Shown: positions 1-64,000 of the stretch, piece after piece | Layout: the number at the start of each line of letters is the position of its first letter | Position numbering within the stretch: the stretch's first letter is position 1 | DNA from: a virus | Taxonomy: Duplodnaviria; Heunggongvirae; Uroviricota; Caudoviricetes | Reading direction: 5' to 3' (one strand) | DNA: 64,000 bases | Virus record (IMG/VR): IMGVR_UViG_3300001336_000003 | Span: 1 to 64,000 of that record | The notes under the pieces: generated by a model | What the model was told of the DNA's origin: nothing | What the model saw: the letters and a program-made list of their open reading frames with translations, nothing else | Databases searched by the model: none | Made by a program: the position numbers and the translations under genes

Positions 1-3
1 GAT

Positions 4-198
4 GTGAACAATGCTAAATTGGTTAGAATTTTTTCATCTTCATTGTCTGTCGTTACTGTAACAGATCCAGAAGCCAACACGGTAATTGGTTCTTTCACAA
101 TGCCTGCTAATTCAATCGAATATCTTGAAAAAGAAAAGCATCATACCATTTCTGCAACTGCTGCATTAAAATGTGTTCCTGTTTCTTATAAATCATGA
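4..198 (+). CDS. small ORF immediately upstream of gp21 (position of T4 prohead core genes 67/68); possibly longer, may start before window
   Basis: ORF track; synteny only (precedes gp21-gp22-gp23); no recognisable motif. Confidence 0.3.
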   Translation: MNNAKLVRIFSSSLSVVTVTDPEANTVIGSFTMPANSIEYLEKEKHHTISATAALKCVPVSYKS

Positions 199-202
199 TG
201 CT

Positions 203-210
203 TATAAATA
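203..210 (+). promoter_or_regulatory. T4-type late promoter TATAAATA upstream of gp21
   Basis: exact TATAAATA about 20 nt upstream of RBS/ATG at 229. Confidence 0.6.
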
Positions 211-228
211 AAAATAAAAGAGGGTAAC

Positions 229-996
229 ATGAAACTTATTACAGAAGTATACGATCAGGAATGCAGCGTTTTAACCGAAGCATCTGAAAACGGAAAGAAA
301 AACTATTTCATAGAAGGTGTATTCATGCAAGGCGATATCAAGAATCGCAATGGCAGAATATATCCTTCCGTTGTTCTTGAAAAAGAAATGAAACGATACA
401 ACGATCAGTTCATTAAAACCAAACGTGCTCTTGGCGAACTTGGGCACCCAAATGGCCCACAAATAAATGGTGATCGCGTATCGCACTTGATTACAGAAAT
501 GAGACGCGATGGCTCAAATTTCTATGGTAAAGCAAAAATTCTTGGAACACCTATGGGTGAAATCGTCAAGACGCTTATAGATGAAGGCGTCTATTTTGGT
601 GTTTCAACACGCGGTCTCGGAACTGTAAAAGAAAACAAAGGTATCATGGAAGTTCAAGATGACTTTCATTTGGCTACTGTTGATATTGTTACTGATCCTT
701 CTGGTCCTAATTGCTTTGTCAATGGTATAATGGAAAATACCGAATACTATTTTGACATTGCTGCATCATCTTGGGTTCCGTTCACGGAATCTGTTGCGAT
801 AACAGAAGAATCCCCTAGAGAAAACTTCGTAGAACGTTCTGAATTTGATATTGCTATGAAAAAGCTTGACGAGTTGTATTCTTTCATCAAGGAAACGAAA
901 AACTCTTATAAGCCTAGCAAAAAAGCTTCTGCTTTGGATGAGGCAAAGGCTGTTCAAGTGTTCGAAAAGTTCATTAGCACACTTAATAAGCGATAA
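229..996 (+). CDS. 21: prohead core protease gp21-like
   Basis: 255 aa; position directly before acidic scaffold and gp23 as in T4 (21-22-23); RBS aaaagaggg before ATG. Confidence 0.8.
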   Translation: MKLITEVYDQECSVLTEASENGKKNYFIEGVFMQGDIKNRNGRIYPSVVLEKEMKRYNDQFIKTKRALGELGHPNGPQINGDRVSHLITEMRRDGSNFYGKAKILGTPMGEIVKTLIDEGVYFGVSTRGLGTVKENKGIMEVQDDFHLATVDIVTDPSGPNCFVNGIMENTEYYFDIAASSWVPFTESVAITEESPRENFVERSEFDIAMKKLDELYSFIKETKNSYKPSKKASALDEAKAVQVFEKFISTLNKR

Positions 997-1019
997 TTCG
1001 TTCACGAAAAATCAAGTAT

Positions 1020-1027
1020 TATAAATA
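1020..1027 (+). promoter_or_regulatory. late promoter TATAAATA upstream of gp22
   Basis: exact TATAAATA about 40 nt before ATG at 1070, RBS aaaggag. Confidence 0.6.
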
Positions 1028-1069
1028 AGTTTATGAAAATACCAATATAATCCATAAAAGGAGAATAAA

Positions 1070-2038
1070 ATGAGAAAAGAACTAGATTTAGAATTGGATG
1101 AAGGCAAGATCGTTTCAGACGATGGTGTGTCTGAAGTAGAAGGCCCTGCAACACCTGCTGGTGGCGCTATCAAAAAAGCGAAAGCTGACGTCAAAAAAGC
1201 GGTTCATCCTAAAGCTGAAAAAATCACAGAAGAAGATGACATGGAAGATGACGAAGACGACGAAGATGACATGGAAGAAGCCAAGGGCAAGAAGCATGTA
1301 AAAGAATCTTTCGAGTCTTTGTTCGAGGATATGGATATCAACGAAGAATTCAAGGATAAGCTATCCCTTGTTTTTGAAGCTGCTGTTAATGAAGCTGCAT
1401 CTGATAAGTCTGTTGAGATTCTTGAAGCACTTGAAGAAGAATTCGAAACCAGATTGACCGAATCTGTCAATGAAGCGATGGAAGATATTGTCGAAAATCT
1501 AGACGCATATCTCGACTACGTTGTTGCAGAATGGGTAAAAGAAAATGAAGTCGCAATTGAAAGTGGTATCAAAGTAGAAATGGCCGAATCTTTCATGAAT
1601 GGATTGAAAGAACTTTTCTACGAACACAACGTTGAAATTGACGAAGAAACGATTGATATTGTTTCTGATTTGGAAGAGCAAATCGATGAGTCAGTTGGAA
1701 AAGTAAACACGTTGATCAATGATAATATTGCGCTTGCAGAAGAAGTCAAGGCTTTGAAAGCAGAAAAAGTTTTCGGTGAAGTTTGTGAAGGTTTGACGAC
1801 AACACAAATCGAAAGAATGCGTGTTCTTTCTGAAAAGCTTGACCACGATGACTTGTATTCTTATGAAAGTGATTTGTCAACAATTAAAGAATCTTTCTTC
1901 AAAAAAGCTCGCGCTATCGTTGAAGAAGTTGATGAAGAACAGGAAATCATCACAGAAGAAACAACCAAAAAGCGCGTTTCTGAATATGACTCTGTTAATG
2001 CAATCGTAGCTGCAATCAATGCTAGAAATCTAAGATAA
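1070..2038 (+). CDS. 22: prohead scaffolding core protein gp22-like (highly acidic, coiled-coil)
   Basis: 322 aa, D/E-rich runs (EEDDMEDDEDDEDDMEE), between gp21 and gp23. Confidence 0.8.
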   Translation: MRKELDLELDEGKIVSDDGVSEVEGPATPAGGAIKKAKADVKKAVHPKAEKITEEDDMEDDEDDEDDMEEAKGKKHVKESFESLFEDMDINEEFKDKLSLVFEAAVNEAASDKSVEILEALEEEFETRLTESVNEAMEDIVENLDAYLDYVVAEWVKENEVAIESGIKVEMAESFMNGLKELFYEHNVEIDEETIDIVSDLEEQIDESVGKVNTLINDNIALAEEVKALKAEKVFGEVCEGLTTTQIERMRVLSEKLDHDDLYSYESDLSTIKESFFKKARAIVEEVDEEQEIITEETTKKRVSEYDSVNAIVAAINARNLR

Positions 2039-2054
2039 GCAAAAATTGGTTTTG

Positions 2055-2062
2055 TATAAATA
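2055..2062 (+). promoter_or_regulatory. late promoter TATAAATA upstream of gp23
   Basis: exact TATAAATA; RBS caaggagag before ATG 2099. Confidence 0.6.
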
Positions 2063-2098
2063 AAAGTATTGAAGAACAATAAAACAAGGAGAGACAAA

Positions 2099-3442
2099 AT
2101 GACTCTATCAAATGATCAGTTAATTAAAAAGTGGGGACCACTTTTGGAGCACGGCAATTTTGCTCCAATCGAAAATAACCACAAGAAAGCTGTAACGGCT
2201 ACGATTCTGGAAAACACAGAAATCGCACTCCGTGAAGGCACAACAATGTCACCAAATTCCCTTCTAATGGAAACATCGACCAACGCTGTTGGTCAATGGG
2301 GTGCAGCACCTGGACTTTCTTCTGGTGCAGACGCAGCAGGCCCTGTCGCGGGTTATGACCCTGTTCTAATCAGCTTGGTCCGTCGCGCAATGCCAAACTT
2401 GATTGCATACGATATTGCTGGCGTCCAGCCAATGACTGGTCCTACTGGCCTTATCTTCGCTATGCGTTCAAAGTTTAACAAGATGGCTGGCAACACTTCT
2501 TCGGAAGCTTTCTATCTTGAAGCAGACAGCGCATTCTCTGGTGCTGGTGCACAAACAACTGAGTTGTTCCCTGCATCTGCAAACACAGATGTTGACTTCG
2601 GAACAGGTATGGCAACAGGCGTAGCAGAAACACTTGGAACCACAGGTAACGAATTTGGTGAAATGGCATTCTCGATTGAGAAAGTTGCCGTGGAAGCAAA
2701 AAGCCGCGCATTGAAAGCAGAATACACCACTGAACTTGCACAAGACCTTCGTGCTGTTCATGGTCTTGACGCTGAAACAGAACTTGCTAACATTCTTTCT
2801 AGCGAGATTCTTGTTGAAATCAACCGCGAAGTTATCCGCACAATCTATGCAACTTCTGTCGTAGGTGCTGAAGCAACTGCTGCAAGAGGCGTATTCGACC
2901 TTGATGTTGACGCAAACGGTCGTTGGTCTGTTGAAAAGTTCAAGGGCTTGATGTTCCAAATCGAACAAGAAGCTAACGCAATCGCAAAAGCGACCCGTAG
3001 AGGGAAGGGTAACATCGTTATCTGTTCTTCGGACGTAGCTTCCGCATTGCAAATGGCTGGTGTTCTTGACTACACCCCTGCACTTAACAGCAATAACCTT
3101 CAAGTTGATGACACTGGCAACACTTTTGCTGGTATCCTTAACGGACGCTTCCGCGTTTACATTGACCCATATGCAACAAACAACTACCTAGTTGTTGGTT
3201 ACAAAGGTTCTAGTGCATTTGACGCTGGTTTGTTCTATTGCCCATACGTTCCGCTACAAATGGTCCGTGCAATCGGTGAGAACACCTTCCAGCCAAAAAT
3301 CGGGTTCAAGACACGCTACGGCATGGTCGCAAACCCATTCGCACAAGGTGCAAACGCATTTGCTGGTCCAAACAACCCAAGTGGTCTTACAGCAAATACA
3401 AACGTCTACTACCGTAAGATGCGCGTTAAGAACCTTATGTAA
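2099..3442 (+). CDS. 23: major capsid protein gp23
   Basis: Blocks shared with T4 gp23: VRRAMPNLIAYDIAGVQPM; EAKSRALKAEYTTELAQDLRAVHGLDAE; FKGLMFQIEQEA; GRFRVYIDPYA..YLVVGYKG; FQPKIGFKTRYG. Start moved to MTLSND (2099) by RBS and T4 alignment; ORF track start 2069. Confidence 0.95.
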   Translation: MTLSNDQLIKKWGPLLEHGNFAPIENNHKKAVTATILENTEIALREGTTMSPNSLLMETSTNAVGQWGAAPGLSSGADAAGPVAGYDPVLISLVRRAMPNLIAYDIAGVQPMTGPTGLIFAMRSKFNKMAGNTSSEAFYLEADSAFSGAGAQTTELFPASANTDVDFGTGMATGVAETLGTTGNEFGEMAFSIEKVAVEAKSRALKAEYTTELAQDLRAVHGLDAETELANILSSEILVEINREVIRTIYATSVVGAEATAARGVFDLDVDANGRWSVEKFKGLMFQIEQEANAIAKATRRGKGNIVICSSDVASALQMAGVLDYTPALNSNNLQVDDTGNTFAGILNGRFRVYIDPYATNNYLVVGYKGSSAFDAGLFYCPYVPLQMVRAIGENTFQPKIGFKTRYGMVANPFAQGANAFAGPNNPSGLTANTNVYYRKMRVKNLM

Positions 3443-3480
3443 TTTTTACATAAAAGAATCTGGAAACAACCAGATCGAAC

Positions 3481-3515
3481 TAAAGGCGGGGAAATTTCCC
3501 CGCCTTTTTTATTGT
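3481..3515. terminator. bidirectional rho-independent terminator (GGCGGGGAAATTTCCCCGCC + T-run) between convergent gp23 and endonuclease gene
   Basis: perfect 8-bp GC stem followed by TTTTTTATT on plus strand. Confidence 0.75.
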
Positions 3516-4888
3516 TCCCATATAAATTTTGCGTTGCCACAATCCCATATTCTATCCCAATTATCATCCATCATATTTTCATATTCTGTCTTTAATGGAT
3601 CGTAATTTTCCAATATATCACACAATTTGTGCTTTTGAAACTTCACACGAGAAAATAGCGTAGTGGTATTTTTCTTCCAATACCAGTAATTTGGTTCTGT
3701 CATGCCCACATAGTTAAAACCGCACTTCAAGTATACATTACCATCGCCAAATCTAAGATCAGAAAACGTCACTATACTTTCAGGACGCACTTCTTTTATG
3801 AAGTGATTTATTAATTTTGATACGCCACCTACAACTGTGTATTCACTATGTGAAGTTATCCTTGAACACTCATATTCGTATTTTTTGCTAAAACGGTTTT
3901 TTCCAAAAGAAGCTACCATAAGTAAATCACCACCATTAAAAAGACCATAGTGATGGCTCGCACCAACTGATGAATGTAGATGGTGTTCTTTATGAAACTG
4001 CATAGCTAATCTAGAATCTATTTTAGCTATTTGAGTTTTTCTTGCCCCTATTTTTTTGGTGCTACCTACCAACTTTGAAACTAGATACTTTACTTTTTCC
4101 ATGTCATCTGATTCGAAAACTGTTATTAGTCTATACCCCTTTTCTTTACATTTCAAGTATTTTTGTTTGTGGTAATTTTTTTTCTTTCCGCTTGATGTTT
4201 CTGAATGCCAATATAAACCACAATATTCAATAGCGATTTTCTTGTCTAAGTTAACTATATCCAATTCAAATGGGGCTATTATAGATCTGTCGCACCCTAT
4301 CCACGTGTCGTTTGGAAATTTACCCTTCAAATAATCATAAAGGTCTATTTCTGCTTTGCTACGCCAAGGTGGATTGATAGGTTCTATTTTTATATCATTT
4401 GACAAAAGTTGATTTCTTATATGTGTTTTGGACACGTTAAGCTTTTCGGCTAATGTGATAATAGATTTTGTTCTGTCATATTCTTTGTCAAGAAATTCTT
4501 TAGTGAAATGTATGTCTTGATGTTGCTTTTGCTTCCCCAATTTGGTAGACTCTGAAAGACTTCTAACTTCTATGTTACATTCTTCTATCCATTCGTATAT
4601 AGTAGCTTGGCTCACGCTGAAATATGCAGATAGCGATTCAATTGTAGATTCAGAATATAGCTGTTCGAGTTGTTTTTTATCAGGTTTTATTCTTTTTTTG
4701 TGTCTGGAATTTGCTTCCGTGGAAGCCTGTTTATGACTTTTTCTTTTTATGCTATGGTCTATAAGCCATTTTCTTACGGTTGGGTTAGAAGTATCGTATA
4801 GATTCGCCAAAGAAGAGATTGTCATCCCTTCTTTGGCATAGATACTTTCTAATTCGGATTTTGGTGGTATTGGTATTTTTTTACTCAT
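3509..4888 (-). CDS. free-standing homing-endonuclease-like protein: N-terminal repeated HTH modules + Vsr/DUF559-like PD-(D/E)XK nuclease core (IAIEYCGLYWHSE)
   Basis: 459 aa; three HTH-like segments (ISSLANLYDTSNPTVRKWL, IESLSAYFSVSQATIYEWI, ITLAEKLNVSKTHIRNQL); motif DIVNLDKKIAIEYCGLYWH similar to DFYLPDFNIAVEVNGTFWH of ORF 62430..63227; sits where T4 has segD after gene 23. Confidence 0.55.
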   Translation of the reverse strand: MSKKIPIPPKSELESIYAKEGMTISSLANLYDTSNPTVRKWLIDHSIKRKSHKQASTEANSRHKKRIKPDKKQLEQLYSESTIESLSAYFSVSQATIYEWIEECNIEVRSLSESTKLGKQKQHQDIHFTKEFLDKEYDRTKSIITLAEKLNVSKTHIRNQLLSNDIKIEPINPPWRSKAEIDLYDYLKGKFPNDTWIGCDRSIIAPFELDIVNLDKKIAIEYCGLYWHSETSSGKKKNYHKQKYLKCKEKGYRLITVFESDDMEKVKYLVSKLVGSTKKIGARKTQIAKIDSRLAMQFHKEHHLHSSVGASHHYGLFNGGDLLMVASFGKNRFSKKYEYECSRITSHSEYTVVGGVSKLINHFIKEVRPESIVTFSDLRFGDGNVYLKCGFNYVGMTEPNYWYWKKNTTTLFSRVKFQKHKLCDILENYDPLKTEYENMMDDNWDRIWDCGNAKFIWEQ

Positions 4889-4907
4889 ACCAAGCTAACA
4901 CTCCCCA

Positions 4908-5156
4908 TTACATCATACCCAAAGCCGACATATACATTTCAAGAACTGCTTCTTCTTCTGCAATGTCATCACGATTACGCTTGCGAAGTGCAATCACTTT
5001 TTTCATCACTTTTGTGTCATATCCGCGTCCTTTGGCTTCTGCCATAACTTCTTTTTGTTGGTCTGTAATGTCTTGCTTTTCTGCTTGAAGTCTTTCCCAA
5101 CGTTCGATAAATTGACGAAGTTCATCGGCGGTCACATTGTAAGCATCATCATTCAT
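4908..5156 (-). CDS. GapR-like DUF2312 DNA-binding protein
   Basis: 82 aa; LRQFIERWERLQAEKQDITDQQKEVMAEAKGRGYDTKVMKKVIALRK..AVLEMYMSALGMM matches the DUF2312/GapR family pattern. Confidence 0.65.
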   Translation of the reverse strand: MNDDAYNVTADELRQFIERWERLQAEKQDITDQQKEVMAEAKGRGYDTKVMKKVIALRKRNRDDIAEEEAVLEMYMSALGMM

Positions 5157-5168
5157 TTATTCACTCCT

Positions 5169-5612
5169 TCATTTGTGTAGTTGAAATTTGCCTAGAAGGC
5201 TACCAGATACAAAATCTGTTTCTTTTTGTGGAACGAAAACGTAACCACAAGTGTCTAGTGGGATGTGATGGACAACTTCCCCATCAAGAATAGGATAAGT
5301 TGGATCAAAAACTATTCCAGAAACATACCCCAATTTATCCATGATGTCAATAGTATTTTTAATGTCATTGTATTTTGCTTCAAGGACAAGAACGGTCCCG
5401 AAACCTTGTGGAGTTTCTTTTTCCCAATTGGCAAATCCGTTGATATTTGCCATTATTTGATCTGTACGAACAGGCTTGAAGTTCCATTCTTGGATAAAGC
5501 CTTCCATGTGTTTTACGAATGCATTAGATGCGTGTGAACCTTGTGCAATTGCTTTTCCGCAGTTCATACTATCCATGTCGTTTCTCATTAAAATGTATAG
5601 AACGTCAGTCAT
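5169..5612 (-). CDS. PTH2-family peptidyl-tRNA hydrolase-like protein
   Basis: N-terminal LYILMRNDMDSMNCGKAIAQGSHAS resembles the PTH2 block (vVRtDLkMgkGKiaAQcsHA). Confidence 0.5.
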   Translation of the reverse strand: MTDVLYILMRNDMDSMNCGKAIAQGSHASNAFVKHMEGFIQEWNFKPVRTDQIMANINGFANWEKETPQGFGTVLVLEAKYNDIKNTIDIMDKLGYVSGIVFDPTYPILDGEVVHHIPLDTCGYVFVPQKETDFVSGSLLGKFQLHK

Positions 5613-5615
5613 TTT

Positions 5616-5948
5616 TCATCCTTTGTTTATTGTAGTTGCAAACATTATAGCTACATGCGCCGCCATTATACCAGAAAAGAAAACAAAACCGAGCGTATAC
5701 AAATAGTATGTGGAAATCGCGTATATAGCTGTTATCATGAAAGATAATGCGTTACTTTCATTTTCGTTTCTCGTAATCTTACTTTCTTTACCAGAAAATA
5801 AAAATCCAGCCGCTAGAGTCTGCGCAAAAATCATGAAACCAGCAAGAACTAATAATGGATATATTGCCCAAGATAATGCAAGATGCGTTACCCCAATAAT
5901 TGCAAAAGCTTGTATAGATGCGTTGATTAAAGCAGATGAAGGCTTCAT
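5616..5948 (-). CDS. small membrane protein (3 predicted TM helices)
   Basis: hydrophobic segments; contiguous with neighbours. Confidence 0.4.
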   Translation of the reverse strand: MKPSSALINASIQAFAIIGVTHLALSWAIYPLLVLAGFMIFAQTLAAGFLFSGKESKITRNENESNALSFMITAIYAISTYYLYTLGFVFFSGIMAAHVAIMFATTINKG

Positions 5949-5950
5949 TT

Positions 5951-6301
5951 TTATTCCTCGATTAATTTGTAGGGCTTATCCCACTTACCAACATTTACAC
6001 GCATGTAATAAGCAGTATCGAAATAATCAGTCATGGAATCGCTATTGTCATACCATTCATCGCCTTTCATGGCAGCAAAGATTTTTTCGACAAAAGAACG
6101 CGCATTACCTGAAAAGCTGCTACCGTGGGAATTATGAATTTGTAAATAGTCACGACCAAAATCTATTTCACCTTCTTTCAGAGTCACGATAAGAGACGAA
6201 TAGTTATTAATGGAAATAGTTCCTTTGATACCAAATTCTTTCATAACTGCTTTAATAGCGGGTGCGATCTTTTTCTTCATTTCTTGAGAAATATAGGCCA
6301 T
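5951..6301 (-). CDS. hypothetical protein
   Basis: ORF in tight minus-strand operon. Confidence 0.4.
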   Translation of the reverse strand: MAYISQEMKKKIAPAIKAVMKEFGIKGTISINNYSSLIVTLKEGEIDFGRDYLQIHNSHGSSFSGNARSFVEKIFAAMKGDEWYDNSDSMTDYFDTAYYMRVNVGKWDKPYKLIEE

Positions 6302-6382
6302 AGAAGAAGTTCCTTTCGTTTCTGTCTACAGTTAGAATGTAGTATAGAACGAAGGCCATGTCAATAGGTGTTTTGAAAAAAA

Positions 6383-6685
6383 TTAGTGCATGGTATCAGA
6401 ATAGTTTGGTAGGTTTGACATCATATCGCCCGCATATTGGCCGTATCCTGCTTTGACTATATCGATCACTGAAACGTACTTTTCACCTGTCTTGAAAGAC
6501 GGATACATGTATTTGTGTTCTTTTTCGACGTCCATATATTTTTTGGAGTAATCTACGGCTTCCCTCAATGTATCGAACAAGGGAGCTTTATACGAACCAA
6601 ACTCATCTAACATGCTGAAAAAACCAAGACGGGCATAAGTCCCAAGAAAAATGCCCCTTTCTTCGCAAATGATGATATATTTCAT
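6383..6685 (-). CDS. hypothetical protein
   Basis: ORF track. Confidence 0.35.
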   Translation of the reverse strand: MKYIIICEERGIFLGTYARLGFFSMLDEFGSYKAPLFDTLREAVDYSKKYMDVEKEHKYMYPSFKTGEKYVSVIDIVKAGYGQYAGDMMSNLPNYSDTMH

Positions 6686-6826
6686 TCCATGTTCTTTTCC
6701 AACATTTTTAACAATACGCGAATTTCTTTAGCGCGATTTACGTTGTCAGGATTCTTGGAGTCCATTTCAATTATACTTGCAACTCTGTCTAGACGCTTGA
6801 TTATTTCCATTTGTGCCATTTAAACC

Positions 6827-7486
6827 TCACATGCTTACGTTTTCTCTAATTTTTATGAAATGTGGTAGATAGATTTTAGATCTTTCTATATACACTTGTG
6901 GTTCGTCGTCGTCAACTGTTATTACAGTTACTATTTGTGGTATTGGTTTTCCAGTCCTCTCAAAGAACATATACGCATATGCTGATTCTTGGCACATGTA
7001 GTGGAAAACTTGTTCTTTACTTTTCTGTTTTTTACTGGTCTTGAAATCCACAATCGACCAAACACCATCCCATTGTGCTATACAATCGACACGCCCCGCG
7101 ACTTTAAGAAAATCTGAATATAACGGAACTTCTAGTCTTTCTATGTCGCCTATGTGTTTATCAAGCAAGTGCTTAATGTTGTTGAAGCTTTCAATATCGA
7201 AAGGGTTTTTACCATACTTGTATTGCGGATTATTACTAAGATATTGTTCAATAATTTCGTGAACAGATTCGCCTCTAATTGTAGCTTTTTTGGATACACG
7301 TTCTGCTTCTTCTTTACCTACACGCTTTATCCATTCTTCTTTCCATGACTGATCTGTTCCTTTAGATATGACAGTCGTGACAGATGGATATCGGTTCCCT
7401 TCTGGCGTTACATAATATCTACCAAGTTCAGTAGTCGTGACTCCCATTTCGGGAAAAACAAAGTTGTTAACATGATTAAATTGCAT
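6827..7486 (-). CDS. PD-(D/E)XK (RecB/Cas4-like) nuclease-fold protein
   Basis: motif GRVDCIAQWDGVWSIVDFKTSKK (D..D/E.K signature) in C-terminal half. Confidence 0.45.
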   Translation of the reverse strand: MQFNHVNNFVFPEMGVTTTELGRYYVTPEGNRYPSVTTVISKGTDQSWKEEWIKRVGKEEAERVSKKATIRGESVHEIIEQYLSNNPQYKYGKNPFDIESFNNIKHLLDKHIGDIERLEVPLYSDFLKVAGRVDCIAQWDGVWSIVDFKTSKKQKSKEQVFHYMCQESAYAYMFFERTGKPIPQIVTVITVDDDEPQVYIERSKIYLPHFIKIRENVSM

Positions 7487-7487
7487 A

Positions 7488-7964
7488 TCATTCCTCTATA
7501 TCTTCTACTACAACGCGGTCAAAGATTAAATCGAACTTAGGTTTGGTAAGGGCATCCAAATCAATTTGCTGTCTCGCATATGAAAGTGAAATGTGTGGAT
7601 TGAACGAAGGCCATTCCTCCACGATTCCATATCCCGAAAAGAATTCGCGTAATTGACTCATGACGCCAACATTTTCTATTTTCATTACTGGAATATCATT
7701 TTCATATCCTAGAAAATCAAATCCTGCAAAGAATGCTTTGCTAGACAATAACTTAGAAACCCTATTGGTCATGTAAATAGGATTTAGACTATAGTATATA
7801 GTAGTGTGAAATTCAAAATCTTCCACGTCTTGCGATGCGCCGCTATATTTTGTCGCCAAGTCTAAATTGTTAGAAATAGCCCATTTTCTAAGGGCTTTTT
7901 GGGTGCTATCATCATAAATCACTGAAACATACTTACGGGTATAGGACATATTATGCACCCACAA
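7488..7964 (-). CDS. 2H phosphoesterase superfamily protein (LigT / Acb1-like candidate)
   Basis: two H-x-T/S-x motifs (FHTTIYYS and PHISLSYA) with typical spacing in 158 aa. Confidence 0.55.
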   Translation of the reverse strand: MWVHNMSYTRKYVSVIYDDSTQKALRKWAISNNLDLATKYSGASQDVEDFEFHTTIYYSLNPIYMTNRVSKLLSSKAFFAGFDFLGYENDIPVMKIENVGVMSQLREFFSGYGIVEEWPSFNPHISLSYARQQIDLDALTKPKFDLIFDRVVVEDIEE

Positions 7965-8256
7965 AAATATTAGACGAACCAGAAATTATTGCACCTGCAT
8001 CTGCCGAATCGCCTATTCTGGCAACTGGAATACCTGCTATGGTTACTTTTGACGAACCGCCATTTATGACTGCGCCGTGGGGGACACAGGATCTACCAAC
8101 TTTAATAGTGTGAACTTGTATTGCGTCACCTTGAACCGCTACTGGATTGCCGTTTACAGTAACCTTGCTTTGTAAAGAACCTTGTATGGTGGCAACAGAA
8201 GTGCATGGGTGCCCTGTTGCTATTTTATCAACTGTGCATACCGCTAATGCTGGCAT
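7951..8256 (-). CDS. 5.4: PAAR-repeat tail spike tip protein gp5.4-like
   Basis: 101 aa, Gly/Val-rich beta repeats (GHPCTSVAT, GDAIQVHT, GDSADAGAIISGSSNIFVG) typical of PAAR/gp5.4. Confidence 0.7.
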   Translation of the reverse strand: MPALAVCTVDKIATGHPCTSVATIQGSLQSKVTVNGNPVAVQGDAIQVHTIKVGRSCVPHGAVINGGSSKVTIAGIPVARIGDSADAGAIISGSSNIFVGA

Positions 8257-8795
8257 TAATATTTACTCCTTTGAACAAAATCTACTAAGTTATTTAGACC
8301 GAGTGTCTGTAACCAATGCAATTCTTGAGTATAGTCTTTATTTGTAGTCTGTTCAATCATCAACATATCATCAAAGTATTTTATGTTAAACTGTAGCGTA
8401 TTTGTCACTACTTCTATAGAAGGCGTATTCCAAAGAAAAACTGTTGATTCAGAATCAAAATTTTCAGCTTCTTGGGGTAATAATCTTTCTTCTATCTTGT
8501 CTTGGAAGTCATTTTCGAATCTTACAAAATCGTAGTATTCGTTAGGAAATGTGTTATTATTTGGGTTGCGTTCTATCCTTACACTGTTTGGTGATATGAC
8601 TTCAACGGTGTAAGGTGAAGGGACCGTAGATGCACTTACTTCAACTACGGTCCCTTCTGATACTGAAAAAGTTACAGTAAATCCGAAATCGACATTACCC
8701 CATATATTTGGAAACATGGTTTCTGGATCTTCAAAACCGATCCCAACTTCTGTAAAATTTGTCGTATTGGATATACTGTAACTTACTTGATTCAT
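8256..8795 (-). CDS. hypothetical protein (possibly virion-associated, adjacent to 5.4)
   Basis: ORF; context only. Confidence 0.35.
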   Translation of the reverse strand: MNQVSYSISNTTNFTEVGIGFEDPETMFPNIWGNVDFGFTVTFSVSEGTVVEVSASTVPSPYTVEVISPNSVRIERNPNNNTFPNEYYDFVRFENDFQDKIEERLLPQEAENFDSESTVFLWNTPSIEVVTNTLQFNIKYFDDMLMIEQTTNKDYTQELHWLQTLGLNNLVDFVQRSKY

Positions 8796-9514
8796 GCGTG
8801 GTCAACACCTTTACTTCTACAATTATCATTGTGCCATCTTGATATAGCATTTGGTTTGGCCTCTAAGCCACAATAAATGCATTTTTGCTTTGATATTTTA
8901 CTATGCGACTCTTTCATTTTAATTATAGTATCTTCGTTGTGTTTTTTGCCCCTAAAGTTTTTCCCCATGTCTAAATGTGCGTATTTACCATTTTTATGAT
9001 TATCTCTATATTTTTGTCGTGTTTCCTCTGATTGTTTATGACCAGTCTTAATTCTTCTTAATTTTTCTTTGGTTTCTTCTGTATGATTTTTACCGTAGAA
9101 TGGGTTATTTTCGCCCATCATCTTTTCACGAATTTTTTCTTTAGATTCTTCTGTGTGGTTGCCTTTTTTTGCCATAGGGTTGTTTTTCCCCTTAAATTTT
9201 TCTGACATGATTTTTTTACGTTCTTCTCTATTACTAGGATTGAGTTCACCGCTTGCAAAACCACAAGAATTGTTATTGAAATTCATACAATTTTCTTCTT
9301 CGATGTTCATGTTGATATATTTTTCTTCTAACTCTTTTAAGTGCTCTAAAGAATCTGCAAACTCTAATATCGTTTTAACTAATACGCTCTTGTCTTTTAT
9401 AGACCTAACCCATTTTCCAGACCCATAATATAAGTCATTCGGGTCATTGGTAGAATGGCGTCCTATATAGTATTTGCCATTTGGGTGCTCTGTCTTGTAA
9501 ATTATATGAAACAT
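8792..9514 (-). CDS. free-standing homing endonuclease-like: GIY-YIG-like N-domain + NUMOD3 repeats + C-terminal Cys finger
   Basis: HIIYKTEHPNGKYYIGRHSTNDP..YYGSGKW; repeated NUMOD3-like GKNHTEETKEKLR units; C-terminal CIYCG....WHNDNCRSKG shared with other copies; TATAAATA (minus, 9545..9552) upstream. Confidence 0.6.
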   Translation of the reverse strand: MFHIIYKTEHPNGKYYIGRHSTNDPNDLYYGSGKWVRSIKDKSVLVKTILEFADSLEHLKELEEKYINMNIEEENCMNFNNNSCGFASGELNPSNREERKKIMSEKFKGKNNPMAKKGNHTEESKEKIREKMMGENNPFYGKNHTEETKEKLRRIKTGHKQSEETRQKYRDNHKNGKYAHLDMGKNFRGKKHNEDTIIKMKESHSKISKQKCIYCGLEAKPNAISRWHNDNCRSKGVDHA

Positions 9515-9521
9515 TTTAAAC

Positions 9522-9573
9522 CTCTGGATTGGCTGTTATTATATTATTTATATAATCTCATGCCAATCCAGAG
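9522..9573. repeat. inverted repeat CTCTGGATTGG...CCAATCCAGAG (11-bp arms, 30-nt loop) between phoH stop and endonuclease gene start; late promoter inside the loop
   Basis: read directly from sequence. Confidence 0.6.
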
Positions 9574-10312
9574 TAAGTATTTTATCTATATTCCGATTCT
9601 ACTGTTTCTTTTGCTATTATATATTCTTTTATTAGGTTCGATCTGACAATATCATCAATGCCGAATTCAATAATGTCGAAAGACGGAATTTTTCTAGCAA
9701 TTTTGATGAATTTACTAAGACCAGAAATGTCTGCTCTATTTTTTGACAAAATCAAGTCATCTTGCTTAACGTCGCCATTCTTGAATTGTCACCAACACGT
9801 GTCATGATTGTGTTGATTTCACTGTCTGTCATGTTCTGACATTCGTCCACAATGATGATTGAATTGTCGAATGTCAAACCCCTGATAAAAGATGTGCTCA
9901 TAAATTTTATCATGCCTTTTTGCTTCATTATTGTATAGCCGTCACCCCTTTCGAAGAGATTGTTTGTAATGTCGATATATGGCATTTCGAAGTTGGCCAT
10001 CTTTTCGTTAGCACTACCGGGCATGTGTCCCTGTTCCCTTGATTGAACAGATGAACGAATGATTATTATTTGTTTATAGTCTCCTGTTACTGCCATTACG
10101 TCTTTAAGTGCCAAATATAAAGAAATGTATGTCTTACCTGTCCCCGCACTACCGATTGCCAAGATATGATTTCCTTCTCTATATGATTGGAACAACTTGT
10201 CTTGGTTTTGTGTTATCGGATTTATTCGCTTCATAACGAATCTATTGTTGACAAGATAATCGGTTTCTCTTACTACTTGGGTGCGCTTGCGCTTTGGAAG
10301 ACGTTTTGTCAT
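9572..10312 (-). pseudogene. phoH: phoH (PhoH-like ATPase) interrupted by a frameshift near 9776
   Basis: 186-aa ORF has Walker A AIGSAGTGKTY and IIVDECQNMT, ends ...TRVGDNSRMATLSKMT*. PhoH C-terminus (GDVKQDDLILSKNRADISGL...FGIDDIVRSNLIKEYI) continues in the +1 frame to a stop at 9572. Confidence 0.7.
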
Positions 10313-10480
10313 GAAACCTCCTTTATCGACTTCAAAGATTCTGTTCTCCTTAGAAGTCGTTTATTGTGTTATATTTTTGATGAGAAAGTGGATGAGCGAT
10401 AATCATCGCAAATGTATATGTTTCAATAAGTTGTAGTTTAATATATACCATACAAACACTCCTTTCCACATAGCTATTTA

Positions 10481-10555
10481 TATAAATATAGTTGTTAGTC
10501 GCGGTGCTGGAACACCCACTAACTCTATGTTGATTAAAAAAGGAGCAACACAGCT
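10481..10555 (+). promoter_or_regulatory. homing-endonuclease cassette leader: late promoter TATAAATA + GTCGCGG box + hairpin + CCCACTAACTCTA + AAAGGAG RBS
   Basis: conserved at 7 loci (see findings). Confidence 0.65.
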
Positions 10556-11389
10556 ATGACTATTTATCTTTACATCAAAAAACACAAAATAACAGGTTTA
10601 AAATATCTGGGTATAACTTCACAAGAAGACCCTCACAAATATACTGGTTCGGGTAAAAGATGGTTAAGACATCTTAAAAAACATGGATACGAATATACGA
10701 CTGATATTCTACTCGCCACAGAAAACAAAAAAGACATTGAAAGAACTGGGTTATTTTTTTCTATGTTGTGGAACATAGTAAAAAGCAGTGATTGGGCAAA
10801 TTTGACGGAAGAACGCGGGAATGGTGGTGACATGGGGTTTTCGGGTCTGGCGTCCACCAGAGAAAAAATGAGTAATTCGCACAAGAAAAAAGTAAAAGAA
10901 GGGACACATCATCTTTTATGTGGCGACATACAAAAACAATCAAATAAAAAAAGAATTGATGAGGGGACGCATAATTTATTAGGTAATAATAACCCATCGC
11001 ATAAAAGAGTTGCAGATGGAACACATCACTTTTTGGATATAAGCTGGCAAAAGAGTGTAGCAAAAAGTAGAACTCAGAAAGCTATAGATAACGGAAACCA
11101 CTATTTTTCATCAGATTTAGGAAAAGAAAATTTGAAAGCTTATCAACAAAAAAGAGTTGTTGAAGGAAGTCATAATTTTTTAGGTGAAAAAAATCCATCA
11201 CATGATAGAATAAAGAATAAAACACATAATTTTCTAGGCTCAATTTCATGTAGAGATAAGACAGGCAATTGCGTTCAAATTTCAAAAGATATATACTATC
11301 GTCAAACAGGCCCAATGGAAGATTGGGAATATGTTGTAGTTCGTTCCAAAGAAGGCAAAAAAAGAAAAGAACTTCTTACCAAGTGTTGA
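10556..11389 (+). CDS. free-standing homing endonuclease-like (IY-YLG / YxGSG N-domain, NUMOD-like GTHHxLG repeats)
   Basis: MTIYLYIKKHKITGLKYLGITSQEDPHKYTGSGKRWLRHLKKHGYEY; paralog of 41596..42237 and fragment 21700..21903; repeats EGTHHLL/EGTHNLL/DGTHHFL/EGSHNFL/NKTHNFLG. Confidence 0.6.
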   Translation: MTIYLYIKKHKITGLKYLGITSQEDPHKYTGSGKRWLRHLKKHGYEYTTDILLATENKKDIERTGLFFSMLWNIVKSSDWANLTEERGNGGDMGFSGLASTREKMSNSHKKKVKEGTHHLLCGDIQKQSNKKRIDEGTHNLLGNNNPSHKRVADGTHHFLDISWQKSVAKSRTQKAIDNGNHYFSSDLGKENLKAYQQKRVVEGSHNFLGEKNPSHDRIKNKTHNFLGSISCRDKTGNCVQISKDIYYRQTGPMEDWEYVVVRSKEGKKRKELLTKC

Positions 11390-11615
11390 TGTTATCTTTT
11401 TTGTGATGGTGTCTAACGTTCCGTAAAACATCACGAAATCCGTCATCTGGTTTTCTAATACCAAGACGAACGGAATCCCCCAAACCAGGGAATTTGTTGA
11501 ATATCTGTTGTAAGTGTGGATTGTCTTTTAGATAGTTTTCCATTTCGGAAAACTTCATGTTAACTTCGAATTCTTCATTCGTCGTATTGTCACGAATTGA
11601 ATATATTGGCATCAT
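11376..11615 (-). CDS. hypothetical protein
   Basis: ORF track. Confidence 0.35.
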   Translation of the reverse strand: MMPIYSIRDNTTNEEFEVNMKFSEMENYLKDNPHLQQIFNKFPGLGDSVRLGIRKPDDGFRDVLRNVRHHHKKDNINTW

Positions 11616-11699
11616 ATCTCCCGTAAAAAAATAAGGCGACCCATTGTAGATCGCCTTTCAAATAACCATTTGTATGACCTACGCTTGTATTTAGCGTTT

Positions 11700-12302
11700 T
11701 CAGTCTCTCTCACCAGTAACAATAGCGTATATTTCTTTCCAATTTTTAACTTTTTTTAGCATGTATGGATTTTCATAATCTCTGTTGTAATGATGTTCCA
11801 CTAAGATGGGTTCCAAACCATAAAGGAGTCCATATTCGGCATTTTTAGGGACATCTTCAATCCAGAAACAACCACTGCCCTTGTAAAATTCAAGGTGCTT
11901 TTTCTTGTTTTCGGATTCGCCACATAGGATAACCCGTTCAAATGCAGTTTTACCAAACAGATTTTCAATGTTTTGCATCCGCATATCATACACATGTGGG
12001 TCATTAGGTACTGCTGAAATACAATGGAAAACATATCCATGTTCTTCATGTAGCTTTCGTATGTATTTTATGGCGTCTTTATATGGAGGAAGTTTTCCTA
12101 ATGCGGCGCTTTCATTGAACATCTTGGCCAGAAAAACACCTTGTTCTGCGGTGATCCCGTGATAGCGGTGTTCTATATCATATTCGCCAATAGTGTTGAG
12201 TTTATACCCATTCATAATCATCCACATATCAAATGAATGTTCCCAGTATAGAAAGCACCCATCGGCATCTACCAAAATCACATTATCAAATAACAAAGCC
12301 AA
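11700..12302 (-). CDS. HAD-superfamily hydrolase-like protein
   Basis: N-terminal ILVDADGCF (DxDG motif I). Confidence 0.45.
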   Translation of the reverse strand: MALLFDNVILVDADGCFLYWEHSFDMWMIMNGYKLNTIGEYDIEHRYHGITAEQGVFLAKMFNESAALGKLPPYKDAIKYIRKLHEEHGYVFHCISAVPNDPHVYDMRMQNIENLFGKTAFERVILCGESENKKKHLEFYKGSGCFWIEDVPKNAEYGLLYGLEPILVEHHYNRDYENPYMLKKVKNWKEIYAIVTGERD

Positions 12303-12765
12303 TTTCCTTCATTTTTTCAACAGTGTCGCTGAAATTTTTGTGTACGATTGCAAAGCCGCCTAGTTCATTCCAAGGCTTACAGTTCTTTTCGAAATCATCA
12401 ATAAGAACATCACCAACACCATTCATAAACAGGCACTTGTTTTTGCCACCAAGCATAGGGATAATATCAATGTCTTTAGACAAATTATTCCGAACCCATT
12501 GCCGCTTTTGTAGTGCAGCGGAACGATAATTGCTTTTTGGACATGCCGTAAGAATAGTTGGGTTCTGATGCATTATAGATTCAAGAAATTCTTTTGCACC
12601 TTCACACATGGACATGCCGACAAAGTAATCTGGAACGGCATTAATTTTTTTCCACATTTCATCATCGGTCATCGTATCTTGATTCACGCCAAACAATTCT
12701 TGGAACCGAGAATCAAAATCTGCCATAACCCCGTCGAGGTCTAGGAACAGTTTCACATTTTTCAT
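12286..12765 (-). CDS. 5'(3')-deoxyribonucleotidase-like HAD phosphatase
   Basis: LFLDLDGVMADFDS at N-terminus, typical NT5C family motif I. Confidence 0.6.
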   Translation of the reverse strand: MKNVKLFLDLDGVMADFDSRFQELFGVNQDTMTDDEMWKKINAVPDYFVGMSMCEGAKEFLESIMHQNPTILTACPKSNYRSAALQKRQWVRNNLSKDIDIIPMLGGKNKCLFMNGVGDVLIDDFEKNCKPWNELGGFAIVHKNFSDTVEKMKEIGFVI

Positions 12766-12961
12766 TATATAAGGTTTCCTTTAAGAGGGTTTATTCATCG
12801 TCATTATTTTCAAAAGCCGAAAAACGACTTTCTACTTTCTGGCGTCTTTTTTGGCGACGATTTTCTAGCTTTTCTTTCTTGCTAGAATTGATATCGTCGT
12901 CATCCCATTCATCGTCCCAACGCTGCTCGCGGAACTTTTTGAACGTCTTTGCCATTTTATC

Positions 12962-13390
12962 TCACTTCTCCTCTTGTTGTGTAATAAGTCCTGGGAACGC
13001 CTTTTGTATAACACTAGCTGGCAACCCTGTCAAGGGCTTTTGTTGTATCATTTTTATCAAAAGCTTAGCGTCATTTTTGTCCACCGTTTGAAGAAGCTGA
13101 ATAAACAAATTTTCACGCTTCACTTGATTCAGTTCGTCATATCCACCACCTTTTATGAATATGCGCAACCGCCTCGTTTCTTTATATAACATACCTTCAG
13201 TTCCTACAGCTTCGCTTTCTTTATATGGCGGTGCAGTAGTAGGAACCAAAAGTAAAATGCTTTGGTCATACATTATCTTCAATATTGTTCTCAAAGATAT
13301 GCTGTTATTTTTGGCAAGCCATTCAACTTTTTCGTCAACCGTCTTCAATTCAATGGCTTTGTTAATTATTTCAGATAGCGAAAGTAACAT
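12962..13390 (-). CDS. hypothetical protein
   Basis: ORF track. Confidence 0.35.
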   Translation of the reverse strand: MLLSLSEIINKAIELKTVDEKVEWLAKNNSISLRTILKIMYDQSILLLVPTTAPPYKESEAVGTEGMLYKETRRLRIFIKGGGYDELNQVKRENLFIQLLQTVDKNDAKLLIKMIQQKPLTGLPASVIQKAFPGLITQQEEK

Positions 13391-13400
13391 TAAAAACTCC

Positions 13401-14258
13401 TTAAAAATCGCCTATGTCTTCCAAAAGATTTTTCAACCCTTTACCAACAAAAAATTGGTAAAGCATCTTTCTTCCGACTTCTTTTTCTTGTGTGTATTTT
13501 TCAAGTATCACAGTCTTATATTTATCAGGAATGTAATTTAGGTCAATCAACTGCTTGTTTCTTTCGAACTTCTGTTTTTCAGGTTCTGAAAGAGTGTTGA
13601 AATCAGCCGTGAACATATCTATTTTCTTAGCAGTCATTGGTCTTTGTCTTTTGCCTACTGCAAGACTATTGTCATCTGATAGTATGTTCGGAATGCCGTC
13701 ACCCGAATCGCCTTTCAAGATGTGTTCAAAAAGATATTGATCGGGCTTCGAATGTTCTATAGATTTTTTTCTAACAGGGTCATACTGAAAGACGTTACCA
13801 TATCTTTGTAACTGAACGAAGTCTTTATCACCAGAAAGGATAAGAAATTTTTCACCTATGTTCATTTCACTTCCATAGGTGTGACAAATTGCTCCTATGA
13901 CATCATCTGCTTCTACAGCATCAAAGTGAATAACTTTATATGGGAAAAATTCTTCCAATTCTTCACGGATAGTGTTGATAATCCTGAAAAGTTCGCCCCA
14001 ATCCAATTCGGATTCGTCGCGTGTCTTTTTCCTGTTAGCTTTGTAGTATGGGAAAACTGTTTTGCGCCACGAATTTTTGCCGTCTGCGCATATGATAATT
14101 TCGCCGTATTCTTTCATGAATTTCTGGCGATTCGCTCTTAACGAATTAAGAAACATGTGTCTAATCATGCTTTCATTTATATCAGCATTGTGATGATTTC
14201 CTATGCTGGCAAATAAAGACGCCAACATCACTTGATTATAATCTAATAGTATAGCCAT
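13401..14258 (-). CDS. rnh: RNase H / 5'-3' exonuclease (FEN-1 family), T4 rnh-like
   Basis: alignable with T4 RNase H along its length (T4 SMVRHLILNSIK vs SMIRHMFLNSLR; KIVLCIDNAKSGYWRR vs IIICADGKNSWRKT; EADDHIAV vs EADDVIGA; KKDNV vs GDGIPNI). Confidence 0.85.
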   Translation of the reverse strand: MAILLDYNQVMLASLFASIGNHHNADINESMIRHMFLNSLRANRQKFMKEYGEIIICADGKNSWRKTVFPYYKANRKKTRDESELDWGELFRIINTIREELEEFFPYKVIHFDAVEADDVIGAICHTYGSEMNIGEKFLILSGDKDFVQLQRYGNVFQYDPVRKKSIEHSKPDQYLFEHILKGDSGDGIPNILSDDNSLAVGKRQRPMTAKKIDMFTADFNTLSEPEKQKFERNKQLIDLNYIPDKYKTVILEKYTQEKEVGRKMLYQFFVGKGLKNLLEDIGDF

Positions 14259-14315
14259 TTTGAACCTCGTTTAATTTATATAATTTTGTTACCATACAGC
14301 ATAACGGGTTCCGTG

Positions 14316-14708
14316 TCAAGAGTTTTCTTCATCATCGCCATTCATTTCATCATCGTCACCATTCATTTCTTCGAAAGCATCTTCTGCGAATTCTTGAAGG
14401 GGATGGGTTAGACCACTAGCTTTCAGATGTAATGCTAAAATAGATTCCATGACCAATACCGAATTGGGCATTAGTTCATCACTTCTTTTTTCGAAGTCTA
14501 TCCCATCACGCGCCATTTCAGAAAACACTATTTTGCTTAGTTTTTCGCAAAATTCTTGTGAATACTTCCTGCCGTATTCAGCAGCACGTGCCGCATATTC
14601 TTCTATGCTTTGTGGGTGCGTTTCTTTTTTTTTCTTTGGAAACGGGATTATCTTATCTTTTGATGTTGACATGACGTAAAATACTAATCCATTTGTTGGT
14701 AAAAACAC
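14316..14708 (-). CDS. hypothetical protein with acidic C-terminal tail
   Basis: ORF track. Confidence 0.35.
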   Translation of the reverse strand: MFLPTNGLVFYVMSTSKDKIIPFPKKKKETHPQSIEEYAARAAEYGRKYSQEFCEKLSKIVFSEMARDGIDFEKRSDELMPNSVLVMESILALHLKASGLTHPLQEFAEDAFEEMNGDDDEMNGDDEENS

Positions 14709-15612
14709 TCATTGAGTTGGTTTTTGTTAAGCTATATTCTGGTTTGTTCGTATAGCTATTTATCCATCCTTTATTAGCTTTTTCCATGTCTAGAACTTGC
14801 TTTGCTATCGCATAGCTTGTATTTGCATGGGCGTTTACATCTTCTGTGAAGTCATATGATATTGTTCTTCCACCACTTGTTTCTGGTAAGGCCCCGTAGT
14901 TAGGATGTATGACCAGACAACCAGATTGCATGGCTTCTATCATCGCAATACAAGAAGTTTCCTTCCATATGCAAGGATATAAAAACACGTGCGATTTTTC
15001 CAAGGAGTCTAGAACTTCTTGATTCGACTTGGTTCCGTGATATGTTATTTGTGGGTGATTTTTGAGGCTTTCGAACAATGCTTCATATGGCCTATTTCTG
15101 GATTCCCAACCGTATATCTCAAATGAAGAAAATACGTCCAAATGTAGATTGTCGTATGTTTTTGTCAAGGCATCAAAAACTGGATATAAAAGTTCAAGGC
15201 CGCGATGGGGTGTTGTGTGATAGACAAAGTTTATCACGTCATCTGGTTTGGATCTTTGTGTGTGTTCGGTTTCAATTGCATTGGGTATGACGAAACACTT
15301 AGAGTATGGAATGGAAAACGCTTTTATGAAATGGTCTCTTTGCCACACGCTGACAAATACAAAATAGTCAAACGCTGTCCAGCCGCCATTTTTAAGAATA
15401 TCGTTTTCACCATCTTCTGCCAAATCATGGCAGTAAAGAATGTTTATTACGTCTTTATATAACTGTCTAGGTCTAGAAAAATGAATCGCGAATCCTTGCA
15501 ACAATTCGCTAGGCACATTATGAATGAGGCGTGAGCGCATCATTTCTGTGCCCCCACGCGCATTTTTAGACAGTTCTGTATCGATCACTTGACCGTTAAG
15601 AACGCAACTCAT
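14653..15612 (-). CDS. GT-B glycosyltransferase (GT1/GT4-like)
   Basis: C-terminal E-x7-E-like motif ETSCIAMIEAMQSGCLVIHP. Confidence 0.55.
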   Translation of the reverse strand: MSCVLNGQVIDTELSKNARGGTEMMRSRLIHNVPSELLQGFAIHFSRPRQLYKDVINILYCHDLAEDGENDILKNGGWTAFDYFVFVSVWQRDHFIKAFSIPYSKCFVIPNAIETEHTQRSKPDDVINFVYHTTPHRGLELLYPVFDALTKTYDNLHLDVFSSFEIYGWESRNRPYEALFESLKNHPQITYHGTKSNQEVLDSLEKSHVFLYPCIWKETSCIAMIEAMQSGCLVIHPNYGALPETSGGRTISYDFTEDVNAHANTSYAIAKQVLDMEKANKGWINSYTNKPEYSLTKTNSMSVFTNKWISILRHVNIKR

Positions 15613-15613
15613 T

Positions 15614-15895
15614 TTAATCCGAAACGCCGCCGATGATGTATGTCTTTTTCAATCTTTCTTTAGGGTTGCCCCAAAGAGTGTTTGCCTTCACGCGGATGAA
15701 ACGCTTGTTTGTTTCATTCTTGTTAGGGTTGTCAATAGTAACCCAAGGATTCTGACCCTTCCAATACGCTGTTTGGATATTGATCAATTTTTCAGACGGA
15801 TCACGCATTTTTTTCATGCCTGATGTGGTTGCGCGACTAACATTACGACGCTCGCCCTTAGAGGTGTAATTTTTACCTGATGCTTTCTTTCCCAT
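15614..15895 (-). CDS. small basic protein
   Basis: K/R-rich 93 aa. Confidence 0.3.
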   Translation of the reverse strand: MGKKASGKNYTSKGERRNVSRATTSGMKKMRDPSEKLINIQTAYWKGQNPWVTIDNPNKNETNKRFIRVKANTLWGNPKERLKKTYIIGGVSD

Positions 15896-16092
15896 AACAA
15901 ATCTCCTGTATGTTAAATTTTCAAAGTTTCATAAGACCTAAGTCTAGTAGTATTCTATAGTTGATGTTTGTCAGATCGCCTTCTGGATCGAGTCTTATCG
16001 TTGCTATAAGCCTATCCATGTATAGCAGTTCTTTTTCACTTTCGTTCGCAATTTCTAATGACTCGAATACGGTTTCTATGTCATAGGGGTTT

Positions 16093-16734
16093 TCAAGAAG
16101 AACACGCTTCTTTGTTGATTGCATTTTTTTCCTTTTGGCAGATTCGTTCGATTGATTCATGTAACTCATGTACATCCCCATTATTGTGTATCCTATAAGT
16201 TCTAATAGCAAACTTTTCAGATAATATGTGTGATTTTTCTATGGGTGTTTTATGATTTATGACAAATTCTTCTACCAAATTTCCGTTAAGATATCTTCTT
16301 GAATCGGTAGAAAAGTCACACCCATCACGTGTCAATTGGACTAGACAAATATTTTCAGTCCCACACTTATTTATAATAGGAATAATTTCCTCCGAAAATC
16401 CACCATCGCTAAAGCAATAGTCCTTACCATCTTCTATGTTTTTTGCGCATTGTACGCCAAAAAAATCAGACCCGTATTTTGGCTTATAAACTTTTTCACT
16501 TACGAAAATCATGGCATCGCGTCTAGAAAGGTTGTCCAGTTTAGGTTCTTTTCTTTCTTTTATGCTTCTATTGTCGTAGCCATTCATAAACCATTTTTCA
16601 TCTACGTCATAGTATTCTATTGTCTTTTCGAATAGCGTCTTTTTAAAACTCAGATGTTCAAATCCTCTATCCACCAAGAAATGACAAGATTGGTCTTTAC
16701 CACTTCTTGGTGGCCCATTAAAAACGATTATCAT
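16093..16734 (-). CDS. deoxynucleoside monophosphate kinase-like (T4 gene 1-like) P-loop kinase
   Basis: MIIVFNGPPRSGKDQ resembles T4 gp1 N-terminus MKLIFLSGVKRSGKDT. Confidence 0.55.
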   Translation of the reverse strand: MIIVFNGPPRSGKDQSCHFLVDRGFEHLSFKKTLFEKTIEYYDVDEKWFMNGYDNRSIKERKEPKLDNLSRRDAMIFVSEKVYKPKYGSDFFGVQCAKNIEDGKDYCFSDGGFSEEIIPIINKCGTENICLVQLTRDGCDFSTDSRRYLNGNLVEEFVINHKTPIEKSHILSEKFAIRTYRIHNNGDVHELHESIERICQKEKNAINKEACSS

Positions 16735-16992
16735 TCTACTTGTTCTAGTCCCTTTTTTATAAAGTCACGCCATTCGTCTTTCGTGATACCAGACAAAATA
16801 AAATCATGATCTTCGCTGGTGAGATACGGCATCAAATCCGAAATACCCCCCGCTCCCGATTTCCAATTGATATAATCTTCTGGATTTACTGGAATGTCTT
16901 TTTCCCGTGTGATACCGCTGATAGAACTTGTTCGTTTGATTAACATAGAAGCAACTCCTTTACTTTACATAATACATCTTTGTATCACAAAA

Positions 16993-17547
16993 TTATTTAT
17001 TTGTCAAGTAGTTAAACCCCATTTTAGCTATAAAGTAAGAATCTACAATGTCCGAAAGGGGGTTCCACTGCTTGTTGCTCTTTATATCAAGTTCCTTGCG
17101 AATGTCAATGCCAGTCTCTTCCAGAAAACACTCATACATCATTTCTTTATTGGCATTGCCTTTTGTGGTAGCAAACTTTTTGATAGCTGGAGGCGCAAAA
17201 ACATCAAATTTGCGCCCACTTTTCCACAAGTAATATTTCAACAGACCCGTATTTTCTGCTATCTGAAAAACGCGGCCAACTGCATTGAAAGCATAACCTT
17301 CAATGAAACAGTTGCCCACATCATGTTGTTCTATGATAGATGACGACCAAGACGAAAGATTATCATATCTTTTCGTATCGCTGTCGTATTCTGGATACTC
17401 TTGGCCTTTGAATTGTGAGTTTATCACAACTTTTTTTGCCGAATTGACCAAATAGTAAAACACGCAATTTTTCGAATCCCATTGTTCGCCGCTATGGACG
17501 CATATTGATGGACTCGTCAGACTATAATCTATACCACAAACAATCAT
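16993..17547 (-). CDS. RuvC-fold Holliday junction resolvase-like protein
   Basis: MIVCGIDYSLTSPSICV N-terminus (RuvC/YqgF/A22-like first acidic motif), later FIEGYAF. Confidence 0.5.
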   Translation of the reverse strand: MIVCGIDYSLTSPSICVHSGEQWDSKNCVFYYLVNSAKKVVINSQFKGQEYPEYDSDTKRYDNLSSWSSSIIEQHDVGNCFIEGYAFNAVGRVFQIAENTGLLKYYLWKSGRKFDVFAPPAIKKFATTKGNANKEMMYECFLEETGIDIRKELDIKSNKQWNPLSDIVDSYFIAKMGFNYLTNK

Positions 17548-17815
17548 TTAAACACTCCTTTTCGGAGTATTTATGCGATTTTACGTGGGTTTCAGATACA
17601 TGTCTGGTTGCGAGCCTGTTATTATTTCCATATAGTAGGCAACCTTGTCCATGTTTTGATCAAACATTTCTTCGAGATAATCCGTCAAATCGAATACGTT
17701 TTCAGTGTCAACCGCATTTTCTTGCATGTCTATCATCAATGCTTCAAGAAGCGTGATATCATACTGAATCATGGATTTGATTAGTGTTGCTTCATATGCC
17801 ATTTTTACCATAGCC

Positions 17816-18070
17816 TTAACTAAGCTTGCCTTCGCCATACCCACCAACGCTATTTTGGATTTCTGTAACTAATCCCTCATACCCACCAATATGACGGTTG
17901 CCCCACCAAATTTGCGGAATATTTCTAACTTCGGGAAGTAGAGTTTTTAGTTCTTTTAATTTTTCTGGACTGTCAGTGTCAACCCATTCAAATTTTAGAT
18001 TGTAATCTTCTGCCAATTTCTTAGCTTTATTACACCATGTGCAGCGCGAATTTCCGAAAATACGAATCAT
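17816..18070 (-). CDS. nrdC: glutaredoxin / NrdC-like thioredoxin
   Basis: 84 aa, CTWC active-site dyad at residues 10-13, C-terminal IGGYEGL as in T4 NrdC (IGGFDQL). Confidence 0.65.
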   Translation of the reverse strand: MIRIFGNSRCTWCNKAKKLAEDYNLKFEWVDTDSPEKLKELKTLLPEVRNIPQIWWGNRHIGGYEGLVTEIQNSVGGYGEGKLS

Positions 18071-18318
18071 TTATCTATGTCCTTTCTCTTTACCCAATAA
18101 ATCCATGAATTCAAGCAGTGATTGGGGTCTTTGAAAAATAGCAAATCTATAAGAAATACTAAGTTTGGTTTGCCTTCAAGATACCAACCGTAATTTCTTG
18201 CACTGAATGCTTGATTGCTATAACCGCCTAATATCACATTCATTAATATAGATAAGGCTATTCCTACCCTAATGAAATATTTTTTTATTTTTTCTAATGT
18301 CATAAGACTACTCCCCAC
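18067..18318 (-). CDS. small membrane protein
   Basis: hydrophobic segment. Confidence 0.3.
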   Translation of the reverse strand: MGSSLMTLEKIKKYFIRVGIALSILMNVILGGYSNQAFSARNYGWYLEGKPNLVFLIDLLFFKDPNHCLNSWIYWVKRKDIDK

Positions 18319-18440
18319 AAATACTTAGTTGTATTTATAGGGAGCAGTATTTTTGTCAGATAAGATGTGTTGCCCCAAAAATCATTGCTGCAATGTTTGC
18401 AGGGTCAATGAGGCAAATCGTGTTAATAAGCTTTGTCATT

Positions 18441-18851
18441 TTACACTCCATAAGTTTCATTTGCAAGTTGGCTTAGACGCTTCATATCAACGCTAAGGCC
18501 GAATTTTTGTTTTGCTTCTTTCATCACAACACCCTTGTTTGGAATTTCGCCATCGCGCTTTCCAGTGAAAAGTTCACGAAGGAAATCAAGAATTTCTTGT
18601 TCAGATGCCATTTTAGGTAATAGACCTTCAAGAACAGATACTTCAAGGGGATTGTGATGTGGGTTCTCTTTAAGCTTCTGCACAGCCTTCTTTACATATT
18701 GAATAGCTTCATCTTCTGTAGTTTCACGGTTTCCTTGGTTCTTACCCACATTGACAATTTCGCTCGTATGAAACTGCAAAGACGGACCTAGACCAGTCTT
18801 GTTTTTTCGGTGCTCAAGTGTAACCACTTTTAGTTTTTCAATAGTAGACAT
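18441..18851 (-). CDS. GatB/YqeY-domain protein
   Basis: C-terminal EAIQYVKKAVQKLKENPHHNPLEVSVLEGLLPK..GVVMKEAKQKF matches YqeY family; start trimmed to MSTIEKLK to avoid overlap with upstream gene. Confidence 0.5.
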   Translation of the reverse strand: MSTIEKLKVVTLEHRKNKTGLGPSLQFHTSEIVNVGKNQGNRETTEDEAIQYVKKAVQKLKENPHHNPLEVSVLEGLLPKMASEQEILDFLRELFTGKRDGEIPNKGVVMKEAKQKFGLSVDMKRLSQLANETYGV

Positions 18852-18858
18852 TTCATCC

Positions 18859-19293
18859 TCATTTATGTAATAACATGAATACCTTGTAACAGTGTTTCCT
18901 ATACATGTCAAGCGATATTCGTTTTGTCGAGTCTTGCAAACCACGAATTGTTTTGTTGTAAGCTTCCCATGCCGTATGTGTCATATGAACGTATTTGCTA
19001 TATTCATATGTTTTAAGCAACTCTTTCGCAACCACATCCCAATCAATATCTTTCGCTTTTTGTTCTACAGTTCCCAACGCCATCGAATCTTTGAACATCT
19101 TGATTGTTTCTTCACTAGACTTTACTTGTGAATTCTTATTGACAGGAGCAGGTTTATTGCCAAACCCGTATCTATCGGAAAGCTTGACAATCATTTCTTT
19201 GGCCGCTTTTTCTTCTGATTCTGTCGCGCCATTTTTAACAGTTTTCAAAGATAGGGAACGTATTTTTGCTACAACACTTTCAGGTGCGTTCAT
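18859..19293 (-). CDS. hypothetical protein
   Basis: ORF track. Confidence 0.35.
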   Translation of the reverse strand: MNAPESVVAKIRSLSLKTVKNGATESEEKAAKEMIVKLSDRYGFGNKPAPVNKNSQVKSSEETIKMFKDSMALGTVEQKAKDIDWDVVAKELLKTYEYSKYVHMTHTAWEAYNKTIRGLQDSTKRISLDMYRKHCYKVFMLLHK

Positions 19294-19880
19294 TCGTATT
19301 TCATTTTCTCACAATATCTATTGGCTATATCAAATGCCTCCTCAAGACTGAATCTGGTCATATTGATAAATTCAGCGTCATTATATCCACAAATTACTTT
19401 AACAGACATTATCGACCACCAAAAACTTGTTGGCGCACCATTTCAATTTTTGAATCTTCCATCGGGCCTAGTTCTTGAGCCGATGTTAACACAGATTTGT
19501 CCAACATGCTAATCATAATAAGCTGTGCTACAAGTCTAATCTGTTCAGGTGAGTCTATACCTACCCTATGTAATTCTGACAATAAAAAATCCATTTATAC
19601 TTCCTTCGCATCTGTTGCATTAATATCAATCCCAAAAAATTCCATCACCAATTCCAAAGAAATCATAATTCGTGTGCTTTCGCTTTTTTCGATGGGTGTC
19701 GGAGTTTCTTTGTTATATTTGTCGTATAAGTGGAAACATAGATTCTTATCCCCTTCACGACTTTTTTCAATTTGTAAGACTATCTTGTTTTTCAAGTCTG
19801 GTCGCATTTTATGAATCATGGTAGTGAAACCTACCAGATCTTCTACGCTAACATCATCACGCATTTCTCTCATTATATCC

Positions 19881-20192
19881 TCATGTGTGTTCAACATATT
19901 CAATTCCAGAAGCTTCAATTGCGCTTCTGCATACGGGGCAAGGCTTCGCGTTCTTAGGCACACCTTCTTTATCAAAGCGCATTACAACTATTTTATGCGC
20001 TTTGTCCAAGTTGCGACAACGTGCAATAGCATGAATTTCAGCATGAAGAAAGGTCTTGTCAGGAAGCCCTACTTTGTTTGCATGTCTAGCCTGTAGTGGA
20101 TGTGTCTTGAAATAGCTATTTTTCCCCACCGAAAGAACGCGCCCACGCTTGTCATAAATTATGGCAGTAATATCAAACTTCGTCTTTGACAT
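19881..20192 (-). CDS. CMP/dCMP deaminase zinc-binding domain protein (short dCMP deaminase-like)
   Basis: HAEIHAI ... PCPVC zinc ligand motifs. Confidence 0.6.
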   Translation of the reverse strand: MSKTKFDITAIIYDKRGRVLSVGKNSYFKTHPLQARHANKVGLPDKTFLHAEIHAIARCRNLDKAHKIVVMRFDKEGVPKNAKPCPVCRSAIEASGIEYVEHT

Positions 20193-21308
20193 TTTTATCC
20201 AACTTTTCGTATTCGTTTAGGGCTTCATACACCTTTTTTTCGAGATGTGCAACATCGCCTTCGAAACCGAGTGCCCACACAATATTTTCTGCTCGTGTCA
20301 TAGTGTCATCATTAGCAGATATTTTTCTAGGTGGTTGTTCTTTTGTTCTAATTTCTGGCCCATAGCGCCACAAAGGCGTAGGTTCGCTTAGACGTGGCGT
20401 CCAATTCTTACCAAACCAATCAAAAAACATGACTATCTCCTTAGTTATTTTCGCGATTCAATATCCAAAGACATTCGGATATATCTTCAGGAGTCTGATA
20501 AACGGACATACAATATTCGCCAGTGTCTGCATTCAGTTCTTTAGACACTTCCACGCCTAGAACATATCCAATCAGAAGTACTGAAATTGCAACAATATAG
20601 ATCTTCATTGTATGCCTCCTAACCGTTGTTCAAGTTCAGTTATATACTCTGCAATCTCTATGCAATAACTAGCCTTAGTGTATATACCAATACCATCAAA
20701 ATGTAAAGACATTCTTTGCAACTTTTTTTGTGGCGTGTCTTTCATGTTTTCCATTGCTCTTTGGATATCTTCATCTGTCATCATTTTTTGTCATCCTTAG
20801 ATAGAAGTCGGCTGCGACCAAAACTTGAAAATCAAATGGGTCAATGGGTAGTCCAGTAGGCGTCCCCCATGAAGTTGCATTTTTGTTCATGTCATAAGCA
20901 TTACGTTCTATTTCTTCAAACCCTTCCACTACAAGTCTTTCTAGCTTTGCGCGATTGTAGTTGGCGAAAGGCGGTTCAATCTTCCCCATACCGATTTTTC
21001 TCCCATACCCATAATCTGTTCGGCTTCTTCAAGTTTCATTCTTATGATTTCATATTCTGCTGGACTGTCAAAAATAAAACTTCTAGGCTTCTTCCCTCTA
21101 TGGTATTCTTCTGACAAGTATGTGTCCAATGATATGGCTTCTACATCATGTTCTTTCTTAATGGCATAGACAAAACTGAAATTGTGGCATACTATGACAG
21201 AATTTGTCGCCTTAGCTTGTTCGATTAGGTGTGATGTTCTTCCCGTCTGTCTTAGACTTTCTTCATAATCTAAAAGAACTTTTTTCATGAATTCTGTTGT
21301 TTTACTCA

Positions 21309-21608
21309 TCATCCATGCCTTTCTGCTGCATCAACCAACATATCTACATTATCAAGCAAACCCTGCTTGCCTGTTCCTTTAACCGAATCAAGGTTTTTCA
21401 TGATGCACAAATCACAGATTGTGATATCAAGACATTCGCCAGTTCCCATAGGATCAAATATAACAGACCCATAATGTCCATATGTGCGAAACGATAACCC
21501 GCCGCTAACAGGATGTATTTCTGTAAACGAACCATCTCTATTTTCGTAAGACCAATTTTCCATTTTTTTCTCGCACAATATACATTTTATTTCGTTTGAG
21601 TTTATCAT
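21309..21608 (-). CDS. Cys-rich hypothetical protein
   Basis: ORF track; CxxC pairs. Confidence 0.3.
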   Translation of the reverse strand: MINSNEIKCILCEKKMENWSYENRDGSFTEIHPVSGGLSFRTYGHYGSVIFDPMGTGECLDITICDLCIMKNLDSVKGTGKQGLLDNVDMLVDAAERHG

Positions 21609-21623
21609 AAAAATAACCTTTCT

Positions 21624-21699
21624 TATAAATAAAAGTGTCGTTCACGGATTTCGTGGTGGTTATCCCAACGACTCTAAAAACAGCAAAGGAGTTTCCAGC
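21624..21699 (+). promoter_or_regulatory. homing-endonuclease cassette leader (TATAAATA ... GTTCACGG hairpin ATCCCAACGACTCTA ... AAAGGAGTTTCCAGC)
   Basis: same architecture as 10481, 23746, 34340, 41569, 46140, 53248. Confidence 0.6.
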
Positions 21700-21903
21700 A
21701 TGGATTATTTATATACGCATATAGAACATACACGACTTTATATAAAACAGTGCTCACACTGTGATTTGAAATATTTTGGCAAATCAGTCAGAAGAGACAT
21801 AGAAGATTATGAAGGTTCAGGTATTAAATGGAAGAATCATCTTAAAAAACATGAAGCAAACATCCAAATAAACAGAAATGGGTGTGTCAAGAGACAGGCT
21901 TAG
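21700..21903 (+). pseudogene. 5' fragment of a homing-endonuclease gene (67 codons of the YxGSG-type N-domain) with intact cassette leader
   Basis: MDYLYTHIEHTRLYIKQ..DYEGSGIKWKNHLKKHE parallels 10556 and 41596 N-termini but stops after 67 aa. Confidence 0.5.
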
Positions 21904-22318
21904 TTTCAACTAAATCAGGTTTCACTTGCCGTGCAAGAGCAAGGGGAATGGATAAATGGCCTCACGAATTAGTAAAATGTGATAATTAACCACCCATAGG
22001 ATGAACTTCTACCTTTTTATCCTTCATGTCATATTCCATGTTGTCAAGTTCTTTTGAACAGACAATACATGGTATTTTATTGTTTGTTTTCATTCGCTTT
22101 CCTCTATTAGTTTTTCGATTTCACGCCTAACAAAATGAAAACTTTCTGGTTCTGCGTTATCAAGCAAGTCGTGCGCTTGCCTAAGACCAGCAACATACGC
22201 TTTCTTCATTGATTCAAGAGCATCAAGTTCTGTATCGGCATTAACATCCATACTATTATAACCCAACCATTGATACCAGTTCATCCTTTTGTTCCTCATA
22301 GTTTAGCATATTTTGATT

Positions 22319-22724
22319 TTAGCGATTATACCACAAAATGTATTTTGTTTCAAGAGGTATTTTTGCGCCGCCCAATACTGTATAATCAGAAGGCCATATG
22401 TGGTTCCCTTCGTAATCCATACCATCTACAATTTCAATAATTTTGTAGTTTTCATCTACCGCACTTCCATAACCATCATAGTCAATGAAACCACCATCTT
22501 CACAACATTCTTTCCATTCATCTAATGGAATTAGATTCCTTCTGGAATGCCCAATTTTATGGTCAATCCAAGGTGTGTCAAATCGGTCTTTTTGTTTGTG
22601 GTTTTCATTTATCCATTAATGCCACACTTCCCAAAGACTTTATCTCGAAAAGAAAATCCGCATCAACAGGCGATTCAGGACCGCCATCTTTAGCTTTACG
22701 CATTAACACATCAGCATATATCAT
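22319..22724 (-). pseudogene. unknown gene apparently split by a +1 frameshift at about 22605 (39-aa ATG-started fragment + 95-codon stop-to-stop continuation)
   Basis: manual translation: MIYADVLMRKAKDGGPESPVDADFLFEIKSLGSVALMDK* then, one base over, ENHKQKDRFDTPWIDHKIGHSRRNLIPLDEWKECCEDGGFIDYDGYG...KYILWYNR*; preceded by a 45-aa TM peptide ORF (22723..22862) whose stop overlaps the ATG. Confidence 0.35.
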
Positions 22725-22854
22725 TTAGATCATAAACCCAACAAGAATACCCAAACCGAACACGCCTACAAGCGCACCAATCACATACCAAAATGCTGGA
22801 CCTAAAAGCATCATAGCACCAAAAACTACAAGGACAGGAAATTCGATAATTTTT

Positions 22855-23136
22855 TTAAGCATTTTCATCTCTCGCTTCACTCACATAGAATACGGGTTCG
22901 TAGTCTACTTCGAAGCTATAATACGATACTTTTCCCGATTCGTCAATAGCAATAATACGGTCAGAAGAATTTTTCATCCATTCCCATCCGTCACAATTGC
23001 TATAAAGATGATCGCAATATTCTTTTAATTCGTAGTCCAACCAATCTGGTTCGCATACAATTTCCCAATCTGGTTCGAAATCATCGACATAATCACTTTC
23101 AAGACATACTTTATACTTCATTCCATATCCATCCAC
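22855..23136 (-). CDS. acidic hypothetical protein
   Basis: ORF track. Confidence 0.35.
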   Translation of the reverse strand: MDGYGMKYKVCLESDYVDDFEPDWEIVCEPDWLDYELKEYCDHLYSNCDGWEWMKNSSDRIIAIDESGKVSYYSFEVDYEPVFYVSEARDENA

Positions 23137-23678
23137 TTCACAAGTTCTTCATACTTTTCAGTTTTAGTCACGCTTTTAGCAATATGATCCAGAACCAAAG
23201 GACGCAAATCTTTACCGTCAAGAACAGAAAAGATGAAACGCGCATCTTGCTTATGAATCAAGTTAGGCACAAATTTAATAGCAACTTCTTTCTTGTCACC
23301 ACCATGCAGGGTTTTTGCAAGCAAAACCAAACCTTCAAGACGACCCAAGACATTATCCAAAGCAACTTTGAAACGGGTTTCATAGTCTTTTACAGTCTTG
23401 ACATCTTCTTCATCCAGAATAGGAATCAAATCATCCATTTCTTCGTTTACGATAATGTTAAGAATATGACGTTCAGTGCGAATCGCATCTTTCACCTTAT
23501 GTATCATCACGTATTGATCTGCTTTAATTTTAATTTTGTGTCCATCTGAAAAACTTATAATAAATCCTTCCGCGCCTTTAAGACTGCGTGTGTAATCAAT
23601 TAATATATTTACATTATCAAATGGTTCTATTACATCAACCACAGGAATGCGAAATTCTTTTATTTTTTCTAGTAGCAT
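23118..23678 (-). CDS. rnlA: RNA ligase 1 (RnlA) C-terminal half, separately translated
   Basis: EGFIISFSDGHKIKIKADQYVMIHK matches T4 Rnl1 [25 protein letters not shown]; own RBS tggagatgacctATG. Confidence 0.75.
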   Translation of the reverse strand: MLLEKIKEFRIPVVDVIEPFDNVNILIDYTRSLKGAEGFIISFSDGHKIKIKADQYVMIHKVKDAIRTERHILNIIVNEEMDDLIPILDEEDVKTVKDYETRFKVALDNVLGRLEGLVLLAKTLHGGDKKEVAIKFVPNLIHKQDARFIFSVLDGKDLRPLVLDHIAKSVTKTEKYEELVKWMDME

Positions 23679-23745
23679 AGGTCATCTCCATTTTCATTTG
23701 AGTTCATAATATACTAATTTTATGGGAATGTCAATTGCTATTTCG

Positions 23746-23820
23746 TATAAATAGTAACGTAGTTCACGGGATATGTGAGAGTCTCCCCAACTACTCTATA
23801 ACAACAAAGGAGTTACAGCT
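23746..23820 (+). promoter_or_regulatory. homing-endonuclease cassette leader
   Basis: TATAAATA, GTTCACGG, hairpin, CCCCAACTACTCTA, AAAGGAGTTACAGCT ATG. Confidence 0.6.
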
Positions 23821-24822
23821 ATGACTATTTATCAACCTTACTTTTATATAATTCAAGAAATATCTACTGGAATGTATTATGCTGGTGCGAAATGGGCGAA
23901 AGACGCAAATCCTAATGATTTTTTAACCCCAAATGGTTATCACACCTCTTCAAAATTAGTTAAATATCTAATCGAAAAAAACGGATTGCAATCATTTAAG
24001 ATTCGAAAAATAAAAACTTTTGCAAATATGTATGATACATATGAATATGAAACAAAATTTCTAAAAAAAGTAAACGCCAAAAGTAATTCTTGTTTCTTAA
24101 ATGGGCATGAAAATAATTGGGGTGTGACGGACAATACGAACATGGTTTCAGTAAAAAACAAAAGTGGTGAAAATTTTAAAGTTAGAGTAGATGACCCCAG
24201 ATACAGATCGGGAGAATTTTTCCACAACACCAAAGGAAAAGTTGTGGTAAAGGATGAAAATGGAAATACGTTTCAAATATGTGTTGATGATCCTAGATTC
24301 ATCACAAAAGAATTGCAACACGTTTCAAAAGGGACGACTGTCGCTTTGGATACCGTTACGGGCAAAGTTAAAAGAGTTTCCACAGATGATTTCAACCAAA
24401 CAAAAAATTTAGTCGGTATTTGTAACGGTTTCGTTCCTGTAATGGATACTTACGGGAACAAGTTCTCGGTTAATAGGGGTGACGTAAGATTTGAAACGGG
24501 TGAAATAAAGCATGTTACAAAAGGTAGGGTTACTGTAAAATCTACAGATGGTAAAACTATGAGTATATATACCACTGATCCGAGATATACATCTGGTGAA
24601 TTGGTTCACAATACTACTGGAATGGTAAGTGTGAAGGATAAACATGGCAATACAATGCAAGTTAGTAAAAAAGACCCAAGATACATTTCAGGCGAATTAG
24701 TCGGGGTTTCAAAAGGCATAAAAAGAACACCTCAAATAACAAAATGCCCGCATTGCAGCAAGAGCGGCGCTATGTCTCAAATGAAAAGATGGCATTTCGA
24801 AAATTGTAAGATGTTGCGGTAA
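23821..24822 (+). CDS. homing endonuclease-like protein with tandem about 22-aa repeats and C-terminal Cys finger, inserted inside rnlA
   Basis: IYQPYFYIIQEISTGMYYAGAKWA N-domain (paralog of 53328); 7-8 repeats of VxVKDxxGNTxxVxxDDPRYxSGELVH; C-terminal CPHCSKSGAMSQMKRWHFENCK. Confidence 0.6.
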   Translation: MTIYQPYFYIIQEISTGMYYAGAKWAKDANPNDFLTPNGYHTSSKLVKYLIEKNGLQSFKIRKIKTFANMYDTYEYETKFLKKVNAKSNSCFLNGHENNWGVTDNTNMVSVKNKSGENFKVRVDDPRYRSGEFFHNTKGKVVVKDENGNTFQICVDDPRFITKELQHVSKGTTVALDTVTGKVKRVSTDDFNQTKNLVGICNGFVPVMDTYGNKFSVNRGDVRFETGEIKHVTKGRVTVKSTDGKTMSIYTTDPRYTSGELVHNTTGMVSVKDKHGNTMQVSKKDPRYISGELVGVSKGIKRTPQITKCPHCSKSGAMSQMKRWHFENCKMLR

Positions 24823-24823
24823 A

Positions 24824-25414
24824 TTACCGCAACATCAAATACTTTCCAGTGATATTATGCCTAACCGAAAGAAGTGTCAATTGTTCCTCTTTATATGTAA
24901 TTACGATTTTGTTGTTTGGGCTGGTCCACTCGAAAATGGGGGTTAGTTGTTCACGTATACACCAAGCAGCAAAGTCCTTATATCTGGTATTTTTTTCAAT
25001 AAATTCTTCTGCTTGCATTGCCACTTCTGTGATGCCCATCTTAGTCATCCAACGAATTTCGCCATTGACCTTCATAGGATGTAGCATCGAACCATCTCGT
25101 TTTTCTTCTATAAAATGTGGTTTGGTCATGTCAATATTACGGATCAACGTTTCTTCTTTTTCATTGACATTAAACCATTTATGAAAGGGTCGTGCTGCAA
25201 TTTCGCCATTTGGTGAAAATTTTATGCCACGACATTCTCTTTTTATTGCGCCCTTGGTATCATCTGGTCCGCTCATATCAAATGTATCACTTGTTGCTAC
25301 CACATAATTGACAACAAAACCAAAGTCACGCTCTGCAATGATAAATTCATCACGACCAGCAATAGCAGGGCGCACATCATCAATGTGACGAATTTCGGGA
25401 AATTTGTATTTCAT
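24824..25414 (-). CDS. rnlA: RNA ligase 1 (RnlA) N-terminal half with KxDG adenylation motif
   Basis: [26 protein letters not shown] vs T4 [38 protein letters not shown] vs [40 protein letters not shown] vs [33 protein letters not shown]. Confidence 0.8.
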   Translation of the reverse strand: [196 protein letters not shown]

Positions 25415-25415
25415 T

Positions 25416-25772
25416 TTAGTTCTCCAAAATCACAAGACCAGCTTCATACAATTCTTTTGCCCGAAGCAGCTTTTCTTTGTTGCGAACAGCATCCCAATAC
25501 TGGACAGGGAAACCTTTTTTGTGGGATTCACGCTTTACAATTTCTTCATCAGCTTTGGAAAGTTCTTCTTCCCAATCATTGATATACTGCGTTTCTACAG
25601 TAGGACCAACATAACCTTTAGCTTTATATTCTACAGTAACAGGGTGTTCTTTCATCAACCGACTAAGATATTCAGGATAGTGTGTCCGAGGCTCATAACG
25701 CATTTCAAAAAACACGGAACCTTTATCACTGTTGATTGCGTCTTTTTCCATCTTGAAAACGAAAACAGTCAT
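25416..25772 (-). CDS. hypothetical protein
   Basis: ORF track. Confidence 0.35.
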   Translation of the reverse strand: MTVFVFKMEKDAINSDKGSVFFEMRYEPRTHYPEYLSRLMKEHPVTVEYKAKGYVGPTVETQYINDWEEELSKADEEIVKRESHKKGFPVQYWDAVRNKEKLLRAKELYEAGLVILEN

Positions 25773-25864
25773 GTCGATATCCTTTTGGGGGCTTCATATG
25801 TAACGTAATATAATAGGGGACTGTTGTCAATCCCCTATTTGAACCATTTAAGCTTTTTTGTTCA

Positions 25865-26248
25865 TCAGTCCATCCGCGAAGCAGAATAGGCATTGATGCC
25901 TGCATTATCAAGGACTTTTGCGAATGCCCGCGCATAGGCTTCTTTTTTCTGCATAGATTGATTGAAAGCAGAAACCCAAACCGTCACACCACCGTAGTAG
26001 CTATCAGACCGCGCAAGTTTATTCTTTTTCAGCCAATTTGCAAACTTGGAATTGCCAGGCTTGACGTTTACCCATGCAAACCCACAGACACCATCTTCTA
26101 CAAAATAGGTCGGTTTACTGTAGTCAATTTTACCTGAAAATAGACCTTTTTCTTCACCGACAATCATTGGAACAACTTGAAGTTGGGAAACAGCATTCAT
26201 ACCCGCTTCGTGGGCACTATCGTAAAGGGCTTTCATTTCTACAGACAT
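25865..26248 (-). CDS. hypothetical protein
   Basis: ORF track. Confidence 0.35.
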   Translation of the reverse strand: MSVEMKALYDSAHEAGMNAVSQLQVVPMIVGEEKGLFSGKIDYSKPTYFVEDGVCGFAWVNVKPGNSKFANWLKKNKLARSDSYYGGVTVWVSAFNQSMQKKEAYARAFAKVLDNAGINAYSASRMD

Positions 26249-26335
26249 TGTGGACTCTCCTTTTCATCCGCTACATGATTAAGATAGTATAGTGTGGAAC
26301 CCATGTCAAGTAGGTTCCACACATTTTTTCAAAAA

Positions 26336-26872
26336 TTATGCTTCATCATCCCATTCATAGTCTTCTTCATCTTCTTCGGATTCGGCACTGATAAAAACAA
26401 TTTTTGCGGCAACGATGCGTCCTTCATGATCGCGGCGAATGAAGCAGTCATAACCACCATCGCCATAACCAGAACTTGTAGCAACACCAAATCCAACATT
26501 TGCAATTCCAAGATAATTTTCATTTGCGGTTCCTTCGCAGATTTTTCCATAGAACGTGTCTAGTTCGCCATATTCACCAGTTTCGCCTTCTGGATAAGAA
26601 CCTTCATCGAAAAATCCAGCTTGTCCAGAATCCACACCAACATCGATTCCACTGTTTTCGTAACATTCACTTCCAACATGGCTTTCATGCCAGATTTGTA
26701 GTTCTGCGATTCGATTACCCCAACCGCCAGTAGCTTCATTACCCCAAACAACTTTTCCAGCAAACCACTTGCCATTCATACAGTTTTCAAGAACACCAGA
26801 ACACCAAGTGTCTTTGGTATAACAAGGATCTGTGACGCGAATTTTACCAGACACGATTACAAAATTTTCCAT
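26336..26872 (-). CDS. hypothetical protein with acidic tail
   Basis: ORF track. Confidence 0.35.
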   Translation of the reverse strand: MENFVIVSGKIRVTDPCYTKDTWCSGVLENCMNGKWFAGKVVWGNEATGGWGNRIAELQIWHESHVGSECYENSGIDVGVDSGQAGFFDEGSYPEGETGEYGELDTFYGKICEGTANENYLGIANVGFGVATSSGYGDGGYDCFIRRDHEGRIVAAKIVFISAESEEDEEDYEWDDEA

Positions 26873-27124
26873 AACGTTCCTCCAAGATTTTACTTACAAA
26901 TATAGACATAGTGTAAGGCAGATTAATAGTCAATTCTTTTTTGCAGTTCATTTAGTAAAATTGTCGCTTCCACGGCTACATCTAATTGCTCGCGATTTTC
27001 TGCCATGGCTACACATTCCCAAAGTTGGTCAAATGATACACCACTGAAATAAGCATTTCCTATCGCGCTACCAATATAGTTGTAGTCGGAAATATGATAA
27101 TCTGATTTATCTTTCATGTATTTT

Positions 27125-27160
27125 CCTTAAAAAAGAGGCGGGGTTTCCCCCGCCTTAGTT
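27125..27160 (-). terminator. rho-independent terminator after band 7 gene (GGCGGGGGAAACCCCGCC + U-run on minus strand)
   Basis: GC stem + TCTTTTTT on minus strand. Confidence 0.65.
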
Positions 27161-27282
27161 ATCCTTTTGACAAGGAGAGACTCATTTATCCCTATGGTTG
27201 CTTTTTCTAAGGTCTTCCTTAGCTTGCTTATACATCCACCAAAAGAAAGGTGTATAAGCAACAAGCATGGCAATTGCTAGAC

Positions 27283-28233
27283 TCAACGGGTTCCACCAAC
27301 ATTCAAGAATGGGACAGCAGAACCAGGCACCATTGTAGTTGGTAGGATACCGTTCCAGCGTTCAGCTTGGACCAGTTCGATTAGTGCAGGATTGTCACGT
27401 AGCGCAGCACCCCTTGCACGAATCGCGCTTGCTTCTGCTTCGCCAGTCAATGTGATAGCTTCTGCTTCTGCGGTTGCTTGTGCCACACGCGCTTCTGCTT
27501 CTGCATTTGCTTGAATTACGCGAATTTCAGCTTGGACTTTTTCACGTTCCGCATTTTGCTGAATCCTTTGGACTTCAACTTCGGCTAGCATACGTTGTTC
27601 AATACTTGCTTCATATGCGTCTGAAAAGTCGATATTTTCAAGTTGGACGCCTACGATAGTAACTGGACCTTGAACCGCCCTTTCGACTGCTTCGCGAATA
27701 TCCATGCCCATACGTTCACGTTGCTGGACTGCTTCTACTGCATTGTAACGACCAAAAACGGTTCGGATAGCTTCGTTCAACTGTCTGTCAATAACACGTG
27801 TGACCAATCCATCTTCACCACCAAAGCGTTCATAGATAGAAGTGACTTCGCCTTCTGGCATACGATATGTGACGCTAAGTGCAAGAATGGCAGGTTGTTG
27901 ATCGCGGCTATATGCCGCAACATTTTCATACATTCTGCTTCTGTCTTGTGTGCTGATGCGAACAACACGATCAAAGATTGGCAGTTTAAACCCTAGACCC
28001 GGCTCTGAAACACCAACAATAGCACCATTTCGCAACATAACGCCACGTTCACCTTGGTCAACCGTATACCAACTTCCACCAAGAATAGTTAGCGCCACGA
28101 TACCTGCTACTACAGCACCACCAATACCCAAAACTGCTTTCATAATTTTCTTCCTTTCATATGCTTTATATTCACTCATTGCTTGATCATATTCCGCACG
28201 TGTGCGAAAATCGTAACTACTTGGTTTTCTCAT
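27283..28233 (-). CDS. SPFH / band 7 (prohibitin-HflC-like) membrane protein, GC-rich foreign-looking gene
   Basis: N-terminal TM helix then PHB-like core and long Ala/Glu/Arg-rich coiled coil (QANAEAEARVAQATAEAEA); codons GC-rich unlike neighbours. Confidence 0.8.
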   Translation of the reverse strand: MRKPSSYDFRTRAEYDQAMSEYKAYERKKIMKAVLGIGGAVVAGIVALTILGGSWYTVDQGERGVMLRNGAIVGVSEPGLGFKLPIFDRVVRISTQDRSRMYENVAAYSRDQQPAILALSVTYRMPEGEVTSIYERFGGEDGLVTRVIDRQLNEAIRTVFGRYNAVEAVQQRERMGMDIREAVERAVQGPVTIVGVQLENIDFSDAYEASIEQRMLAEVEVQRIQQNAEREKVQAEIRVIQANAEAEARVAQATAEAEAITLTGEAEASAIRARGAALRDNPALIELVQAERWNGILPTTMVPGSAVPFLNVGGTR

Positions 28234-28412
28234 TTGTTTTCATCATTAAGATCAATCACTTTTGTGATTTCATTACCATTTTCATCTTTTGCTTTTACAT
28301 AACGATATCGGTCAGTCGTTTTTTTCAGTGAAACGGATTTAACAATCGTCCATACACCCCAACCAACTAGACCAGACATGATGATAACACCAATCAAAGC
28401 TAGCGCAACCAT
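28230..28412 (-). CDS. small membrane protein co-transcribed with band 7 gene (NfeD/YqiJ-like partner?)
   Basis: start trimmed to MVALALIGVIIMSG with RBS aaaggagaaaaatATG; stop overlaps band 7 start. Confidence 0.4.
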   Translation of the reverse strand: MVALALIGVIIMSGLVGWGVWTIVKSVSLKKTTDRYRYVKAKDENGNEITKVIDLNDENK

Positions 28413-28746
28413 ATTTTTCTCCTTTATCCAGTAAACATTTCTATTACAGCCCAACATACCCATAGAGGTGTCAACAAAATTAACAACACCAAAGACAGTA
28501 GGAAATTTCTTTGGAAAGTTTTTATCGCGCCGATAAAGAACCATATTATCAATATGGGTATCAACAGCAATAACAGTGCTTCTATTAGCATATCCATATT
28601 ACGGGGTCATCACATAGAAAGCAAGAAACAACGATACTATAATAAGAAGCTTTGCCGCTTCCAGAATAAAGAACCGAATCATGTGTTTTCCTTTCATCTG
28701 ATTCGATTCTTTGTAACTGTTTTTCTATAGCTTGTCAACACCTAAA

Positions 28747-29862
28747 TTACAGATTTCGCTTTCCATGCCAAAAAGTCGTTACTACTGGGAAGCGAAGTTT
28801 GTTATCAGAAGTTTTTCCTTGATATCTTACTGTCACTTCTGTCCCAATAAGTTGATCGCGTTGTTCCAAAATGTTTTTGGCAAAATCAAATGTGCCACGC
28901 ATTCCAGAATTTTGTGTTGTGCCATCTGGCAGTTGAATTTCGATGGACTTTGCCATCTGAGACCAATTGCCCACACCTTCTACCACATCAACAATCACAT
29001 ATTCCGCATCTTCAAACTCTTTGTGCTTCAAAAGAGTCTTAGAACGCTTGTGTTCATATGGCATATTAGGAACCCGAAGCATTTGACCTTCGTATCCTTG
29101 TTCAATGTATTTGCCAAGCATTTCTACAGCGTCATCGACATTTTCGACCATTTCTGCATGAACCACTTTGATGCACTTGTTAGTCCCTGTAAGTTCAGTT
29201 GAAAGAAAAGAATATCTATCGACATATCCCATAGGCTTAGGCGTAATCACATCATAAACGTGATATTGAACCATGCTTTCCGATTCCATGATATCTTCAT
29301 CAGTCGGTTTAGTTTTTCTAGCCAAACTGACAATTTTTTCAAAATCGTGCTTCAAGTCATGGTTGTATAGTTCGCCATCAAGAACGGCATCTGGATTTTT
29401 TTCGAAAAACTTGGCCAAGGCTCTTTGAATGTGTGGCGAAGATACAAATTCTTTGCCATTTCGCGTCTGCATGTGATATTTGGAAACCAAACAGCGAACA
29501 CCATCAAGCTTTGGTTGTGACACATAAGGGTAGCCAACATCCTTTTTCAAGTCAAATTTTTGTGCCAGCATGGGTTCAACGAATTTAGCCCCACCTTCTG
29601 CTTCATCTAGGCTTTCGTGATATTTGCCTTGATACTTCTTTTTTTCGTATTCGGCTTTCACTTCAAGTGACACTTGTTCTTTAATGCTTGTGTGATTAGC
29701 TTTACCGATATTCTTTTCTTCGGCAAAAATCCAACCAGAAGTGACGATTTTTCCGTCTAAAATGCCAGCATGTGTGCGATATTTTTCATCGTCATGTTCA
29801 ATCCACCAGACACGCGGCTTTCCTTTAGTGTCTAGTTTGTAAAGTTTTTCAGCTTCCGCCAT
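28747..29862 (-). CDS. ATP-dependent DNA ligase
   Basis: adenylation motif I KLDGVRC; size 371 aa. Confidence 0.8.
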   Translation of the reverse strand: MAEAEKLYKLDTKGKPRVWWIEHDDEKYRTHAGILDGKIVTSGWIFAEEKNIGKANHTSIKEQVSLEVKAEYEKKKYQGKYHESLDEAEGGAKFVEPMLAQKFDLKKDVGYPYVSQPKLDGVRCLVSKYHMQTRNGKEFVSSPHIQRALAKFFEKNPDAVLDGELYNHDLKHDFEKIVSLARKTKPTDEDIMESESMVQYHVYDVITPKPMGYVDRYSFLSTELTGTNKCIKVVHAEMVENVDDAVEMLGKYIEQGYEGQMLRVPNMPYEHKRSKTLLKHKEFEDAEYVIVDVVEGVGNWSQMAKSIEIQLPDGTTQNSGMRGTFDFAKNILEQRDQLIGTEVTVRYQGKTSDNKLRFPVVTTFWHGKRNL

Positions 29863-30093
29863 TCCTATTCTCCAATTTCATGTTAAGAATGAAGTTTTCC
29901 ACCAGAAGTTTTGTCAAAGACGCCATACAGACGACAAGGCGTTCTTCTTGCGGAACATCATCAATCATTTCCAAAACGTGTGAAGCCATAAGCATATACG
30001 CATTACGTTCTTCTATCATAAGATAATCCCAATCAATGGGATCTGTAAATTCCGATTCGTAAGCCAAATCTGCTAACTGTTCAAGTGTTATCT

Positions 30094-30936
30094 TCATACA
30101 TACACCAATTCTGCTATGCTTTTTATAAGCTTGACTTCATCCATTGCACCATACCAACCACTAGTTGACATAGCGTTCAATTCCACGACTTTATATTGAT
30201 TTTCGCTAACTAGAGCAATGTCAATAACATACTCTGTTAAACCGTTAATGTCAAGATATTGAATCACCTTTTCAACAAATTTGTCCATTTTACCATCTGG
30301 TTTATGGTATTGGTGCTCATCATCCCAACCATAAGAAGATGAAGTCACTATTGTAGAATCGACAATCCAATAACGATATTCAGCTTCGATTTTCTGTGAT
30401 GGGAACACAACAACCAATTCGTGCGGTGCTACATGTTCAGTTTGTGTTAAAGCATTGACTTCGAATCTAATATCTTTTTTCTTGCAACTGAAACCAGTGA
30501 AAGGCTTCCATGCACTTATAGGTTTAACAAACATATCATTTGGAAGTTCTACCCAAGGTTTGTCCAAATCACCAAATCTATGTATCACGCCATGCCCATT
30601 CAAAATCAAATCAGAAGGTATAATAGTCGAATAATGGTTCCAATCAAAAATAGAATTCATCCCGATTTGTGGTTCGGGATGTCTGTTTGATATAATCAGA
30701 CCACTCGCCAATTCAGGGACGTTACTTTGTATGAATTTGGCCACTTGGATGGAACAGAACACAAAAGATTTGCCTTTAACATTCTTAGCAATTTCAGAAA
30801 TGTTTTCGCGCCATTTTGGATTATATCTTGCGGTGAAATAGATGACACGAACATTATCAATGTCATCTATCACATCTTTTTTGGCAACTTCCGCTTGTAT
30901 GATAACAGTGTGTTTCACTTCGTATCTCCCAAACAA
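30094..30936 (-). CDS. ATP-grasp-like protein (tentative)
   Basis: C-terminal YKVVELNAMSTSGWYG resembles ATP-grasp Mg-binding strand; weak. Confidence 0.3.
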   Translation of the reverse strand: MFGRYEVKHTVIIQAEVAKKDVIDDIDNVRVIYFTARYNPKWRENISEIAKNVKGKSFVFCSIQVAKFIQSNVPELASGLIISNRHPEPQIGMNSIFDWNHYSTIIPSDLILNGHGVIHRFGDLDKPWVELPNDMFVKPISAWKPFTGFSCKKKDIRFEVNALTQTEHVAPHELVVVFPSQKIEAEYRYWIVDSTIVTSSSYGWDDEHQYHKPDGKMDKFVEKVIQYLDINGLTEYVIDIALVSENQYKVVELNAMSTSGWYGAMDEVKLIKSIAELVYV

Positions 30937-31321
30937 CCATCAACCCATTCTTTTGCTTGTGGCGAAAAGATATAAAAAGAACTTATAACAAACGTCAAGG
31001 TTAGAATGATCCTAAAGACCCACCATGTAAACGGACTAGCTACAGGCAACGACCATGTTATGAACATCAAAAGTAGCATGACTGCACCTAGTAGGGAACA
31101 TAATATCATAAAAAATATCACCAAAGCAATAAAAAACTGTATCGTGTAATAAAAAGCCCTGTTATTCATCTTCTTCATCCATAAATTCGTCAACAAGCTT
31201 ATTGCGATAGTCAACATAACCATCCTCAATCAAAGCTTCATATAGGTCATCAACGAAAAAATCTTCCCCTTCTGCTAGTTTCAATGCCCAAATCGCATAT
31301 TGCTTTTTAGTCGCCATTTTA

Positions 31322-32551
31322 TCACTCCGTTATTTCTTTTTCTAGTTTCATTTTTGTGACTTGGATTTCATCCGACGATACTTGTTTGATGTCACTAGAA
31401 TCGAATGAAACAAAGAACATTTTAGAATTTTTAGTTGATTTCATACGATTTTCAGCGGCTTTTTTGGTCTTGAAAACGTATAGATAAGGTGTTTTTTCCC
31501 AAACAGTTTCCTCATCTAGACTATATATAACCCCATTCTTAGGTGAAATTGGCGGCACGAGTTTGCCTTCACTATCGACACTAACAACTTTGTAGCCATG
31601 TAGACGGGTATTTGATATACATTCAAAGTGTTCTGGCATACCAAATTTTTCTACCATGGCAGTGTTAAATGTTCCGCCAAGGAAAGAACCATCATGAATA
31701 AAATATGAATATTTTGCAGAAGTTGAATTCCAAGAAGAACCACTAAGGGAAACTTCAAGATACTTGATTTTTTCACCATTGTTATAGAACGCTACAATGT
31801 CTTCTGGTGGAATATCATGGTAATTTTCTTCACTTATGCTCAAATATTGGTCAAAATCAAACACCAAATCGCTAAGCAATTCAATTGCATTTTCAAACGT
31901 AAATTCCATGTCTTTGCGTTGAAGTTCGATTTCACGACCATAAGAACCACCGATCTGTGCTTCCAGTTCTTCCCAAGAATTAGGCATACCAGTTTTGGCA
32001 ATAGTCAATGCAAGCTTTGTGCTTTCGGGCTTGCTGATAAAGAAACCCTTTTTGGCATACTTGTGAACACGCAAAAGACTATTCAAAGGATAGCGTGTCT
32101 TGTGGTTGAACCTCAATGTCTTTGTGGCAATGTCTGGATAAAAATCAGGATGAAAATTGTATGACTTGGTGTCACAATCAAACGCGCCCATGCACACCGA
32201 AAAGTCAAAATTGTCGTAGATCTTTTCTGGAGTGTCAAAATAGTCATATGTCATGACTTGAATGATAGCACGTTCTTCTTTGTCATTCTTTACGTCATTG
32301 CTTTTGTATGTGATAGCCCTATCAGAAATGTTGACAACAAAACAGTTGCTATCATGAAGCGTGTGAATCACATCTTCAAAGCCTTTTGCACTTTTTGGGT
32401 AAATATCATAATCGTTGATATCTGTTTTTGTTGCTAAAGACAGTATTACACCGCCTGCAATATAACAACCTGTAAGACCAAACGGATCAGGATTTTTTGG
32501 AAGTCTACTCATGCCATTTCCTTTCAATGAATCATAATATAAAGGGCGCAC
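31322..32551 (-). CDS. hypothetical protein, possible nucleotidyltransferase fold
   Basis: GCYIAGGVILS..DINDYDIY loosely resembles GS..D.D NTase motif; weak. Confidence 0.25.
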   Translation of the reverse strand: MRPLYYDSLKGNGMSRLPKNPDPFGLTGCYIAGGVILSLATKTDINDYDIYPKSAKGFEDVIHTLHDSNCFVVNISDRAITYKSNDVKNDKEERAIIQVMTYDYFDTPEKIYDNFDFSVCMGAFDCDTKSYNFHPDFYPDIATKTLRFNHKTRYPLNSLLRVHKYAKKGFFISKPESTKLALTIAKTGMPNSWEELEAQIGGSYGREIELQRKDMEFTFENAIELLSDLVFDFDQYLSISEENYHDIPPEDIVAFYNNGEKIKYLEVSLSGSSWNSTSAKYSYFIHDGSFLGGTFNTAMVEKFGMPEHFECISNTRLHGYKVVSVDSEGKLVPPISPKNGVIYSLDEETVWEKTPYLYVFKTKKAAENRMKSTKNSKMFFVSFDSSDIKQVSSDEIQVTKMKLEKEITE

Positions 32552-33364
32552 TACTACTTAAATTTGTGCTTGTCAACCTCTTTCATGTCAAATTCGACAA
32601 TTTCATACATGTCGATACTATCACCATCGGGTATATATGACGTTTTGATAGAACCCCGCGTAGCACCTAGATTGTGCCAAAGATCACGTCCTTTACCAGA
32701 ACACCACCATCCATCTGGATTGAATTTCTTATCGTGTTCTGTCATAAATTCTGCTTTTTTACGGATTTTATAACACTTCATTTCCACCACCTTTGTTCAC
32801 CAACTTCTTTCCTAATCCAATCAATTTTCACATTCAACTATTGTAACAGGCGCATATCTTACGCTCAAATCATTGTGGTCCACATTTTTATACCAATTGC
32901 AAAATGCCTCTTTGCATTTATTCAGACTATTTTCTACGCAAAGTGGTTGATCCCATTCTTTACCATTAGTAGTCACATATGCTGCTGTAAAGGGCCTCAT
33001 TTGACAATCCAATCCATTTCCAACCAATTTGTATCTTCATCCATCATCTGAACTTTATCGCCATACTTTTTTTCTAGCTGATTCCATATGTAAGCATTGT
33101 TCATACGAAGTCCATATGCTTCTTTATGGCACTTATAGCAACTGCCACTTGAACCATAAAAATTGTAGTATGTTGCGGTGTATTCTTTGTTGTTATACAC
33201 GCTAGTTTCGACTGTTTCTTCACATCTGACAATGCCGCTATTCATACGCCAAGAATCGCCAGTTGCGTATCCACCAGACCAACCTGCTAAGATTTTATAT
33301 ACAGTTCCATATTGTTCTGATGTTAATTTGATAACGACCCAATTATCTGGTGTATATTCATCCA

Positions 33365-33787
33365 TCACTCATACTCCACCATAGGACATATTTTTTCTTT
33401 CCATGCGCGATATTGCATCTTCAAAAGACTTTCAGGCTTTTTAGGGCCATCACCGAACATTTCATCATAGTCGCGTTGGCGCTTCTGTTCGCTTCTTTTT
33501 TCTAGCCAAATAGCTATGAAACCAGCGCCAAACAATAAACCAAAAGCCATTACAATACCCCCGATTACTGGAATCGGATCTAGATAAATGTTATATCCAA
33601 GAAATACCACAAAAATTGTTCCCAAGGTAATGAAGAAAGCATACGTGAGGAGCTTTCCAACAACCATACGCCAATAAGAACAGAAGTCTTTTGGTGCCCT
33701 ATGGGACAAATATTCATCCCAATGTTGACCATTGGAAATCATTTTATAGTGCCACGAATCGCGATTAATAACGTAAGGTTCCATCAT
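33365..33787 (-). CDS. membrane protein
   Basis: two long hydrophobic helices. Confidence 0.35.
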   Translation of the reverse strand: MMEPYVINRDSWHYKMISNGQHWDEYLSHRAPKDFCSYWRMVVGKLLTYAFFITLGTIFVVFLGYNIYLDPIPVIGGIVMAFGLLFGAGFIAIWLEKRSEQKRQRDYDEMFGDGPKKPESLLKMQYRAWKEKICPMVEYE

Positions 33788-33797
33788 ATTCTCCTTT

Positions 33798-34322
33798 TCA
33801 CCAAACCCGCAATTCTTCGATGTTTACGGGTGTATAATTGATCTGTTCAACACAAACGCACTTGTAAGGCCCTTCTGGTGAAGGGTTTTGATGAATATGG
33901 CCGAAAACATTAACCATCTGTTTATCATGTTCTTTGCCGCGCCACAAGGCATTTTCATGCAAAGGAACATGACTCATCAACAAGCCAAATTCAGGAAACA
34001 TGCGCCACATCATCACTTTCTTGAAGAAACCACCAGACGACAAAAACTTGATATCGTCATGATTTCCAACAATAAGACGCTTTGAACCTTGCAACTTAGG
34101 CCAATCTTTTTTAAACTTTTCTTTGTCGCCAAAGAATACATCACCTAAACAATAGTAGATATCACCAGGTTTAACTACAGAATTGTGCCTTTCAATTAAA
34201 CACTCGTTCATTTGATCTACGTTATCAAACTCGCGAATGTTGTTACCTTTATTATCAACAAATGATAATATATTAGAGTGATTATAATGCAAATCAGAAG
34301 AAACCCATATATTTTTAGTCAC
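33798..34322 (-). CDS. calcineurin-like metallophosphoesterase
   Basis: SDLHYNH, GDVFFGD, GNHD, GHIH motifs. Confidence 0.7.
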   Translation of the reverse strand: MTKNIWVSSDLHYNHSNILSFVDNKGNNIREFDNVDQMNECLIERHNSVVKPGDIYYCLGDVFFGDKEKFKKDWPKLQGSKRLIVGNHDDIKFLSSGGFFKKVMMWRMFPEFGLLMSHVPLHENALWRGKEHDKQMVNVFGHIHQNPSPEGPYKCVCVEQINYTPVNIEELRVW

Positions 34323-34339
34323 TTTTCACCTCATTTTTG

Positions 34340-34417
34340 TATAAATATGTTAGTCGCGGTACTACCAATACCCACTAACTCTAGAACCTGTCAACCTTAA
34401 AGAAGGAGTTCCAGCAC
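34340..34417 (+). promoter_or_regulatory. homing-endonuclease cassette leader
   Basis: TATAAATATGTTAGTCGCGGTACTACCAATACCCACTAACTCTAG...AAGGAGTTCCAGCAC ATG. Confidence 0.65.
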
Positions 34418-35263
34418 ATGGATATTTATTCCATATTGGCTTCAAAGCCTCACAATACGCACTACTTAAATAGATATATTAGATTTATTAAGCAATGTCA
34501 ACATAAAAACGTCAATCATAATGGATATGCCGAAAAGCATCATATTTGTCCCAAAGCCAAAGATATGTTTCCCGAATACGCATCTTTTAAAAAGAACAAG
34601 TGGAACCTTTCACTACTTACGCCAAGGCAACATTTCATAGCTCATATACTACTGTGGAAATCATATCCAAATATAGCCAGTATGACATATGCTGCTCATT
34701 CCATGCGAAATTATCAAGACACCAAAGTAAATAGCAGATTATACGAAAATTTGAAGATAGAATTTATAAAAACGCAGTCTACTAGGACTCACAAACAACA
34801 TCTAAACATGTCTATCGAAGAAAAGAATAAAATATCCGATAAAATTTCCACAAATTCTAAAAATTTAGTTCAGGCAAAAACCAAAGAAGGGTTGACTGTA
34901 AGGATAGCAAAAACAGAATTTGATAATAGTGTAAACTATGTTGGTCACACCAAAGGAATGACCACTGTGAAAGATGCTGATGGAAGGTTTCATTTTGTTT
35001 CTGTAGACGATCACAGAATAAAGTCTGGCGAACTTGTTGGACCCAATACTGGAAAAACTTTTAGTGAAGAAGTTAGAAAAAAGTTAAGAAAAGTCAGAAA
35101 GGGAAGAAAACATACAGAAAAAGCAAAGATGAAAATGAGAAAGCCTAAAGGACAACAGAAAAAATTAATATGCCCTTATTGTGGAAAGTGTGGTGGCGCA
35201 TCAAACATCAAAAGATACCACTATGAAAATTGCAAAAATGCAATTGTTGAACAGTTATCATGA
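34418..35263 (+). CDS. HNH homing endonuclease-like protein with the cassette-shared repeat unit and C-terminal Cys finger
   Basis: HNH core EKHHICPK....LTPRQHFIAH; one copy of VKDADGRFHFVSVDDHRIKSGELVG repeat; C-terminal CPYCGKCGGASNIKRYHYENCK. Confidence 0.7.
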   Translation: MDIYSILASKPHNTHYLNRYIRFIKQCQHKNVNHNGYAEKHHICPKAKDMFPEYASFKKNKWNLSLLTPRQHFIAHILLWKSYPNIASMTYAAHSMRNYQDTKVNSRLYENLKIEFIKTQSTRTHKQHLNMSIEEKNKISDKISTNSKNLVQAKTKEGLTVRIAKTEFDNSVNYVGHTKGMTTVKDADGRFHFVSVDDHRIKSGELVGPNTGKTFSEEVRKKLRKVRKGRKHTEKAKMKMRKPKGQQKKLICPYCGKCGGASNIKRYHYENCKNAIVEQLS

Positions 35264-35315
35264 TTAAAATGTGTATCCGAGATCACCCAAATATCTCTAC
35301 TCATCAATTTTCCTT

Positions 35316-35753
35316 TTATTTGTTCACCATTACAATCCATGCCGCAACTACTTTTCTTTCCAATTTCGGAAATTCTTCAATGGGAACAGGCTTTTTAGTC
35401 CAATTATCAGCGGCATAACCATAATGTGCTGTCATCATGTGATCGTTAGTAGCGAACATGATGGGCATCACTTTTTCATAAGATGACCGTTCCGAAAGAA
35501 ATTTACGAATTGAAGGCGGCGATTGCCAACGGCTTTCCATATCAATAGGAATAGCCTTGTAGCCTTGTTCACGAAGAAGCAACACGGCTTCTTCAAGATA
35601 TACGCCTTGAACATCTTTACGAGGCTTGTTTTGCATCATCGCAGCACGACTATGCATGTGACCTACAGGCGCACCAGTAAGAAGTGCAACGGCAGTAGGG
35701 ACGCACCAAGCAGTGACATTTTCCCAACCACGAAAATCAAGAGTGTGAAGCAT
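35316..35753 (-). CDS. hypothetical protein (GC-richer)
   Basis: ORF track. Confidence 0.35.
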   Translation of the reverse strand: MLHTLDFRGWENVTAWCVPTAVALLTGAPVGHMHSRAAMMQNKPRKDVQGVYLEEAVLLLREQGYKAIPIDMESRWQSPPSIRKFLSERSSYEKVMPIMFATNDHMMTAHYGYAADNWTKKPVPIEEFPKLERKVVAAWIVMVNK

Positions 35754-35832
35754 GATAAATTTCCTTTCAATAAGGGGTATATCTGTTTTTCAGTGTCTTG
35801 TCAAGAAAAAGTTGGGGATTTCTCCCCAACCT

Positions 35833-36621
35833 TTAAGCGATTTTTTTGGTGCTTGCGGTGTTGATTGCGCGGTTCAGGTTTACGCGGTCTCCTGCTGCCC
35901 GTCCTGCACCGTGCGCAGTATAGTTGCTACCGTAGCTGAAAGAAGGCATGGAACGAAGCCGTGGGTGCGCTTTCTTGTAAGCTTCATTGACTTCTTTCCG
36001 CTTCATTTCTGCAATTTCAGCAACGATAAGGGCAGTAGAAGAAGATGTTGCAGCGTTTTCGATTTGCATTTTTTCTGCTTGGCGCTTTTCAGACTGGCGA
36101 TTTGCTTCTGCCTCACGCGCCATTTCGTAAAGACGCGAAGAAACACGCGAAGCCATGGAAGTTTGGAAAGCAGTTTTTGCACCGTAACCAACCGACTTGT
36201 TATTCATGCGATAGGTTTCATATTCACGGTCAAGGGCTTCTTTGACAACTGCAACGATATAGTTGGCAAGCTCAACATCGGGGCGGTGTCCAGTGAAGGT
36301 GATTTCGCCACTATAACGATTGTAAACCGCTTTGGTGGAAGTGAAGGCACCTACACCAGTAAGGCACAGGATGATCTTGTGACGCTGTTTACCGTTCATG
36401 CAGGTGGTATCGACAACTTTGTTGATGATATCAAGAACAATGCGACCTTCTGTTTCAGCAAGTGCAAGTTCGGCTTCTTCGATGCTATAGGCGTCCATAA
36501 GCTTTGCAGCCATGGTGAAGGCGCTTTGCATTTCAGCTTCTGAAGCACCGTCATTTTCAGCTTTGGCACGAAGGTTCATAACACGCTGAAGGATTTTGTC
36601 GCGTTGGGTCTGTTCAGTCAT
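35833..36621 (-). CDS. Ala-rich hypothetical protein (DUF2786-like), GC-rich foreign-looking
   Basis: composition; antisense ORF 35752..36543 is an artefact of GC-rich coding. Confidence 0.5.
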   Translation of the reverse strand: MTEQTQRDKILQRVMNLRAKAENDGASEAEMQSAFTMAAKLMDAYSIEEAELALAETEGRIVLDIINKVVDTTCMNGKQRHKIILCLTGVGAFTSTKAVYNRYSGEITFTGHRPDVELANYIVAVVKEALDREYETYRMNNKSVGYGAKTAFQTSMASRVSSRLYEMAREAEANRQSEKRQAEKMQIENAATSSSTALIVAEIAEMKRKEVNEAYKKAHPRLRSMPSFSYGSNYTAHGAGRAAGDRVNLNRAINTASTKKIA

Positions 36622-37035
36622 TTCGATTACCTTTCTTTCTGACTACTCTTGTAATGTAGGCGAATCGATTTGGCTTGTCAACACCTTTTTTGAAAAAAAT
36701 TATCGTCTAGACGATTCGATAACAAATTTTGTTGCAATATCAAATGCTTCACGACAAATTGCTTCATGCCAAGTTAGATGTTTATCACGTTCCCGTGGTT
36801 TATATCTTGTTGGATGTGCCAACATTCCTTGTAATGAAGCCATAGCAACCTGTTCTTTTTTCGTCATATGTTCCATTTTCACTCATCCTCATTTTCAGAT
36901 TTCTGTTCTGCTTCATATATTTTCTTGGCTAATTTTTCTTCATCTTGTGCAGGAACGTAGCCTTTATCGATAAGAAACATAGCCTTTGAACGATATTTCG
37001 CTTGTTCTCCTACCATAAGATTTTCCCATTTCATT

Positions 37036-38142
37036 TTATGTCCTCACCAAAGTAATTTTTTCACTAGCCCGCGTGATAGCAGTATAGAGCCATCTTTGCC
37101 ATTCGTCTCTGAAACACCAACTTTCATCAACGACCAAAACATCATCCCATTGACTACCTTGTGATTTATGCGTAGTGATAGCATATCCAAAATCAAATTC
37201 TTGACTGTCTTTCAAAATTTTCCATTCTGGTCTAGGGACACTCAAATCAAAAAAGCTTTTATGAACCTTAACAAGCGGGGGAATAGATTCGAAGTCGTCA
37301 CTTTGAAGACTCATGTGAATGAAGTTGGTCTTGAATTTTGCGTTTGTCTGTAAAATTTTATCAACAGTAAACATACCACCGTTGAAGATACCTAGTGTGG
37401 AGTCATTTTTCAGACAAATCAATTTTTCACCAACAACAGGAAGATCGCTGTCAATGCCATGCATTTTTCTTAATTTGGAATTGTATTTTTCCCTTGTGGC
37501 ATTTCTACCAACCAAAATTTGACTAGCTTCTTTAGCCATATCGACAGAAATCTTATCTACAATTCTGCTTTCACCGTATTCACCGAAATCAGGAATGCGC
37601 CCATTTCTAATTTCTGTAGCAAGGTAGATGATAGGATTGTCAGTTGCTTGTCTGTGAATTTCTGTAAGCATGATGTCAGGTTGGCATTCTGTGAAATATC
37701 CAGCGCCTTTAACTGGCGGCAACTGTGCAGGATCACCAAGAACAAGAATTGGCTTTTTGAAAGATAAAAGATCTTCTGCCAAGTCTTTATCAACCATTGA
37801 ACATTCATCAATGATTAGCAAAGCACAATCTTTAACGATGCTGTCTTTTTTATTCAAATTAAAGGTCACTTGACCCTTGTCATTAACTTCTGGTTTGTAT
37901 ATTAGGCTATGAATTGTTCGCGCACCAACACAACCATTTTTTCGCATGACCAGTGCAGCTTTTCCAGTGAAAGCAGCATAGCATACATCACCATCAATGT
38001 TATCTGCGAAGTGTCTTGCTAGTGTAGATTTGCCAGTCCCCGCATATCCAAAAATTCTAAAAATTTGCTTCTTTTTAGATTCGGTGTAGAACCACGTGTC
38101 CACAGCTTTCAAAGCTTTTTCTTGTTGGCTGTTCCATTTCAT
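37036..38142 (-). CDS. dda: Dda-like SF1B (RecD-family) DNA helicase
   Basis: GYAGTGKST (Walker A), IIDECSMV, VLGDPAQLPPV, GYAITTHKSQGSQWDDV; start set at MKWNSQ (ATGA overlap with upstream stop). Confidence 0.85.
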   Translation of the reverse strand: MKWNSQQEKALKAVDTWFYTESKKKQIFRIFGYAGTGKSTLARHFADNIDGDVCYAAFTGKAALVMRKNGCVGARTIHSLIYKPEVNDKGQVTFNLNKKDSIVKDCALLIIDECSMVDKDLAEDLLSFKKPILVLGDPAQLPPVKGAGYFTECQPDIMLTEIHRQATDNPIIYLATEIRNGRIPDFGEYGESRIVDKISVDMAKEASQILVGRNATREKYNSKLRKMHGIDSDLPVVGEKLICLKNDSTLGIFNGGMFTVDKILQTNAKFKTNFIHMSLQSDDFESIPPLVKVHKSFFDLSVPRPEWKILKDSQEFDFGYAITTHKSQGSQWDDVLVVDESWCFRDEWQRWLYTAITRASEKITLVRT

Positions 38143-38642
38143 CAAAATTTCCTTACTTCTACAAACACTTTTGGGATTATTGCAAATCCTTCCATACCTT
38201 TGATAACATGACAACTAAAATGTAAAACGCGCTTACCGCGATATGGATCATTGTAATACATGTCGTTTGTCATAAAAGTGTAGTTATCCGCAAGAAAGGG
38301 AGATGCGTCTCTTTTTTCATTCATGATTTCAAAAAATGTATTTTCGCCCATGACAATAACATGTGTGTCTGGCATAACATTTTCGTCATGGTATTTAGCC
38401 CGCGTCCGAATTTCTTCGATGATGCGTTCTGTTATCTGTTTTCTTTTGCTTTCGGTGAAGTCAAACACTTCAATTTTAACATCATCAAAATGTTGTTGGA
38501 TGTAGCCCCACTTTTCAAGATAGCGCCATGCTGTTTTGCATATCCAATCTTTGTATTTGCTTCCAGTCTTTTTAGGGACTACATAGGGAGTTTCAACTCT
38601 TTTATAGCTAGCTTTTATCCTAGCAGATAATAATTTTGTCAT
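38142..38642 (-). CDS. hypothetical protein
   Basis: ORF track. Confidence 0.35.
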   Translation of the reverse strand: MTKLLSARIKASYKRVETPYVVPKKTGSKYKDWICKTAWRYLEKWGYIQQHFDDVKIEVFDFTESKRKQITERIIEEIRTRAKYHDENVMPDTHVIVMGENTFFEIMNEKRDASPFLADNYTFMTNDMYYNDPYRGKRVLHFSCHVIKGMEGFAIIPKVFVEVRKF

Positions 38643-38644
38643 GT

Positions 38645-38884
38645 TTAATCTTGCTCAGCCGTATACAAATCAATGTTTTCAAGGATATAATCGAAGATTG
38701 CATCAAGACCTTCGGAGGTATAACCACCTTTTCCGTCATTGATTTCAATGTCAAGTTCAGCCGCAATATCCAAGATTTCGGCATCGCTCAGGCTATCAAG
38801 GATATCTTGTGCAATATCTTCATCACAAGGACCAGCATAATATTCGTCTGCAGCAATCATGTTACCGTCAAGTGCATTCCACAT
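38645..38884 (-). CDS. small highly acidic protein (possible DNA mimic / anti-restriction)
   Basis: 79 aa, about 30% D/E. Confidence 0.35.
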   Translation of the reverse strand: MWNALDGNMIAADEYYAGPCDEDIAQDILDSLSDAEILDIAAELDIEINDGKGGYTSEGLDAIFDYILENIDLYTAEQD

Positions 38885-38944
38885 GTTTTCAACCTTTCAT
38901 GTCATGTTTGATTAGACAATAAGAGATATTGCCAACCATGTCAA

Positions 38945-38972
38945 GTAGAAAAAGGCGAGTTTCCCCGCCTTT
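38945..38972 (-). terminator. rho-independent terminator (GGCGGGG AAA CUCGCC + U-run on minus strand)
   Basis: follows a 53-aa minus ORF (38978..39136). Confidence 0.5.
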
Positions 38973-39135
38973 TCTTAGAGTGCTTCAAGTAAATCGTTAA
39001 TATCTTCTGGAAGCTTCCCATCGTGTTTTCCGAGTATGGAAGTACCTTCGACTGCTTTCAGCGACTTATTTCTTTCGTCATTTAGACGCCAAACATTTGC
39101 CATCCATTCTACATATTCTTTCGAGTGTGTATCCA

Positions 39136-39432
39136 TTAGTAACGCTCAACCGTAGAAGGAACATATTCTTGTTCTTTCAAAGCCGCACGATTACGGATTT
39201 CTTCAAAAGAATCATCTACAAGAAGTTCACCATCCCTGAAAACAGTGCGGAGAATATTACCTTTTTTCTCCGCAACTTCTTTAGGAACAGTGTGATATCC
39301 ACACGAACCGACACCACATTCGTATACCAACCCCAAACGACCTTTTTTGGAAATTTTTCCTTTGTCGGTAATAGGGTCTTTGAACACGTCATGCCACGTA
39401 CCTTCTGCATCTTGTCTTGCCGATGCTTTCAT
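39136..39432 (-). CDS. hypothetical protein behind late promoter + leader hairpin
   Basis: TATAAATA on minus at 39500..39507, 9-bp hairpin GGTGTGTCC/GGACACACC 39475..39497, RBS aaaggagg. Confidence 0.4.
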   Translation of the reverse strand: MKASARQDAEGTWHDVFKDPITDKGKISKKGRLGLVYECGVGSCGYHTVPKEVAEKKGNILRTVFRDGELLVDDSFEEIRNRAALKEQEYVPSTVERY

Positions 39433-39793
39433 AGCATAACGTAGCCATTGCTAAACCTCCTTTAGCTATTTTTAGGTGTGTCCTCACTGGACACACCCTT
39501 ATTTATACGTTATTATTCTTCGTCTACTAGCAGTTCGATAAGTTTTTCTGCGGCTATCGTCGCATCTTCTGCCATATTCATTGAAGAAAACCCCATAGTA
39601 TTAACGACCACCATAGAGGCATACGCGATGCCTAACATTTCATCAACGTCAATTTCATTATCTTCCAGCATAGTAAGGAATTCTTCCATCTTTTGTGCAG
39701 AAATTGTATTAATTTTTTTAACGCGAGAATCTACTTCATCCAATTCATTAATTTCATCATCGATATTCATTTCTTCGGTCATTTTATATCCTT

Positions 39794-40579
39794 TCACTTA
39801 TCGAAAATTACATTGACCCGATCTTCAAGGCTAAGATCGCCAAAATATCCCAAGTCAATTTCGTCTATTTTACTACGAATTACAGTTCTGTCAAGTGGTT
39901 TTTTACCATCTGGAATTTTATTCCAAACATCATCTGGCAGTTCTGTTTCGTAGTTCCTACGTTTCACATAAACACCATACTTCCACACGTTAGCAAGATC
40001 ATTCCAATCTTTACCTTCTTGAAGCATATATTCTTTCATCTGTTCACCACTAAGGTTTTCCATGGCCTTGTGACCACATGTCCAACGCATTATAGCAGAA
40101 ATACTATTTTTACGCGCATCTTGAACACGCCACAAAAGAACATTTGATGCTTCAATTTTGTTAGGAACGCCCCAAGACCGACAATCAAAATATGCCAGTT
40201 TATCGGTTTCGGCGTTTTCTTTCAGAAACTTGTTGAAGTTTGCTGTAGTCATAGAAGCAATGATGGAGTTGATTTTGGATGTTTTGCCACCAAAGATATG
40301 CTCGTTCTGCTTTTCACCCATACCATAGATAAGTGTGATTTCGTCTGATTGCGTATAACCGATATCAGCATTGGTAAGCTTTACAAGTTCTTTTGTGGTT
40401 TCCACCATTGTCTTTGTAAGACGATAATCGAAAGGCTTCACAAATCCCTTTGTAAATTTACTAAATCCTTTACCATCAATACGGACACATAGAATTTGTG
40501 AAGGCACAACGGTTTGTTTTGTAAACCGTCCTTCATAGTCTTTCATCCTATCGCCAAATTCATCGTTTTTCATCACCAA
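39794..40579 (-). CDS. Thg1-like protein (tRNA-His guanylyltransferase family 3'-5' nucleotidyltransferase)
   Basis: FGDRMKDYEGRF..ILCVRIDGKGFSKFTKGF..KPFD pattern and length about 260 aa. Confidence 0.75.
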   Translation of the reverse strand: MVMKNDEFGDRMKDYEGRFTKQTVVPSQILCVRIDGKGFSKFTKGFVKPFDYRLTKTMVETTKELVKLTNADIGYTQSDEITLIYGMGEKQNEHIFGGKTSKINSIIASMTTANFNKFLKENAETDKLAYFDCRSWGVPNKIEASNVLLWRVQDARKNSISAIMRWTCGHKAMENLSGEQMKEYMLQEGKDWNDLANVWKYGVYVKRRNYETELPDDVWNKIPDGKKPLDRTVIRSKIDEIDLGYFGDLSLEDRVNVIFDK

Positions 40580-40756
40580 ATCTCTTTTCTCATTCTTTCT
40601 GCTTCATCAATACCCCAACCTAGTGCAATACCGATGTAAAGAAACACAAAGCCGATTGCAACAAAAGGTAGAAAAATCAATCTGCGAATAATCAAATACC
40701 ACGGAAGTGCGTATTCAATATAACCTTCTGGATACTTATACCAACGCTTTTTCATA

Positions 40757-41242
40757 TTATCTAACCCCTGCCGCCTTATACAGTTCATTAACCCTTTCCT
40801 TGAAAAGTTTAGGGTTCCCTTGGCCTTTCGAAAACATCATTATTTCGTTGAAAGCCGTTTCTTCAGGAACTTGAAACCAATCCCAAAAACCATTCTTTTC
40901 AAAAAACTTGTAACATGATCTTACCCACACTTCTTCCATTGTAGATATGGCATGTCGCATTTTTTCGGTAGTTTCTGGTTTGTTGGGTTCGTATCTGGCA
41001 TAATCCCTCAAAAGAACCAGATACGAATCATCTTCAAAAGATTCGAAAGTCACACTTATGTGTTTTCTATTGACGTCTTTTGCTTCTATTCTAATCCAAA
41101 AACATTCTATATCATTTTGTGTTAGTGGTAAAGGAAAAAAACCTAGTTCTTTGGCTTTTTCCCGCATTTTTTCAAGGGTTTCACCCCTTCGATTAAAATG
41201 GCCAGAATCAAACTGTTCTATAATTTGGATAAGTTTATTCAT
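40757..41242 (-). CDS. hypothetical protein
   Basis: ORF track. Confidence 0.35.
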   Translation of the reverse strand: MNKLIQIIEQFDSGHFNRRGETLEKMREKAKELGFFPLPLTQNDIECFWIRIEAKDVNRKHISVTFESFEDDSYLVLLRDYARYEPNKPETTEKMRHAISTMEEVWVRSCYKFFEKNGFWDWFQVPEETAFNEIMMFSKGQGNPKLFKERVNELYKAAGVR

Positions 41243-41413
41243 CTAGGAGCCTCTTCAAGATAAGATGTTTCTGAAAGTCATTCCAACCATCTTTGATAGA
41301 TTTTCTGATATCAGGATCACGCGAGTCGCCAAATGCCTTATATGTTTGACTTAATGACATGCCTTGCTTTGACATTTCTGCACCAAATTTCCAAATTCTA
41401 AGGTTGTCATTCA

Positions 41414-41565
41414 TCACATTTTCATCTTTTTGTGTTGCATTTCTGGAAAGTTAACTTCCAAAGTGTTCACATCAATATCACAATAACTAAGCTCGTTCAA
41501 GCAAATAAACCTAGTCCCATCAATGACTTCATCTGCATTGCTGTGCCAATGGCCAAAGATAGATT
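41414..41565 (-). pseudogene. diverged duplicate of the 3' end of the metallophosphoesterase gene (remnant downstream of the endonuclease insertion)
   Basis: QSIFGHWHSNADEVIDGTRFICLNELSYCDIDVNTLEVNFPE vs 42203..42883 C-terminus HVFGHWHNDADRIIDGTRFICLDELSYVDIDTETLEVKWPD. Confidence 0.65.
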
Positions 41566-41568
41566 GTT

Positions 41569-41595
41569 TATAAATAAGTATGGTTCGCGGATTTC
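41569..41595 (+). promoter_or_regulatory. homing-endonuclease cassette leader (TATAAATA..GGTTCGCGG hairpin ATCCCAACCATTCTAG..AAAGGAGTTCCAGC; extends into remnant ORF)
   Basis: same motif order as other cassettes. Confidence 0.6.
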
Positions 41596-42237
41596 TTGGC
41601 AGGCATCCCAACCATTCTAGAAACACAAAGGAGTTCCAGCATGCATTATTTATATGTAAAAACACATAATAAAACGGGTTTAAAATATTTAGGAAAGACA
41701 AAATCTAAAGATCCATTTAAATATAGGGGTTCAGGAAAATACTGGAAACGGCATATTAATAAGCACGGTTATGATGTCACAACTCAAATATTACTTGTTA
41801 CTGAAAACAAAGAAGAATTAAAGCAAACTGGCCTATTCTTTAGTAAATTATGGAATATAGTAAAATCACGAGAATGGGCAAATTTGAAATTGGAAAATGG
41901 CGATGGGGGTTGGGATCATATAATATTAAAGGGTAGAACTTTTTCAGATGAAACTAAAAGAAAAATGTCAATATCTGCTATCGTAAGACAAACTGGTGAA
42001 ACAAATTCATTTTACGGAAAAACACATTCTGATGAAACTAGAAAATTGATTGGAGAACATAGTAAAGAAAGAGGTAAAGAGCAATATACAAAAAGAATAA
42101 ATAATGGCACTCATCCTAACAACAAAAGTGTATGCCCTCATTGCAATAAAATTGGACAATATAGAGCAATGAAAAGATGGCATTTTGATAATTGTAAATT
42201 ACTTAACTCTTTGGTTGTCTTCCATCAGGCCACTTAA
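41596..42237 (+). CDS. free-standing homing endonuclease-like (YxGSG-type N-domain, NUMOD3-like units, C-terminal Cys finger)
   Basis: MHYLYVKTHNKTGLKYLGKTKSKDPFKYRGSGKYWKRHINKHGYD close paralog of 10556; GKTHSDETRKLI unit; CPHCNKIGQYRAMKRWHFDNCK. Confidence 0.65.
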   Translation: MAGIPTILETQRSSSMHYLYVKTHNKTGLKYLGKTKSKDPFKYRGSGKYWKRHINKHGYDVTTQILLVTENKEELKQTGLFFSKLWNIVKSREWANLKLENGDGGWDHIILKGRTFSDETKRKMSISAIVRQTGETNSFYGKTHSDETRKLIGEHSKERGKEQYTKRINNGTHPNNKSVCPHCNKIGQYRAMKRWHFDNCKLLNSLVVFHQAT

Positions 42238-42883
42238 CTTCTAGTGTTTCCGTATCGATATCTACATAACTCAGTTCATCTAGGCAAATAAATCTTGTTC
42301 CATCGATGATACGATCAGCATCATTGTGCCAATGACCAAATACGTGCAGTTTAGGCTTGTGAATTTCAAGCATAGCTTCCAATGCCATGCCAGTTCTGGT
42401 CTTATATTGCTTGTTCGAAAACGATTTCCCATTTTCGATGAAAAGCTTGTTTGAAACAGACAGGGGACAATCATGTGTCACCATAATCGAAGGCGCGACC
42501 AATGTATATACATCAATCAAGCGTTCTAGTTCTTCATACGAAAGTTCTTCATCATCCCAAATGTCAATGCCTTTGGTTCGCCATTGATAATCAATAGACC
42601 ACGCACCACCAACATACATGATGTCATTTTCCACCACGCCATCTGGAATCCATGTTTTCATGGTTTTACACATGGATGGATTGTCATGATTGCCGCGAAT
42701 GAAACGTCCATTGACTTTTTGCATCATATCATCAAGCGATTCATGCCAATAGTCGCCTTGCCCAAAACCAATACCCATATCGCCCACTTGAACGACAGAA
42801 GTAACATCTTGTGGAATGTTATCCAAAAGAATGCTCAGTTCGTATTTTAGACCATGAACGTCACCAATAAATCTAGTTTTCAT
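42203..42883 (-). CDS. calcineurin-like metallophosphoesterase (candidate polynucleotide phosphatase)
   Basis: GDVHG, GDMG, GNHD, GHWH motifs. Confidence 0.7.
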   Translation of the reverse strand: MKTRFIGDVHGLKYELSILLDNIPQDVTSVVQVGDMGIGFGQGDYWHESLDDMMQKVNGRFIRGNHDNPSMCKTMKTWIPDGVVENDIMYVGGAWSIDYQWRTKGIDIWDDEELSYEELERLIDVYTLVAPSIMVTHDCPLSVSNKLFIENGKSFSNKQYKTRTGMALEAMLEIHKPKLHVFGHWHNDADRIIDGTRFICLDELSYVDIDTETLEVKWPDGRQPKS

Positions 42884-43389
42884 AGTTCTTTTCCATAAAT
42901 GTCATATTTTCTAATCGCGTCAAAACCTTCATCTAGTGCAGGTTCGACATATGAATTAACCATAGACTTGATAACATGATCAGGAATAGTTTTGCCTTTA
43001 CGGCTTTGCAAACGACGATTCCATTCTGTAATATCTTCTACGGTTTCGGGAGGTGTGAAGACAATTGCCTCAACCCTGTATCCAAATTTTTTCATTTTTT
43101 CAATGATAGAACGGCGCTTTTTTACACCGAGATTTGTCTGATCCCAATACACGTCAACTTTCATTTTAATGGCTTCTGCAAGCCAAATGTCAGATTCCAA
43201 CTTGGCAGGACCAATGTGTTTATCAAAAACTTCATCGTAAGTCTTGTCAAGTTGTTTGGCAACACGTTCAAGAACATTGTCTGTGCTATAGACAAACACA
43301 GTGTCAGCAAACTCAGGATCTTCAACAAAATTTAAAAGAGTGGACTTCCCACTCGCAGGAAGTCCGACAAGAACAAAACAAGTAGGCAT
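42880..43389 (-). CDS. P-loop polynucleotide kinase-like protein (Pnk kinase-domain-like)
   Basis: VLVGLPASGKST Walker A; size 169 aa; adjacent to phosphoesterase. Confidence 0.55.
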   Translation of the reverse strand: MPTCFVLVGLPASGKSTLLNFVEDPEFADTVFVYSTDNVLERVAKQLDKTYDEVFDKHIGPAKLESDIWLAEAIKMKVDVYWDQTNLGVKKRRSIIEKMKKFGYRVEAIVFTPPETVEDITEWNRRLQSRKGKTIPDHVIKSMVNSYVEPALDEGFDAIRKYDIYGKEL

Positions 43390-43688
43390 ACTTAACCTTT
43401 CATATACACATTTTTCAAATAGGTTCCGACACCTTTTTCAACAAATTCTTTGGTGTAGTGAACTTCTCCATTCGGTTTTTCGATGACAAGTTCATAGGTA
43501 ACAGAAAAATATTTGGATGGAGGGGTTACACGATAATCAACTACAAGACCTTCTTCAATCGGGTAATAGGCACCCCAATTCATAATGACTTCGGTTCCGA
43601 TTGCGACAGAAGTGATATTTTCGGCAGTGATTTTCATAGCGAACCTCTTTTGATTACTCTTATAATATAAGTGATCGATTCGCCTATG

Positions 43689-44324
43689 TCAAGCGTTTTT
43701 TGTATCTATTATAGCTTGTGCCATGCGAATTGTGAGATCGATGCCTTCTTGAACCATGTAGAAGAACAGTTTTTCTTCTTCGTTCACGTTCAAAATGTTG
43801 ATAGCCATTCTTGCATGAAGGCCAGACATAAATTGAATGTTGGATGCAGCAAAATCTTGAATGTTGCAATCGTATAGTGCCATTGATTCATTCATGATTT
43901 TTGTGAAGTTATTAACAGTATCTACCTTTGATGTAAGAGCATGTAGATCGGCACGAATGATAGCAGAATAATTTTTTGGTAAGTTTCTTGTTTCTAGCAG
44001 ATGTGTTTCTGTTGCCATAATAAGACCAGATACTTTACTCACATCCCACAAACTTAAATTACAGCCCCTATAATTATCTTTCATTTCACTAAAAGCAAGT
44101 GAGGAACGCCATTCTTTTTTAGGTTCTGCATCATACACCACATCATGAAACATGACTGCCCAATCAAGGGATTCGTCATACGGTTCATCGGTTTCTTCAA
44201 GATACTGATACATAGCTTCAATATGCGAATTGTTGTGATATTGACAACCTCTGATTTCATTCTCGTTCATTAGAACGTAGGCTTCGGTTGCCAATTCAGT
44301 TTTTTGTATTTTAGACCAATTCAT
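43689..44324 (-). CDS. HD-domain phosphohydrolase-like protein
   Basis: H..H (YHNNSH) and FHDVVYD motifs. Confidence 0.45.
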   Translation of the reverse strand: MNWSKIQKTELATEAYVLMNENEIRGCQYHNNSHIEAMYQYLEETDEPYDESLDWAVMFHDVVYDAEPKKEWRSSLAFSEMKDNYRGCNLSLWDVSKVSGLIMATETHLLETRNLPKNYSAIIRADLHALTSKVDTVNNFTKIMNESMALYDCNIQDFAASNIQFMSGLHARMAINILNVNEEEKLFFYMVQEGIDLTIRMAQAIIDTKNA

Positions 44325-45172
44325 CGCCCATCACCATAGATTGCCCATTCACCAAATTCGCCATAGTAGTTATCTTTAATACGACATTGCTTAATTGACA
44401 TATTATGATTTTCAACCATATCTGTTGAAATGACTTGTTCAACCATTTCACATTCTTCCAACATTTGGATCTGAATAATAGGCGGTCCCATACCAACTAA
44501 CAAAACAGGAAAAAATGAAATCAAAAACAATGGCAACACATTAATTGGTCTATTTTTACCATATGTTAGCAGGATAAAGGGCAATGCCATAATCAGAGAC
44601 ATTACAACAACATAAGGTAAAATCCATAGGGTGTTCATTAAAGGAACACCCCCTAGAATCCAAAAGAAAAATTCAGAAAGAGTTAGGATTGTTTCTCTAA
44701 ACATGACTGTCACCAACTTGACTGGTAGTAGAACATCCATCCACGGAAATCTGTTTCCATACGAGGAACCACATTTTCTAGAACTTCAACAGTATATTTG
44801 ATACCGTCAAAATACCACTCATCATATTCAGTCCCACCAAAGAAAAATCCGCTTCGTGTTGGAAGTAGTGTTTCCACTTGATCTGGATTAGCCAAAACAG
44901 ATTTACAGATATTCAAAAGGTTTCTCAGATTTTCGTGTGTCACATAGCTTTTTTGACATTCATCCACGCCATCTTGAACGTTTTGAACAAACCAATCGTG
45001 GATAGCATTTGCTTTACGCCAATATGCAATTTCTACTTCTACTTGCTTTACACGTTTGTCACCAATTTCAGGAAAAAGTTTGCCAATTGCATTAGCAACT
45101 TCTTTGTCGTTATTGTCACCAAAATCCCACAAATAGCGTTCTGCGGTAAGATACATATCAAGTCCCATAATA

Positions 45173-45376
45173 TCAGTCCTTCTTATTAACAGTGGTGTGA
45201 CCAAAAGTCATAGTGATAACAAGTGCAGCAAGCCATGTCCAAAAAGTGAACGGAATAGCCAACACAGGAAACAGGGTATTCAGACCCCAAATAAGAACGA
45301 AAGGCCAAAAGATCATAAGACCAATCACAACAGCGATGAAAGCACCGCCAAAAGCACCAGCAATAATATTACCCAT
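45173..45376 (-). CDS. small membrane protein
   Basis: two TM segments. Confidence 0.35.
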   Translation of the reverse strand: MGNIIAGAFGGAFIAVVIGLMIFWPFVLIWGLNTLFPVLAIPFTFWTWLAALVITMTFGHTTVNKKD

Positions 45377-45689
45377 TTTATTTCTCCTTAATCAAAGCCA
45401 AGCACTACGCTTGATATATTGCGTTTCGCCCAAATCACGAACCCGAAACTCCTTGCGAATCGGGTATCCATTTTTAAGACAGAAGGTAGCATACCATTCT
45501 TCATCTTCTTTCATTTGTTCAATGGCATTTTCTTCATTTTCAAAAGACCACTTCAAGACCCAATGTTCATCGGGATCAATCCCGTTCAAGCGCATTTCGG
45601 CTTTGTGTTGGGCAGGAAGATCTTCGTGATACTCGACAACAAACCGATTGATTTTTTCAACATACGTTTCCATTTGAACACCTTTCATT

Positions 45690-46073
45690 TCAGAAGGAAA
45701 AGTCACGATAGTGGCGACGAAAACCGATAATCAGTCCACATCCTTCAGCTTTGTTCCACCGTCCAGTTTCTTTGTTCTTACGAACTTCTACATATTTACC
45801 GTCTTTGTTCATTCGAAAGTTGTAAACACAACCGTTTACATTCGGCTCGCAACGATATTCTTGCATGTCTGACATTCCGTTGTCGTCAATGCGAGTAACA
45901 GTATCTTCTTGAACAGTGATGATGTTACCTTCTACAGCGGTAACAGTAGCAGCTTGACGATCTGTCCACATAAGAATAGTAGCGCCCATGCCGACTTCTG
46001 GTGTGGGTGCATCTTTTGTCATGCGGCTGTAAAGATTGTTTACGAAGCTTGCTGTTTGTGTTCCGAGGTGCAT
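45690..46073 (-). CDS. hypothetical protein
   Basis: start trimmed to MHLGTQ with RBS aaggaga. Confidence 0.35.
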   Translation of the reverse strand: MHLGTQTASFVNNLYSRMTKDAPTPEVGMGATILMWTDRQAATVTAVEGNIITVQEDTVTRIDDNGMSDMQEYRCEPNVNGCVYNFRMNKDGKYVEVRKNKETGRWNKAEGCGLIIGFRRHYRDFSF

Positions 46074-46083
46074 TTGCGTTCTC

Positions 46084-46118
46084 CTTGTCGCTACAACTAA
46101 GATATATAGCGACAAGGA
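46084..46118. repeat. 11-bp perfect inverted repeat CCTTGTCGCTA / TAGCGACAAGG flanking the cassette boundary
   Basis: read from sequence; overlaps RBS of 45690..46073. Confidence 0.5.
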
Positions 46119-46139
46119 TCACATGTCAAGTACTTTTTG

Positions 46140-46212
46140 TATAAATATAAGTGCCAGTCGCGGTTGCCGCCAAGAAACCCACTGACTCTATGTTTAGTAA
46201 CCCAAAGAGAGG
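46140..46212 (+). promoter_or_regulatory. homing-endonuclease cassette leader
   Basis: TATAAATATAAGTGCCAGTCGCGGTTGCCGCCAAGAAACCCACTGACTCTATG...GAGGAACACAGCAC ATG. Confidence 0.65.
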
Positions 46213-47089
46213 AACACAGCACATGTATATTTATCTGATACGCAATATCATCAATGACAAGATTTATATTGGTCAAACTACAAAAACACCCGAAAAAAGA
46301 TTTAGGCAGCATGTATACACAAGTAAAAGACTAAAGACACAACTATATAACTCTATGAACAAATACGGCGAAGAAAATTTCATAGTAGAAGTTCTGGAAG
46401 TTGTTCAGGACAAGAGCCTTCTAGACCCAAGGGAAATATATTGGATAGCGGAACTGGAGCCAGAGTATAACATGACTATAGGTGGCCAAAGAAGTAGTAC
46501 CACAGAAAAATACACGGAAGAGCGTAAACGCGAAAGATCGGCAAAAAGTTCCGCTTCCATAAAAAAGATGTGGGATTCCATGAGTGAAGATGAACGCAAA
46601 GAACGCATGAAAAAAACCCACGCAAAAACAGATTACAAATCACATTCTGATAAACTTTCGGTTTCTAGAAGAAGATTTTTTACGAATGAAACTGAAGAGC
46701 AGAAAGCAATTAGAATAGAAAAAGCTAAAATAGGTGCCAAGAAAACAGAAAAAATCAAATGTCATTATTGTGATCAGGAAATTGGTGGTGGTAAATATAA
46801 TCTAGTAAAACACGAAGAAGTATGCTCAAAAAATCCATCATCAAAAAATTTTGGGAAAAGCACAAAAAAGAAACAACCTTATAGCTATACAATACTAGAT
46901 CCAAACAATACAAAGCATATAACATCATCATTTAAGGGATTTTGCAAAACACACAATCTTTCAAGATATTTGCTTATGAAAAATATTGGAAGTGTAGTTG
47001 AAAGCGTTGACGCTAAAACTAATAACGCCAACGCAACAACAATAAATACCTTTGGGTGGTGTTTACTTAGGATTGATGATCTGACTTAG
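46151..47089 (+). CDS. GIY-YIG homing endonuclease with NUMOD3-like repeats and C-terminal Cys finger
   Basis: YIYLIRNIINDKIYIGQT..RFRQH..LYNSMNKYG..NFIVEVLE..REIYWIAELEPEYN is the canonical GIY-YIG domain; TEERKRERSAKSS/ERKERMKKTHAKT units; CHYCDQEIGGGKYNLVKHEEVC. Confidence 0.85.
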   Translation: MPVAVAAKKPTDSMFSNPKRGTQHMYIYLIRNIINDKIYIGQTTKTPEKRFRQHVYTSKRLKTQLYNSMNKYGEENFIVEVLEVVQDKSLLDPREIYWIAELEPEYNMTIGGQRSSTTEKYTEERKRERSAKSSASIKKMWDSMSEDERKERMKKTHAKTDYKSHSDKLSVSRRRFFTNETEEQKAIRIEKAKIGAKKTEKIKCHYCDQEIGGGKYNLVKHEEVCSKNPSSKNFGKSTKKKQPYSYTILDPNNTKHITSSFKGFCKTHNLSRYLLMKNIGSVVESVDAKTNNANATTINTFGWCLLRIDDLT

Positions 47090-47678
47090 AGATGGTAGAC
47101 TGTTTCTTTTTTAGTATTTTACCCCTATTTTTTAGTCGCTTTATTACTTCATTACCGTCCATCCACATGTCCACCCCATCAATAACACGATCTATTTCAT
47201 CTAAAGTCAGAAACCCTTCATAGATAGACCGCATAAAACTTGTAGACCATTTTCGTTCAAACAGAGCCTGCGAATGAATCTCATTGCCCTTCCCTAGAAA
47301 TCCTCCATTATATGTATGCACCATGAACATGGAATATTCCGACACCTCAAAGTTATCACCTTGAAGGAAGATCATTGTTGCAGCCGAAGCACACATCCCC
47401 TCAACGGAAGTTATCACTGTTGCTTCAGTCTCATTCAAGGCCCTAAGTAATTGAATAGTCGTGTCAATGTTTCCACCACCAGAGTTGATATATATTTTGA
47501 TGATGTCTGTTTGACTACAATGACGTATCGTCTGGAACCATTCAATGTAATTTTCTGGACTGTCTATCTCACCTGACAAATAGAATTCATGAAGATTTGC
47601 AATTGGTCTAGAGTATATTCTTTCATCTTGCTTTGCGCCGCCGCCGAACAACTCCATCAAATCAATTTTTTTGGGCAT
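47067..47678 (-). CDS. ClpP-like serine protease (S14 family)
   Basis: INSGGGNI and GMCASAATMIFL blocks typical of ClpP. Confidence 0.65.
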   Translation of the reverse strand: MPKKIDLMELFGGGAKQDERIYSRPIANLHEFYLSGEIDSPENYIEWFQTIRHCSQTDIIKIYINSGGGNIDTTIQLLRALNETEATVITSVEGMCASAATMIFLQGDNFEVSEYSMFMVHTYNGGFLGKGNEIHSQALFERKWSTSFMRSIYEGFLTLDEIDRVIDGVDMWMDGNEVIKRLKNRGKILKKKQSTISKSDHQS

Positions 47679-48156
47679 AATTTTTCCTTCTTGTTATTTC
47701 CAATAGTCTTTAGGCATATTGGTCCAAGGTGTAGACCAATAAATTACGAAGTAGTATAAATTTAACTGTGCGTGTGGGCAGTCATACCAGAATTTATGTA
47801 GACCGATTGTTTGCAATCCCCAAATTTTACGAATATAGGTGTCGTTATCAAATTCACTGTAAGCACCACGCATTTCTTTATCCATTAGGCCAATTTTGAA
47901 GTAGTAAAAATATCGGTTCGTGCCAAGCGTCTTTTCAGACTGTCCCCATTCAATGCCTTCACGGCATAATTTAAATTTCCAAGGATATTGTTTCACTTCT
48001 TGTTCATCTTTTCTAAATATAATTCATATGCGGAATCACATGCGTCACATGGTTTCCCATCTACTGTTCCATGACCACCGTTACAAGTGTTGTTCCGACA
48101 TTTACCGCAAATTACAACTTCGTGTTCGCACAGATCACAGTATACCCATTTATGAT

Positions 48157-48597
48157 TCATCTAAACATCCTTGTAATATCATCACGAATTGACATAAGAA
48201 TTTTTCCTAATTCGTTTTTACCTTTACCTAATGGGGATTGCCCCCAAAAAGTATCGCCCCATGTGTTTCCTTCAATAAGTTCACAACCTTTGGTAGCCAT
48301 AAGTTTTTCCATCAATTCTGGATTTTGATCAAACTTCGCGCTGACTACACTTCGCATAACAGGTAATTTCGTATCTTCCCAATAAGGTTTCAGGTTGATT
48401 TCCGAACCTAATCTTTTAGCTTGGCCAGCACTAATACCACCATAAGCAAAATGATTCCACACATCTTCATTAATGCTTTTCATAGCTTGGTAAGCATGTT
48501 CAGCAGTAGGCCATTTGTAGCCCATGTATGCAAATTCCGATGGATGAAAATTTGACAAGAAACGATATTCACCTGAAAATGACGTTATTTGAGCCAT
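48157..48597 (-). CDS. NADAR (YbiA-like) domain protein
   Basis: FLSNFHPSEF...WPTAEHAYQAMK...ELGKILMSIR match NADAR signature. Confidence 0.7.
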   Translation of the reverse strand: MAQITSFSGEYRFLSNFHPSEFAYMGYKWPTAEHAYQAMKSINEDVWNHFAYGGISAGQAKRLGSEINLKPYWEDTKLPVMRSVVSAKFDQNPELMEKLMATKGCELIEGNTWGDTFWGQSPLGKGKNELGKILMSIRDDITRMFR

Positions 48598-49004
48598 GCT
48601 ATCCTTTTACCTTCTTTCACACGTCTTTCATGTTCTTCTTCGGAACTTGGATATCTCCAACCCCATATAGCAACAAGAGTCATAAAGATTCCTAAGTAAG
48701 CAATAGCAATCAAATTTCCAGTTGTAAACCACATAATACCCAAAGAAATCAACATTGTCAAGACCATTAAATACTTAGCTTTTTGGGGAAAGATTCTTTT
48801 TTCTTGCCATCCAATAAGGAATGGGCCAAAAATTTTATGTGAATATAACCAATTGTGCATACGATCACTGGACTTGGCAAAACAATATGCAGCGCCAACA
48901 GCGGGTGTGCTCCAAGGAATCCCAGGCAATATTAGGCCCAAATATGCTATGCCTATTAGAATGACTCCTAAACTGAACCAAAGTGCTTTTTTAACATTAA
49001 TCAT
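48585..49004 (-). CDS. DUF454/YbaN-family inner membrane protein
   Basis: LILPGIPWSTP motif and 4 TM segments. Confidence 0.55.
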   Translation of the reverse strand: MINVKKALWFSLGVILIGIAYLGLILPGIPWSTPAVGAAYCFAKSSDRMHNWLYSHKIFGPFLIGWQEKRIFPQKAKYLMVLTMLISLGIMWFTTGNLIAIAYLGIFMTLVAIWGWRYPSSEEEHERRVKEGKRIAWLK

Positions 49005-49229
49005 GTTTTTCCTTTCTGCAATATTGACACTGTATATGGGTCTTCATATCTCGCATACTAAAAACATGACCGTATGTATGTTTACTTAAAATGCACAAAA
49101 TCCATCCTTTGAAAAAACGATAATATCCTTTCAGACCACCGCCATGTGCTTGAGTGGAAAGCGGTATGTTGATCCAATGACCACCATACCGCACAAAGAT
49201 TTTGCCTTTTTTCAACAGAATTGGAAATT

Positions 49230-50033
49230 TCATGTCCAGAGACTGCCGCGAATTTTGATAAGACGGATCAGCATTTGTGTATCTTCTTCTTCATATGCCT
49301 TTTCCATTTCACGCATCTTGTCAAGCATTGGTCCAGTATCAACACCATCATCTTTTTCAAAAATGTCAAAAATGCCATCACTCTTACTATCACAATAAGC
49401 AGACCATCCACTAACTTCCATTGGTTCTGGACGGTTTGGATATACTTCTGTCCACCACTTGTAAAGCTCAATGATTTCTTTGGCAGTTTCTGCTTGTACT
49501 GTAGGTTTGGCTTCATGCTTTTTATCTTCTTCAAGCCATTCTTCATCTGTTAATGTCATTTCCCATTCCAAATGATTTAGACCTGCTTCCGCACTACGCC
49601 AAGTTCTGGTGCGCCAACGCCCAACTTGCCACCACTTCATACCTTTTTGCTTTTCTTCAGACCAACGATAATTGCTATACGCCTTTTCAATTTCGACAAA
49701 ATCGACAAGCTCATCAAAAAGACATATCAAAATGCGACAATCAAGATCGCGCCATTGACCACGCTTGATATGCTTTGGGTGTGCAACAAGCGCGTGACTT
49801 TGATCAATCCAACGATTTACGATGTAGTATTTGATATTGTATAGCTTATCAATTGGCCAATTCAAGAATTTTTGAATTTTATCAAAGCCTTCTTCTGCAA
49901 TCCAATACCGAATTGGATGTTTTCGTTTGGCTTCTGCATCCCATGCTTTCCAATCTTTGCCAGACAAAGCATATGGTTTTTCAGACCCACGAATTTTGTC
50001 AGCAAATTTACTACACGACCAATAGTTTGTCAT
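49230..50033 (-). CDS. Trp-rich hypothetical protein
   Basis: ORF track. Confidence 0.35.
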   Translation of the reverse strand: MTNYWSCSKFADKIRGSEKPYALSGKDWKAWDAEAKRKHPIRYWIAEEGFDKIQKFLNWPIDKLYNIKYYIVNRWIDQSHALVAHPKHIKRGQWRDLDCRILICLFDELVDFVEIEKAYSNYRWSEEKQKGMKWWQVGRWRTRTWRSAEAGLNHLEWEMTLTDEEWLEEDKKHEAKPTVQAETAKEIIELYKWWTEVYPNRPEPMEVSGWSAYCDSKSDGIFDIFEKDDGVDTGPMLDKMREMEKAYEEEDTQMLIRLIKIRGSLWT

Positions 50034-50375
50034 TTTTTATCCATTCTTTCATCACGAAAAATCTTAACATCTTTAATAGCAGACTTCAAAGATTCTGCAT
50101 AGTTCAATGTTGTCTGTTCATTCATAACAATGGTGCTTTGCATTTCGGCGTATCCTTTAGTCAATATTTGCCAAATCTGCTTCCAACGGTTTTTATGCCA
50201 CCACTTGGTAGTTACAGTAACATATGTGTGAACTTGAACATTCATATCATCGGCTTCAATATCAACTTCATGTGAACACGTGTCATTACCACATTCGCAT
50301 CTGATATGATACCACATCGAATTACCATAGTCACCAACTTTTAATACGCCTTCTGCTGGTTTTTGTGCTTTCATT

Positions 50376-50834
50376 TTAATACCTCTTTACAGGAAAATTA
50401 GCTTTTTCGGAAATTTGACACATATGTGAAGTGCCAACGCCACCCTTGAATGCTATAACCAAGTCTGGATTTTCTTCAGTTAACATTTGCTGATTTCTGA
50501 TAGGCCCCGCCGCCTTTTTGTGTTTATCCCAATCGGCTGGATAAGGTCTACATTCAACATTGTTTACTTCAGCCCATTTCTTGGCCCAAGAATCTGCGCC
50601 AACTGCTTCGCCTTGAATTATAATAAGGTTACGTTCAAGTTCTTCTACAGACATTTTCAGCACGTCAAGCTTATCGAACAAAAACTTAACTTCTTGCTGA
50701 TTTATGACTTTTTGTCTGTTTGCATTGACAGTCCAACCATAGTCGCGACCACCACACACAATAACCTTAAAATCAAGTTTTTGCATGTTGTTCATTCTTT
50801 TCTGCTTGTGCTTGCATTTTCTTATAGAATTCAA
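50376..50834 (-). CDS. SLOG-fold DUF2493-like protein
   Basis: KVIVCGGRDYG ... IIQGEAVGADSWAKKWA ... KAAGPIRNQQML. Confidence 0.45.
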   Translation of the reverse strand: MNSIRKCKHKQKRMNNMQKLDFKVIVCGGRDYGWTVNANRQKVINQQEVKFLFDKLDVLKMSVEELERNLIIIQGEAVGADSWAKKWAEVNNVECRPYPADWDKHKKAAGPIRNQQMLTEENPDLVIAFKGGVGTSHMCQISEKANFPVKRY

Positions 50835-52065
50835 ACGACTTAGTTAGAAACTCAAAACGCAATGGATACTGTTCGGGGTTAGGAATATTTTCCTTGCCGT
50901 AAAATTCAATCATTTCTTTCAACATCGCTTCATCCCTTTTCATCTATCATGTCCAAAATATCAAGTTTCATTTTCATAGCTCTTGGCGTAAGCATATCAT
51001 CTTCTTCCAAAGCATATTCGCGAATCAAGAATTCCATGTGCATTTTCAACTCTTCCATGTAATCTGCTTCATCAAATATCACAATTTCTTCTATATGTCC
51101 AGAAGGAAATCTCATGCCAAAGACAGCATAATCTTCATGCTGCCCTTGACGAAAAAACGGAAAATACTTTGTCTCGAATATACGCTTACCTACAGATACT
51201 ATCATTACGCCCTTAACAATCCATACAACTTTTCTCTTATTTTCCATTCATCTGAACCAAGACGGGCATTTTCAAGCATGTTAGACAATGTTATCAATTC
51301 GTCTTTACCGAGATACTCGTCTTTATATAGAACTTTATAAGCGCGTTCTTCTAATTCTTTAATCAATTCATCATCATCAAAATCATCCAAATCAATTTCC
51401 ACATCTACAGTAGTGTCTACAGTAACATCTTTCGTAATGGTCCTATACATATCAAATCTCCTCAATAACCAGGTGCGCTATATTCAGTATGCTTTTTATA
51501 CATAGCAAACCCATCTAATCCATGTGTTGGGCATACTGATATATATTCAGGTAGCCCCATGTCATCCCTTTCACCGCTTACACCAGTAATAAACAATGCG
51601 CCTGTTTTTTCTGGTTCAGAAGTAAGCAAAGCAGTCTTTACCTTCTGCAAGTATTTAGCAACCTTAACAAGCTTTTCCATATCTTCGTTAGTAGAAAACA
51701 TGTCAGGTTGATAGCCTAATGCTTCAACTAGAGCATTGAAATTCTTTTCAATGTTATATACTTGTTCTGCTACACGTTTCAATGTAGCAGCGGCGACTTC
51801 ATCTTTGTGAACCAACTCCAAGTCGCATATCACACCTTCCAATTCAAGATACACTTCATCACTTACTATCATTTTTTGATCCTAACCATAATGTAAATTT
51901 CTCATATGCAAGCCATGCAATTACCAAAAGAGGAATTATATTTAAGGCTAGTATCTGGCCACCTAAAATAGCCATTACGACACCAGCCGACATATCAGCA
52001 AAAAAACCGACCGCAATATAATCATAAAGTCTTAAAGGATCTTTTTGTTCTTCCATTTCACATCC

Positions 52066-52518
52066 TTACATTTCATAAAATACATGGTTTCCCACACGCC
52101 CAACTCTATCAAAAGTTTTTGCCCAACGCGGCATACTCTTCACCGCATTTGGATTCAAAAAATGTGTTGCGCCAGTATCAAAATAATCAATTTCCCCATT
52201 GATAAGGTTTTCAGACATTTCAAGCGCGACATTCCACAATTCTTCATCATTTGGTGTGTGTTTTTTTCGCATATGAGTCCAAGAAAATTGTCTACGCTGA
52301 TACACAACTGCGCAAATTGAATTTGGGAATGCTTCGTGTTCTACACGGGTTAATGTTACTTCACCGACCATCTGCATACCATCTGGTCCTTCACCACGCG
52401 CTTCATGATACATGTTTAGCGCGAGCACTTCTATTTGTCGTTCATAGTCACATGTCTCAGACAAAGATTGACTACAAAACAACAGTATGGCAAATATAGC
52501 CAATCCTATCGTTTTCAT
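52066..52518 (-). CDS. SleB/CwlJ-family cell wall hydrolase with signal peptide (candidate lysin)
   Basis: LALNMYHEARGEG..MQMVGEVTLTR..CAVVYQRRQFSW pattern; N-terminal signal sequence. Confidence 0.7.
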   Translation of the reverse strand: MKTIGLAIFAILLFCSQSLSETCDYERQIEVLALNMYHEARGEGPDGMQMVGEVTLTRVEHEAFPNSICAVVYQRRQFSWTHMRKKHTPNDEELWNVALEMSENLINGEIDYFDTGATHFLNPNAVKSMPRWAKTFDRVGRVGNHVFYEM

Positions 52519-52662
52519 GTTTTTTCCTTATTCCTTGGCATAGACTACTTGTAGCCTATAGTAAGAATTTAGCTGCCCGTGTTTTACGGATAGCTGTTTT
52601 TTATTTAGGCAATTTGTTGCCTATAAAGTATGTATAGAGAAAACAGAAAGGTTTGTCAAGAC

Positions 52663-53235
52663 TTATTTTTCGTGGACGTGTAATTCACTTTCACGAATTA
52701 TGTCATCGTTATGTGTGGTTGCCATTTCATCCATGACGATGCTTTCTTTCTTTGGTAGTTTGCCACGAATCTTGGAAACAAATTCATCAAATGTGTGAAC
52801 AGGTGTAACGCCAACAAGACGACACATAATAACCACGTTGCCGTAACGATAAAAATCTTCTGGACAACATACCACAATGTTCTTTTTTAAGCCAATACAA
52901 TATCCTAATTCCATCAACGTAATTGGTGATTTTGTGTTGGGGTCAAAATAGAATACGACTAAATCAGATCTTTTGATATGATCCAGTTCCCAATTTACCT
53001 GTTGATGAAAAGGAGTGTTAGGTGTCGGGTCTTGAACCCATGACGAATCCCAATCATCGCGTCTAGGGTTGAAAGCGATAATTTTTTCATCTTTAAGTTC
53101 TTTGGTAAGTCTTTCCTGCCAATTATCTGCCATGGTTCCTAGACCACCTTGACCAGAAATACTACCAGCTAAGAACATTCTGGTAAAAGATTCAAATTTG
53201 CTATCATCTGGCGATTTTATCTCAATCATAATCAA
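52663..53235 (-). CDS. nucleoside 2-deoxyribosyltransferase-like (Rcl/DNPH1-like) protein
   Basis: MFLAGSISG ... SDLVVFYFD ... SPITLMELGYCIGLKKNIVVCC. Confidence 0.5.
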   Translation of the reverse strand: MIMIEIKSPDDSKFESFTRMFLAGSISGQGGLGTMADNWQERLTKELKDEKIIAFNPRRDDWDSSWVQDPTPNTPFHQQVNWELDHIKRSDLVVFYFDPNTKSPITLMELGYCIGLKKNIVVCCPEDFYRYGNVVIMCRLVGVTPVHTFDEFVSKIRGKLPKKESIVMDEMATTHNDDIIRESELHVHEK

Positions 53236-53247
53236 ATCTCCTTTTTT

Positions 53248-53327
53248 TATAAATAATAATATAGGTCGCGGAGTACCAGTCCCACCTATTCTACGTTTAT
53301 AGCTTTAGAAAGAAAGGAACGCAGCTT
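53248..53327 (+). promoter_or_regulatory. homing-endonuclease cassette leader
   Basis: TATAAATAATAATATAGGTCGCGGAGTACCAGTCCCACCTATTCTACG...AAAGGAACGCAGCTT ATG. Confidence 0.6.
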
Positions 53328-54371
53328 ATGGCTATTTATTCACCATACACATATCTTATCGGATGGTCAAGACTTAATACGTGGTATTATGGCGTAAGAT
53401 ATGCAAGAAAAAGTCAATGTCTTTATGAAAGTGGTTGTCATCCAGACGAACTTTGGGTCACTTATTTCACATCTTCGAAACATGTTAAAGATTTCAGGGA
53501 AAAACATGGCGAGCCAGATGTTATACAAGTCAGGAAAACTTTTCCATCAGACTCCTCAAAATCACAAGAAGACGAAAAAGAACTTGCACGAAGCGCTCTT
53601 CTTTGGGAAGAAAAAATTCTTATTCGTGTAGGTGCTATACATAAGGATATGTGGATCAACAAGAGCATCGCAGGTCATTTCAGGACCACAGAGAGTAACC
53701 CCAATCCACTAAAGGGTAAAACATACGAAGAAGTATATGGAGTTGAAAAATCAGAAGAGTGGAAACACGCGACGAGTATCGCCAGCCAAAAATTTTGGAA
53801 TTCAGATGCAGGTAAAGAAAGAAAAAAATACCTATCTGAAAATATAAGTGAAAACTTTACCACTCTTGGCATAGAACCAGTGTGTAAAATTAAAGATACT
53901 TTTATTCATGTATGTGAGATATGTGGCGAGTTTAATAAAAGAAGAAAAACAGCAGGTGAGTTGAAAAAGAAAACTTGCGGTAGCAAATCGTGTGCAATAA
54001 AATGGTTCTATAAATACAATCCAGAAGCAGCAAAATCTAAAATGCCTCCAACAAAGTTCACTACTATAGGCCACGAACCAGTAAATAAAATCACCGATAC
54101 ATTTCTATGGAAGTGCGTTGTGTGCGGGGTTTCATGCGTAAAGCGTGATACAATAAAAAATAGAAACAAGATAACATGTGGCAAATCTTGTGCAGCAACT
54201 TACAACAACCGAAAAAGAGTAGAAAACGGATATACAAAACAAGGTTCAACGTATAAACACAAAGGTAAAAAGTTTTTAATAACCAATGGTTATGAAACAG
54301 CATTGTTAGAAAAAGGCGACCAGATTCCACAAGGATGGGAATCTGGTCGCCATTGGAAACCAAAAGGTTAG
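53328..54371 (+). CDS. free-standing homing endonuclease-like protein (IY-YLIG N-domain, two Zn-ribbon repeats)
   Basis: MAIYSPYTYLIGWSRLNTWYYGVRYA paralog of 23821 N-domain; repeats IEPVCKIKDTFIHVCEICG / HEPVNKITDTFLWKCVVCG each followed by CGxxCA. Confidence 0.6.
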   Translation: MAIYSPYTYLIGWSRLNTWYYGVRYARKSQCLYESGCHPDELWVTYFTSSKHVKDFREKHGEPDVIQVRKTFPSDSSKSQEDEKELARSALLWEEKILIRVGAIHKDMWINKSIAGHFRTTESNPNPLKGKTYEEVYGVEKSEEWKHATSIASQKFWNSDAGKERKKYLSENISENFTTLGIEPVCKIKDTFIHVCEICGEFNKRRKTAGELKKKTCGSKSCAIKWFYKYNPEAAKSKMPPTKFTTIGHEPVNKITDTFLWKCVVCGVSCVKRDTIKNRNKITCGKSCAATYNNRKRVENGYTKQGSTYKHKGKKFLITNGYETALLEKGDQIPQGWESGRHWKPKG

Positions 54372-56611
54372 GCCAACTCGCAGGCCCCGCCTGCACAGGC
54401 TTGGGCACCCATTAGATCTATATCTGTAAATCGTTTCGCTTCAAGTTCCAAAGCAAAATCAACATTATCTAGGGTATTTTGTATCTTTACCCAACGATGA
54501 AGAAGATGTACGGCCTTCAAGCAATATTCAGCTTTTTTCGTGTCACCATCAAAATAGTTTTCCGCGTAGTTTCTGAAACGACGAATCCATTCAGCACGTA
54601 AATCTGCTTTTTCTTTATCACCAAAATCGCTTTCCATTTGCGCAATCATTGTTGCATCCCATAGGTTGTTAAATCCTCTGGAAGCATCAACAATAAGTCC
54701 AGAAGCAAACATTGCGCCACGGCCATAAGTTTTGATGATTTCTTCTTCTGTCAATATCTCAGTGTTTGGTGCTTGGTTGAAGTCTTTATCACCAGTGGCA
54801 GATAGCAAACTTACACCAGCAAAATATTGACGATTTTCGAATAGATAATCTTCAACTTCATCCCATTGTTCAGGAAGAACTGAAATAGTATTTGACACAT
54901 TATGGCGAACTGTAGGGTCAACACACAATTCAACGTCTGTGCCATACTCTACCCAATTTTGTTGTATCAACTTGACTTTTTCCAATAGCTTGACGCCATA
55001 TAGGTCTTTTCTGAAAATTGACGTCTTAGGTGCAATAACAGGGAAAGAAATGACATAATCAGTCTTGTTTTGTGACCACACAGATTCTTCAACCATGTAT
55101 GGATTTCTTTCTTTGATAAGTTGTGCAACTTCCGAGTCTTTGTTCATTTGGACATTACGAATATACAAGGGCGAATGTTCACCATGAACACCAAAAGCAG
55201 TTTTAAGCAACACAGAAGCATTACCAGCAGGCTTCACACAAGTTGTTCTAGCTGCTGGATTGATACCGATTAGCTTTGCGACATGCTTATTGACTTTCTT
55301 GATAAGTTCCGCACCTTCTCTTAGAATTTGTTCATCCAAAAGAATGTGTGGGTTGTTCATCCATCCAGTAATGGAAACTCCCAAAAGTGCTTCACGGTCA
55401 AAGATTTTCTTTGTGGTTTCACCAACAAATTTGAAGTCGGTATAACCAGCTTGAAGTGTTCCAAGAATAGCTGCACTTCTACAAGCGTTTAGAAAATCCT
55501 GTCTTGTATTGGCTTCCGCGCCATTCATTTCCACAAGGTTACATCCCTGCCATCCAGAATGCTTTTCTTTATTTTCGTCAATGTGGACAGGATACTTACC
55601 AATTTCGACACATGGATTATATGTGTGTTCTGTGGATTCTGCGAATACGAAACCAGGCTCGCCAAATTGCTTAACAGAATTCATCAAATTTGCAAATGTT
55701 TCGCGGCTAGCAGTTTTACGAACAATCAAAGCAGAGTTGTTTGAACGACCTCTTTGTGGGTTTTTCAAATACCAATCACCCGTCTTAGCAGTCATCATTT
55801 CTTCATCTTCTGGCGAAAACAAGAAGATTGTAGCAGAACGACGAACACCGCCAGCAAGAACTGCATCTGCTAGGTGCATGGAAATATCATAGACGTGGAT
55901 TGATCTTAGTGTGTCGCCACCTTCAAGAATGATGCCTTGAATAAGGTGTTCGATTTTATCCAAAGCACGACGAAGTGGTTCTGGACCAGGTGCTTTGAAA
56001 CCACCAGAGATCAAGGCACCTCTTGGACGAATTTTGGATGTGTCAAAATAAACGCGACGGCCTTCATATTCAGGATGTTTGCCACCACCAATAAAATATG
56101 ACGACATTAGAACGTCAGCAGCAGTTGCCCATCCTTCAATGCTATCTTCGATAACATGGATTTTTGCTTGCTTGGTTCTGTTTTGGATTTTAGATAGTTT
56201 AGCAACATGGTGCTTTTGAACAGATACACCTGCACCAGCGCCACAAAGAAGAATGTAGAAAAATTCGCCAAAAAATTCATCGCGATCAGCATAAGATGAT
56301 GTGCAATTATACAATCTCATCTGATGCTTGATTAGTTGTTCCCCACCAAATTGAAGAGCCCTTTGCGCACCAAGAACGTGTTTTTGCTTATAGGCTTGTT
56401 CTACATCTTTAATCAATTCTTCCAATTCATCTGTCATCTTGTCTTTGTAAAAGTCACGGTGCATATCCATGACTCTGGAAACCGCTTCATTCCAAGTTTC
56501 GTATCTTTCTTTCTTATCATCCCATCTCGAATAACCTTCGAAAAATTTAGCATCCGACAACATATCTCTTGTGTCGCGATCCCCATTAAAGTGAATAACG
56601 TTATCTAGCAT
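54368..56611 (-). CDS. nrd: ribonucleotide reductase, monomeric class II (adenosylcobalamin-type)-like
   Basis: 747 aa; catalytic NPCVEIG (NxCxE), C-terminal redox tail ACAGGACELA; no adjacent nrdB. Confidence 0.75.
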   Translation of the reverse strand: MLDNVIHFNGDRDTRDMLSDAKFFEGYSRWDDKKERYETWNEAVSRVMDMHRDFYKDKMTDELEELIKDVEQAYKQKHVLGAQRALQFGGEQLIKHQMRLYNCTSSYADRDEFFGEFFYILLCGAGAGVSVQKHHVAKLSKIQNRTKQAKIHVIEDSIEGWATAADVLMSSYFIGGGKHPEYEGRRVYFDTSKIRPRGALISGGFKAPGPEPLRRALDKIEHLIQGIILEGGDTLRSIHVYDISMHLADAVLAGGVRRSATIFLFSPEDEEMMTAKTGDWYLKNPQRGRSNNSALIVRKTASRETFANLMNSVKQFGEPGFVFAESTEHTYNPCVEIGKYPVHIDENKEKHSGWQGCNLVEMNGAEANTRQDFLNACRSAAILGTLQAGYTDFKFVGETTKKIFDREALLGVSITGWMNNPHILLDEQILREGAELIKKVNKHVAKLIGINPAARTTCVKPAGNASVLLKTAFGVHGEHSPLYIRNVQMNKDSEVAQLIKERNPYMVEESVWSQNKTDYVISFPVIAPKTSIFRKDLYGVKLLEKVKLIQQNWVEYGTDVELCVDPTVRHNVSNTISVLPEQWDEVEDYLFENRQYFAGVSLLSATGDKDFNQAPNTEILTEEEIIKTYGRGAMFASGLIVDASRGFNNLWDATMIAQMESDFGDKEKADLRAEWIRRFRNYAENYFDGDTKKAEYCLKAVHLLHRWVKIQNTLDNVDFALELEAKRFTDIDLMGAQACAGGACELA

Positions 56612-56857
56612 TTCTACCTCTTCTTATTATTAAATACAAAGTCTAACCCCTAAATACACATGTAGGGGCACCTATTTTATCGTTCTTGGATTTTCTGTTG
56701 CCTTTTATGGCAGTAATGATATTTATAATATGACTTACCCCGAAAACACCATTATTTCACACATTTGAACAAAAATCAAACAGCCATTTGCATTTTCACG
56801 GTTTCGTGACACATATAGTTGTTTAGTCTCATTTTTGACACATCATCTAGTTTGAAC

Positions 56858-58525
56858 CTAAACTGCCATAGGTGCTTTAATTGTTGGGTGGCACTGATAA
56901 TTTTTAAGTGTAAACATATTTACCGTATTAAAATTGAATCCGTATGTCAAACCTTTAGACAAAACAAAGTCTTCTGATATTTCTAATGTTGGTAGAGGAT
57001 ATTCTTTTCTCGTAAGTTGTTCCCGAACCTGTTCAATATGATTATTATATATGTGTGCATCACCTATGGAATATACGAGTTCACCAACTTGCATATTAAC
57101 TTCTCTAGCCAAAATATGAATAAGAAGTGCATATGAAGCAATGTTGAAAGGCGCACCCAAAAATGCGTCATTTGATCTCATTGTTAACATCCCGCTTAAT
57201 TTGTTCTCTCTGACAATAAGTTGAAAGAAACAGTGGCATGGTGGTAGTGCTTGCATATCTATAACCGTAGGATTCCATGCTGACAATATGATTCTTCTTG
57301 ATTCGGGTTCGTTTTTTATTTGGTTTATTATATTTACGATTTGGTCGGCCACCACCTTTTTACGAAATACATGTCCATTAGAAGCTTGAATATATTTTAG
57401 ACTATACCCATTATAACTTTCACCTGTGTCTAACAAATAAGAAATCCTCGCCAGTGTCAAATCATCTATGCTATTGCATATGTCTGTTTTATACAGATAG
57501 TCTTTGTATGTATCATAGTGGAAAACTCTTATTTTTCTATGATGGTCTACTTGTTTATTGGCTATTGCCAAGTTCATCTTTTTTGGTAGAAATATGCAAG
57601 TGTGTTTAGAATAGATGTCAGAGCAATAGTAATCTTTATCCAATTCGTAGTCATTATTCATCTTAACCCATTCATAAAATCCTGGGATTTTATCTATGTC
57701 TAGTAAAAAATTCTTAAAATCCATCCAACTATCAGAAACACGAACACCCCTAGCCCCATAATTTCTATAACTTAGATGTTTTTTATTATAGCATCTATCT
57801 ATCATATGAATCCATAGTTTATATGCTTTCTTATAGTAAGATGGTTTATCACCTCTGAATGAATTGTTTGCCACCCCCTTAATCAAAGGGTTGAGGCAAA
57901 TCTTCTTAGGTATATTACTTCCTAAAATTTTAGTCAATTCACCCGTATCTAGTGCTTGCGCTATGTAAGTTTTTCGATATTTGTCGTTGCTGCACAGACC
58001 TAATATTTTAATGGGTCTACCAGATTTAGATGTAAATCTATAGCCCGTATATTTGTGTCCATCGCCGTAGTCTGCAAATTCAATAACTTCTTTAGCCGTA
58101 TCTATCGTTTCTTTGCGTTCTGGAACTTCTGTAATTTGTTCGCTGGCAGAATACCAATTTCTCCACATACTGCCATACACAGGACCAAGAAGCCCTATAG
58201 ATTCGATAGAATCATACCCTAAATTTTTTCCTTGGTGTATTAGATTATCTGTCCATATCGTTTGTTTACCTACCAATTCCTCACGGGGTTTGCCATATGT
58301 CAATTCAGCAAGTCGTCTTTCATCTGTGCCGCCTTCAAGAAACCATAACAATTCACCCACAACAGATTTCCATGCGAGTTTCTTTGTGGTGACGGCTGGA
58401 AACCCATCGTTCAAATCAAATCGCATCTGATAACCAAAAACAGAACGTGTTCCAACACCAGTTCTATCTTCAACATCAACACCATTTTCCAAGACGTGTC
58501 TAATCAAATCATGATATTGTTGCAT
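56858..58525 (-). CDS. td: thymidylate synthase ThyA carrying an in-frame about 265-aa insertion that contains an HNH-endonuclease motif
   Basis: N-terminus DRTGVGTRSVFGYQMRFDL..FPAVTTKK..LLWFL..LGPVYGSMWRNW and C-terminus SRRIILSAWNP..ALPPCH.FFQ..RSNDAFLGAPFNIASYALL..GDAHIY match ThyA; middle has KLWIHMIDRCYNKKHLSYRNYGARGVRVSDSWMDFKNF (phage HNH family). Confidence 0.85.
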   Translation of the reverse strand: MQQYHDLIRHVLENGVDVEDRTGVGTRSVFGYQMRFDLNDGFPAVTTKKLAWKSVVGELLWFLEGGTDERRLAELTYGKPREELVGKQTIWTDNLIHQGKNLGYDSIESIGLLGPVYGSMWRNWYSASEQITEVPERKETIDTAKEVIEFADYGDGHKYTGYRFTSKSGRPIKILGLCSNDKYRKTYIAQALDTGELTKILGSNIPKKICLNPLIKGVANNSFRGDKPSYYKKAYKLWIHMIDRCYNKKHLSYRNYGARGVRVSDSWMDFKNFLLDIDKIPGFYEWVKMNNDYELDKDYYCSDIYSKHTCIFLPKKMNLAIANKQVDHHRKIRVFHYDTYKDYLYKTDICNSIDDLTLARISYLLDTGESYNGYSLKYIQASNGHVFRKKVVADQIVNIINQIKNEPESRRIILSAWNPTVIDMQALPPCHCFFQLIVRENKLSGMLTMRSNDAFLGAPFNIASYALLIHILAREVNMQVGELVYSIGDAHIYNNHIEQVREQLTRKEYPLPTLEISEDFVLSKGLTYGFNFNTVNMFTLKNYQCHPTIKAPMAV

Positions 58526-58526
58526 T

Positions 58527-58877
58527 TTAACCCTTCTTCATTTTTTCGCGTATTTTCGTTGCACTAATTTCTTGTATTTCAGGTGGTAAATCTATATATT
58601 CCACGTCATATCCAACATCACGCCCATAGTATATCTTCGTGATATTAGGAACAGAAATAACATCATAATAACCTTCGAACTCATCTTTAAGGCTATTATC
58701 AATATTTTTCTTCACTTGTTCAAAATCGAATGGGTTTTTTTCGCTGATAGGCATATCGCGAACCATTATTAGAACTTGTCCAACTCTTTTCCAAGATTCG
58801 ACAAAAATTGCTCGGTGTCCATCGTGCCATGGTTGGAATCTTCCAAGCATTTGTGCAGTAGGTCTTTTGTAATCCAT
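58527..58877 (-). CDS. cytidylyltransferase-fold NMN/NaMN adenylyltransferase-like protein
   Basis: GRFQPWHDGH (HxGH) at N-terminus, 116 aa. Confidence 0.5.
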   Translation of the reverse strand: MDYKRPTAQMLGRFQPWHDGHRAIFVESWKRVGQVLIMVRDMPISEKNPFDFEQVKKNIDNSLKDEFEGYYDVISVPNITKIYYGRDVGYDVEYIDLPPEIQEISATKIREKMKKG

Positions 58878-59233
58878 TTCGTAATCCTCATTTCGTATTG
58901 TGTAGGTGGTTGAAATATTTTATTGGTATCCTCATATCTACCTTGGGGGATTGTATCCATCCAAATGGTATAATCTGCTTCAAAAACATATCGTGTCATA
59001 TCAGTAGGGCAAACAAAATCGCATATAACTACGCGACCTTCACCCTTTTCAAAATTAGCCAAATTGCGCATTCGTCTTGCTTGTCGCAATCTTGCATTTT
59101 CAGAAAATTCCCAATCATTAGCCATTTTCCGAACATCGTCTGCATCGAACCATGCACACTTTAAAATATCTTGAAGATCTTTTGCCAGCCATGTTTTACC
59201 AGAGCCAGGTAATCCCATGATTAGAATTTTCAT
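58769..59233 (-). CDS. P-loop kinase (candidate nucleoside/ribosylnicotinamide kinase)
   Basis: ILIMGLPGSGKTW Walker A; 3' end overlaps next gene by about 100 nt in another frame. Confidence 0.45.
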   Translation of the reverse strand: MKILIMGLPGSGKTWLAKDLQDILKCAWFDADDVRKMANDWEFSENARLRQARRMRNLANFEKGEGRVVICDFVCPTDMTRYVFEADYTIWMDTIPQGRYEDTNKIFQPPTQYEMRITKWITKDLLHKCLEDSNHGTMDTEQFLSNLGKELDKF

Positions 59234-59707
59234 TTATCGTCTCCTGATTTGAAATGTAAGTTCTTCATCTTCTTTCCAATATTCTATGACAGGAAATTTT
59301 GTGATGATATCTGATTCGACATATCTATCACACTTGAACTTCTTGTTAATAGTGGTCAGATATAGCTTGTCACAATATGGAATCGCTTGTTGATAAATGT
59401 CCGCACCACCAATAACCCAAATATGAAGTCCATCATAAAGTTCCTTGACATATTGTATAATTTCACCCATATCACCAGACATAGTAAAATCAGCATCTAT
59501 TACTTTGCTAGTCACGACAACATTTGTTCTTTTTGGTAGTGGTTTGCTACCAATGGATTCCCATGTAGTTCTACCCATCAAAACAACATGACCCATTGTA
59601 TTATCACGAAACCAATCCATATCGCGCTTGTTTTTTGGCCAAGGTAAGTTACCTTCATTACCAATACCAAAATCTAAATCACATGCTAAAATAGCATTTA
59701 CAGACAT
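59234..59707 (-). CDS. frd: dihydrofolate reductase
   Basis: ILACDLDFGIGNEGNLPW ... VLMGRTTWESIG ... IWVIGGADIY. Confidence 0.85.
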   Translation of the reverse strand: MSVNAILACDLDFGIGNEGNLPWPKNKRDMDWFRDNTMGHVVLMGRTTWESIGSKPLPKRTNVVVTSKVIDADFTMSGDMGEIIQYVKELYDGLHIWVIGGADIYQQAIPYCDKLYLTTINKKFKCDRYVESDIITKFPVIEYWKEDEELTFQIRRR

Positions 59708-59724
59708 TCAATTCTCCCTTAAAA

Positions 59725-60408
59725 TTAGGAAAAGAAGCTTGTCAGGCCATTGTTGCCTTCAAGTCTTTTCTTCGCTATGTCAAAATATTTATCATCCAAT
59801 TCTATACCGATAAAAGGCAATCCTAGTCTTCGTGCAGCAACACCTGTGCTACCAGAACCCATAAATGGATCAAGAACAATACCATTGGAACCATCACCAA
59901 TGCCATGTATCAAATCTTGCATCAATGAAACGGGTTTACAAGTTGGGTGCCCATGATCTTCAGATGGACTTGGCCTTCTATGGGAAAATACGGATTTCGG
60001 TCTTTTATTGGCGAATGATCTTTTGCCTTTTGTGGCATACCAAATAATATCGTGCATGGGCGCAAAAGAACCAGATAGATCACCCATGCCGTGGTGCATT
60101 CTATTCCACACACCTTGTGACTTCAAATCGAACCCGTATTGTTCTATTGATTGACGCCAAACATGACTTGTGTTCCAATCGCAAAAAGAAATAAGCCCCC
60201 CTCCGTCTTTCAAGACGCGGAAAGCTTCACCTAACCATTCAGTGAAAAATACATCATCATTCGCAATTGCTTTATGTCTAGGACCATCTTTTCCGTGATT
60301 TGAACGAAAATTCATACCATAAGGCGGATCTGTGACCACCATATCAACAGACCCGCTTTCAATTTCAGACATTTTTTCTAAACAGTTACCATTTAACAGT
60401 TTTATCAT
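59725..60408 (-). CDS. beta-class N6A/N4C DNA methyltransferase (motif IV DPPY before motif I FMGSGST)
   Basis: SVDMVVTDPPYGM; FRVLKDGG; LDPFMGSGSTGVAA. Confidence 0.8.
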   Translation of the reverse strand: MIKLLNGNCLEKMSEIESGSVDMVVTDPPYGMNFRSNHGKDGPRHKAIANDDVFFTEWLGEAFRVLKDGGGLISFCDWNTSHVWRQSIEQYGFDLKSQGVWNRMHHGMGDLSGSFAPMHDIIWYATKGKRSFANKRPKSVFSHRRPSPSEDHGHPTCKPVSLMQDLIHGIGDGSNGIVLDPFMGSGSTGVAARRLGLPFIGIELDDKYFDIAKKRLEGNNGLTSFFS

Positions 60409-60418
60409 TTACATCCTT

Positions 60419-60994
60419 TCACGCATATGCTGCAATCTCCATAACGTGTTCTTTCACATCATCAATGGAAGTATAAAGTTTCTGGTTGACCTTCCGTTCA
60501 ATTTCTTTACGGACAAAGGTAACATTATTTATTTTGATGTTGCTCAAGACTTCGCGGGCTGCACCAAGTGCTTCTTTCAGTTTGATTTTAGCAGGCTTTT
60601 TGTTGGCTTTCTTCTTTTCCTTGAAGTCATTCACAAGCTTCTTGACTTCATCTAAAGCGATGAAAACAGGAAGTTTATAGATTTCTTGGGGGAAGTCAAC
60701 CTCAATCGAACCATTGTGATACAGTTCCATCAAGATTTCTTCGGGATCGTTTTCATAAAGACCAACGACATAGGCGGCTTCACGCGCATCTGCATAAACG
60801 CCAAGGTGAAGGGAAAGACGTTCTTTTGCAGTCAACCACTTAGAAAGAACAGGGTCATTTACGGGATTTTGCCGCATTGCAATGAAGGGACGCTCTAGAT
60901 CAAGGGTCCACGAAGGCGACAAGGTTACACCGTAATAACCAGAACGACCGAGAGAAGAAGTTGCGATTTCAACACCGTTAATGTTGTAGTTCAT
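60419..60994 (-). CDS. AP2-domain DNA-binding protein
   Basis: RSGYYGVTLSPSWTLDLERPFIAMRQNP...LHLGVYADAREAAYVVGLY fits AP2/ERF fold signature. Confidence 0.5.
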   Translation of the reverse strand: MNYNINGVEIATSSLGRSGYYGVTLSPSWTLDLERPFIAMRQNPVNDPVLSKWLTAKERLSLHLGVYADAREAAYVVGLYENDPEEILMELYHNGSIEVDFPQEIYKLPVFIALDEVKKLVNDFKEKKKANKKPAKIKLKEALGAAREVLSNIKINNVTFVRKEIERKVNQKLYTSIDDVKEHVMEIAAYA

Positions 60995-61046
60995 GTCGTT
61001 TCCTTTTCAAGCTACACTACATATATACACTATCAGATGATGCCTG

Positions 61047-63326
61047 TCAAGCATCATCCGAAAAGAAATTATCTAGCGTAGTCTTTTTTTGGACAGCTTC
61101 TATCCTTGCTTTCGCAATTTCAATATATTCTGGATCAAGTTCAATACCAATGAAGTCGAACCCTTCAAGTTTTGCGGCTTTGCCAGTCGAACCAGAACCC
61201 ATGAAAGGATCAAGAACAGTTCCATTAGGTGGAGTTACAAGTTTCACAAGATAGCGCATTAGTTCTGTTGGCTTCACCGTAGGATGATTATTTTTGGAAG
61301 GTATGAAAGGTCTATTTGCTCTTTCTGGAACCGCAGCACCTTCATGTTTCCATTCCTTGTCAGGAAGATTTTCCAAACCCTCATTGCGATCTTTCTTGGA
61401 AGTCTTGGCACAGTAAAAGAAACGGGCAGCGGAACCTTCGTCATTGTAATTGCTAGGTGATTGTGGTTTATCGCCATTAAACATGGAAGTATCTTTGTTG
61501 TCATACTCGTTTCCAGCATAAGAATATACACCTTTGTTATTACCAGAACCAGTTTTTGGAAACAACTCTGTCACTTCTTCACTACCATCATGAATGAGGT
61601 TGGCGGGGAAACGACCAACGCTGTCGTCCACCTTAGCCCGTTCGGTTATGCCTCCGTTGTGAAGCGCAGTACTCCCTGCGCAACCCCCGCTAGTTTTCTT
61701 CGTGCCGTTCAAATCAACTCTACTTTCATCAATATTGATGCCACCTGTGCCATACTTTAACACATTAGCAGCAACAGTATTTTCACTTAGTGGCTTTCTT
61801 GCAACAGTGATCGGTTCTAATGCGGGCTTTAGAGCAGTTCCCCAACCATTCCATTTTTTGGCTTCATCTGTAGCGGGTGCAGTTATTTGAATAACATTTT
61901 TTGCACTTTTGTCTTCTGAATTTCCAGTATATGCGTTTGGCCTAAATCCGTGTTCTGCATTAGTTTTAGAAATGTGAGCCATTCCGCCAGAGTTTGTTTT
62001 TGTCTCTGATATAATTTCGCGTTCTGCACCAGACATTTTATCAATAGCTTTACTAATATCCAATGACTTCGGAAATCCGCTTCCATAACCCCATCCCACC
62101 ATTCCATCACGACCAAATGTAGCATCAAAAAGCTTCATCTGTTCTGGAGTCAAAGATTCAAAAAGTTGTTGGGCTGTGGTATTAGTATCATATAGATATG
62201 TGACCATATCACGAATTTCAAAACCAGCATCTTCAATGTTGACTGCCATCCTATGTTGCGTCCTAGTGCCAGCAAATGCCAACAAATGACCGCCGGGCTT
62301 CAAGACTCGCAAACATTCTTGCCAAATTTCAGTAGTAGGGACGTCATAATCCCATTTTTTACCCATAAAACCACTGGAATTTGTATAAATATCAGATACA
62401 GATTTAAGTAAATTTTTAGGAACATAAAGATGCAAAAAATACTCAGAACTTGTCCCGTTTGCAGTATCCAATATGAAGCCGACCCTAACAGGCTGAAGCA
62501 CGGTAGACAAACTACTTGCAGCAAGGTTTGTTCTTACAATCTTAGGTCTGATAAAATTAGAAAAAGTGTTACTCTTGAGTGTGGTAATTGCGGCACTGGA
62601 ATAATCAGAAGCCCTAGTCAAATCAAAAGTAAGCACGGGCACATCTTCTGTTCCATTTTCTGTAAGAGTGAAGCTATGAGCAAAGGAATCATCCCCCATG
62701 TTATCACTACCCCATACAATATCAGGAACCCCATCCCTGAAGATAGGAAAAGGGAAATCCATTCCAGAATTTGGGAAACAAGAAGAAAAAATGGAACTGA
62801 TAGGCACACTAAAGAAACCATACGAAAATTGTCCGAAATTACCACTAAAAACATCGTCAGCGGTAAAATCAATAGAATTTCCAAAATCGAATATGAAGTT
62901 TCCGATAAACTTACTTCCATTGGCGTCAAATTTATCCCTCAATATGGTATCAGGGATATGAAAACTGGAAGATACTGTGCTTCTGTCGATTTCTATCTCC
63001 CTGACTTCAACATTGCCGTCGAAGTAAATGGGACTTTCTGGCATAGAGACCCTAGATTTTATGATAGGAATAGTCTCACACCTGCTCAAATCAGAACACA
63101 TACTAGATTTGAAAGAAAAGTCGCTATATTGGATTCTCTTAATATCACTCTCGTAGAAATTTGGGAGCATGATATTAAAACTTTTCCAGACAGCTTTATT
63201 GACCCTCTTATAAAGGTTATCGCCTAAACCATAAGGGGGATCTGTAACAATGCTATCCACACTGTTATCTGGTAATTCTTTCATCTTATCAAGGCAATCG
63301 CCAAGCATCAATTTAACTTCAGTCAT
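61047..63326 (-). CDS. large beta-class DNA methyltransferase whose ORF runs in frame through an antisense-inserted endonuclease cassette
   Basis: SVDSIVTDPPYGL (aa 24-34), then about 290 aa Ser/Phe-rich low-complexity region, then IWQECLRVLKPGGHLLAF, long TRD, LDPFMGSGSTGKAA; paralog of 59725..60408. Confidence 0.8.
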   Translation of the reverse strand: MTEVKLMLGDCLDKMKELPDNSVDSIVTDPPYGLGDNLYKRVNKAVWKSFNIMLPNFYESDIKRIQYSDFSFKSSMCSDLSRCETIPIIKSRVSMPESPIYFDGNVEVREIEIDRSTVSSSFHIPDTILRDKFDANGSKFIGNFIFDFGNSIDFTADDVFSGNFGQFSYGFFSVPISSIFSSCFPNSGMDFPFPIFRDGVPDIVWGSDNMGDDSFAHSFTLTENGTEDVPVLTFDLTRASDYSSAAITTLKSNTFSNFIRPKIVRTNLAASSLSTVLQPVRVGFILDTANGTSSEYFLHLYVPKNLLKSVSDIYTNSSGFMGKKWDYDVPTTEIWQECLRVLKPGGHLLAFAGTRTQHRMAVNIEDAGFEIRDMVTYLYDTNTTAQQLFESLTPEQMKLFDATFGRDGMVGWGYGSGFPKSLDISKAIDKMSGAEREIISETKTNSGGMAHISKTNAEHGFRPNAYTGNSEDKSAKNVIQITAPATDEAKKWNGWGTALKPALEPITVARKPLSENTVAANVLKYGTGGINIDESRVDLNGTKKTSGGCAGSTALHNGGITERAKVDDSVGRFPANLIHDGSEEVTELFPKTGSGNNKGVYSYAGNEYDNKDTSMFNGDKPQSPSNYNDEGSAARFFYCAKTSKKDRNEGLENLPDKEWKHEGAAVPERANRPFIPSKNNHPTVKPTELMRYLVKLVTPPNGTVLDPFMGSGSTGKAAKLEGFDFIGIELDPEYIEIAKARIEAVQKKTTLDNFFSDDA
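62384..62391 (+). promoter_or_regulatory. late promoter TATAAATA of the embedded endonuclease, located inside the methyltransferase ORF
   Basis: TTTGTATAAATATCAG...taggaacataaagATG. Confidence 0.55.
62430..63227 (+). CDS. Zn-ribbon + Vsr/DUF559-like PD-(D/E)XK endonuclease (homing-endonuclease-like), embedded antisense within the methyltransferase gene
   Basis: CPVC..CSKVC and CGNCG..CSIFC zinc ribbons; nuclease core RYCASVDFYLPDFNIAVEVNGTFWHRD ... LVEIWEHD. Confidence 0.75.
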   Translation: MQKILRTCPVCSIQYEADPNRLKHGRQTTCSKVCSYNLRSDKIRKSVTLECGNCGTGIIRSPSQIKSKHGHIFCSIFCKSEAMSKGIIPHVITTPYNIRNPIPEDRKREIHSRIWETRRKNGTDRHTKETIRKLSEITTKNIVSGKINRISKIEYEVSDKLTSIGVKFIPQYGIRDMKTGRYCASVDFYLPDFNIAVEVNGTFWHRDPRFYDRNSLTPAQIRTHTRFERKVAILDSLNITLVEIWEHDIKTFPDSFIDPLIKVIA

Positions 63327-63339
63327 TCAATATCTCCAT

Positions 63340-64000
63340 TCAACAATTTTTCAATTCTGCTAGACGTATTTTAGCACTTAGACCTTTGTATATATTCGCA
63401 TCAATACATTCTTGGATATACACAGGCGAAACGCCATTCAACACAAATTCATTTATGTCTTTACCATGTTTTGCCATATTCTTAGGTAGCAAACACACAT
63501 TCAATCCTTTGTCAATAATTTTTTCTACACGCTTCATAATTTCCTTGTTACGATATTCCAAGTCAAACACAAAAACAGCATTTTCTACATTTTCCAAACC
63601 ATTTGTGTTACCATCTGCACCCGCCATAGCTATAGCATTATCCAAGAAAAGACTATCGATAGAGCCTTCCAAGACATAGTATCTTTTGGAAAAGTCTACT
63701 TCATTCAACCCAAAAATCTTCGGTCTTTCATCTATCATGATAGTTATATAGCGTAATCCATCTGGATCAAATCCACGTGCAGAAAGCCCAAAAAGATTGC
63801 CTTTCTTATCCAAAAATGGTAAAATGATTCTAGGTTCATCTTTGGTGAATTTGAATTTGTCTGGAATGATGGAGTTGACCCAAGTCTTGAACTTAGATGC
63901 ATAGTATATTTTATAGTGTTGGTCACTAGGTATCTTACGATTCAGAATGTATTCTTTTGCAGGATGATCAAATTTCAACTGACTGATTTTTTTGATATTT
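63340..64000 (-). CDS. 61: DNA primase gp61-like (TOPRIM C-terminal part; 5' end beyond window)
   Basis: YYVLEGSIDSLF (TOPRIM E-G-x-x-D) and AMAGADGNTNG (DxD); reading frame open to window edge. Confidence 0.65.
   Translation of the reverse strand, partial: NIKKISQLKFDHPAKEYILNRKIPSDQHYKIYYASKFKTWVNSIIPDKFKFTKDEPRIILPFLDKKGNLFGLSARGFDPDGLRYITIMIDERPKIFGLNEVDFSKRYYVLEGSIDSLFLDNAIAMAGADGNTNGLENVENAVFVFDLEYRNKEIMKRVEKIIDKGLNVCLLPKNMAKHGKDINEFVLNGVSPVYIQECIDANIYKGLSAKIRLAELKNC

Follow-up and report, generated by a model that had tools for sequence, protein, structure and literature searches.

The 64-kb stretch of DNA analysed here (the window) has probably been colonised repeatedly and independently by modular endonucleases from an environmental pool, and two of the insertions lie inside genes. 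The window is JGI contig Ga0643553_000030, which derives from a distant, uncultivated T4-like phage whose major capsid protein is 64% identical to T4-like phage counterparts, and it represents the early/middle gene region of that phage.

Endonuclease-like loci and their nuclease heads

A sequence-only reading of the window had counted at least 11 endonuclease-like genes, and all 11 loci were confirmed at the positions given there, as 10 intact homing-endonuclease-like ORFs and one fragment, summing to approximately 9.1 kb (14% of the window). Six-frame translation of the window revealed no endonuclease-like ORF beyond these. Eight of the 11 genes lie on the plus strand, antisense to the surrounding backbone genes. 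The true start codons of genes 41596 and 46151 are ATG 41641 and ATG 46223, respectively. The loci outside thyA and the methyltransferase gene are as follows.

3509..4888, minus strand: EDxHD / Vsr-like PD-(D/E)XK homing endonuclease, 459 aa, N-terminal helix-turn-helix repeats (phrog_3339, E 1.9e-84; phrog_559, E 2.4e-75; Pfam HTH matches; PDB 3R3P)
8792..9514, minus strand: Seg-type GIY-YIG endonuclease, YYGSG motif, NUMOD3 (E 7.3e-16), C-terminal C2HC finger at 8819-8881 (phrog_314, E 7.5e-28)
10556..11389, plus strand: Seg-type GIY-YIG endonuclease, 277 aa, six G(T/S/N)H(H/N/Y)(F/L) repeats, no finger (head against 41596, E 1e-36; phrog_12324, E 2.8e-11)
21624..21903, plus strand: leader and truncated Seg-type head, a 67-aa fragment from 21700 (E 1e-7 to 41596; covariance model 53 bits)
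23821..24822, plus strand: SegE-like GIY-YIG head (PYFYIIQ..YYAG), six 32-aa repeats (24145-24717), C2HC finger at 24745-24807 (hhalign; phrog_12434, E 3.9e-31)
34418..35263, plus strand: Mob-like HNH-type endonuclease (EKHHICP), 281 aa, one to two copies of the 32-aa repeat, weak NUMOD3, C2HC finger at 35171-35233 (phrog_655, E 8.8e-37)
41641..42237, plus strand: Seg-type GIY-YIG endonuclease (41596), 198 aa, NUMOD3 (E 4.8e-12), C2HC finger at 42133-42195 (phrog_314, E 1.3e-23)
46223..47089, plus strand: canonical GIY-YIG endonuclease (46151), internal C2HC-like finger at 46760-46825 (Pfam GIY-YIG, E 1.7e-13; TIGR01453, 77 bits, over its cut-off)
53328..54371, plus strand: SegE-like GIY-YIG head (PYTYLIGW..YYG), two C-x2-C..C-x3-C ribbons (motif; best match L145)

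The five head types proposed from the sequence collapsed into three superfamilies: GIY-YIG (n = 7, including the YxGSG and IY-YxG variants), HNH-like (n = 2), and Vsr-like EDxHD (n = 2). Since the heads fall into more than one family, the profile searches did not give the single family that the sequence-only reading had named as evidence against itself. The YxGSG heads are grouped by phrog_314 with the canonical GIY-YIG protein 46151. The two "IY-YIG-like" heads, 23821 and 53328, are a single family (hhalign gave 99.4% when the class of the 23821 head was compared with that of the PYTYLIGW-type heads, in which 53328 was placed by its motif and its best match), and relatives of 53328 passed the Pfam SegE_GIY-YIG cut-off. 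By tblastn, 688 phage records, T4-like in the main, matched 34418. The N-terminus MDIY is common to this HNH-type protein and GIY-YIG genes. Residues 214-272 of 3509 matched the catalytic core of I-Bth0305I (PDB 3R3P, E 3.8e-5); 62430 has the E-x-N-G-x-x-W-H core in common with the same PHROG families. I-Bth0305I was deposited as a "mobile intron protein", whereas no intron was detectable around 3509 or 62430. From these matches, the endonuclease-like genes are predicted to function in cutting and homing.

T4 carries 15 such genes, amounting to 11% of its coding potential (PMC2988022), and six endonuclease genes lie in its first 50 kb. The density in the window, which had been called extreme, is about twice that of T4 genome-wide and far above that of the closest relatives (one endonuclease-like ORF in seven sequences, 133 kb in total), but it is similar to that of the first 50 kb of T4. 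The free-standing seg and mob genes of T4 resemble those of the window in their T4-type host, intergenic positions, and late-promoter use (PMC2988022), as well as in shared head families, SegA and SegF having the Y-x-GSG motif and MobB and MobC the HHI-P motif. In T4, however, segD is the one gene described as running against its neighbours, and seven of the free-standing genes lack their own promoter (PMC2988022), whereas each of the eight antisense genes of the window has a late promoter.

Presence and absence of genes and the insertion in thyA

Gene order was collinear between the window and its relatives, and in comparisons with four of these (L001, L002, L199, and L200) the genes were missing at four sites: those of 10556, 34418, 53328, and the thyA insert. 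10556 was missing between homologous neighbours in L200/L201, and 34418 likewise in L199; thyA was uninterrupted in L001, L002, and L200. A small Cys-rich gene occurs on both sides of the 21700 fragment, complete at 21309-21608 and truncated at 21986-22093. The features at thyA are as follows.

56858..58525, minus strand: thyA, 555 aa, with an in-frame insertion (Thymidylat_synt match in two stretches)
57347..58153, minus strand: in-frame non-intein insertion in a ThyA surface loop, approximately residues 125-393 (phrog_2081, E 2.4e-36)
56776..56856, minus strand: displaced, diverged copy of the last 26 thyA codons, directly 3' of the thyA stop (phmmer E 0.0024)

The displaced copy translates to FKLDDVSKMRLNNYMCHETVKMQMAV and resembles the ThyA C-terminus of L001. 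Together with the duplicated gene start beside the 21700 fragment, this displaced 3' end is a putative scar of conversion. The insert had been read as HNH: it matched PHROGs annotated as such, but it showed no Pfam HNH match and no conserved catalytic His, and because of the latter its nuclease function may have been lost. The last 60 aa at its C-terminal end matched the DNA-binding domain of I-HmuI (1U3E, E 3.4e-5). A family of 520-560-aa ThyA fusions exists, and its inserts, 33-49% identical end to end, are old and diverse. The insert can be described as a widespread in-frame, non-intein domain related to homing endonucleases, a putative nuclease that may have lost activity.

These features bear on whether the genes, instead of being purely selfish homing elements, are kept mainly for the benefit of the phage. 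They could be arms in the fight against co-infecting relatives; alternatively, they, and above all the ThyA insert, could be DNA-binding or regulatory domains that have been domesticated. One study (PMC11620839) reports an intron-encoded endonuclease that mediates interference competition between co-infecting phages, and an old, diverse insert family lacking the catalytic His fits domestication; late, tightly controlled expression would suit this explanation and a selfish one alike. We nevertheless consider it unlikely, as the patchy presence in close relatives, the decayed 21700 fragment, and the conversion scars are what a cycle of selfish gain and loss usually leaves behind.

Shared modules and leaders

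The claim of modularity was borne out, as GIY-YIG and HNH-type heads are joined to the same C2HC finger, 32-aa repeat, and NUMOD3. The finger (C-x2-C-x12-H-x3-C, with the spacing of a classical zinc finger) is terminal in four proteins, whose heads are of three kinds. The proposal of one tail on several heads holds for these proteins (8792, 23821, 34418, and 41596), in which the motif lies 4-13 residues from the C-terminus, but not for 3509, 10556, 53328, and 62430, where it is absent; 46151 has a looser, internal variant. No such tail turned up in the first 50 kb of T4. The repeat of 23821, previously described as 22 aa in seven to eight copies, is in fact 32 aa in six copies (residues 109-299), and 34418 contains a weak copy in addition to the clear one recognized earlier. 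The NUMOD3-like units exceeded the Pfam cut-off in 8792 and 41596 but fell below it in 34418. Neither Pfam nor NCBIfam contains a model for the 32-aa repeat or the C-terminal finger. These genes are thus modular, consisting of a head and interchangeable modules (NUMOD3 helices, 32-aa repeat, helix-turn-helix, zinc ribbons, and C2HC finger). I-TevI, I-HmuI, and the NUMOD architecture likewise combine a head, a linker, and small DNA-binding modules, NUMOD3 being present in the window; the finger of I-TevI lies in the linker, whereas that of the window proteins is C-terminal. NUMOD modules, the subject of work by Sitbon and Pietrokovski in 2003, are reportedly small DNA-binding units common to GIY-YIG and HNH enzymes.

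A leader of approximately 75 nt, with a T4 late promoter and a pair of hairpins that covary, is common to seven of the eight plus-strand endonuclease genes. Besides that of the 21700 fragment, the leaders, matched by a covariance model, are as follows; the last line gives the separate hairpin of 8792.

10481..10555, plus strand: leader of 10556, with TATAAATA, hairpin 1, TCTA, hairpin 2 around GGAG, CAGC, and ATG (50.5 bits)
23746..23820, plus strand: leader of 23821
34340..34417, plus strand: leader of 34418
41569..41640, plus strand: leader of 41596 (start codon 41641)
46140..46222, plus strand: leader of 46151 (start codon 46223)
53248..53327, plus strand: leader of 53328
9518..9573, minus strand: stable hairpin upstream of 8792, with the late promoter TATAAATA (9545-9552) in the loop (RNA fold)

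The T4-type late promoter motif TATAAATA was present upstream of all eight plus-strand genes, 38-75 nt before the start codon, and presumably acts as a promoter. 3509 has no such leader, whereas its relative L159 does. The leader pattern was found in at least 118 IMG/VR stretches, preceding endonucleases of many head types, and 71% of leader-bearing genes have opposite-strand genes on both flanks. In hairpin 1, 99.5% of the cells were paired (76.3% when shuffled), double-sided changes numbered 177 (40 when shuffled), and the covariation score was 0.593 against 0.136, a value reached by none of 500 shuffles; in hairpin 2, 4.08 of 5 positions were paired (2.37 when shuffled). Hairpin stability was not above that of shuffled sequences (z -0.4 to +0.9), and no G-U pair occurred in 708 scored positions of hairpin 1. 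With ordinary stability and no G-U pairs, a constraint at the DNA level or on both strands explains the hairpins no less well than an mRNA element does. The hairpin upstream of 8792 is of the classical control type of T4 I-TevI and mobE: it folds at -27.6 kcal/mol (z -6.5; none of 200 shuffles folded as well), and its 3' arm covers the Shine-Dalgarno sequence.

In marine metagenomes, Dassa et al. (2009; PMC2677866) reported that, of 16 free-standing endonuclease genes of the GIY-YIG and Vsr-like types, 15 had hairpins upstream; 10 of the hairpins included TATAAATA, and two conserved motifs were paired in the stem. These hairpins are probably the same or a related leader in the same kind of uncultivated T4-like phage. 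Their genes split host genes between split-intein halves in the direction of the host (PMC2677866), whereas the leader described here is a two-hairpin cassette with covariation over approximately 100 loci, found with many heads and in mostly antisense, intergenic positions.

The sequence-only reading had taken the shared parts as a sign of ongoing domain exchange within one genome, and a finger, repeat, and leader common to different heads would agree with recent recombination among the window paralogues. Pairwise blastn of the 11 loci gave only three short matches, which could seed such recombination: 19 of 19 nt identical at the ribosome-binding site and start codon of 10556 and 23821, 89% over 53 nt of leader between 21700 and 41596, and 93% over 30 nt of finger between 23821 and 41596. 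However, no pair had a longer tract of nucleotide identity, and the shared modules were merely 24-55% identical in protein. Furthermore, 41596 was closer to its top outside relative (L079, E 5e-47; 157 bits) than to 10556 within the window (123 bits), 10556 matched outside and inside proteins about equally (118 and 123 bits), and the same modules and head combinations recurred on other head types in many unrelated IMG/VR phage contigs. Swapping within this genome is therefore quite unlikely, and the shuffling belongs to a large environmental pool of homing endonuclease genes. These comparisons indicate that the phage was probably colonised from this pool repeatedly and independently.

An antisense insertion in a methyltransferase gene

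A second in-gene insertion lies in a DNA methyltransferase gene, at a loop of the encoded protein.

61047..63326, minus strand: N6/N4 DNA methyltransferase ORF, 759 aa, reading through the insertion (PF01555, E 2.3e-32)
62370..63227, unstranded: 858-nt insertion directly after the methyltransferase DPPYG motif (junctions against the empty allele L214)
62430..63227, plus strand: Vsr-like PD-(D/E)XK endonuclease, 265 aa, two N-terminal zinc ribbons, antisense to the methyltransferase (phrog_559, E 2.4e-15; Pfam Vsr and PvuRts1I matches below cut-off)

An uninterrupted methyltransferase allele (P0133) is 470 aa long and 90% identical. The plus strand of the insertion carries a late promoter (62384-62391) and endonuclease 62430, while its minus strand is open for 286 codons in frame with the methyltransferase; the TAA stop codon of 62430 is Leu34 (TTA) in the methyltransferase frame. 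The antisense endonuclease ORF was intact in six other methyltransferase alleles, and orthologues of 62430 with 45-61% identity occupied the same place in three. In seven of seven alleles with DNA, this ORF was intact and the host frame open, the chance of an open host frame being 1.3e-5 to 9e-2 per allele. An insert at the same site was present in 18-21 of the top 120 methyltransferase homologues and none was broken, these alleles coming from a protein database restricted to called ORFs. Substitutions followed the endonuclease frame inside the insert and the methyltransferase frame in the flanks. Antisense runs of more than 230 codons occurred in two of 52 genes of the window; long antisense frames thus arise by chance, and read-through is therefore argued from the set of alleles. 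The reverse strand of the endonuclease gene is kept stop-free, and we infer that the methyltransferase is translated straight through the insert. AlphaFold predicted no fold for the 286-residue segment (pLDDT 27-54 across the insert), which adjoins the catalytic DPPY motif; the interrupted enzyme may be inactive.

An intein was considered and rejected: the endonuclease stop codon abuts DPPYG, and no more than 20 codons lie past its start codon, leaving no room for splicing blocks. The insert lacks a Cys/Ser at position 1, a terminal His-Asn, and a nucleophile at +1, and the Pfam search found no Hint or intein domain in it. Neither an intron nor an intein was detectable for the thyA and methyltransferase insertions. 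Gosselin, Arsenault, and Gogarten (bioRxiv 10.1101/2025.01.02.630785) likewise described endonucleases antisense in in-frame insertions of phage genes, namely VSR-like or LAGLIDADG endonucleases in inteins with PF01555 methylases among the hosts, where in-frame translation of the endonuclease region also gave no recognizable predicted structure. Those inserts are spliced out by intein domains, whereas the methyltransferase insert has no detectable splicing domains.

That a chimeric metagenomic contig created the density and chance the antisense frame is highly improbable: the source is a metagenome assembly and two other window genes carry chance antisense ORFs of more than 230 codons, but the 53328 locus was found with the same neighbours in five contigs, each from a different sample (four JGI metagenomes and one Logan run), relatives share the gene order, and at least seven diverged alleles show the methyltransferase arrangement in other samples, an NCBI MAG among these.

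Under repeated colonisation from an environmental pool, the plus-strand endonuclease genes would be transcribed only late, from their own promoters, and the leader hairpins, the second of which overlaps the Shine-Dalgarno sequence, would govern translation or mRNA stability. In a mixed infection, the enzyme would cut the gene-less allele of a related phage, and recombinational repair would then copy the endonuclease gene together with its flanks.

Endonuclease-like genes of the window and their modules

The major capsid protein of this phage shares 64% identity with its counterparts in distant T4-like phages (Sinorhizobium phiM12, Methylophilales Melnitz, and Stenotrophomonas DLP_6). A megablast search of 50,697 phage records with the ribonucleotide reductase/thyA region gave no nucleotide match to a cultured phage, and relatives were found at the protein level only. 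Nearly all genes between 3509 and 64000 lie on the minus strand, and the window contains no tRNAs. Three late structural genes lie at its beginning.

229-3442, plus strand: 255-aa ORF, scaffold protein, and major capsid protein

All eleven endonuclease-like loci reported by the sequence-only reading were present: the insert in thyA and ten loci named here by coordinate. Together they occupy approximately 9.1 kb (14% of the window), and no further endonuclease-like ORF emerged from a six-frame translation of the window when the queries were these eleven proteins plus 107 endonuclease ORFs taken from other contigs. T4 carries 15 such genes, corresponding to 11% of its coding potential, and has been termed an oddity among its relatives in a review (PMC2988022). 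Because the first 50 kb of T4 itself holds six, the description of the density as extreme is overstated; in the closest relatives, however, matching regions that total 133 kb show a single endonuclease-like ORF. Genes spread across approximately 54 kb of the window (9582-63978) occupy no more than 21 kb in two related contigs, L200 and L201; therefore, either this phage gained far more than endonuclease genes or its relatives lost it. The exact 53328 protein was found on JGI contig Ga0643553_000030 (139,688 bp) and on four other contigs, each from a different sample and with identical neighbours. Since this neighbourhood recurs in five contigs, the arrangement is not an assembly accident.

The five types of nuclease head distinguished earlier were reduced to three superfamilies by Pfam, PHROG, hhalign, and sequence links. 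46151 is a canonical GIY-YIG protein (Pfam GIY-YIG, E 1.7e-13; TIGR01453, 77 bits, above the 56-bit cut-off). 8792 and 41596 fell in phrog_314, the same PHROG as 46151, with TIGR01453 scores below the cut-off, and sequence similarity ties both 10556 (E 1e-36) and the 21700 fragment (E 1e-7) to 41596. These YxGSG heads (8792, 10556, 41596, and the 21700 fragment) all carry the motif of T4 SegA (GYMGSG) and SegF (KYPGSG). The heads of the 23821 and 53328 type, previously called IY-YIG-like, formed one family (hhalign 99.4%), and 42 relatives keep Y7, Y9, G12, Y20, Y21, G22, R24, E94, and N111. The cut-off of PF19835 (SegE_GIY-YIG) was passed by relatives of 53328, not by 53328 itself. Shallow local profiles gave no link of the Seg or YVYAY heads to the canonical GIY-YIG heads (28-38% probability); these were linked instead via PHROG, Pfam, and fold search. 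The group also shows the pattern of the superfamily, in which conserved Arg, Glu, and Asn come after a pair of strands that contain Tyr, and a predicted three-stranded α/β fold like that of I-TevI. As judged from these comparisons, 46151, 8792, 10556, 41596, the 21700 fragment, 23821, and 53328 are predicted members of the GIY-YIG nuclease superfamily.

The HNH (ββα-metal) candidate 34418 matched two PHROGs with an endonuclease annotation, phrog_655 (E 8.8e-37) and phrog_12434 (E 2.7e-19), and its sequence EKHHICP..LTPRQHFIAH resembles T4 MobB and MobC; no Pfam or NCBIfam HNH hit and no PDB match were obtained for it. 3509 matched the solved EDxHD enzyme I-Bth0305I (PDB 3R3P, E 3.8e-5). 62430 fell in the same PHROGs as 3509 with weaker scores (phrog_559, E 2.4e-15); its Pfam Vsr score was 19.5 bits, below the 27-bit cut-off, it had no PDB hit, and its core E-V-N-G-T-F-W-H is kept in seven orthologues. 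3509 and 62430 are thus classed as predicted EDxHD/Vsr-like PD-(D/E)XK nucleases, the membership of 62430 being the weaker one.

The C-terminal finger reads C-x2-C-x12(-15)-H-x3-C, and its spacing and four ligands were invariant in 22 sequences. In 8792, 23821, 34418, and 41596 it stands 4-13 residues before the C-terminus, with an internal variant in 46151, and the distance is 2-13 residues in nearly all of the 22 finger proteins (two exceptions). No Pfam or NCBIfam model exists for it, and no Pfam family scored above the cut-off. The best PDB matches of its profile were arrays of C2H2 fingers, every match to a single finger being weak. In spacing and profile it resembles classical C2H2 fingers, and it may bind metal. 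No match to this tail was found within bases 1-50,000 of T4. Of the IMG/VR ORFs that follow the shared leader, 18 more carry the finger at their end, joined to at least seven kinds of head. The repeat of 23821, earlier read as 22 aa in 7-8 copies, is actually 32 residues long and forms six exact tandem copies; in 34418 one copy is clear and a second is weak, and the repeat is found joined to four kinds of head. Both finger and repeat are common outside this genome.

NUMOD3 (PF07460, gathering score 20.4 bits) was detected in 8792 (58.3 bits) and 41596 (46 bits), was under the cut-off in 34418 (16.9 bits), and gave no hit in 10556. The latter gene (10556-11389, plus strand) encodes six G(T/S/N)H(H/N/Y)(F/L) motifs at residues ~105-235, spaced by 20-31 residues; this repeat is distinct from NUMOD3 and the 32-residue repeat and has no Pfam match. 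Two C-x2-C-x12-15-C-x3-C ribbons of similar spacing occur in each of 53328-54371 (residues 190-300) and 62430-63227 (residues 1-90). A shared zinc ribbon was dropped as evidence, as the Cys spacing was the same but the pairwise BLASTP E was only 0.035; a profile of the four repeats matched nothing else in the window.

This modularity had been taken to suggest ongoing domain exchange within the genome. No sign of recent exchange was seen, either by blastn among the eleven loci, which gave matches of only 19, 53, and 30 nt, or in comparison with outside relatives: 41596 resembles a protein from a different contig more closely than it does its paralogue 10556. At the sites of 10556, 34418, and 53328, the genes are absent between the same neighbours in relatives, whose thyA is uninterrupted as well. 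Two scars, the 3' copy of thyA and the 21700 fragment, fit gene conversion.

56776-56856, minus strand: diverged duplicate of the 3' end of thyA (last 26 codons), immediately downstream of the gene's stop codon
21309-21608, minus strand: small Cys-rich gene, full copy
21700-21903, plus strand: truncated Seg-type fragment with intact leader, between the full and truncated Cys-rich copies
21986-22093, minus strand: the same small Cys-rich gene, 35-codon truncated copy

The thyA copy, which is nearer in sequence to the ThyA C-terminus of sister phages, looks like the displaced original end of thyA left by gene conversion, and the 21700 region looks like a decaying endonuclease gene with duplication of its target gene.

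The earlier finding is therefore real and requires correction. By itself, the modular crowd of endonucleases extends what is known of T4 and adds little; what matters more, and is worth experimental follow-up, is the leader and two in-frame insertions that have no detectable splicing element.

A shared leader ahead of plus-strand endonuclease genes

The T4 late-promoter motif TATAAATA was found ahead of all eight plus-strand endonuclease genes, ending 38-75 nt upstream of the ATG. Eight of the 12 plus-strand sites in the window precede endonuclease genes, and three of the other four precede late structural genes. An additional TATAAATA at 54009-54016 (plus strand) lies inside the 53328 coding sequence and is either an embedded late promoter or a chance match. 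In seven of the eight genes (62430 is the exception) the motif is part of a cassette of approximately 75 nt, which is absent from the structural genes of the window.

10481-10555, plus strand: leader cassette of 10556
21624-21699, plus strand: leader cassette of 21700
23746-23820, plus strand: leader cassette of 23821
34340-34417, plus strand: leader cassette of 34418
41569-41640, plus strand: leader cassette of 41596
46140-46222, plus strand: leader cassette of 46151
53248-53327, plus strand: leader cassette of 53328

The order of elements is promoter, hairpin 1, TCTA, hairpin 2, CAGC, and ATG. In hairpin 1, the 6-bp stem carries a C(G/A)C bulge, which is conserved, and an inner GG..CC stem; hairpin 2 is short, and its 3' arm begins inside GGAG. 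M-x-I-Y is the N-terminus of most of the encoded proteins, 34418 and many HNH proteins from other loci among them, so the conserved unit seems to extend into the first codons.

With a pattern that did not require complementarity, at least 118 IMG/VR stretches with the leader were collected (L075-L192), and almost all ORFs behind it were endonucleases, with many types of head. In the 878 kb that surround the ribonucleotide reductase genes of the closest relatives, a covariance model detected no leader. In 92 distinct sequences, 99.5% of the hairpin 1 cells were paired, compared with 76.3% after shuffling; double-sided changes numbered 177 (shuffled, 40), and the covariation score was 0.593 (shuffled, 0.136; reached in 0 of 500 shuffles), falling to 0.075 or less when the partner columns were slid. 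Hairpin 2 had 4.08 of five positions paired (shuffled, 2.37). The support for the hairpins is covariation only, as they showed no unusual thermodynamic stability (z about 0). None of the 708 scored positions in hairpin 1 was a G-U pair (697 Watson-Crick, 11 mismatched), which hints at a constraint acting on DNA or on both strands.

Among leader-bearing genes, 71% have opposite-strand genes on both sides; in T4, only segD is described as opposite to its neighbours (PMC2988022). 8792, which runs with the backbone genes, has the classical T4 device in place of the cassette.

9518-9573, minus strand: hairpin of 8792 (-27.6 kcal/mol), with TATAAATA in the loop and the Shine-Dalgarno sequence in the 3' arm

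This hairpin is like those of T4 I-TevI and Aeh1 mobE, being stable, masking the ribosome-binding site, and containing the promoter. The seven cassettes are unlike the I-TevI/mobE hairpin, an arrangement displayed by 8792 only: their promoters lie upstream of both hairpins, and GGAG is touched by hairpin 2 alone. Endonuclease genes of marine phage fragments have already been reported to have TATAAATA, hairpins, and two motifs that pair with each other upstream of them (Dassa et al. 2009, PMC2677866); hence, the element is not wholly new. It precedes endonuclease genes of at least two nuclease superfamilies, plus a Vsr-like example, in about a hundred uncultivated phage loci. The leader thus offers a testable handle on the silencing of selfish nucleases until late infection, and a sequence tag by which such genes could be recognised in metagenomes.

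In-frame insertions in a methyltransferase gene and thyA

62430 lies antisense within a DNA methyltransferase gene, whose frame remains open across it.

61047-63326, minus strand: DNA methyltransferase ORF of 759 codons, reading through the reverse strand of 62430
62370-63227: insertion directly after DPPYG, 858 nt in place of 6 nt of the empty allele
56858-58525, minus strand: thyA
57347-58153, minus strand: in-frame insertion in thyA, residues ~125-393, in the loop between GPVYG.QWR and DQI

The empty methyltransferase allele encodes 470 aa, is 90% identical, and reads DPPYGINFMGRKWD. The endonuclease stop codon TAA corresponds to Leu34 of the methyltransferase frame, immediately after DPPYG, and the insertion extends 20 codons past the endonuclease start and takes in the endonuclease promoter. 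62430 uses no TTA, CTA, or TCA codons, which are stops on the other strand (approximately 8.6 expected). In a single allele this avoidance could be chance, because two other genes have open antisense runs of more than 230 codons: a 263-codon ORF with a junk-like translation (35752-36543, plus strand) is antisense to an ordinary-looking 262-aa gene (35833-36621, minus strand), and the capsid gene has a 239-codon antisense run. Long antisense ORFs thus occur here by chance, and these two serve as a control for the case made from the methyltransferase.

Among the 120 best methyltransferase homologues (called proteins), 89 were uninterrupted, and 18-21 had an insert of 277-288 residues at the same site; these were diverged, and none was broken. 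In all seven alleles with DNA, the antisense endonuclease ORF was intact and codon-aligned. Their GC contents range from 38 to 60%, one is a Propionivibrio MAG contig, and the three compared by tblastn were 45-61% identical to 62430. The probability of an open host frame by chance was 1.3e-5 to 9e-2 per allele. Substitutions in the insert follow the endonuclease frame, and those in the flanks follow the methyltransferase frame. The AlphaFold pLDDT of the insert was 27-54. No close copy was found in cultured phages.

The thyA insert matched phrog_2081 (E 2.4e-36; annotated HNH in PHROGs) and had no Pfam domain at E up to 1. Its conserved core is W..M..RC..YG.G..W..F..LDKDYY..N, with no invariant His, and its last 60 residues, and no other part, match the DNA-binding domain of I-HmuI. 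It has no late promoter of its own. An exhaustive HMMER search with the whole protein gave many ThyA of 520-560 residues that align over their entire length at 33-49% identity; the 150 top-ranking cluster representatives include 79 of at least 500 aa and 92 with the core motif W..M..(R/K)C. The insert alone gave only eight weak hits. At least five cultured phages, mostly jumbo (348-358 kb), carry it in one uninterrupted piece; carriers include the jumbo phages Klebsiella KP13-7, UE-S1, and ph0011, and Bacillus phage 015DV002. Their long ThyA are labelled only 'thymidylate synthase' or 'hypothetical protein'.

Inteins were considered for both insertions and rejected. The methyltransferase insert starts with LGDN or LS.. 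and ends with ..SSG or ..RGG, followed by FMGK, without intein motifs; the thyA insert has no conserved Cys/Ser at its start and ends with ..V(A/I), followed by (D/N)Q. Pfam detected no Hint/intein domain in either. The closest published case, a bioRxiv survey of inteins (10.1101/2025.01.02.630785), also describes antisense VSR-like endonucleases, but with splicing domains. Introns were likewise rejected: no Rfam family reached its gathering score in the window, a search for group I introns gave no hit at E up to 1 in 56500-63600, and neither insertion closes the host frame, although an intron would have no need to leave it open. Full-text literature searches returned no description of an antisense non-intein endonuclease in a methyltransferase or of an in-frame thyA insertion.

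How homing genes may inhabit coding genes

Here, we propose, with slightly less than even confidence, that homing genes may inhabit protein-coding genes by a third way beside introns and inteins, and that the shared leader is a dedicated control or mobility element. An antisense unit consisting of a late promoter, a ribosome-binding site, a Vsr-like ORF, and a stop codon would have been inserted in frame in a permissive loop beside DPPY. The reverse strand would stay free of stops because the endonuclease avoids TTA, CTA, and TCA, and the host methyltransferase would be translated straight through approximately 286 unstructured residues and remain functional. The insertion in the ThyA loop would be the sense-strand equivalent. 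The strictly Watson-Crick leader would serve this gene pool as that element, acting either as DNA or through reading of both strands.

Gene callers miss such overlaps, and the long ThyA carry generic labels only, so the phenomenon is probably under-counted. Provided that the host protein is really made and is active, conserved coding sequence would be open to a homing gene that has no splicing machinery, and the sole cost would be the avoidance of three codons. This would alter which genes count as invadable, and the methyltransferase gene would then be a clean case, found in nature, of selection that acts on the two strands of a single sequence.

Follow-up and report, generated by a model that had tools for sequence, protein, structure and literature searches.

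Homing endonuclease genes (HEGs) are the main mobile elements of T4-like phages. To our knowledge, only a few laboratory cases are known of how HEGs are silenced until late and tolerated between essential genes, each with an idiosyncratic hairpin. Several described systems come close to the element considered here. Late-promoter-containing inhibitory hairpins are found at T4 e, I-TevI, mobE and segB, and translational control by a late promoter placed within a hairpin covers T4 gene e, soc, I-TevI, I-TevII, I-TevIII and segB, and mobE of Aeh1 (PMC3014915). In ocean metagenomes, 'fractured genes' were described together with free-standing HEGs that have conserved 5'-UTR hairpins (Dassa et al., 2009; PMC2677866). 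In the parts of that account drawn on here, 15 of 16 HEGs have a hairpin upstream of the start codon, which includes TATAAATA in ten cases and is kept even in a locus that has lost its HEG; the invading element was proposed to supply control signals for the broken gene (PMC2677866). PeSL (promoter-early stem-loop) and PmSL cassettes are short repeated units of a promoter and a stem-loop that lie between variable genes of T4-like genomes, and PeSL have been proposed to be portable regulatory modules as well as points of genetic exchange (PMC4122927). Finally, CfrI of cyanophage S-PM2 is an RNA antisense to a HEG and co-expressed with it; no antisense RNA had been reported from T4-like phages before it (PMC2984593).

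In the window, the 64,000-nt stretch of DNA from an uncultured T4-like phage analysed here, seven HEG-associated sites are copies of one 85-95-bp module made of a promoter and a folded leader. An initial annotation had listed these seven loci with a common order of elements, and both the loci and the order are confirmed, all on the + strand. The strict element-order pattern matches three times in the window against 0.00 expected (100 shuffles). A covariance model trained on 86 related leaders, with the search filters off, returns exactly seven copies at 50.8-70.9 bits (E 4.8e-21 to 3.5e-14), the best non-module score in the window being 11.7 bits. Two further sites had been named as related elements and fall outside the family: 62384 gives no match to the model, and at the minus-strand gene 39136-39507 the segment 39436-39501(-) scores 11.6 bits (E ~0.9). 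The sequence TATAAATA occurs 20 times in the window against 5.1 expected and is the exact late box at all seven copies.

Copy 1 (10481-10567, + strand, parsed by regular expression from late box to inverted box; 67.1 bits, E 9.7e-20) precedes the HEG at 10556-11389. Copy 2 (21624-21712, +; 65.4 bits) lies before a truncated ORF of 67 aa (21700-21903), and copy 3 (23746-23832, +; 70.9 bits) before a HEG (23821-24822) that interrupts the RNA ligase 1 gene. The remaining four, also on the + strand, are copy 4 (34340-34429; 62 bits) before a HEG with a PHROG homing/HNH endonuclease match (34418-35263), copy 5 (41569-41653; 67.8 bits) before a NUMOD3 HEG (41641-42237), copy 6 (46140-46234; 50.8 bits) before a GIY-YIG HEG (46223-47089) and copy 7 (53248-53339; 56.2 bits) before a HEG without a Pfam or PHROG match (53328-54371).

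The module begins with the late box TATAAATA and a spacer of 3-5 nt. The 6-bp helix P1 follows; its two arms enclose a C-R-C bulge, then helix P2 (GGnn/nnCC) and a single C, and its return arm is followed by a T. Next comes a second hairpin, P3 (CTA...CAG), which has a conserved A.C mismatch and whose loop holds the Shine-Dalgarno sequence. The ATG stands 1-4 nt further on and is separated by 0-4 nt from an inverted late box, TATTTAY. In copy 1 the late box, recognised by sequence match, occupies 10481-10488 and is overlapped by a minus-strand TATAAATA at 10475-10482. The bipartite hairpin, defined by covariation, spans 10494-10523 and has P1 GTTAGT/ACTAAC, the bulge CGC, P2 GGTG-CTGGAA-CACC and the single C. 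P3, defined by alignment and covariation, spans 10525-10553 (CTA-TGTTG ... CAACA-CAG, with the A.C mismatch and AAGGAG in the loop). The start codon is at 10556-10558, and the inverted box TATTTAT, the reverse complement of ATAAATA, is at 10561-10567. The stem halves given earlier (GGTG/CACC and the others) are correct and together make up P2. The single hairpin then described thus accounts for P2, and not for a whole that has three helices and an inverted promoter box. The outer helix P1 (10494-10499 with 10518-10523) had been overlooked, as had P3, formed by pairing of the invariant TCTA with the invariant CAGC. The start assigned to the module holds, while its end moves from 10555 to 10567, where the inverted box terminates it. 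The AAAGGAG and TTCCAGC reported as shared are only partly conserved, the invariant portion being CAGC.

Both edges of the module are sharp, information content dropping to background just outside the two boxes. Among the matches listed, 91 of 96 related modules have TATAAATA, and the remainder have GATAAATA, AATAAATA or CTAAATA. The spacer between late box and P1 is 5 nt in 61 of 100 related modules and 3 nt in 24. The T4 late box sits at -13 to -6 relative to the start site (PMC2988020). By analogy, a T4-like position would place the start site of the module on the first base of P1, and the 5-nt or 3-nt spacer would put +1 at or just inside that helix.

The motif of Dassa et al. (2009), a hairpin with TATAAATA and two conserved, mutually complementary motifs, upstream of HEGs in environmental T4-like phage loci, fits the module as far as the description in the parts drawn on here goes. 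Compared by description only, the same motif, or a sister of it, may already have been seen in those hairpins. Unlike most cassettes studied here, the HEGs in that account point the same way as the fractured gene and are read on the sense strand only, and the parts drawn on here contain neither covariation statistics nor a three-helix model, an inverted box or an analysis by strand (PMC2677866).

The structural support for the module is covariation, not energy. In two IMG/VR samples 94.0% and 93.9% of the paired cells are paired among the matches listed, and 15 and 14 of the 17 pairs have changed on both sides. Compensatory cells number 298 and 491, against 66 and 134 after shuffling and 13-64 in slid controls. 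The covariation score is 0.49 and 0.63; shuffling lowers it to 0.13 and 0.15, and slid controls do not exceed 0.08. P1 is 98-99% paired, with changes on both sides in 5-6 of its 6 pairs. The stem covariation first noticed among the seven copies is therefore borne out, and is much stronger with more than 200 copies added; loss of complementarity as copies accumulate had been named as the observation that would speak against it, and the pairing held. Single sense leaders, on the other hand, have thermodynamic z-scores of -1.5 to +0.3, which are not significant. RNAalifold on MAFFT alignments finds P1/P2 only, on either strand (-13.3 vs -11.1 kcal/mol), because P3 is misaligned there.

A search beyond the window found related copies, more than 200 of them distinct, in environmental phage contigs. 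Two disjoint IMG/VR samples gave at least 117 and at least 118 matches, of which at least 96 and at least 106 are distinct, and MAG contigs added 8 true modules. The latter came from a search of bacterial genomes that gave 13 pattern matches; all 8 true modules are on MAG contigs, which are probably mis-binned phage. A match in a Psychrobacter isolate was not confirmed by the covariance model. Among 50,697 cultured phage records, megablast of the first locus and blastn of the 90-nt consensus gave no match. The closest cultured HEG homologue, 43% identical, is in Ochrobactrum phage vB_OspM_OC at the same site beside a metallophosphatase gene, and has CATAAATA and a simple hairpin at the ribosome-binding site but no module (6.6 bits). 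Rfam 15 has no match anywhere in the window at the gathering score, and nothing meaningful for two modules searched on both strands at E <= 10. The window holds no tRNA or tmRNA.

Which strand carries the selected fold can be judged from the pairs that are not Watson-Crick. Read on the gene strand, these are A.C or C.A in 72 cells and G.U in 14 in the first sample, and 69 and 9 in the second, or 141 against 23 when pooled, the counts being of sequences and not of independent events. Among distinct helix variants the ratio is 74 to 13, and in P1 alone 13 to 1. On the opposite strand the gene-strand mismatches become G.U pairs and P3 becomes a solid helix, its invariant A.C included. The bulge R, which opposes an (almost) invariant C, also pairs there (GC 49, GU 11 in the RNAalifold output). 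The folding energies agree: in the two samples P3 has a minimum free energy of -2.2 and -1.8 kcal/mol on the gene strand, and of -5.3 and -5.9 when read on the other strand. The opposite-strand P3 is the better fold in 80 of 86 and 95 of 97 cases, and the mean energy of folds from box to box is -20.5 kcal/mol there, compared with -16.2 on the gene strand. From these comparisons, the fold of the module appears to be selected mainly on the strand complementary to the HEG mRNA. The asymmetry between A.C and G.U could in principle also reflect, in part, selection for a weak sense P3 or strand-biased mutation.

The initial annotation had proposed selection on an RNA leader or a DNA hairpin. That a structure is selected stands; a simple sense-strand leader does not agree with the substitution pattern and the folding energies, which favor the complement, so that this reading probably concerns the wrong strand, or is half the story. 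Taken alone, it holds that P1/P2 is a 5' hairpin that stabilises the late HEG mRNA or binds a phage or host protein or an RNase, that P3 presents the Shine-Dalgarno sequence, and that the opposite strand is irrelevant. The promoter, the Shine-Dalgarno sequence and the ATG are indeed all on the gene strand, a start site at the base of P1 would suit a 5' stabiliser, P1/P2 is similarly stable on both strands (-9.1 vs -9.4 kcal/mol), and the conserved bulges (C-R-C and C) resemble a protein-recognition feature. Selection on sense RNA, however, predicts more G.U than A.C variants, the reverse of what is seen. Moreover, P3 covaries strongly and yet is worth only about -2 kcal/mol on the gene strand, the 3-nt spacer of about a quarter of the copies would put a T4-like start site inside P1, and the inverted box is left without a role. 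We consider a sense leader by itself unlikely.

The genes behind the module do belong to different nuclease families, as the initial annotation had stated: NUMOD3, GIY-YIG/SegE, several HNH families, DUF7487 and DUF559 are represented. Five of the seven window ORFs have Pfam or PHROG endonuclease matches, the exceptions being copy 7 and the truncated copy 2, and 83 related ORFs include 28 NUMOD3, 7 GIY-YIG, 4 SegE, 6, 5, 3 and 1 of four HNH families, and 1 DUF559. An identical P1/P2 sequence can precede different protein families, and one ORF type can have different P2 hairpins. The claim of a shared portable module is thus upheld, conservation being at background outside the boxes and P1/P2 and ORF types occurring in different combinations.

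Another reading is that the module acts only as DNA, its nested inverted repeats serving as single-stranded hairpins, a cruciform or a homology patch that promotes exchange of the cassette, by analogy with PeSL and with no role as RNA. Mosaic copies, with different P1/P2 halves joined to the same P3 and ORF, are in keeping with this idea, and PeSL provide a precedent (PMC4122927). G.U or G.T intermediates are almost absent from the gene strand, which makes the stems nearly perfect palindromes. Furthermore, P2 loops occur in both orientations, as exact or near-exact reverse-complement pairs such as GGACCGCCATCC and GGATGGCGGTCC, a signature of DNA-hairpin events. A symmetric site in double-stranded DNA or a pure homology patch, however, predicts neither the A.C versus G.T asymmetry nor conserved asymmetric bulges. 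Pairing that is kept while the sequence changes points to a folded single strand rather than to homology, and sharp edges at functional boxes, together with the constraints on spacing, fit transcription and translation signals. We regard a purely DNA-level element as quite improbable. PeSL resemble the module in being short, repeated and conserved units of a promoter and a stem-loop. They differ in having an early promoter of the sigma-70 type (or a Mot middle promoter) and no tie to endonuclease genes, whereas the promoter of the module is a late one and is combined with three helices, a Shine-Dalgarno sequence with its ATG, and the inverted box.

The two boxes, TATAAATA and TATTTAY, are mutually complementary, and TATTTAY lies 0-4 nt past the ATG in 76 of 90 copies. 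Although it falls within the coding sequence, it does not follow the reading frame: TATTTA is in codon phase 2, 0 or 1 in 56, 22 and 12 cases, and one protein family (YVYAYL...YYIGKG) has it in all three phases. It lies 6-8 nt from P3 in 77 of the 87 copies measured, but at a variable distance from the ATG (0-12 nt in 84 of 90). Occurrence in all three phases and the fixed spacing to P3 make the inverted box an element of the nucleotide sequence. Pairing of box with box would form a further helix, P0. Read on the minus strand, copy 1 (10481-10568) is predicted to fold into a three-way junction of P0, P3' and P1'/P2' with a minimum free energy of -20.4 kcal/mol and P0 formed, and the six other window copies behave alike. 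Of 180 modules, 163 include P0 in the minimum-free-energy fold of the opposite strand and 118 in that of the gene strand. P0 itself does not covary: both boxes are nearly invariant, and the positions flanking them show no covariation. In modules with the variant promoter GATAAATA the eighth base, which would extend P0, is C, C, T and T, too few to count. The opposite strand also contains CUGAUG, as in a hammerhead, but the motif lies within a helix, no GAAA junction is seen by eye, and Rfam gives no ribozyme match; this reading was rejected.

The inverted box could instead be a promoter in its own right. It is TATTTAT in about two thirds to four fifths of the copies, which on the opposite strand equals NATAAATA, the cyanophage late consensus (PMC2984593). 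If active (as ATAAATA), it would give a cis-antisense small RNA of about 75 nt that starts at the base of P3' and represses translation or stability of the HEG mRNA in an antitoxin-like manner; this RNA would have two hairpins, an anti-Shine-Dalgarno loop and, at its 3' end, the U-rich complement of the HEG promoter. The layout is a mirror image of the gene strand, with a box, 6-8 nt and a helix where the gene strand has a box, 3-5 nt and a helix. NATAAATA is tolerated in functional boxes, as shown by GATAAATA and AATAAATA in front of true modules, the fold is favored on the opposite strand, and a HEG-linked antisense RNA is already known in CfrI. Against this, about one fifth or more of the recognisable inverted boxes are TATTTAC, TACTTAT or TATTTAA (GTAAATA, ATAAGTA and TTAAATA on the opposite strand), deviant forms that appear in the gene-strand box of about two in some 200 modules. 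The hairpin with its U tract goes unflagged in a simple intrinsic-terminator scan, which marks the module on neither strand. Nor is the box consensus enriched where a neighboring gene would need a promoter. A related proposal, that the inverted box is the promoter of the neighbor, was rejected on the same count, the consensus being present in 35 of 51 cases where room is lacking against 16 of 19 and 85 of 105. We regard a discrete antisense RNA of this kind as rather improbable. The module and CfrI would be alike in having an antisense RNA at a HEG of a T4-like phage, which for the module is only inferred. CfrI differs in being about 225 nt long, linking psbA to the HEG, and being a single locus with experimental support. 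The RNA predicted here would be about 75-90 nt, cover the HEG leader and belong to a large sequence family.

The genomic context bears on what the opposite strand might be doing. Of 89 upstream neighbors, 71 (~80%) lie on the opposite strand and 18 are co-oriented; of 86 downstream neighbors, 60 lie on the opposite strand; and all seven window copies have opposite-strand neighbors on both sides. Read-in from the upstream gene in the sense direction is thus not the usual layout, and is seen for none of the seven window copies. In 57 of 152 callable cases, fewer than 20 nt separate the box from the start of the next opposite-strand ORF, the module ending 10-19 nt before the start codon. This distance has a second mode at 60-79 nt, to which some copies with a TTGACA-N17-TATAAT promoter belong; such early-type promoters are found only outside the module, on the other strand and in a subset of copies. 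At the other end of the cassette, HEG 3' ends overlap or abut the convergent neighbor, which leaves no space for a terminator there.

One candidate role is that of an opposite-strand terminator or punctuation mark, with P1'/P2' and a U-rich tail (A-N3-5-UAUUUAUA) stopping or processing early transcripts that have crossed the HEG in antisense, often before a fresh early promoter, so that terminator and promoter would make a pair resembling a PeSL. TTGACA-N17-TATAAT does follow the module on the opposite strand in one class of junctions (for example, window positions 23734-23706), the tail is U-rich by construction, and the opposite-strand fold is favored. In the 57 of 152 cases noted above, however, there is no room for a promoter, and efficient termination would silence the next gene. 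The bulges also break the stem, the U tract begins 4-6 nt beyond it, and the terminator scan leaves the site undetected. Termination or punctuation of this kind is very unlikely.

The reading we prefer, and hold tentatively, is that module and HEG form a self-contained cassette whose own late transcript is open, while read-through RNA, mostly antisense, closes as the three-way junction. The module's own late transcript would begin at the first base of P1 and so lack the 5' box. With P3 at about -2 kcal/mol on the gene strand, the Shine-Dalgarno sequence and AUG would be open and the endonuclease would be made late. An RNA that crosses the whole module from outside would carry both boxes, which could pair as P0 around P1/P2 and P3 to close the junction. 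In sense read-through RNA the junction would hide the start region, the principle being that of T4 gene e, I-TevI and Aeh1 mobE. Since selection appears to act on the complement, and this strand is the sense strand of the upstream neighbor in about 80% of cases, the junction may act mainly in the read-through RNA of the host operon, as a closed insulating end structure. There it would keep the antisense leader, with its anti-Shine-Dalgarno CUCCUU, away from the neighbor's ribosome-binding site and from the HEG mRNA, although sequestration would be incomplete, part of the anti-Shine-Dalgarno being in the P3' loop. Insertion would thereby become tolerable, and the gene strand would retain a weak, translatable leader. 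Conservation is equal where neighbors are co-oriented (nine '++' cases) or where the neighbor has its own early promoter, and in those cases the need for insulation is less obvious.

On this reading, the module would be a further form of the control that late-promoter hairpins are known to exert over phage endonuclease genes. As in the T4 e, I-TevI and mobE type, the initiation region is complementary to sequence lying at the late start or upstream of it, and only transcripts from the late promoter are predicted to be translatable. Unlike in that type, the promoter is matched by a dedicated inverted box past the ATG, and the Shine-Dalgarno sequence is not paired directly with the promoter arm: P0 would span +4 to +12, while the Shine-Dalgarno sequence is in the loop or the 3' arm of the weak P3. 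The module also differs in having two extra covarying helices inside the junction and in being one conserved family across many nuclease families and genomes. In addition, most cassettes are antisense to their neighbors, and the substitutions point to the opposite strand.

One defined module, with more than 200 distinct copies, thus serves the free-standing genes of GIY-YIG, HNH and other nucleases in a large group of uncultured, T4-like aquatic phages, and is a clear example of a regulatory unit whose movement is not tied to that of the protein it serves. The covariance model is ready for annotating such cassettes. A bolder claim, which we think doubtful, is that the module represents a widespread and unrecognised family of three-way-junction RNAs, about 90 nt long and antisense to HEG leaders, acting as an operon insulator or as a discrete antisense regulator. 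If true, a cassette could be dropped between or inside essential phage genes without harm, and the RNA would be a new class, a mobile-element 'tolerance' RNA. The strand-asymmetric substitutions suggest that a selfish element may also carry an RNA structure that benefits the host operon it interrupts, an idea that, if true, would alter how endonuclease 'leaders' are read.

The window comes from an uncultured T4-like myovirus (35-40% GC) whose major capsid protein shares 61-64% identity with those of Sinorhizobium phiM12, Methylophilales phage Melnitz, Stenotrophomonas DLP6 and some cyanophages; a nucleotide search of 50,697 phage records gave no match to the window. From about 3.5 kb to 64 kb most genes lie on the minus strand. 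The seven sites at which the initial annotation had placed a common leader of homing-endonuclease genes (HEGs) are all on the plus strand, each between minus-strand genes and before a plus-strand ORF. The common order of elements claimed for them is real: a strict pattern finds three copies against 0.00 expected, and TATAAATA occurs 20 times in the window against 5.1 expected. A covariance model of the module (R1; 73 positions, 17 pairs), built from 86 distinct related leaders and run with filters off, finds exactly these seven sites in the window (50.8-70.9 bits, E 4.8e-21 to 3.5e-14), its next best matches there reaching at most 11.7 bits. Copies 1 to 7 lie at 10481-10567, 21624-21712, 23746-23832, 34340-34429, 41569-41653, 46140-46234 and 53248-53339, all (+). 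Two elements annotated as related do not belong to the family: the late-promoter hairpin at 39436-39501(-) is among the weak R1 hits (at most 11.7 bits), and the element at 62384 gave no R1 hit. At 39136-39507(-), a 98-aa ORF matches nicotinamide phosphoribosyltransferase families over their C-terminal end only. Upstream of it stand TATAAATA and a perfect 9-bp hairpin rich in GC (39475-39497); the ORF, outside the HEG module family, may be a fragment of a gene with a late leader of its own.

The hairpin first noticed is real, corresponding to the inner helix P2, but it is only part of a larger unit. In copy 1, the late box TATAAATA (10481-10488) is followed by a spacer (10489-10493; 1-5 nt in the window copies) and the outer helix P1 (GTTAGT at 10494-10499, ACTAAC at 10518-10523), between whose arms lie a C-R-C bulge (10500-10502), the P2 hairpin (10503-10516, GGTG-loop-CACC) and a single C (10517). 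Next come a single T (10524), the P3 hairpin (10525-10553, CTATGTTG ... CAACACAG), a link ending in the ATG (10554-10558; link of 1-3 nt in the window copies) and an inverted box, TATTTAT (10561-10567), 2-3 nt 3' of the ATG in the window copies. Within P3, the invariant TCTA and CAGC are pairing partners around a conserved A.C mismatch, and the Shine-Dalgarno sequence lies inside the loop. At 10475-10488 two late boxes overlap back-to-back (TATTTATATAAATA), one that would drive the HEG and another pointing into a short ORF on the minus strand and the PhoH-like gene (9752-10312).

Complementarity of the stem, on which the covariation claim depended, holds as copies are added. The added leaders came from two IMG/VR pattern scans, disjoint by design (T versus non-T before TCRCGG) and yielding sets 1 and 2, respectively. 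Standard pairs fill 94.0% of the cells of paired columns in set 1 and 93.9% in set 2, and both sides have changed in 15/17 and 14/17 pairs. Compensatory cells number 298 in set 1, compared with 66 on shuffling and 13-25 in slid controls; the corresponding figures for set 2 are 491, 134 and 34-64. A MAFFT-only alignment gives the same covariation picture. P1 variants include GTAGTT/AACTAC, ATGGTT/AACCAT, GTGATT/AATCAC, GACCTT/AAGGTC and ATAGGT/ACCTAT. No covariation support was found for P0, the pairing of the late box with the inverted box.

The two scans gave at least 120 and at least 118 loci, of which R1 confirmed at least 117 and at least 118 (at least 96 and at least 106 distinct). Eight further modules lie in MAG contigs attributed to various phyla; mis-binning of phage sequence is the simplest explanation. 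Conservation drops to background directly 5' of TATAAATA and directly 3' of TATTTAY, so these boxes bound the module. Two to four modules occur within a few kb in many related contigs (L006, L018, L026, L059, L084, L088, L095, L117, L123, L125, L129, L131, L138, L139, L156, L161, L171, L175, L179, L181, L183, L184 and L218), so that carrying several copies, as the window does with seven, is common in this phage group. No Rfam 15 family matches the module on either strand, and searches of cultured phage records, including the leader of the closest cultured HEG homologue, did not find it. That homologue, in the cultured Ochrobactrum phage vB_OspM_OC (Kyanoviridae; MT028491.1, 182248-182991), is 43% identical in amino acids and occupies the same site as window copy 5, antisense beside a metallophosphatase gene. 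Its leader has only CATAAATA and a CATCAG...CTGATG hairpin around the Shine-Dalgarno sequence and start codon, and perhaps represents a simpler relative of P3 or its precursor.

The proposal that the module precedes different nuclease families is borne out by the Pfam and PHROG assignments, which vary. The Pfam families matched by the 83 ORFs (100 aa or longer) that follow the modules were NUMOD3 (28), GIY-YIG (7), SegE (4), HNH families (6, 5, 3 and 1), DUF7487 (3) and DUF559 (1). In the window, GIY-YIG is found at 46223-47089 and NUMOD3 at 41641-42237, and four copies have PHROG homing or HNH endonuclease matches; the ORFs of copy 7 and of the truncated copy 2 had no Pfam or PHROG hit. One identical P1/P2 sequence (…GGAATGGGGATTCC…) stands before four or more types of protein (L001, L020, L060, L066), the ORF type of window copy 3 is paired in L076 with the P2 of window copy 5, and the P2 of copy 3 is found before ORFs of other types in L094 and L116. 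Since P1/P2 and ORF types combine differently among loci, the module and even its halves reassort independently of the gene, as expected of the mobile leader that had been suggested. Copy 2 has an intact module (65.4 bits), yet its ORF is of only 67 aa, followed by short plus-strand ORFs at 22313-22525 and 22525-22728; the locus (window 21700-22728) resembles an endonuclease gene in decay whose module has stayed complete. Among the modules of the window and of L001-L238, P2 apical loops occur in both orientations (GGACCGCCATCC and GGATGGCGGTCC, GGGACTGCAATCCC and GGGATTGCAGTCCC, GGTGCTGGAACACC versus GGTGTTCCACCACC; for example, window 10503-10516 versus L063), which suggests repeated DNA-level inversion, perhaps by template switching, and a loop sequence under little constraint. 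These inversions show that DNA-level hairpin events occur and to that extent favor a recombination element acting as DNA, a reading we consider improbable.

The inverted box is a signal at the nucleotide level. TATTTA falls in codon phase 2, 0 or 1 in 56, 22 and 12 ORFs, encoding I-Y, Y-L or (I/L/V)-F according to phase, and a single protein family (…YVYAYLR…YYIGKG) shows all three phases. The box lies at a variable distance from the ATG, mostly 0-12 nt, and mostly 6-8 nt from the end of P3. In loci with a new upstream ATG (e.g., L037, L045, L088), CAGC and TATTTAT are retained inside the coding sequence. A test of the inverted box as promoter of the neighboring gene was negative. The mirror symmetry of the module makes a discrete antisense small RNA begun at this box attractive, but at least about one fifth of inverted boxes have forms rare in gene-strand promoters and a terminator scan gave no call, and we regard such an RNA as rather unlikely. 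That the module serves as a terminator is very improbable.

The two strands differ in how well they fold. Non-Watson-Crick cells in paired columns, which are not independent events, are A.C/C.A rather than G.U/U.G by 72 to 14 in set 1 and 69 to 9 in set 2; with distinct helix variants counted once, the count is 74 versus 13, and in P1 alone 13 versus 1. On the opposite strand, the A.C mismatches, including the conserved one in P3, and the bulge R facing an almost invariant C become G.U or G-C pairs; RNAalifold predicts the bulge pair on that strand only (GC 49, GU 11). Mean minimum free energies (gene strand versus opposite, kcal/mol) are -2.2 versus -5.3 (set 1) and -1.8 versus -5.9 (set 2) for P3, -9.1 versus -9.4 and -9.3 versus -10.5 for P1/P2, and -16.2 versus -20.5 from box to box. 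The opposite strand gives the better P3 in 80/86 and 95/97 cases, and P0 is within the minimum-free-energy fold in 118/180 modules on the gene strand and 163/180 on the opposite strand. Because a strongly covarying helix is nearly unstable on the gene strand and solid on its complement, the fold would most simply be selected on the opposite strand. If selection keeps P3 deliberately weak on the sense strand, this could account for part of the pattern in P3, but not in P1; strand-biased mutation may also play a part, although it seems too weak a source of the roughly 6:1 ratio. A leader acting in the sense RNA only is a possibility, though an unlikely one.

The nearest upstream gene is opposite to the HEG strand in 71/89 cases and the downstream gene in 60/86. 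In the window, every neighbor is encoded opposite to the HEG, whose 3' end overlaps or abuts a convergent gene, so host-gene transcription must enter the HEG in antisense. Fewer than 20 nt separate the box from the start of the next ORF on the opposite strand in 57/152 cases, the Shine-Dalgarno sequence of that ORF coming directly after TATTTATA; this leaves no room for a promoter, and the module complement must therefore belong to the mRNA of the next gene. The distances have a second mode at 60-79 nt, with a TTGACA-N17-TATAAT promoter between in several cases; the window offers an instance at 23734-23706(-). The T4-type RNA ligase 1 gene (window 23118-25414) is split by the antisense HEG of copy 3 (23821-24822, plus) into minus-strand parts at 24824-25414 (RNA_lig_T4_1 profile positions 1-152) and 23118-23678 (T4_Rnl1_C), a 'fractured gene' without intein; a near-consensus sigma-70-type promoter, TTGACA-17-TATTAT at 23734-23706(-), lies between module copy 3 and the start of the C part. 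A 759-aa minus-strand ORF (61047-63326) with a DNA methylase (N6_N4_Mtase) at its end has its first ~300 codons antisense to a Vsr/PvuRts1I-like or HNH-type endonuclease ORF (62430-63227, plus) with a TATAAATA of its own at 62384; this antisense stretch had no Pfam match and could represent either a frame left open by chance or a genuine fusion. The thymidylate synthase ORF at 56858-58525(-), at 555 aa about twice the usual length, has two Pfam stretches (the best, profile positions 100-266 on residues 378-555), suggesting an insertion of ~280 aa, possibly an intein or other embedded element.

The principle of a late promoter with a regulatory hairpin before phage HEGs is known. In T4, the late promoter consists of an 8-bp box located roughly one turn of the helix before the start (-13 to -6), and late transcripts are of either polarity while early and middle ones share one (PMC2988020). 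In read-through RNA, T4 gene e, I-TevI and Aeh1 mobE are silenced by a hairpin with its 5' arm at the late start or upstream of it, as also suggested for segB (PMC3014915). A conserved hairpin of metagenomic HEG leaders was already noted in 2009: in ocean metagenomes, Dassa et al. (PMC2677866) saw hairpins 5' of free-standing HEGs that include TATAAATA and have two conserved motifs complementary to each other, and proposed that the invading element supplies signals needed by the gene it breaks. As far as these tools can tell, what is new is a defined consensus of three helices that covaries strongly, the inverted late box retained in all reading frames, the family size and cross-family portability, the absence from Rfam and cultured phages, and the evidence for antisense-strand selection of the fold. 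Late mRNA from the module would start at P1, without the 5' box, leaving the Shine-Dalgarno sequence and AUG open, while RNA spanning the whole module would form a closed three-way junction. Because the majority of cassettes lie antisense to the genes around them, and the fold on that strand is both better and more conserved, the junction probably acts mainly in read-through RNA of the host operon, where it may serve as an insulating or end structure just 5' of the next gene's ribosome-binding site.

Follow-up and report, generated by a model that had tools for sequence, protein, structure and literature searches.

Introduction

In Aeromonas phage Aeh1, the nrdA gene is arranged as nrdA-a / mobE / nrdA-b (Friedrich et al. 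2007 PNAS; Crona et al. 2011, PMC3045599; review PMC2988022), and the function of the split enzyme has been proven (PMC3045599, PMC2988022). Gene 43 is also found in two parts, as 43A / seg43 / 43B in Aeromonas phage 25 and as 43A / IC-UTS / 43B in 44RR (Petrov et al. 2006, as reviewed in PMC2988022). In that review, the role of the endonuclease in making the gene 43 split is left ambiguous, since one phage has seg43 and the other does not. Intron-less homing is known from SegF and SegG of T4, where a free-standing GIY-YIG endonuclease cuts the allele lacking the endonuclease, with co-conversion of flanking markers (PMC2988022).

Here we describe a split rnlA, the gene for RNA ligase 1, in a 64-kb stretch of DNA from an uncultured T4-like tailed phage (hereafter the window). 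By its sequence, and by analogy with Aeh1 nrdA/mobE, split rnlA is a member of the known genes-in-pieces class. The sequence-only reading of this DNA had likened the locus to the split nrdA and gene 39/43 cases of T4-like phages, and the likeness holds, in that a gene of two ORFs has a free-standing endonuclease in its gap.

An RNA ligase 1 gene in two reading frames

Profile searches and alignments confirm an Rnl1-type ligase gene that is broken into two ORFs by an antisense endonuclease gene (Table 1). The claim that both halves align to T4 Rnl1 agrees with the profiles and with an alignment to T4 Rnl1 (PDB 2C5U), where rnlA-N corresponds to residues 52-191 and rnlA-C to residues 218-321. 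Identity to the T4 protein is only ~25%, and the T4-equivalent position of the break is residue ~192-197. rnlA-N matches Pfam RNA_lig_T4_1 (2.7e-24) and PHROG 562 (1e-39, profile positions 50-193 of 377), while rnlA-C matches Pfam T4_Rnl1_C (3e-7) and PHROG 562 (1e-23, profile positions 199-370); together they cover the PHROG 562 profile once from end to end, without overlap. Alignment to uninterrupted rnlA homologues, which had been suggested as a check, shows that intact proteins of 371-396 aa are colinear with the two halves across the junction, and the best 120 homologues are all of this length and uninterrupted. An assembly artefact is excluded, as the identical arrangement is found with 98.5-100% DNA identity in four independent metagenome assemblies.

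Table 1. Features of the split rnlA locus, with positions in the window.
Feature	Position	Strand	Description
rnlA-N	24824..25414	-	196 aa, N-terminal part of T4 Rnl1-type RNA ligase
rnlA-C	23118..23678	-	186 aa, C-terminal part of T4 Rnl1-type RNA ligase
Insert between rnlA halves	23679..24823		1,145 bp
Homing-endonuclease gene	23821..24822	+	333 aa, free-standing, antisense to rnlA
Endonuclease leader	23746..23823	+	late promoter, hairpin, Shine-Dalgarno (SD), ATG
T4-type late promoter	23746..23753	+	TATAAATA, in endonuclease leader
Leader hairpin, outer stem	23759-64 with 23789-94	+	GTAGTT with AACTAC
Leader hairpin, inner stem	23768-71 with 23784-87	+	GGGA with TCCC
Endonuclease SD	23809-12	+	GGAG
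Convergent stop hairpin	24810..24836	.	perfect 13-bp inverted repeat, GATGTTGCGGTAA-T-TTACCGCAACATC
Sigma-70-like promoter	23706..23734	-	TTGACA-17-TATTAT, 11/12 matches, just upstream of rnlA-C
SD of rnlA-C	23686..23689	-	GGAG, 7 nt before ATG at 23678
Replaced (probably co-converted) tract	23484..25274	.	insert + ~450 bp of rnlA-N + ~195 bp of rnlA-C; from blastn and sliding protein identity

As judged from the motifs, the break is inside the catalytic domain, with motifs I and III on one polypeptide and motifs IV and V on the other. The KxDG motif reported for the N-half is found as motif I (K105-R-D107-G108, KRDG at residues 105-108, opposite K99-E-D-G of T4), and rnlA-N also holds R62, K79, F81 and motif III (E162). 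The EGF and KIKIK motifs reported for the C-half are at residues 37-39 (motif IV, E37-G38) and 48-52 (motif V, K50 and K52) of rnlA-C, which completes the nucleotidyltransferase domain and carries the helical Rnl1 C-terminal domain. In a numbering that runs on across the break, R62, K79, F81, K105, D107, G108 and E162 on the N side and E233, G234, K246 and K248 on the C side are invariant in 41 Rnl1 sequences, and all are kept here; the motif I residues are invariant in alignments A2 and A3. The essential residues of T4 Rnl1, which we take to be R54, K75, F77, K99, D101, G102, E159, E227, G228, K240 and K242 (Shuman-lab mutagenesis numbering), all have their equivalents in the split ligase.

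An AF2 model of concatenated rnlA-N and rnlA-C has a pLDDT of 92.9. Its top PDB matches are 2C5U, 5TT6 and 9DO4 (E 1e-18 to 1e-19, ~385 columns), the best being T4 Rnl1 2C5U (E = 1.8e-19). In this model, strand 178-186 and helix 195-205 flank the break, which lies in the block of lowest confidence, and one beta-sheet of the predicted Rnl1 fold takes strands from both halves. Motifs and predicted fold place the protein in the class of T4 Rnl1-type RNA ligases (Pfam PF09511 + PF20819).

The endonuclease and its leader

An opposite-strand endonuclease cassette with a late promoter had been proposed at 23746..24822, within a 1.1-kb insert, and both the ORF and the TATAAATA promoter are found there. 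The ORF has an N-terminal GIY-YIG (SegE/I-TevI-like) nuclease domain (aa 1-~100), then six DPRYxSGEL beta-hairpin repeats, and a CxxC...H...C finger at the C-terminus. Y9, Y20-x-G22, E77 and N94 are invariant in 40 endonuclease relatives and are spaced much as in I-TevI, where the equivalents are Y6, Y17, G19, E75 and N90. For the catalytic Arg after YIG, alignment A4 has no invariant Arg, the residue being K, R or H depending on the member. The direct match to Pfam SegE_GIY-YIG is below the cut-off (E = 0.23); among the 40 relatives, SegE_GIY-YIG is matched by eight (best 6e-10) and GIY-YIG by six. The top PDB profile match is the I-TevI catalytic domain (1LN0, residues 5-92), E for the PDB and fold matches being 0.1-0.4. 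I-TevI (1LN0/1MK0) also accounts for the top three fold matches of the AF2 model (pLDDT 90.9), with probability 0.89-0.95, TM 0.55-0.59 and E ~0.3. From this transitive and structural evidence we infer that the endonuclease is of the GIY-YIG type. Its closest relative (65%) is at the same site in another split rnlA (L205).

The leader is conserved before unrelated endonuclease ORFs in other split rnlA alleles. Covariation is seen in its stems, with 98.1% of cells paired, double changes in 6 of 10 pairs and 0/500 shuffles as good, and the covariance model score is 72.8 bits. Dassa et al. 2009 (PMC2677866) described a leader element of this kind. In the rnlA direction, the complemented leader hairpin precedes a T-rich run, a terminator-like arrangement.

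Split rnlA in other phages

The description of rnlA as split by a homing endonuclease stands as regards the split and the cassette, but the arrangement is not unique to this phage, being widespread in phage metagenomes and shared by a whole clade of uncultured T4-like phages. There are ~95 protein clusters of N-halves (193-212 aa, ~196) broken at the same point, and 12 clusters of C-halves (185-197 aa); 15 of the 77 classifiable IMG/VR loci are split at this point. Deposited phage genomes, 1604 of 1607 of which match the junction in one piece, gave no split rnlA, and neither did the literature searched. The nearest N-halves to rnlA-N of the window are only 72-74% identical. Every C-half starts with M-x-L-x-K-I-x-E-F/Y behind an SD motif, and the two halves are always together and adjacent across split loci. 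Both ORFs are kept in ~100 diverged split alleles, down to ~50% identity, with dN/dS of 0.07-0.40 for both halves where computable, dS being saturated.

The occupants of the gap are diverse. The window and L205 have the SegE-like enzyme of the window type, L011, L018, L019 and L021 have HNH + HTH enzymes, L024, L059 and L094 have other GIY-YIG enzymes, and L017 has a 102-aa remnant. All endonuclease ORFs present in the gaps are antisense. The gap is empty in L014-16 and L025 (4 nt), and in L022 (11-nt overlap). Empty alleles have a stop, 4 nt and then ATG, reading AAGGAGTAGATCCATG in L014, and the 11-nt overlap of L022 is out of frame (ATGTTACTTGA). In an NJ tree drawn without bootstraps, the intact alleles L008 and L009 are placed among split ones. 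As there are alleles with unrelated endonucleases or none, the endonuclease need not have created the split. From the distribution of occupants, the split state appears to be old and stable, outliving the loss or degeneration of its endonuclease, with the gap re-occupied by unrelated endonucleases.

The sequence-only reading had allowed that the fragments might be decaying pseudogenes alongside an intact rnlA elsewhere. In such a case, both ORFs would be remnants, with ligase function lost or supplied by another ligase. Insertion of a 1.1-kb cassette into a catalytic domain would usually inactivate the gene, T4 can do without rnlA in the laboratory, and the window represents 64 kb of genome. 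However, both halves are open and preceded by SD motifs, every invariant catalytic residue is kept, the diverged split alleles have both ORFs at the low dN/dS given above, and no second rnlA copy, intact or otherwise, is present within the 64-kb window. Decay is very improbable, and is already largely refuted by the way both halves and every catalytic residue have been conserved. It could also be that one piece alone is functional, in tail-fibre attachment or RNA binding, with the other kept through linked signals. T4 gp63 both ligates RNA and attaches tail fibres, two activities that can be separated, and the halves here have separate expression signals. Against this, the split clade has conserved the catalytic residues of rnlA-N and rnlA-C alike, the halves never occur apart, and the predicted fold needs strands of both pieces in one sheet; we regard a single working piece as improbable.

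Junction and expression signals

The stop of the upstream ORF at 25416 and the rnlA-N ATG at 25414 provide translational linkage at the start of the gene. At the break, a duplicated LML had been read from the sequence. The LMLR* tail is indeed present, but it comes from one arm of the convergent stop hairpin rather than from a simple duplication of the target site; the endonuclease tail ...KMLR* comes from the other arm, MLR* being common to the two. The fold of the repeat has a dG of -22.6 kcal/mol (z = -4.67, with 0/200 shuffles equally good), and the hairpin is probably a bidirectional terminator or RNA-end structure. The 65% identical cassette of L205 has a different palindrome in the same place, AAACTGCG-CTAA-CGCAGTTT, where both ORFs end in KLR*.

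The C-half had been credited with its own ribosome-binding site, and this is seen as GGAG at 23689..23686, with an SD-like motif at the same distance in all C-halves of the split clade. Among promoter-like matches in 23000..25600 the sigma-70-like site scores best, and shuffles of that region give such matches at least as often; if active, it would give rnlA-C its own transcript.

The two ORFs could in principle yield a single ligase polypeptide if the interruption were removed as a group I/II intron or split intein, or skipped by ribosomal bypass. Group I introns bearing endonuclease genes occur in T4-like phages, and gene 60 is read by translational bypass. Split inteins are known to rejoin "fractured genes" (PMC2677866). 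However, the endonuclease is antisense, and empty alleles have only a stop and 4 nt before the ATG. The N-half ends 3-5 residues past conserved Rnl1 sequence and the C-half opens on homologous residues, so there is no room for intein halves of roughly 100 + 35 aa. With no room for an intein and no Rfam match to an intron at E <= 1 in 23400..25100, an intron or intein was rejected, and removal of the interruption in any of these ways is scarcely credible.

A replaced and probably converted tract

A syntenic relative of the window, L007, has an intact rnlA of 374 aa. By blastn, the window is 92-95% identical to L007 at 27200-25274 and at 23484-22687, and the intervening 25274-23484 has no DNA match to it. 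The replaced tract is ~1.8 kb long and centred on the endonuclease, with both bounds inside rnlA. At the protein level, residues 1-30 and 261-382 of the split ligase are 90-100% P0003-like, and residues 41-240 are split-clade-like. Other N-halves are also chimeric, against different intact relatives and with different breakpoints: ~aa 58 for P0167/P0004, ~aa 45 for P0173/P0003 and ~aa 125 for P0187/P0034. The true donor of the tract is absent from the databases. On the basis of these comparisons, rnlA of the window is a chimera, and the tract bears the signature of co-conversion, although ordinary recombination between co-infecting phages could yield a similar mosaic. It is for this phage's lineage alone that the evidence has split and endonuclease arriving together, through conversion of an intact gene.

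The split may instead have come first, for example as a tolerated frameshift or nonsense mutation, with endonucleases as later colonists and the mosaic a product of ordinary homologous recombination. Empty alleles L014 and L022 resemble simple mutational splits, and the presence of at least four unrelated endonuclease families in one gap is easier to explain by a permissive landing site. A like uncertainty has been noted over gene 43 in Aeromonas phages 25 and 44RR (PMC2988022). On the other hand, the replaced tract is centred on the cassette and bounded inside rnlA on both sides, and several independent chimeras have that geometry. We consider a split that preceded the endonucleases unlikely. 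It concerns the origin of the clade, and leaves the claim of a functional two-piece gene uncontradicted.

Discussion

The locus is probably best explained as a gene in pieces, in which an antisense GIY-YIG cassette sits in a surface loop of the ligase, the ligase works as two pieces, and the arrangement spreads by homing. The surface loop would be that of the nucleotidyltransferase domain between motifs III and IV. The upstream piece would end at the stop codon inside the convergent hairpin, the downstream piece would be made from its own sigma-70-like promoter, SD and ATG, and the endonuclease would be made late, from the TATAAATA promoter with its structured leader. Conservation and the shared beta-sheet of the model suggest non-covalent re-association of rnlA-N with rnlA-C into one Rnl1 active site. 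For this site the N-half would supply the adenylylated lysine, and the C-half the motif IV/V residues and the C-terminal domain. In a mixed infection, the endonuclease may cut intact rnlA alleles near the insertion site; repair from the cassette-bearing genome would copy the endonuclease with flanking split-type ligase sequence, and the copied flanks would turn intact rnlA into split rnlA. The window phage would then be a convertant of an L007-like ancestor.

More tentatively, the split itself may be a mobile trait. The break would be a permanent and reusable docking site in one ancient split allele, which four or more unrelated endonuclease families would have occupied in turn, exchanging ORFs behind a common structured late leader. 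Co-conversion driven by the endonuclease would then turn single-chain ligases into heterodimers, with an active site built from two polypeptides, and spread this state among uncultured T4-like phages; this is possible rather than probable. More speculative still, with separate promoters the phage might control when or whether the ligase is active, or part that activity from tail-fibre attachment.

If the two-piece ligase is functional, this would be the first natural covalent nucleotidyltransferase (here an RNA ligase) with its catalytic domain on two polypeptides, and a fourth host gene would be added to the intein-less genes-in-pieces of T4-like phages (nrdA, 39/60 and 43). The ~100 diverged alleles span the homing cycle (occupied, degenerate, empty, re-invaded and chimeric convertants), so the set lets one study the permanent remodelling of a host gene by a selfish endonuclease. 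The position of the natural break hints at where an Rnl1-type ligase can be split, which may be of use for split-enzyme tools. For annotation, two adjacent ~190-aa "RNA ligase" ORFs may represent one functional unit.

Split rnlA resembles Aeh1 nrdA in having a free-standing homing endonuclease inside a conserved enzyme gene of a T4-like phage, with a late promoter and 5' hairpin for the endonuclease. In both, a functionally critical region is split so that two separately translated polypeptides would need reassembly; for Aeh1 there is proof that the split enzyme works, and for rnlA function is proposed from conservation and modelling. The host gene is RNA ligase 1 rather than ribonucleotide reductase, the endonuclease is an antisense GIY-YIG enzyme rather than HNH, the downstream half has its own promoter-like site, and the rnlA split extends over a large clade with several endonuclease families and empty forms. 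The "fractured genes" of Dassa et al. 2009 (PMC2677866) are also from environmental T4-like DNA, with a free-standing GIY-YIG or Vsr-like endonuclease between halves, TATAAATA and a conserved hairpin leader upstream of it, and forms without the endonuclease. However, their hosts (gp41, IMPDH, DnaE, NrdA and NrdJ) do not include rnlA and are rejoined by split inteins, whereas rnlA is without intein sequence, and in their figure the endonuclease is drawn with its 3' end overlapping the downstream gene, whereas here it is on the opposite strand.

T4 RNA ligase 1 (gp63, rnlA; PDB 2C5U, 5TT6 and 9DO4) has the same family, fold and essential residues, but is one chain of 374 aa in T4 and broken here. 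Like T4 SegF/SegG, the GIY-YIG endonuclease would cut alleles that lack it and be inherited with its flanks, and the replaced tract and the chimeras fit such mobility. In T4, the seg genes are intergenic and leave their neighbours whole; segD, like the rnlA cassette, is an antisense gene that is tolerated, between oppositely oriented genes, but it is without its own promoter, whereas the rnlA cassette has a consensus late promoter (PMC2988022). Gene 43, as described in the same review, is broken at one and the same site in related phages, of which one has a seg-type endonuclease there and another lacks it, and a hairpin stands upstream of the RBS without sequestering it. By comparison, rnlA is a different host gene and has far more alleles, occupants from several endonuclease families, and chimeras that are direct evidence of transfer into intact genes.

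The RNA ligase gene is carried in two pieces

The two minus-strand products match complementary parts of the Rnl1 family in both Pfam and PHROG 562 (see table). Residues 52-191 of T4 Rnl1 align with rnlA-N and residues 218-321 with rnlA-C, bearing out the two halves and the coordinates proposed in a sequence-only reading of this DNA; the endonuclease cassette that the same reading placed on the opposite strand between them is also present, with an ORF of 333 aa. With the joined N- and C-terminal products as query, the top 120 matches are all uninterrupted proteins of 371-396 aa (98-100% query coverage, identity up to 64%). The alignment to intact homologues proposed in that reading is colinear and continuous across the junction. 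The break is at residues 196/197. Thus, the original observation is correct as written.

Features of the window discussed in the text
Feature	Position	Strand	Description
rnlA-N	24824..25414	-	196 aa; Pfam RNA_lig_T4_1, 2.7e-24; PHROG 562 profile positions 50-193 of 377
Endonuclease ORF	23821..24822	+	333 aa; between the rnlA halves
rnlA-C	23118..23678	-	186 aa; Pfam T4_Rnl1_C, 3e-7; PHROG 562 profile positions 199-370 of 377
Inverted repeat	24810..24836		perfect, 13 bp
TTGACA-17-TATTAT	23734..23706		upstream of rnlA-C
Structured leader, seven copies	10482-10557, 21625-21702, 23747-23822, 34341-34418, 41570-41643, 46141-46223, 53249-53328	+	covariance model
Endonuclease remnant	21700-21903	+	67 aa
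Two further homing-endonuclease genes	3509-4888, 8792-9514	-
Thymidylate synthase ORF	56858-58525	-	555 aa
DNA methyltransferase ORF	61047-63326	-	759 aa
ORF with Gad2 assignment	31322-32551	-	409 aa

All residues invariant in 41 Rnl1 sequences are kept across the two polypeptides, rnlA-N carrying R62, K79, F81, motif I (K105/D107/G108) and motif III E162, and rnlA-C carrying motif IV E-G and motif V K-x-K. In an AlphaFold model of the joined halves (pLDDT 92.9; best structural matches the T4 Rnl1 crystal structures, E = 1.8e-19), the break lies after a strand (178-186), at the start of a helix (195-205), in the block of lowest confidence, which is also variable in length among intact homologues. 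Given this position and the spread of invariant motifs over both polypeptides, the ligase active site would need to be rebuilt from two chains.

Several other explanations of the arrangement were considered. An intron is rejected, as the endonuclease is antisense to rnlA, and no group I/II intron or any other Rfam family is found at gathering score in the window or at E <= 1 around the insert. The break also lacks the additional sequence that an intein or split intein would require, the halves having only 3-5 non-homologous residues there, and this possibility is likewise rejected. An assembly artefact is rejected because four independent assemblies from different samples have the same arrangement (98.5-100% identical). 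Decay of the halves as pseudogenes of an intact copy, named in the sequence-only reading as its refutation, is very unlikely: the 64-kb window has no second rnlA copy or rnlA-like sequence elsewhere, and dN/dS between split alleles is 0.07-0.40 for both halves where computable, dS being saturated.

Expression signals around the break

rnlA-N adjoins the ORF upstream (stop at 25416, ATG at 25414), and rnlA-C has, as the sequence-only reading had it, a ribosome-binding site of its own, GGAG 7 nt before the ATG. The sigma-70-like sequence upstream of rnlA-C is the best such match of the region, as a match to consensus only. On the other strand, the endonuclease signals follow in the order TATAAATA (at 23746), hairpin, GGAG, ATG. 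The inverted repeat (dG -22.6, z = -4.7) contains the rnlA-N stop in one arm and the endonuclease stop in the other, and thus both proteins end MLR*. In L205, a locus with a 65% identical cassette, a different palindrome occupies the same spot and both proteins end KLR*, which argues from sequence comparison that the convergent stop hairpin is itself under selection.

In locus L022 (4581-4591), the two halves overlap: the C-half ATG falls 11 nt before the N-half ends, in a different frame (CTTGATGTTACTTGA). The N-half tail of the window (24824-24838, TTGATGTTGCGGTAA) has TTGATGTT in common with this junction. Thus, the duplicated ML remarked on in the sequence-only reading may be a relic of an L022-like overlap, or could be chance.

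The antisense endonuclease

Within the N-terminal ~100 aa of the endonuclease, Y9, Y20-x-G22, E77 and N94 are invariant among 40 relatives, of which 8 match Pfam SegE_GIY-YIG and 6 match GIY-YIG. Among PDB entries, the family profile best matches the full-length I-TevI catalytic domain (E = 0.1), and the top three fold matches of an AF2 model (pLDDT 90.9) are all I-TevI (TM 0.55-0.59). The protein is therefore probably a Seg-like GIY-YIG enzyme, with confidence that is only moderate because the window protein itself falls below the Pfam threshold and the catalytic Arg is without clear conservation. It also has six DPRYxSGEL beta-hairpin repeats, and these cause the spurious direct Pfam matches to Cupin_3 and Lyase_8_C, as well as the Myosin_N matches of its relatives, none of which are real domains. 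More distant relatives are found at other loci, again antisense, for example beside a topoisomerase II gene (L206) or among unknown genes (L129).

Split alleles are widespread and old

A protein search with the central part of the ligase returned ~95 clusters of N-halves (193-212 aa, 50-74% identity) and 12 clusters of C-halves (185-197 aa), clusters being defined at 90% identity. Ninety-seven loci were fetched and classified; of the 77 on IMG/VR contigs that could be classified, 15 are split, all at the same point, and every C-half starts M-x-L-x-K-I-x-E-F/Y-x-I-P behind a Shine-Dalgarno (SD) sequence. A junction-spanning query matched as one contiguous piece in 1604 of 1607 matched deposited phage genomes; thus, sequenced isolates do not include the split form.

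Contents of the gap between the rnlA halves
Content	Loci
Enzyme type of the window	window, L205
HNH + HTH enzymes, 54-85% identical to each other	L011, L018, L019, L021
Different GIY-YIG	L024; 102-aa remnant in L017
GIY-YIG + NUMOD3	L059
LEM-3-like GIY-YIG	L094
No clear ORF	L026/27, L034/36
Empty, stop-4 nt-ATG	L014-16, L025
Empty, 11-nt overlap	L022
Empty, 22 nt	L095

The endonuclease ORFs in the gap are all antisense to rnlA. In the empty gap of L014, the SD AAGGAG also supplies the two final codons of the N-half. The gap states are those expected of a homing cycle of invasion, decay, loss and re-invasion, in which loss here leaves the gene split.

In a neighbor-joining tree built on the sequence surrounding the break, all split alleles form one clade with the intact L008 and L009 nested within it. 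Little weight is given to this tree, which was built without bootstrapping from sequences that have probably recombined. The intact genes of L008 (6001-7149, 382 aa) and L009 (6001-7158, 385 aa) that group with split alleles have longer linkers at the break (YMKTSDSVLLQKIQEF and YLNIHEETQDYYILEMISRY, respectively), and that of L009 resembles an N-half tail, spacer and C-half start fused in frame. These genes may be re-fusions, or the ancestral unsplit form. In the split-rnlA phage of L011 (376-2736), a HAD/Pnkp-type phosphatase, a KTI12/AAA_33 kinase-like protein and an RlaP nucleotidyltransferase are among the products encoded just upstream of rnlA-N, which points to a cluster of RNA-repair genes surrounding the split ligase.

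Probable conversion of an intact gene

The ENA contig L007, whose rnlA is intact (374 aa), shows synteny with the window. DNA identity to L007 is 92-95% at 27200-25274 and 23484-22687, and there is no DNA similarity in between (25274-23484), a tract made up of the insert with ~450 bp of rnlA on one side and ~195 bp on the other. At the protein level, window ligase residues 1-30 and 261-382 share 90-100% identity with the L007 product, whereas residues 41-240 are split-clade-like and only 15-55% identical to it. Further N-halves are similarly chimeric, with different breakpoints and different intact-type partners: P0167 is 100% identical to the intact-type P0004 to about aa 58, P0173 is near-identical to P0003 to about aa 45, and P0187 to P0034 to about aa 125.

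This is the footprint expected if the window phage acquired its split rnlA through conversion, ordinary recombination being a possible alternative. In the case of conversion, the endonuclease would start double-strand-break repair, and the repair would co-convert the flanks along with the cassette, a process that is established for T4 SegF and SegG (reviewed in PMC2988022). L007 also has an extra 119-aa ORF directly after rnlA (3400-3759), which is absent from the window.

A structured leader precedes plus-strand endonuclease-like ORFs

The ~141 nt between the endonuclease and rnlA-C starts are conserved in split alleles with unrelated endonucleases. In the sense of the endonuclease, the element reads TATAAATA, N4-6, a 6-bp outer stem, CRC, a 4-bp inner stem with loop, C, TCTAKA, SD and ATG-nnn-ATT-TAT. 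A 15-mer scan of IMG/VR gave 107 matches, 65 of them from a tRNA-gene family or by chance, and the 42 full-element matches were used. Across 32 copies, 98.1% of cells pair and six of ten pairs have changed on both sides (42 cells), with none of 500 shuffles as good and slid controls at 24-55%. The hairpin rests on this covariation, as single-sequence stability is not significant (z = -0.31). The seven copies that the covariance model finds in the window each precede an M-x-I/Y-Y/L ORF; these endonuclease-like ORFs sit antisense within minus-strand early gene clusters, and the outer stems show compensatory changes between copies (GTAGTT/AACTAC, GTCGTT/AACGAC, GTTAGT/ACTAAC, ATGGTT/AACCAT, ATAGGT/ACCTAT). 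True late structural genes (229, 1070, 2069) have TATAAATA without the hairpin. Rfam has no family for the leader. A late promoter and conserved complementary motifs have been reported upstream of free-standing endonucleases in 'fractured genes' (Dassa et al. 2009, PMC2677866), and the leader is thus treated as already known in kind.

The phage and its other endonucleases

The source is an uncultured T4-like phage, and the window carries gp21/22/23-type head genes as well as genes for a Dda helicase, DNA ligase, RNR and td. The nearest isolates by capsid protein, the Sinorhizobium phiM12-like phages and Methylophilales phage Melnitz, share only 64% identity in that protein, and the ligase is only 40-50% identical to those of the closest isolates. 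No near-identical DNA was found among deposited phages, and no tRNAs were found in the window.

The 67-aa ORF that follows one full leader copy is what a deletion has left of a longer endonuclease-like gene. The longer gene is still there in an otherwise 99%-identical assembly (L003/L006 1-432; at least 143 aa, ending at the contig end), which realigns from window position 21854 onward. The two minus-strand homing-endonuclease genes lack the structured leader. One encodes a 459-aa HNH/HTH protein directly after, and antisense to, the major capsid gene, a position reminiscent of segD, which in T4 lies between genes 23 and 24. Together with the plus-strand leader set, these bring the count of endonuclease-type genes or remnants in the 64 kb to at least nine.

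The Pfam domain of the thymidylate synthase ORF is in two stretches, and an in-frame HNH-endonuclease-like segment has PHROG matches at aa ~158-396; this looks like an intein or in-frame endonuclease insertion. Methylase profiles match the DNA methyltransferase ORF at aa 3-36 and then from ~318 onward, and the ~280 aa of unexplained in-frame sequence between are possibly another intein or insertion. A further ORF has a precomputed Pfam match to Gad2 (PF26128, an anti-Gabija family) in a 98.5%-identical assembly (L001 1-81); scanning the window ORF against Pfam at E <= 0.001 gave no match, and the assignment is thus unconfirmed.

Comparison with known systems

In the full-text literature, with most subscription journals outside its coverage, no mention of a split rnlA was found. 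The closest systems are nrdA-a/mobE/nrdA-b of Aeh1, 39/mobA/60 of T4, gene 43 of Aeromonas phages 25 and 44RR (PMC2988022), and the split-intein 'fractured genes'. The split rnlA shows all the defining features of intein-less genes in pieces that can be tested here, while reassembly and cleavage are predicted. It is an unusually well populated case of genes in pieces, with natural intermediates.
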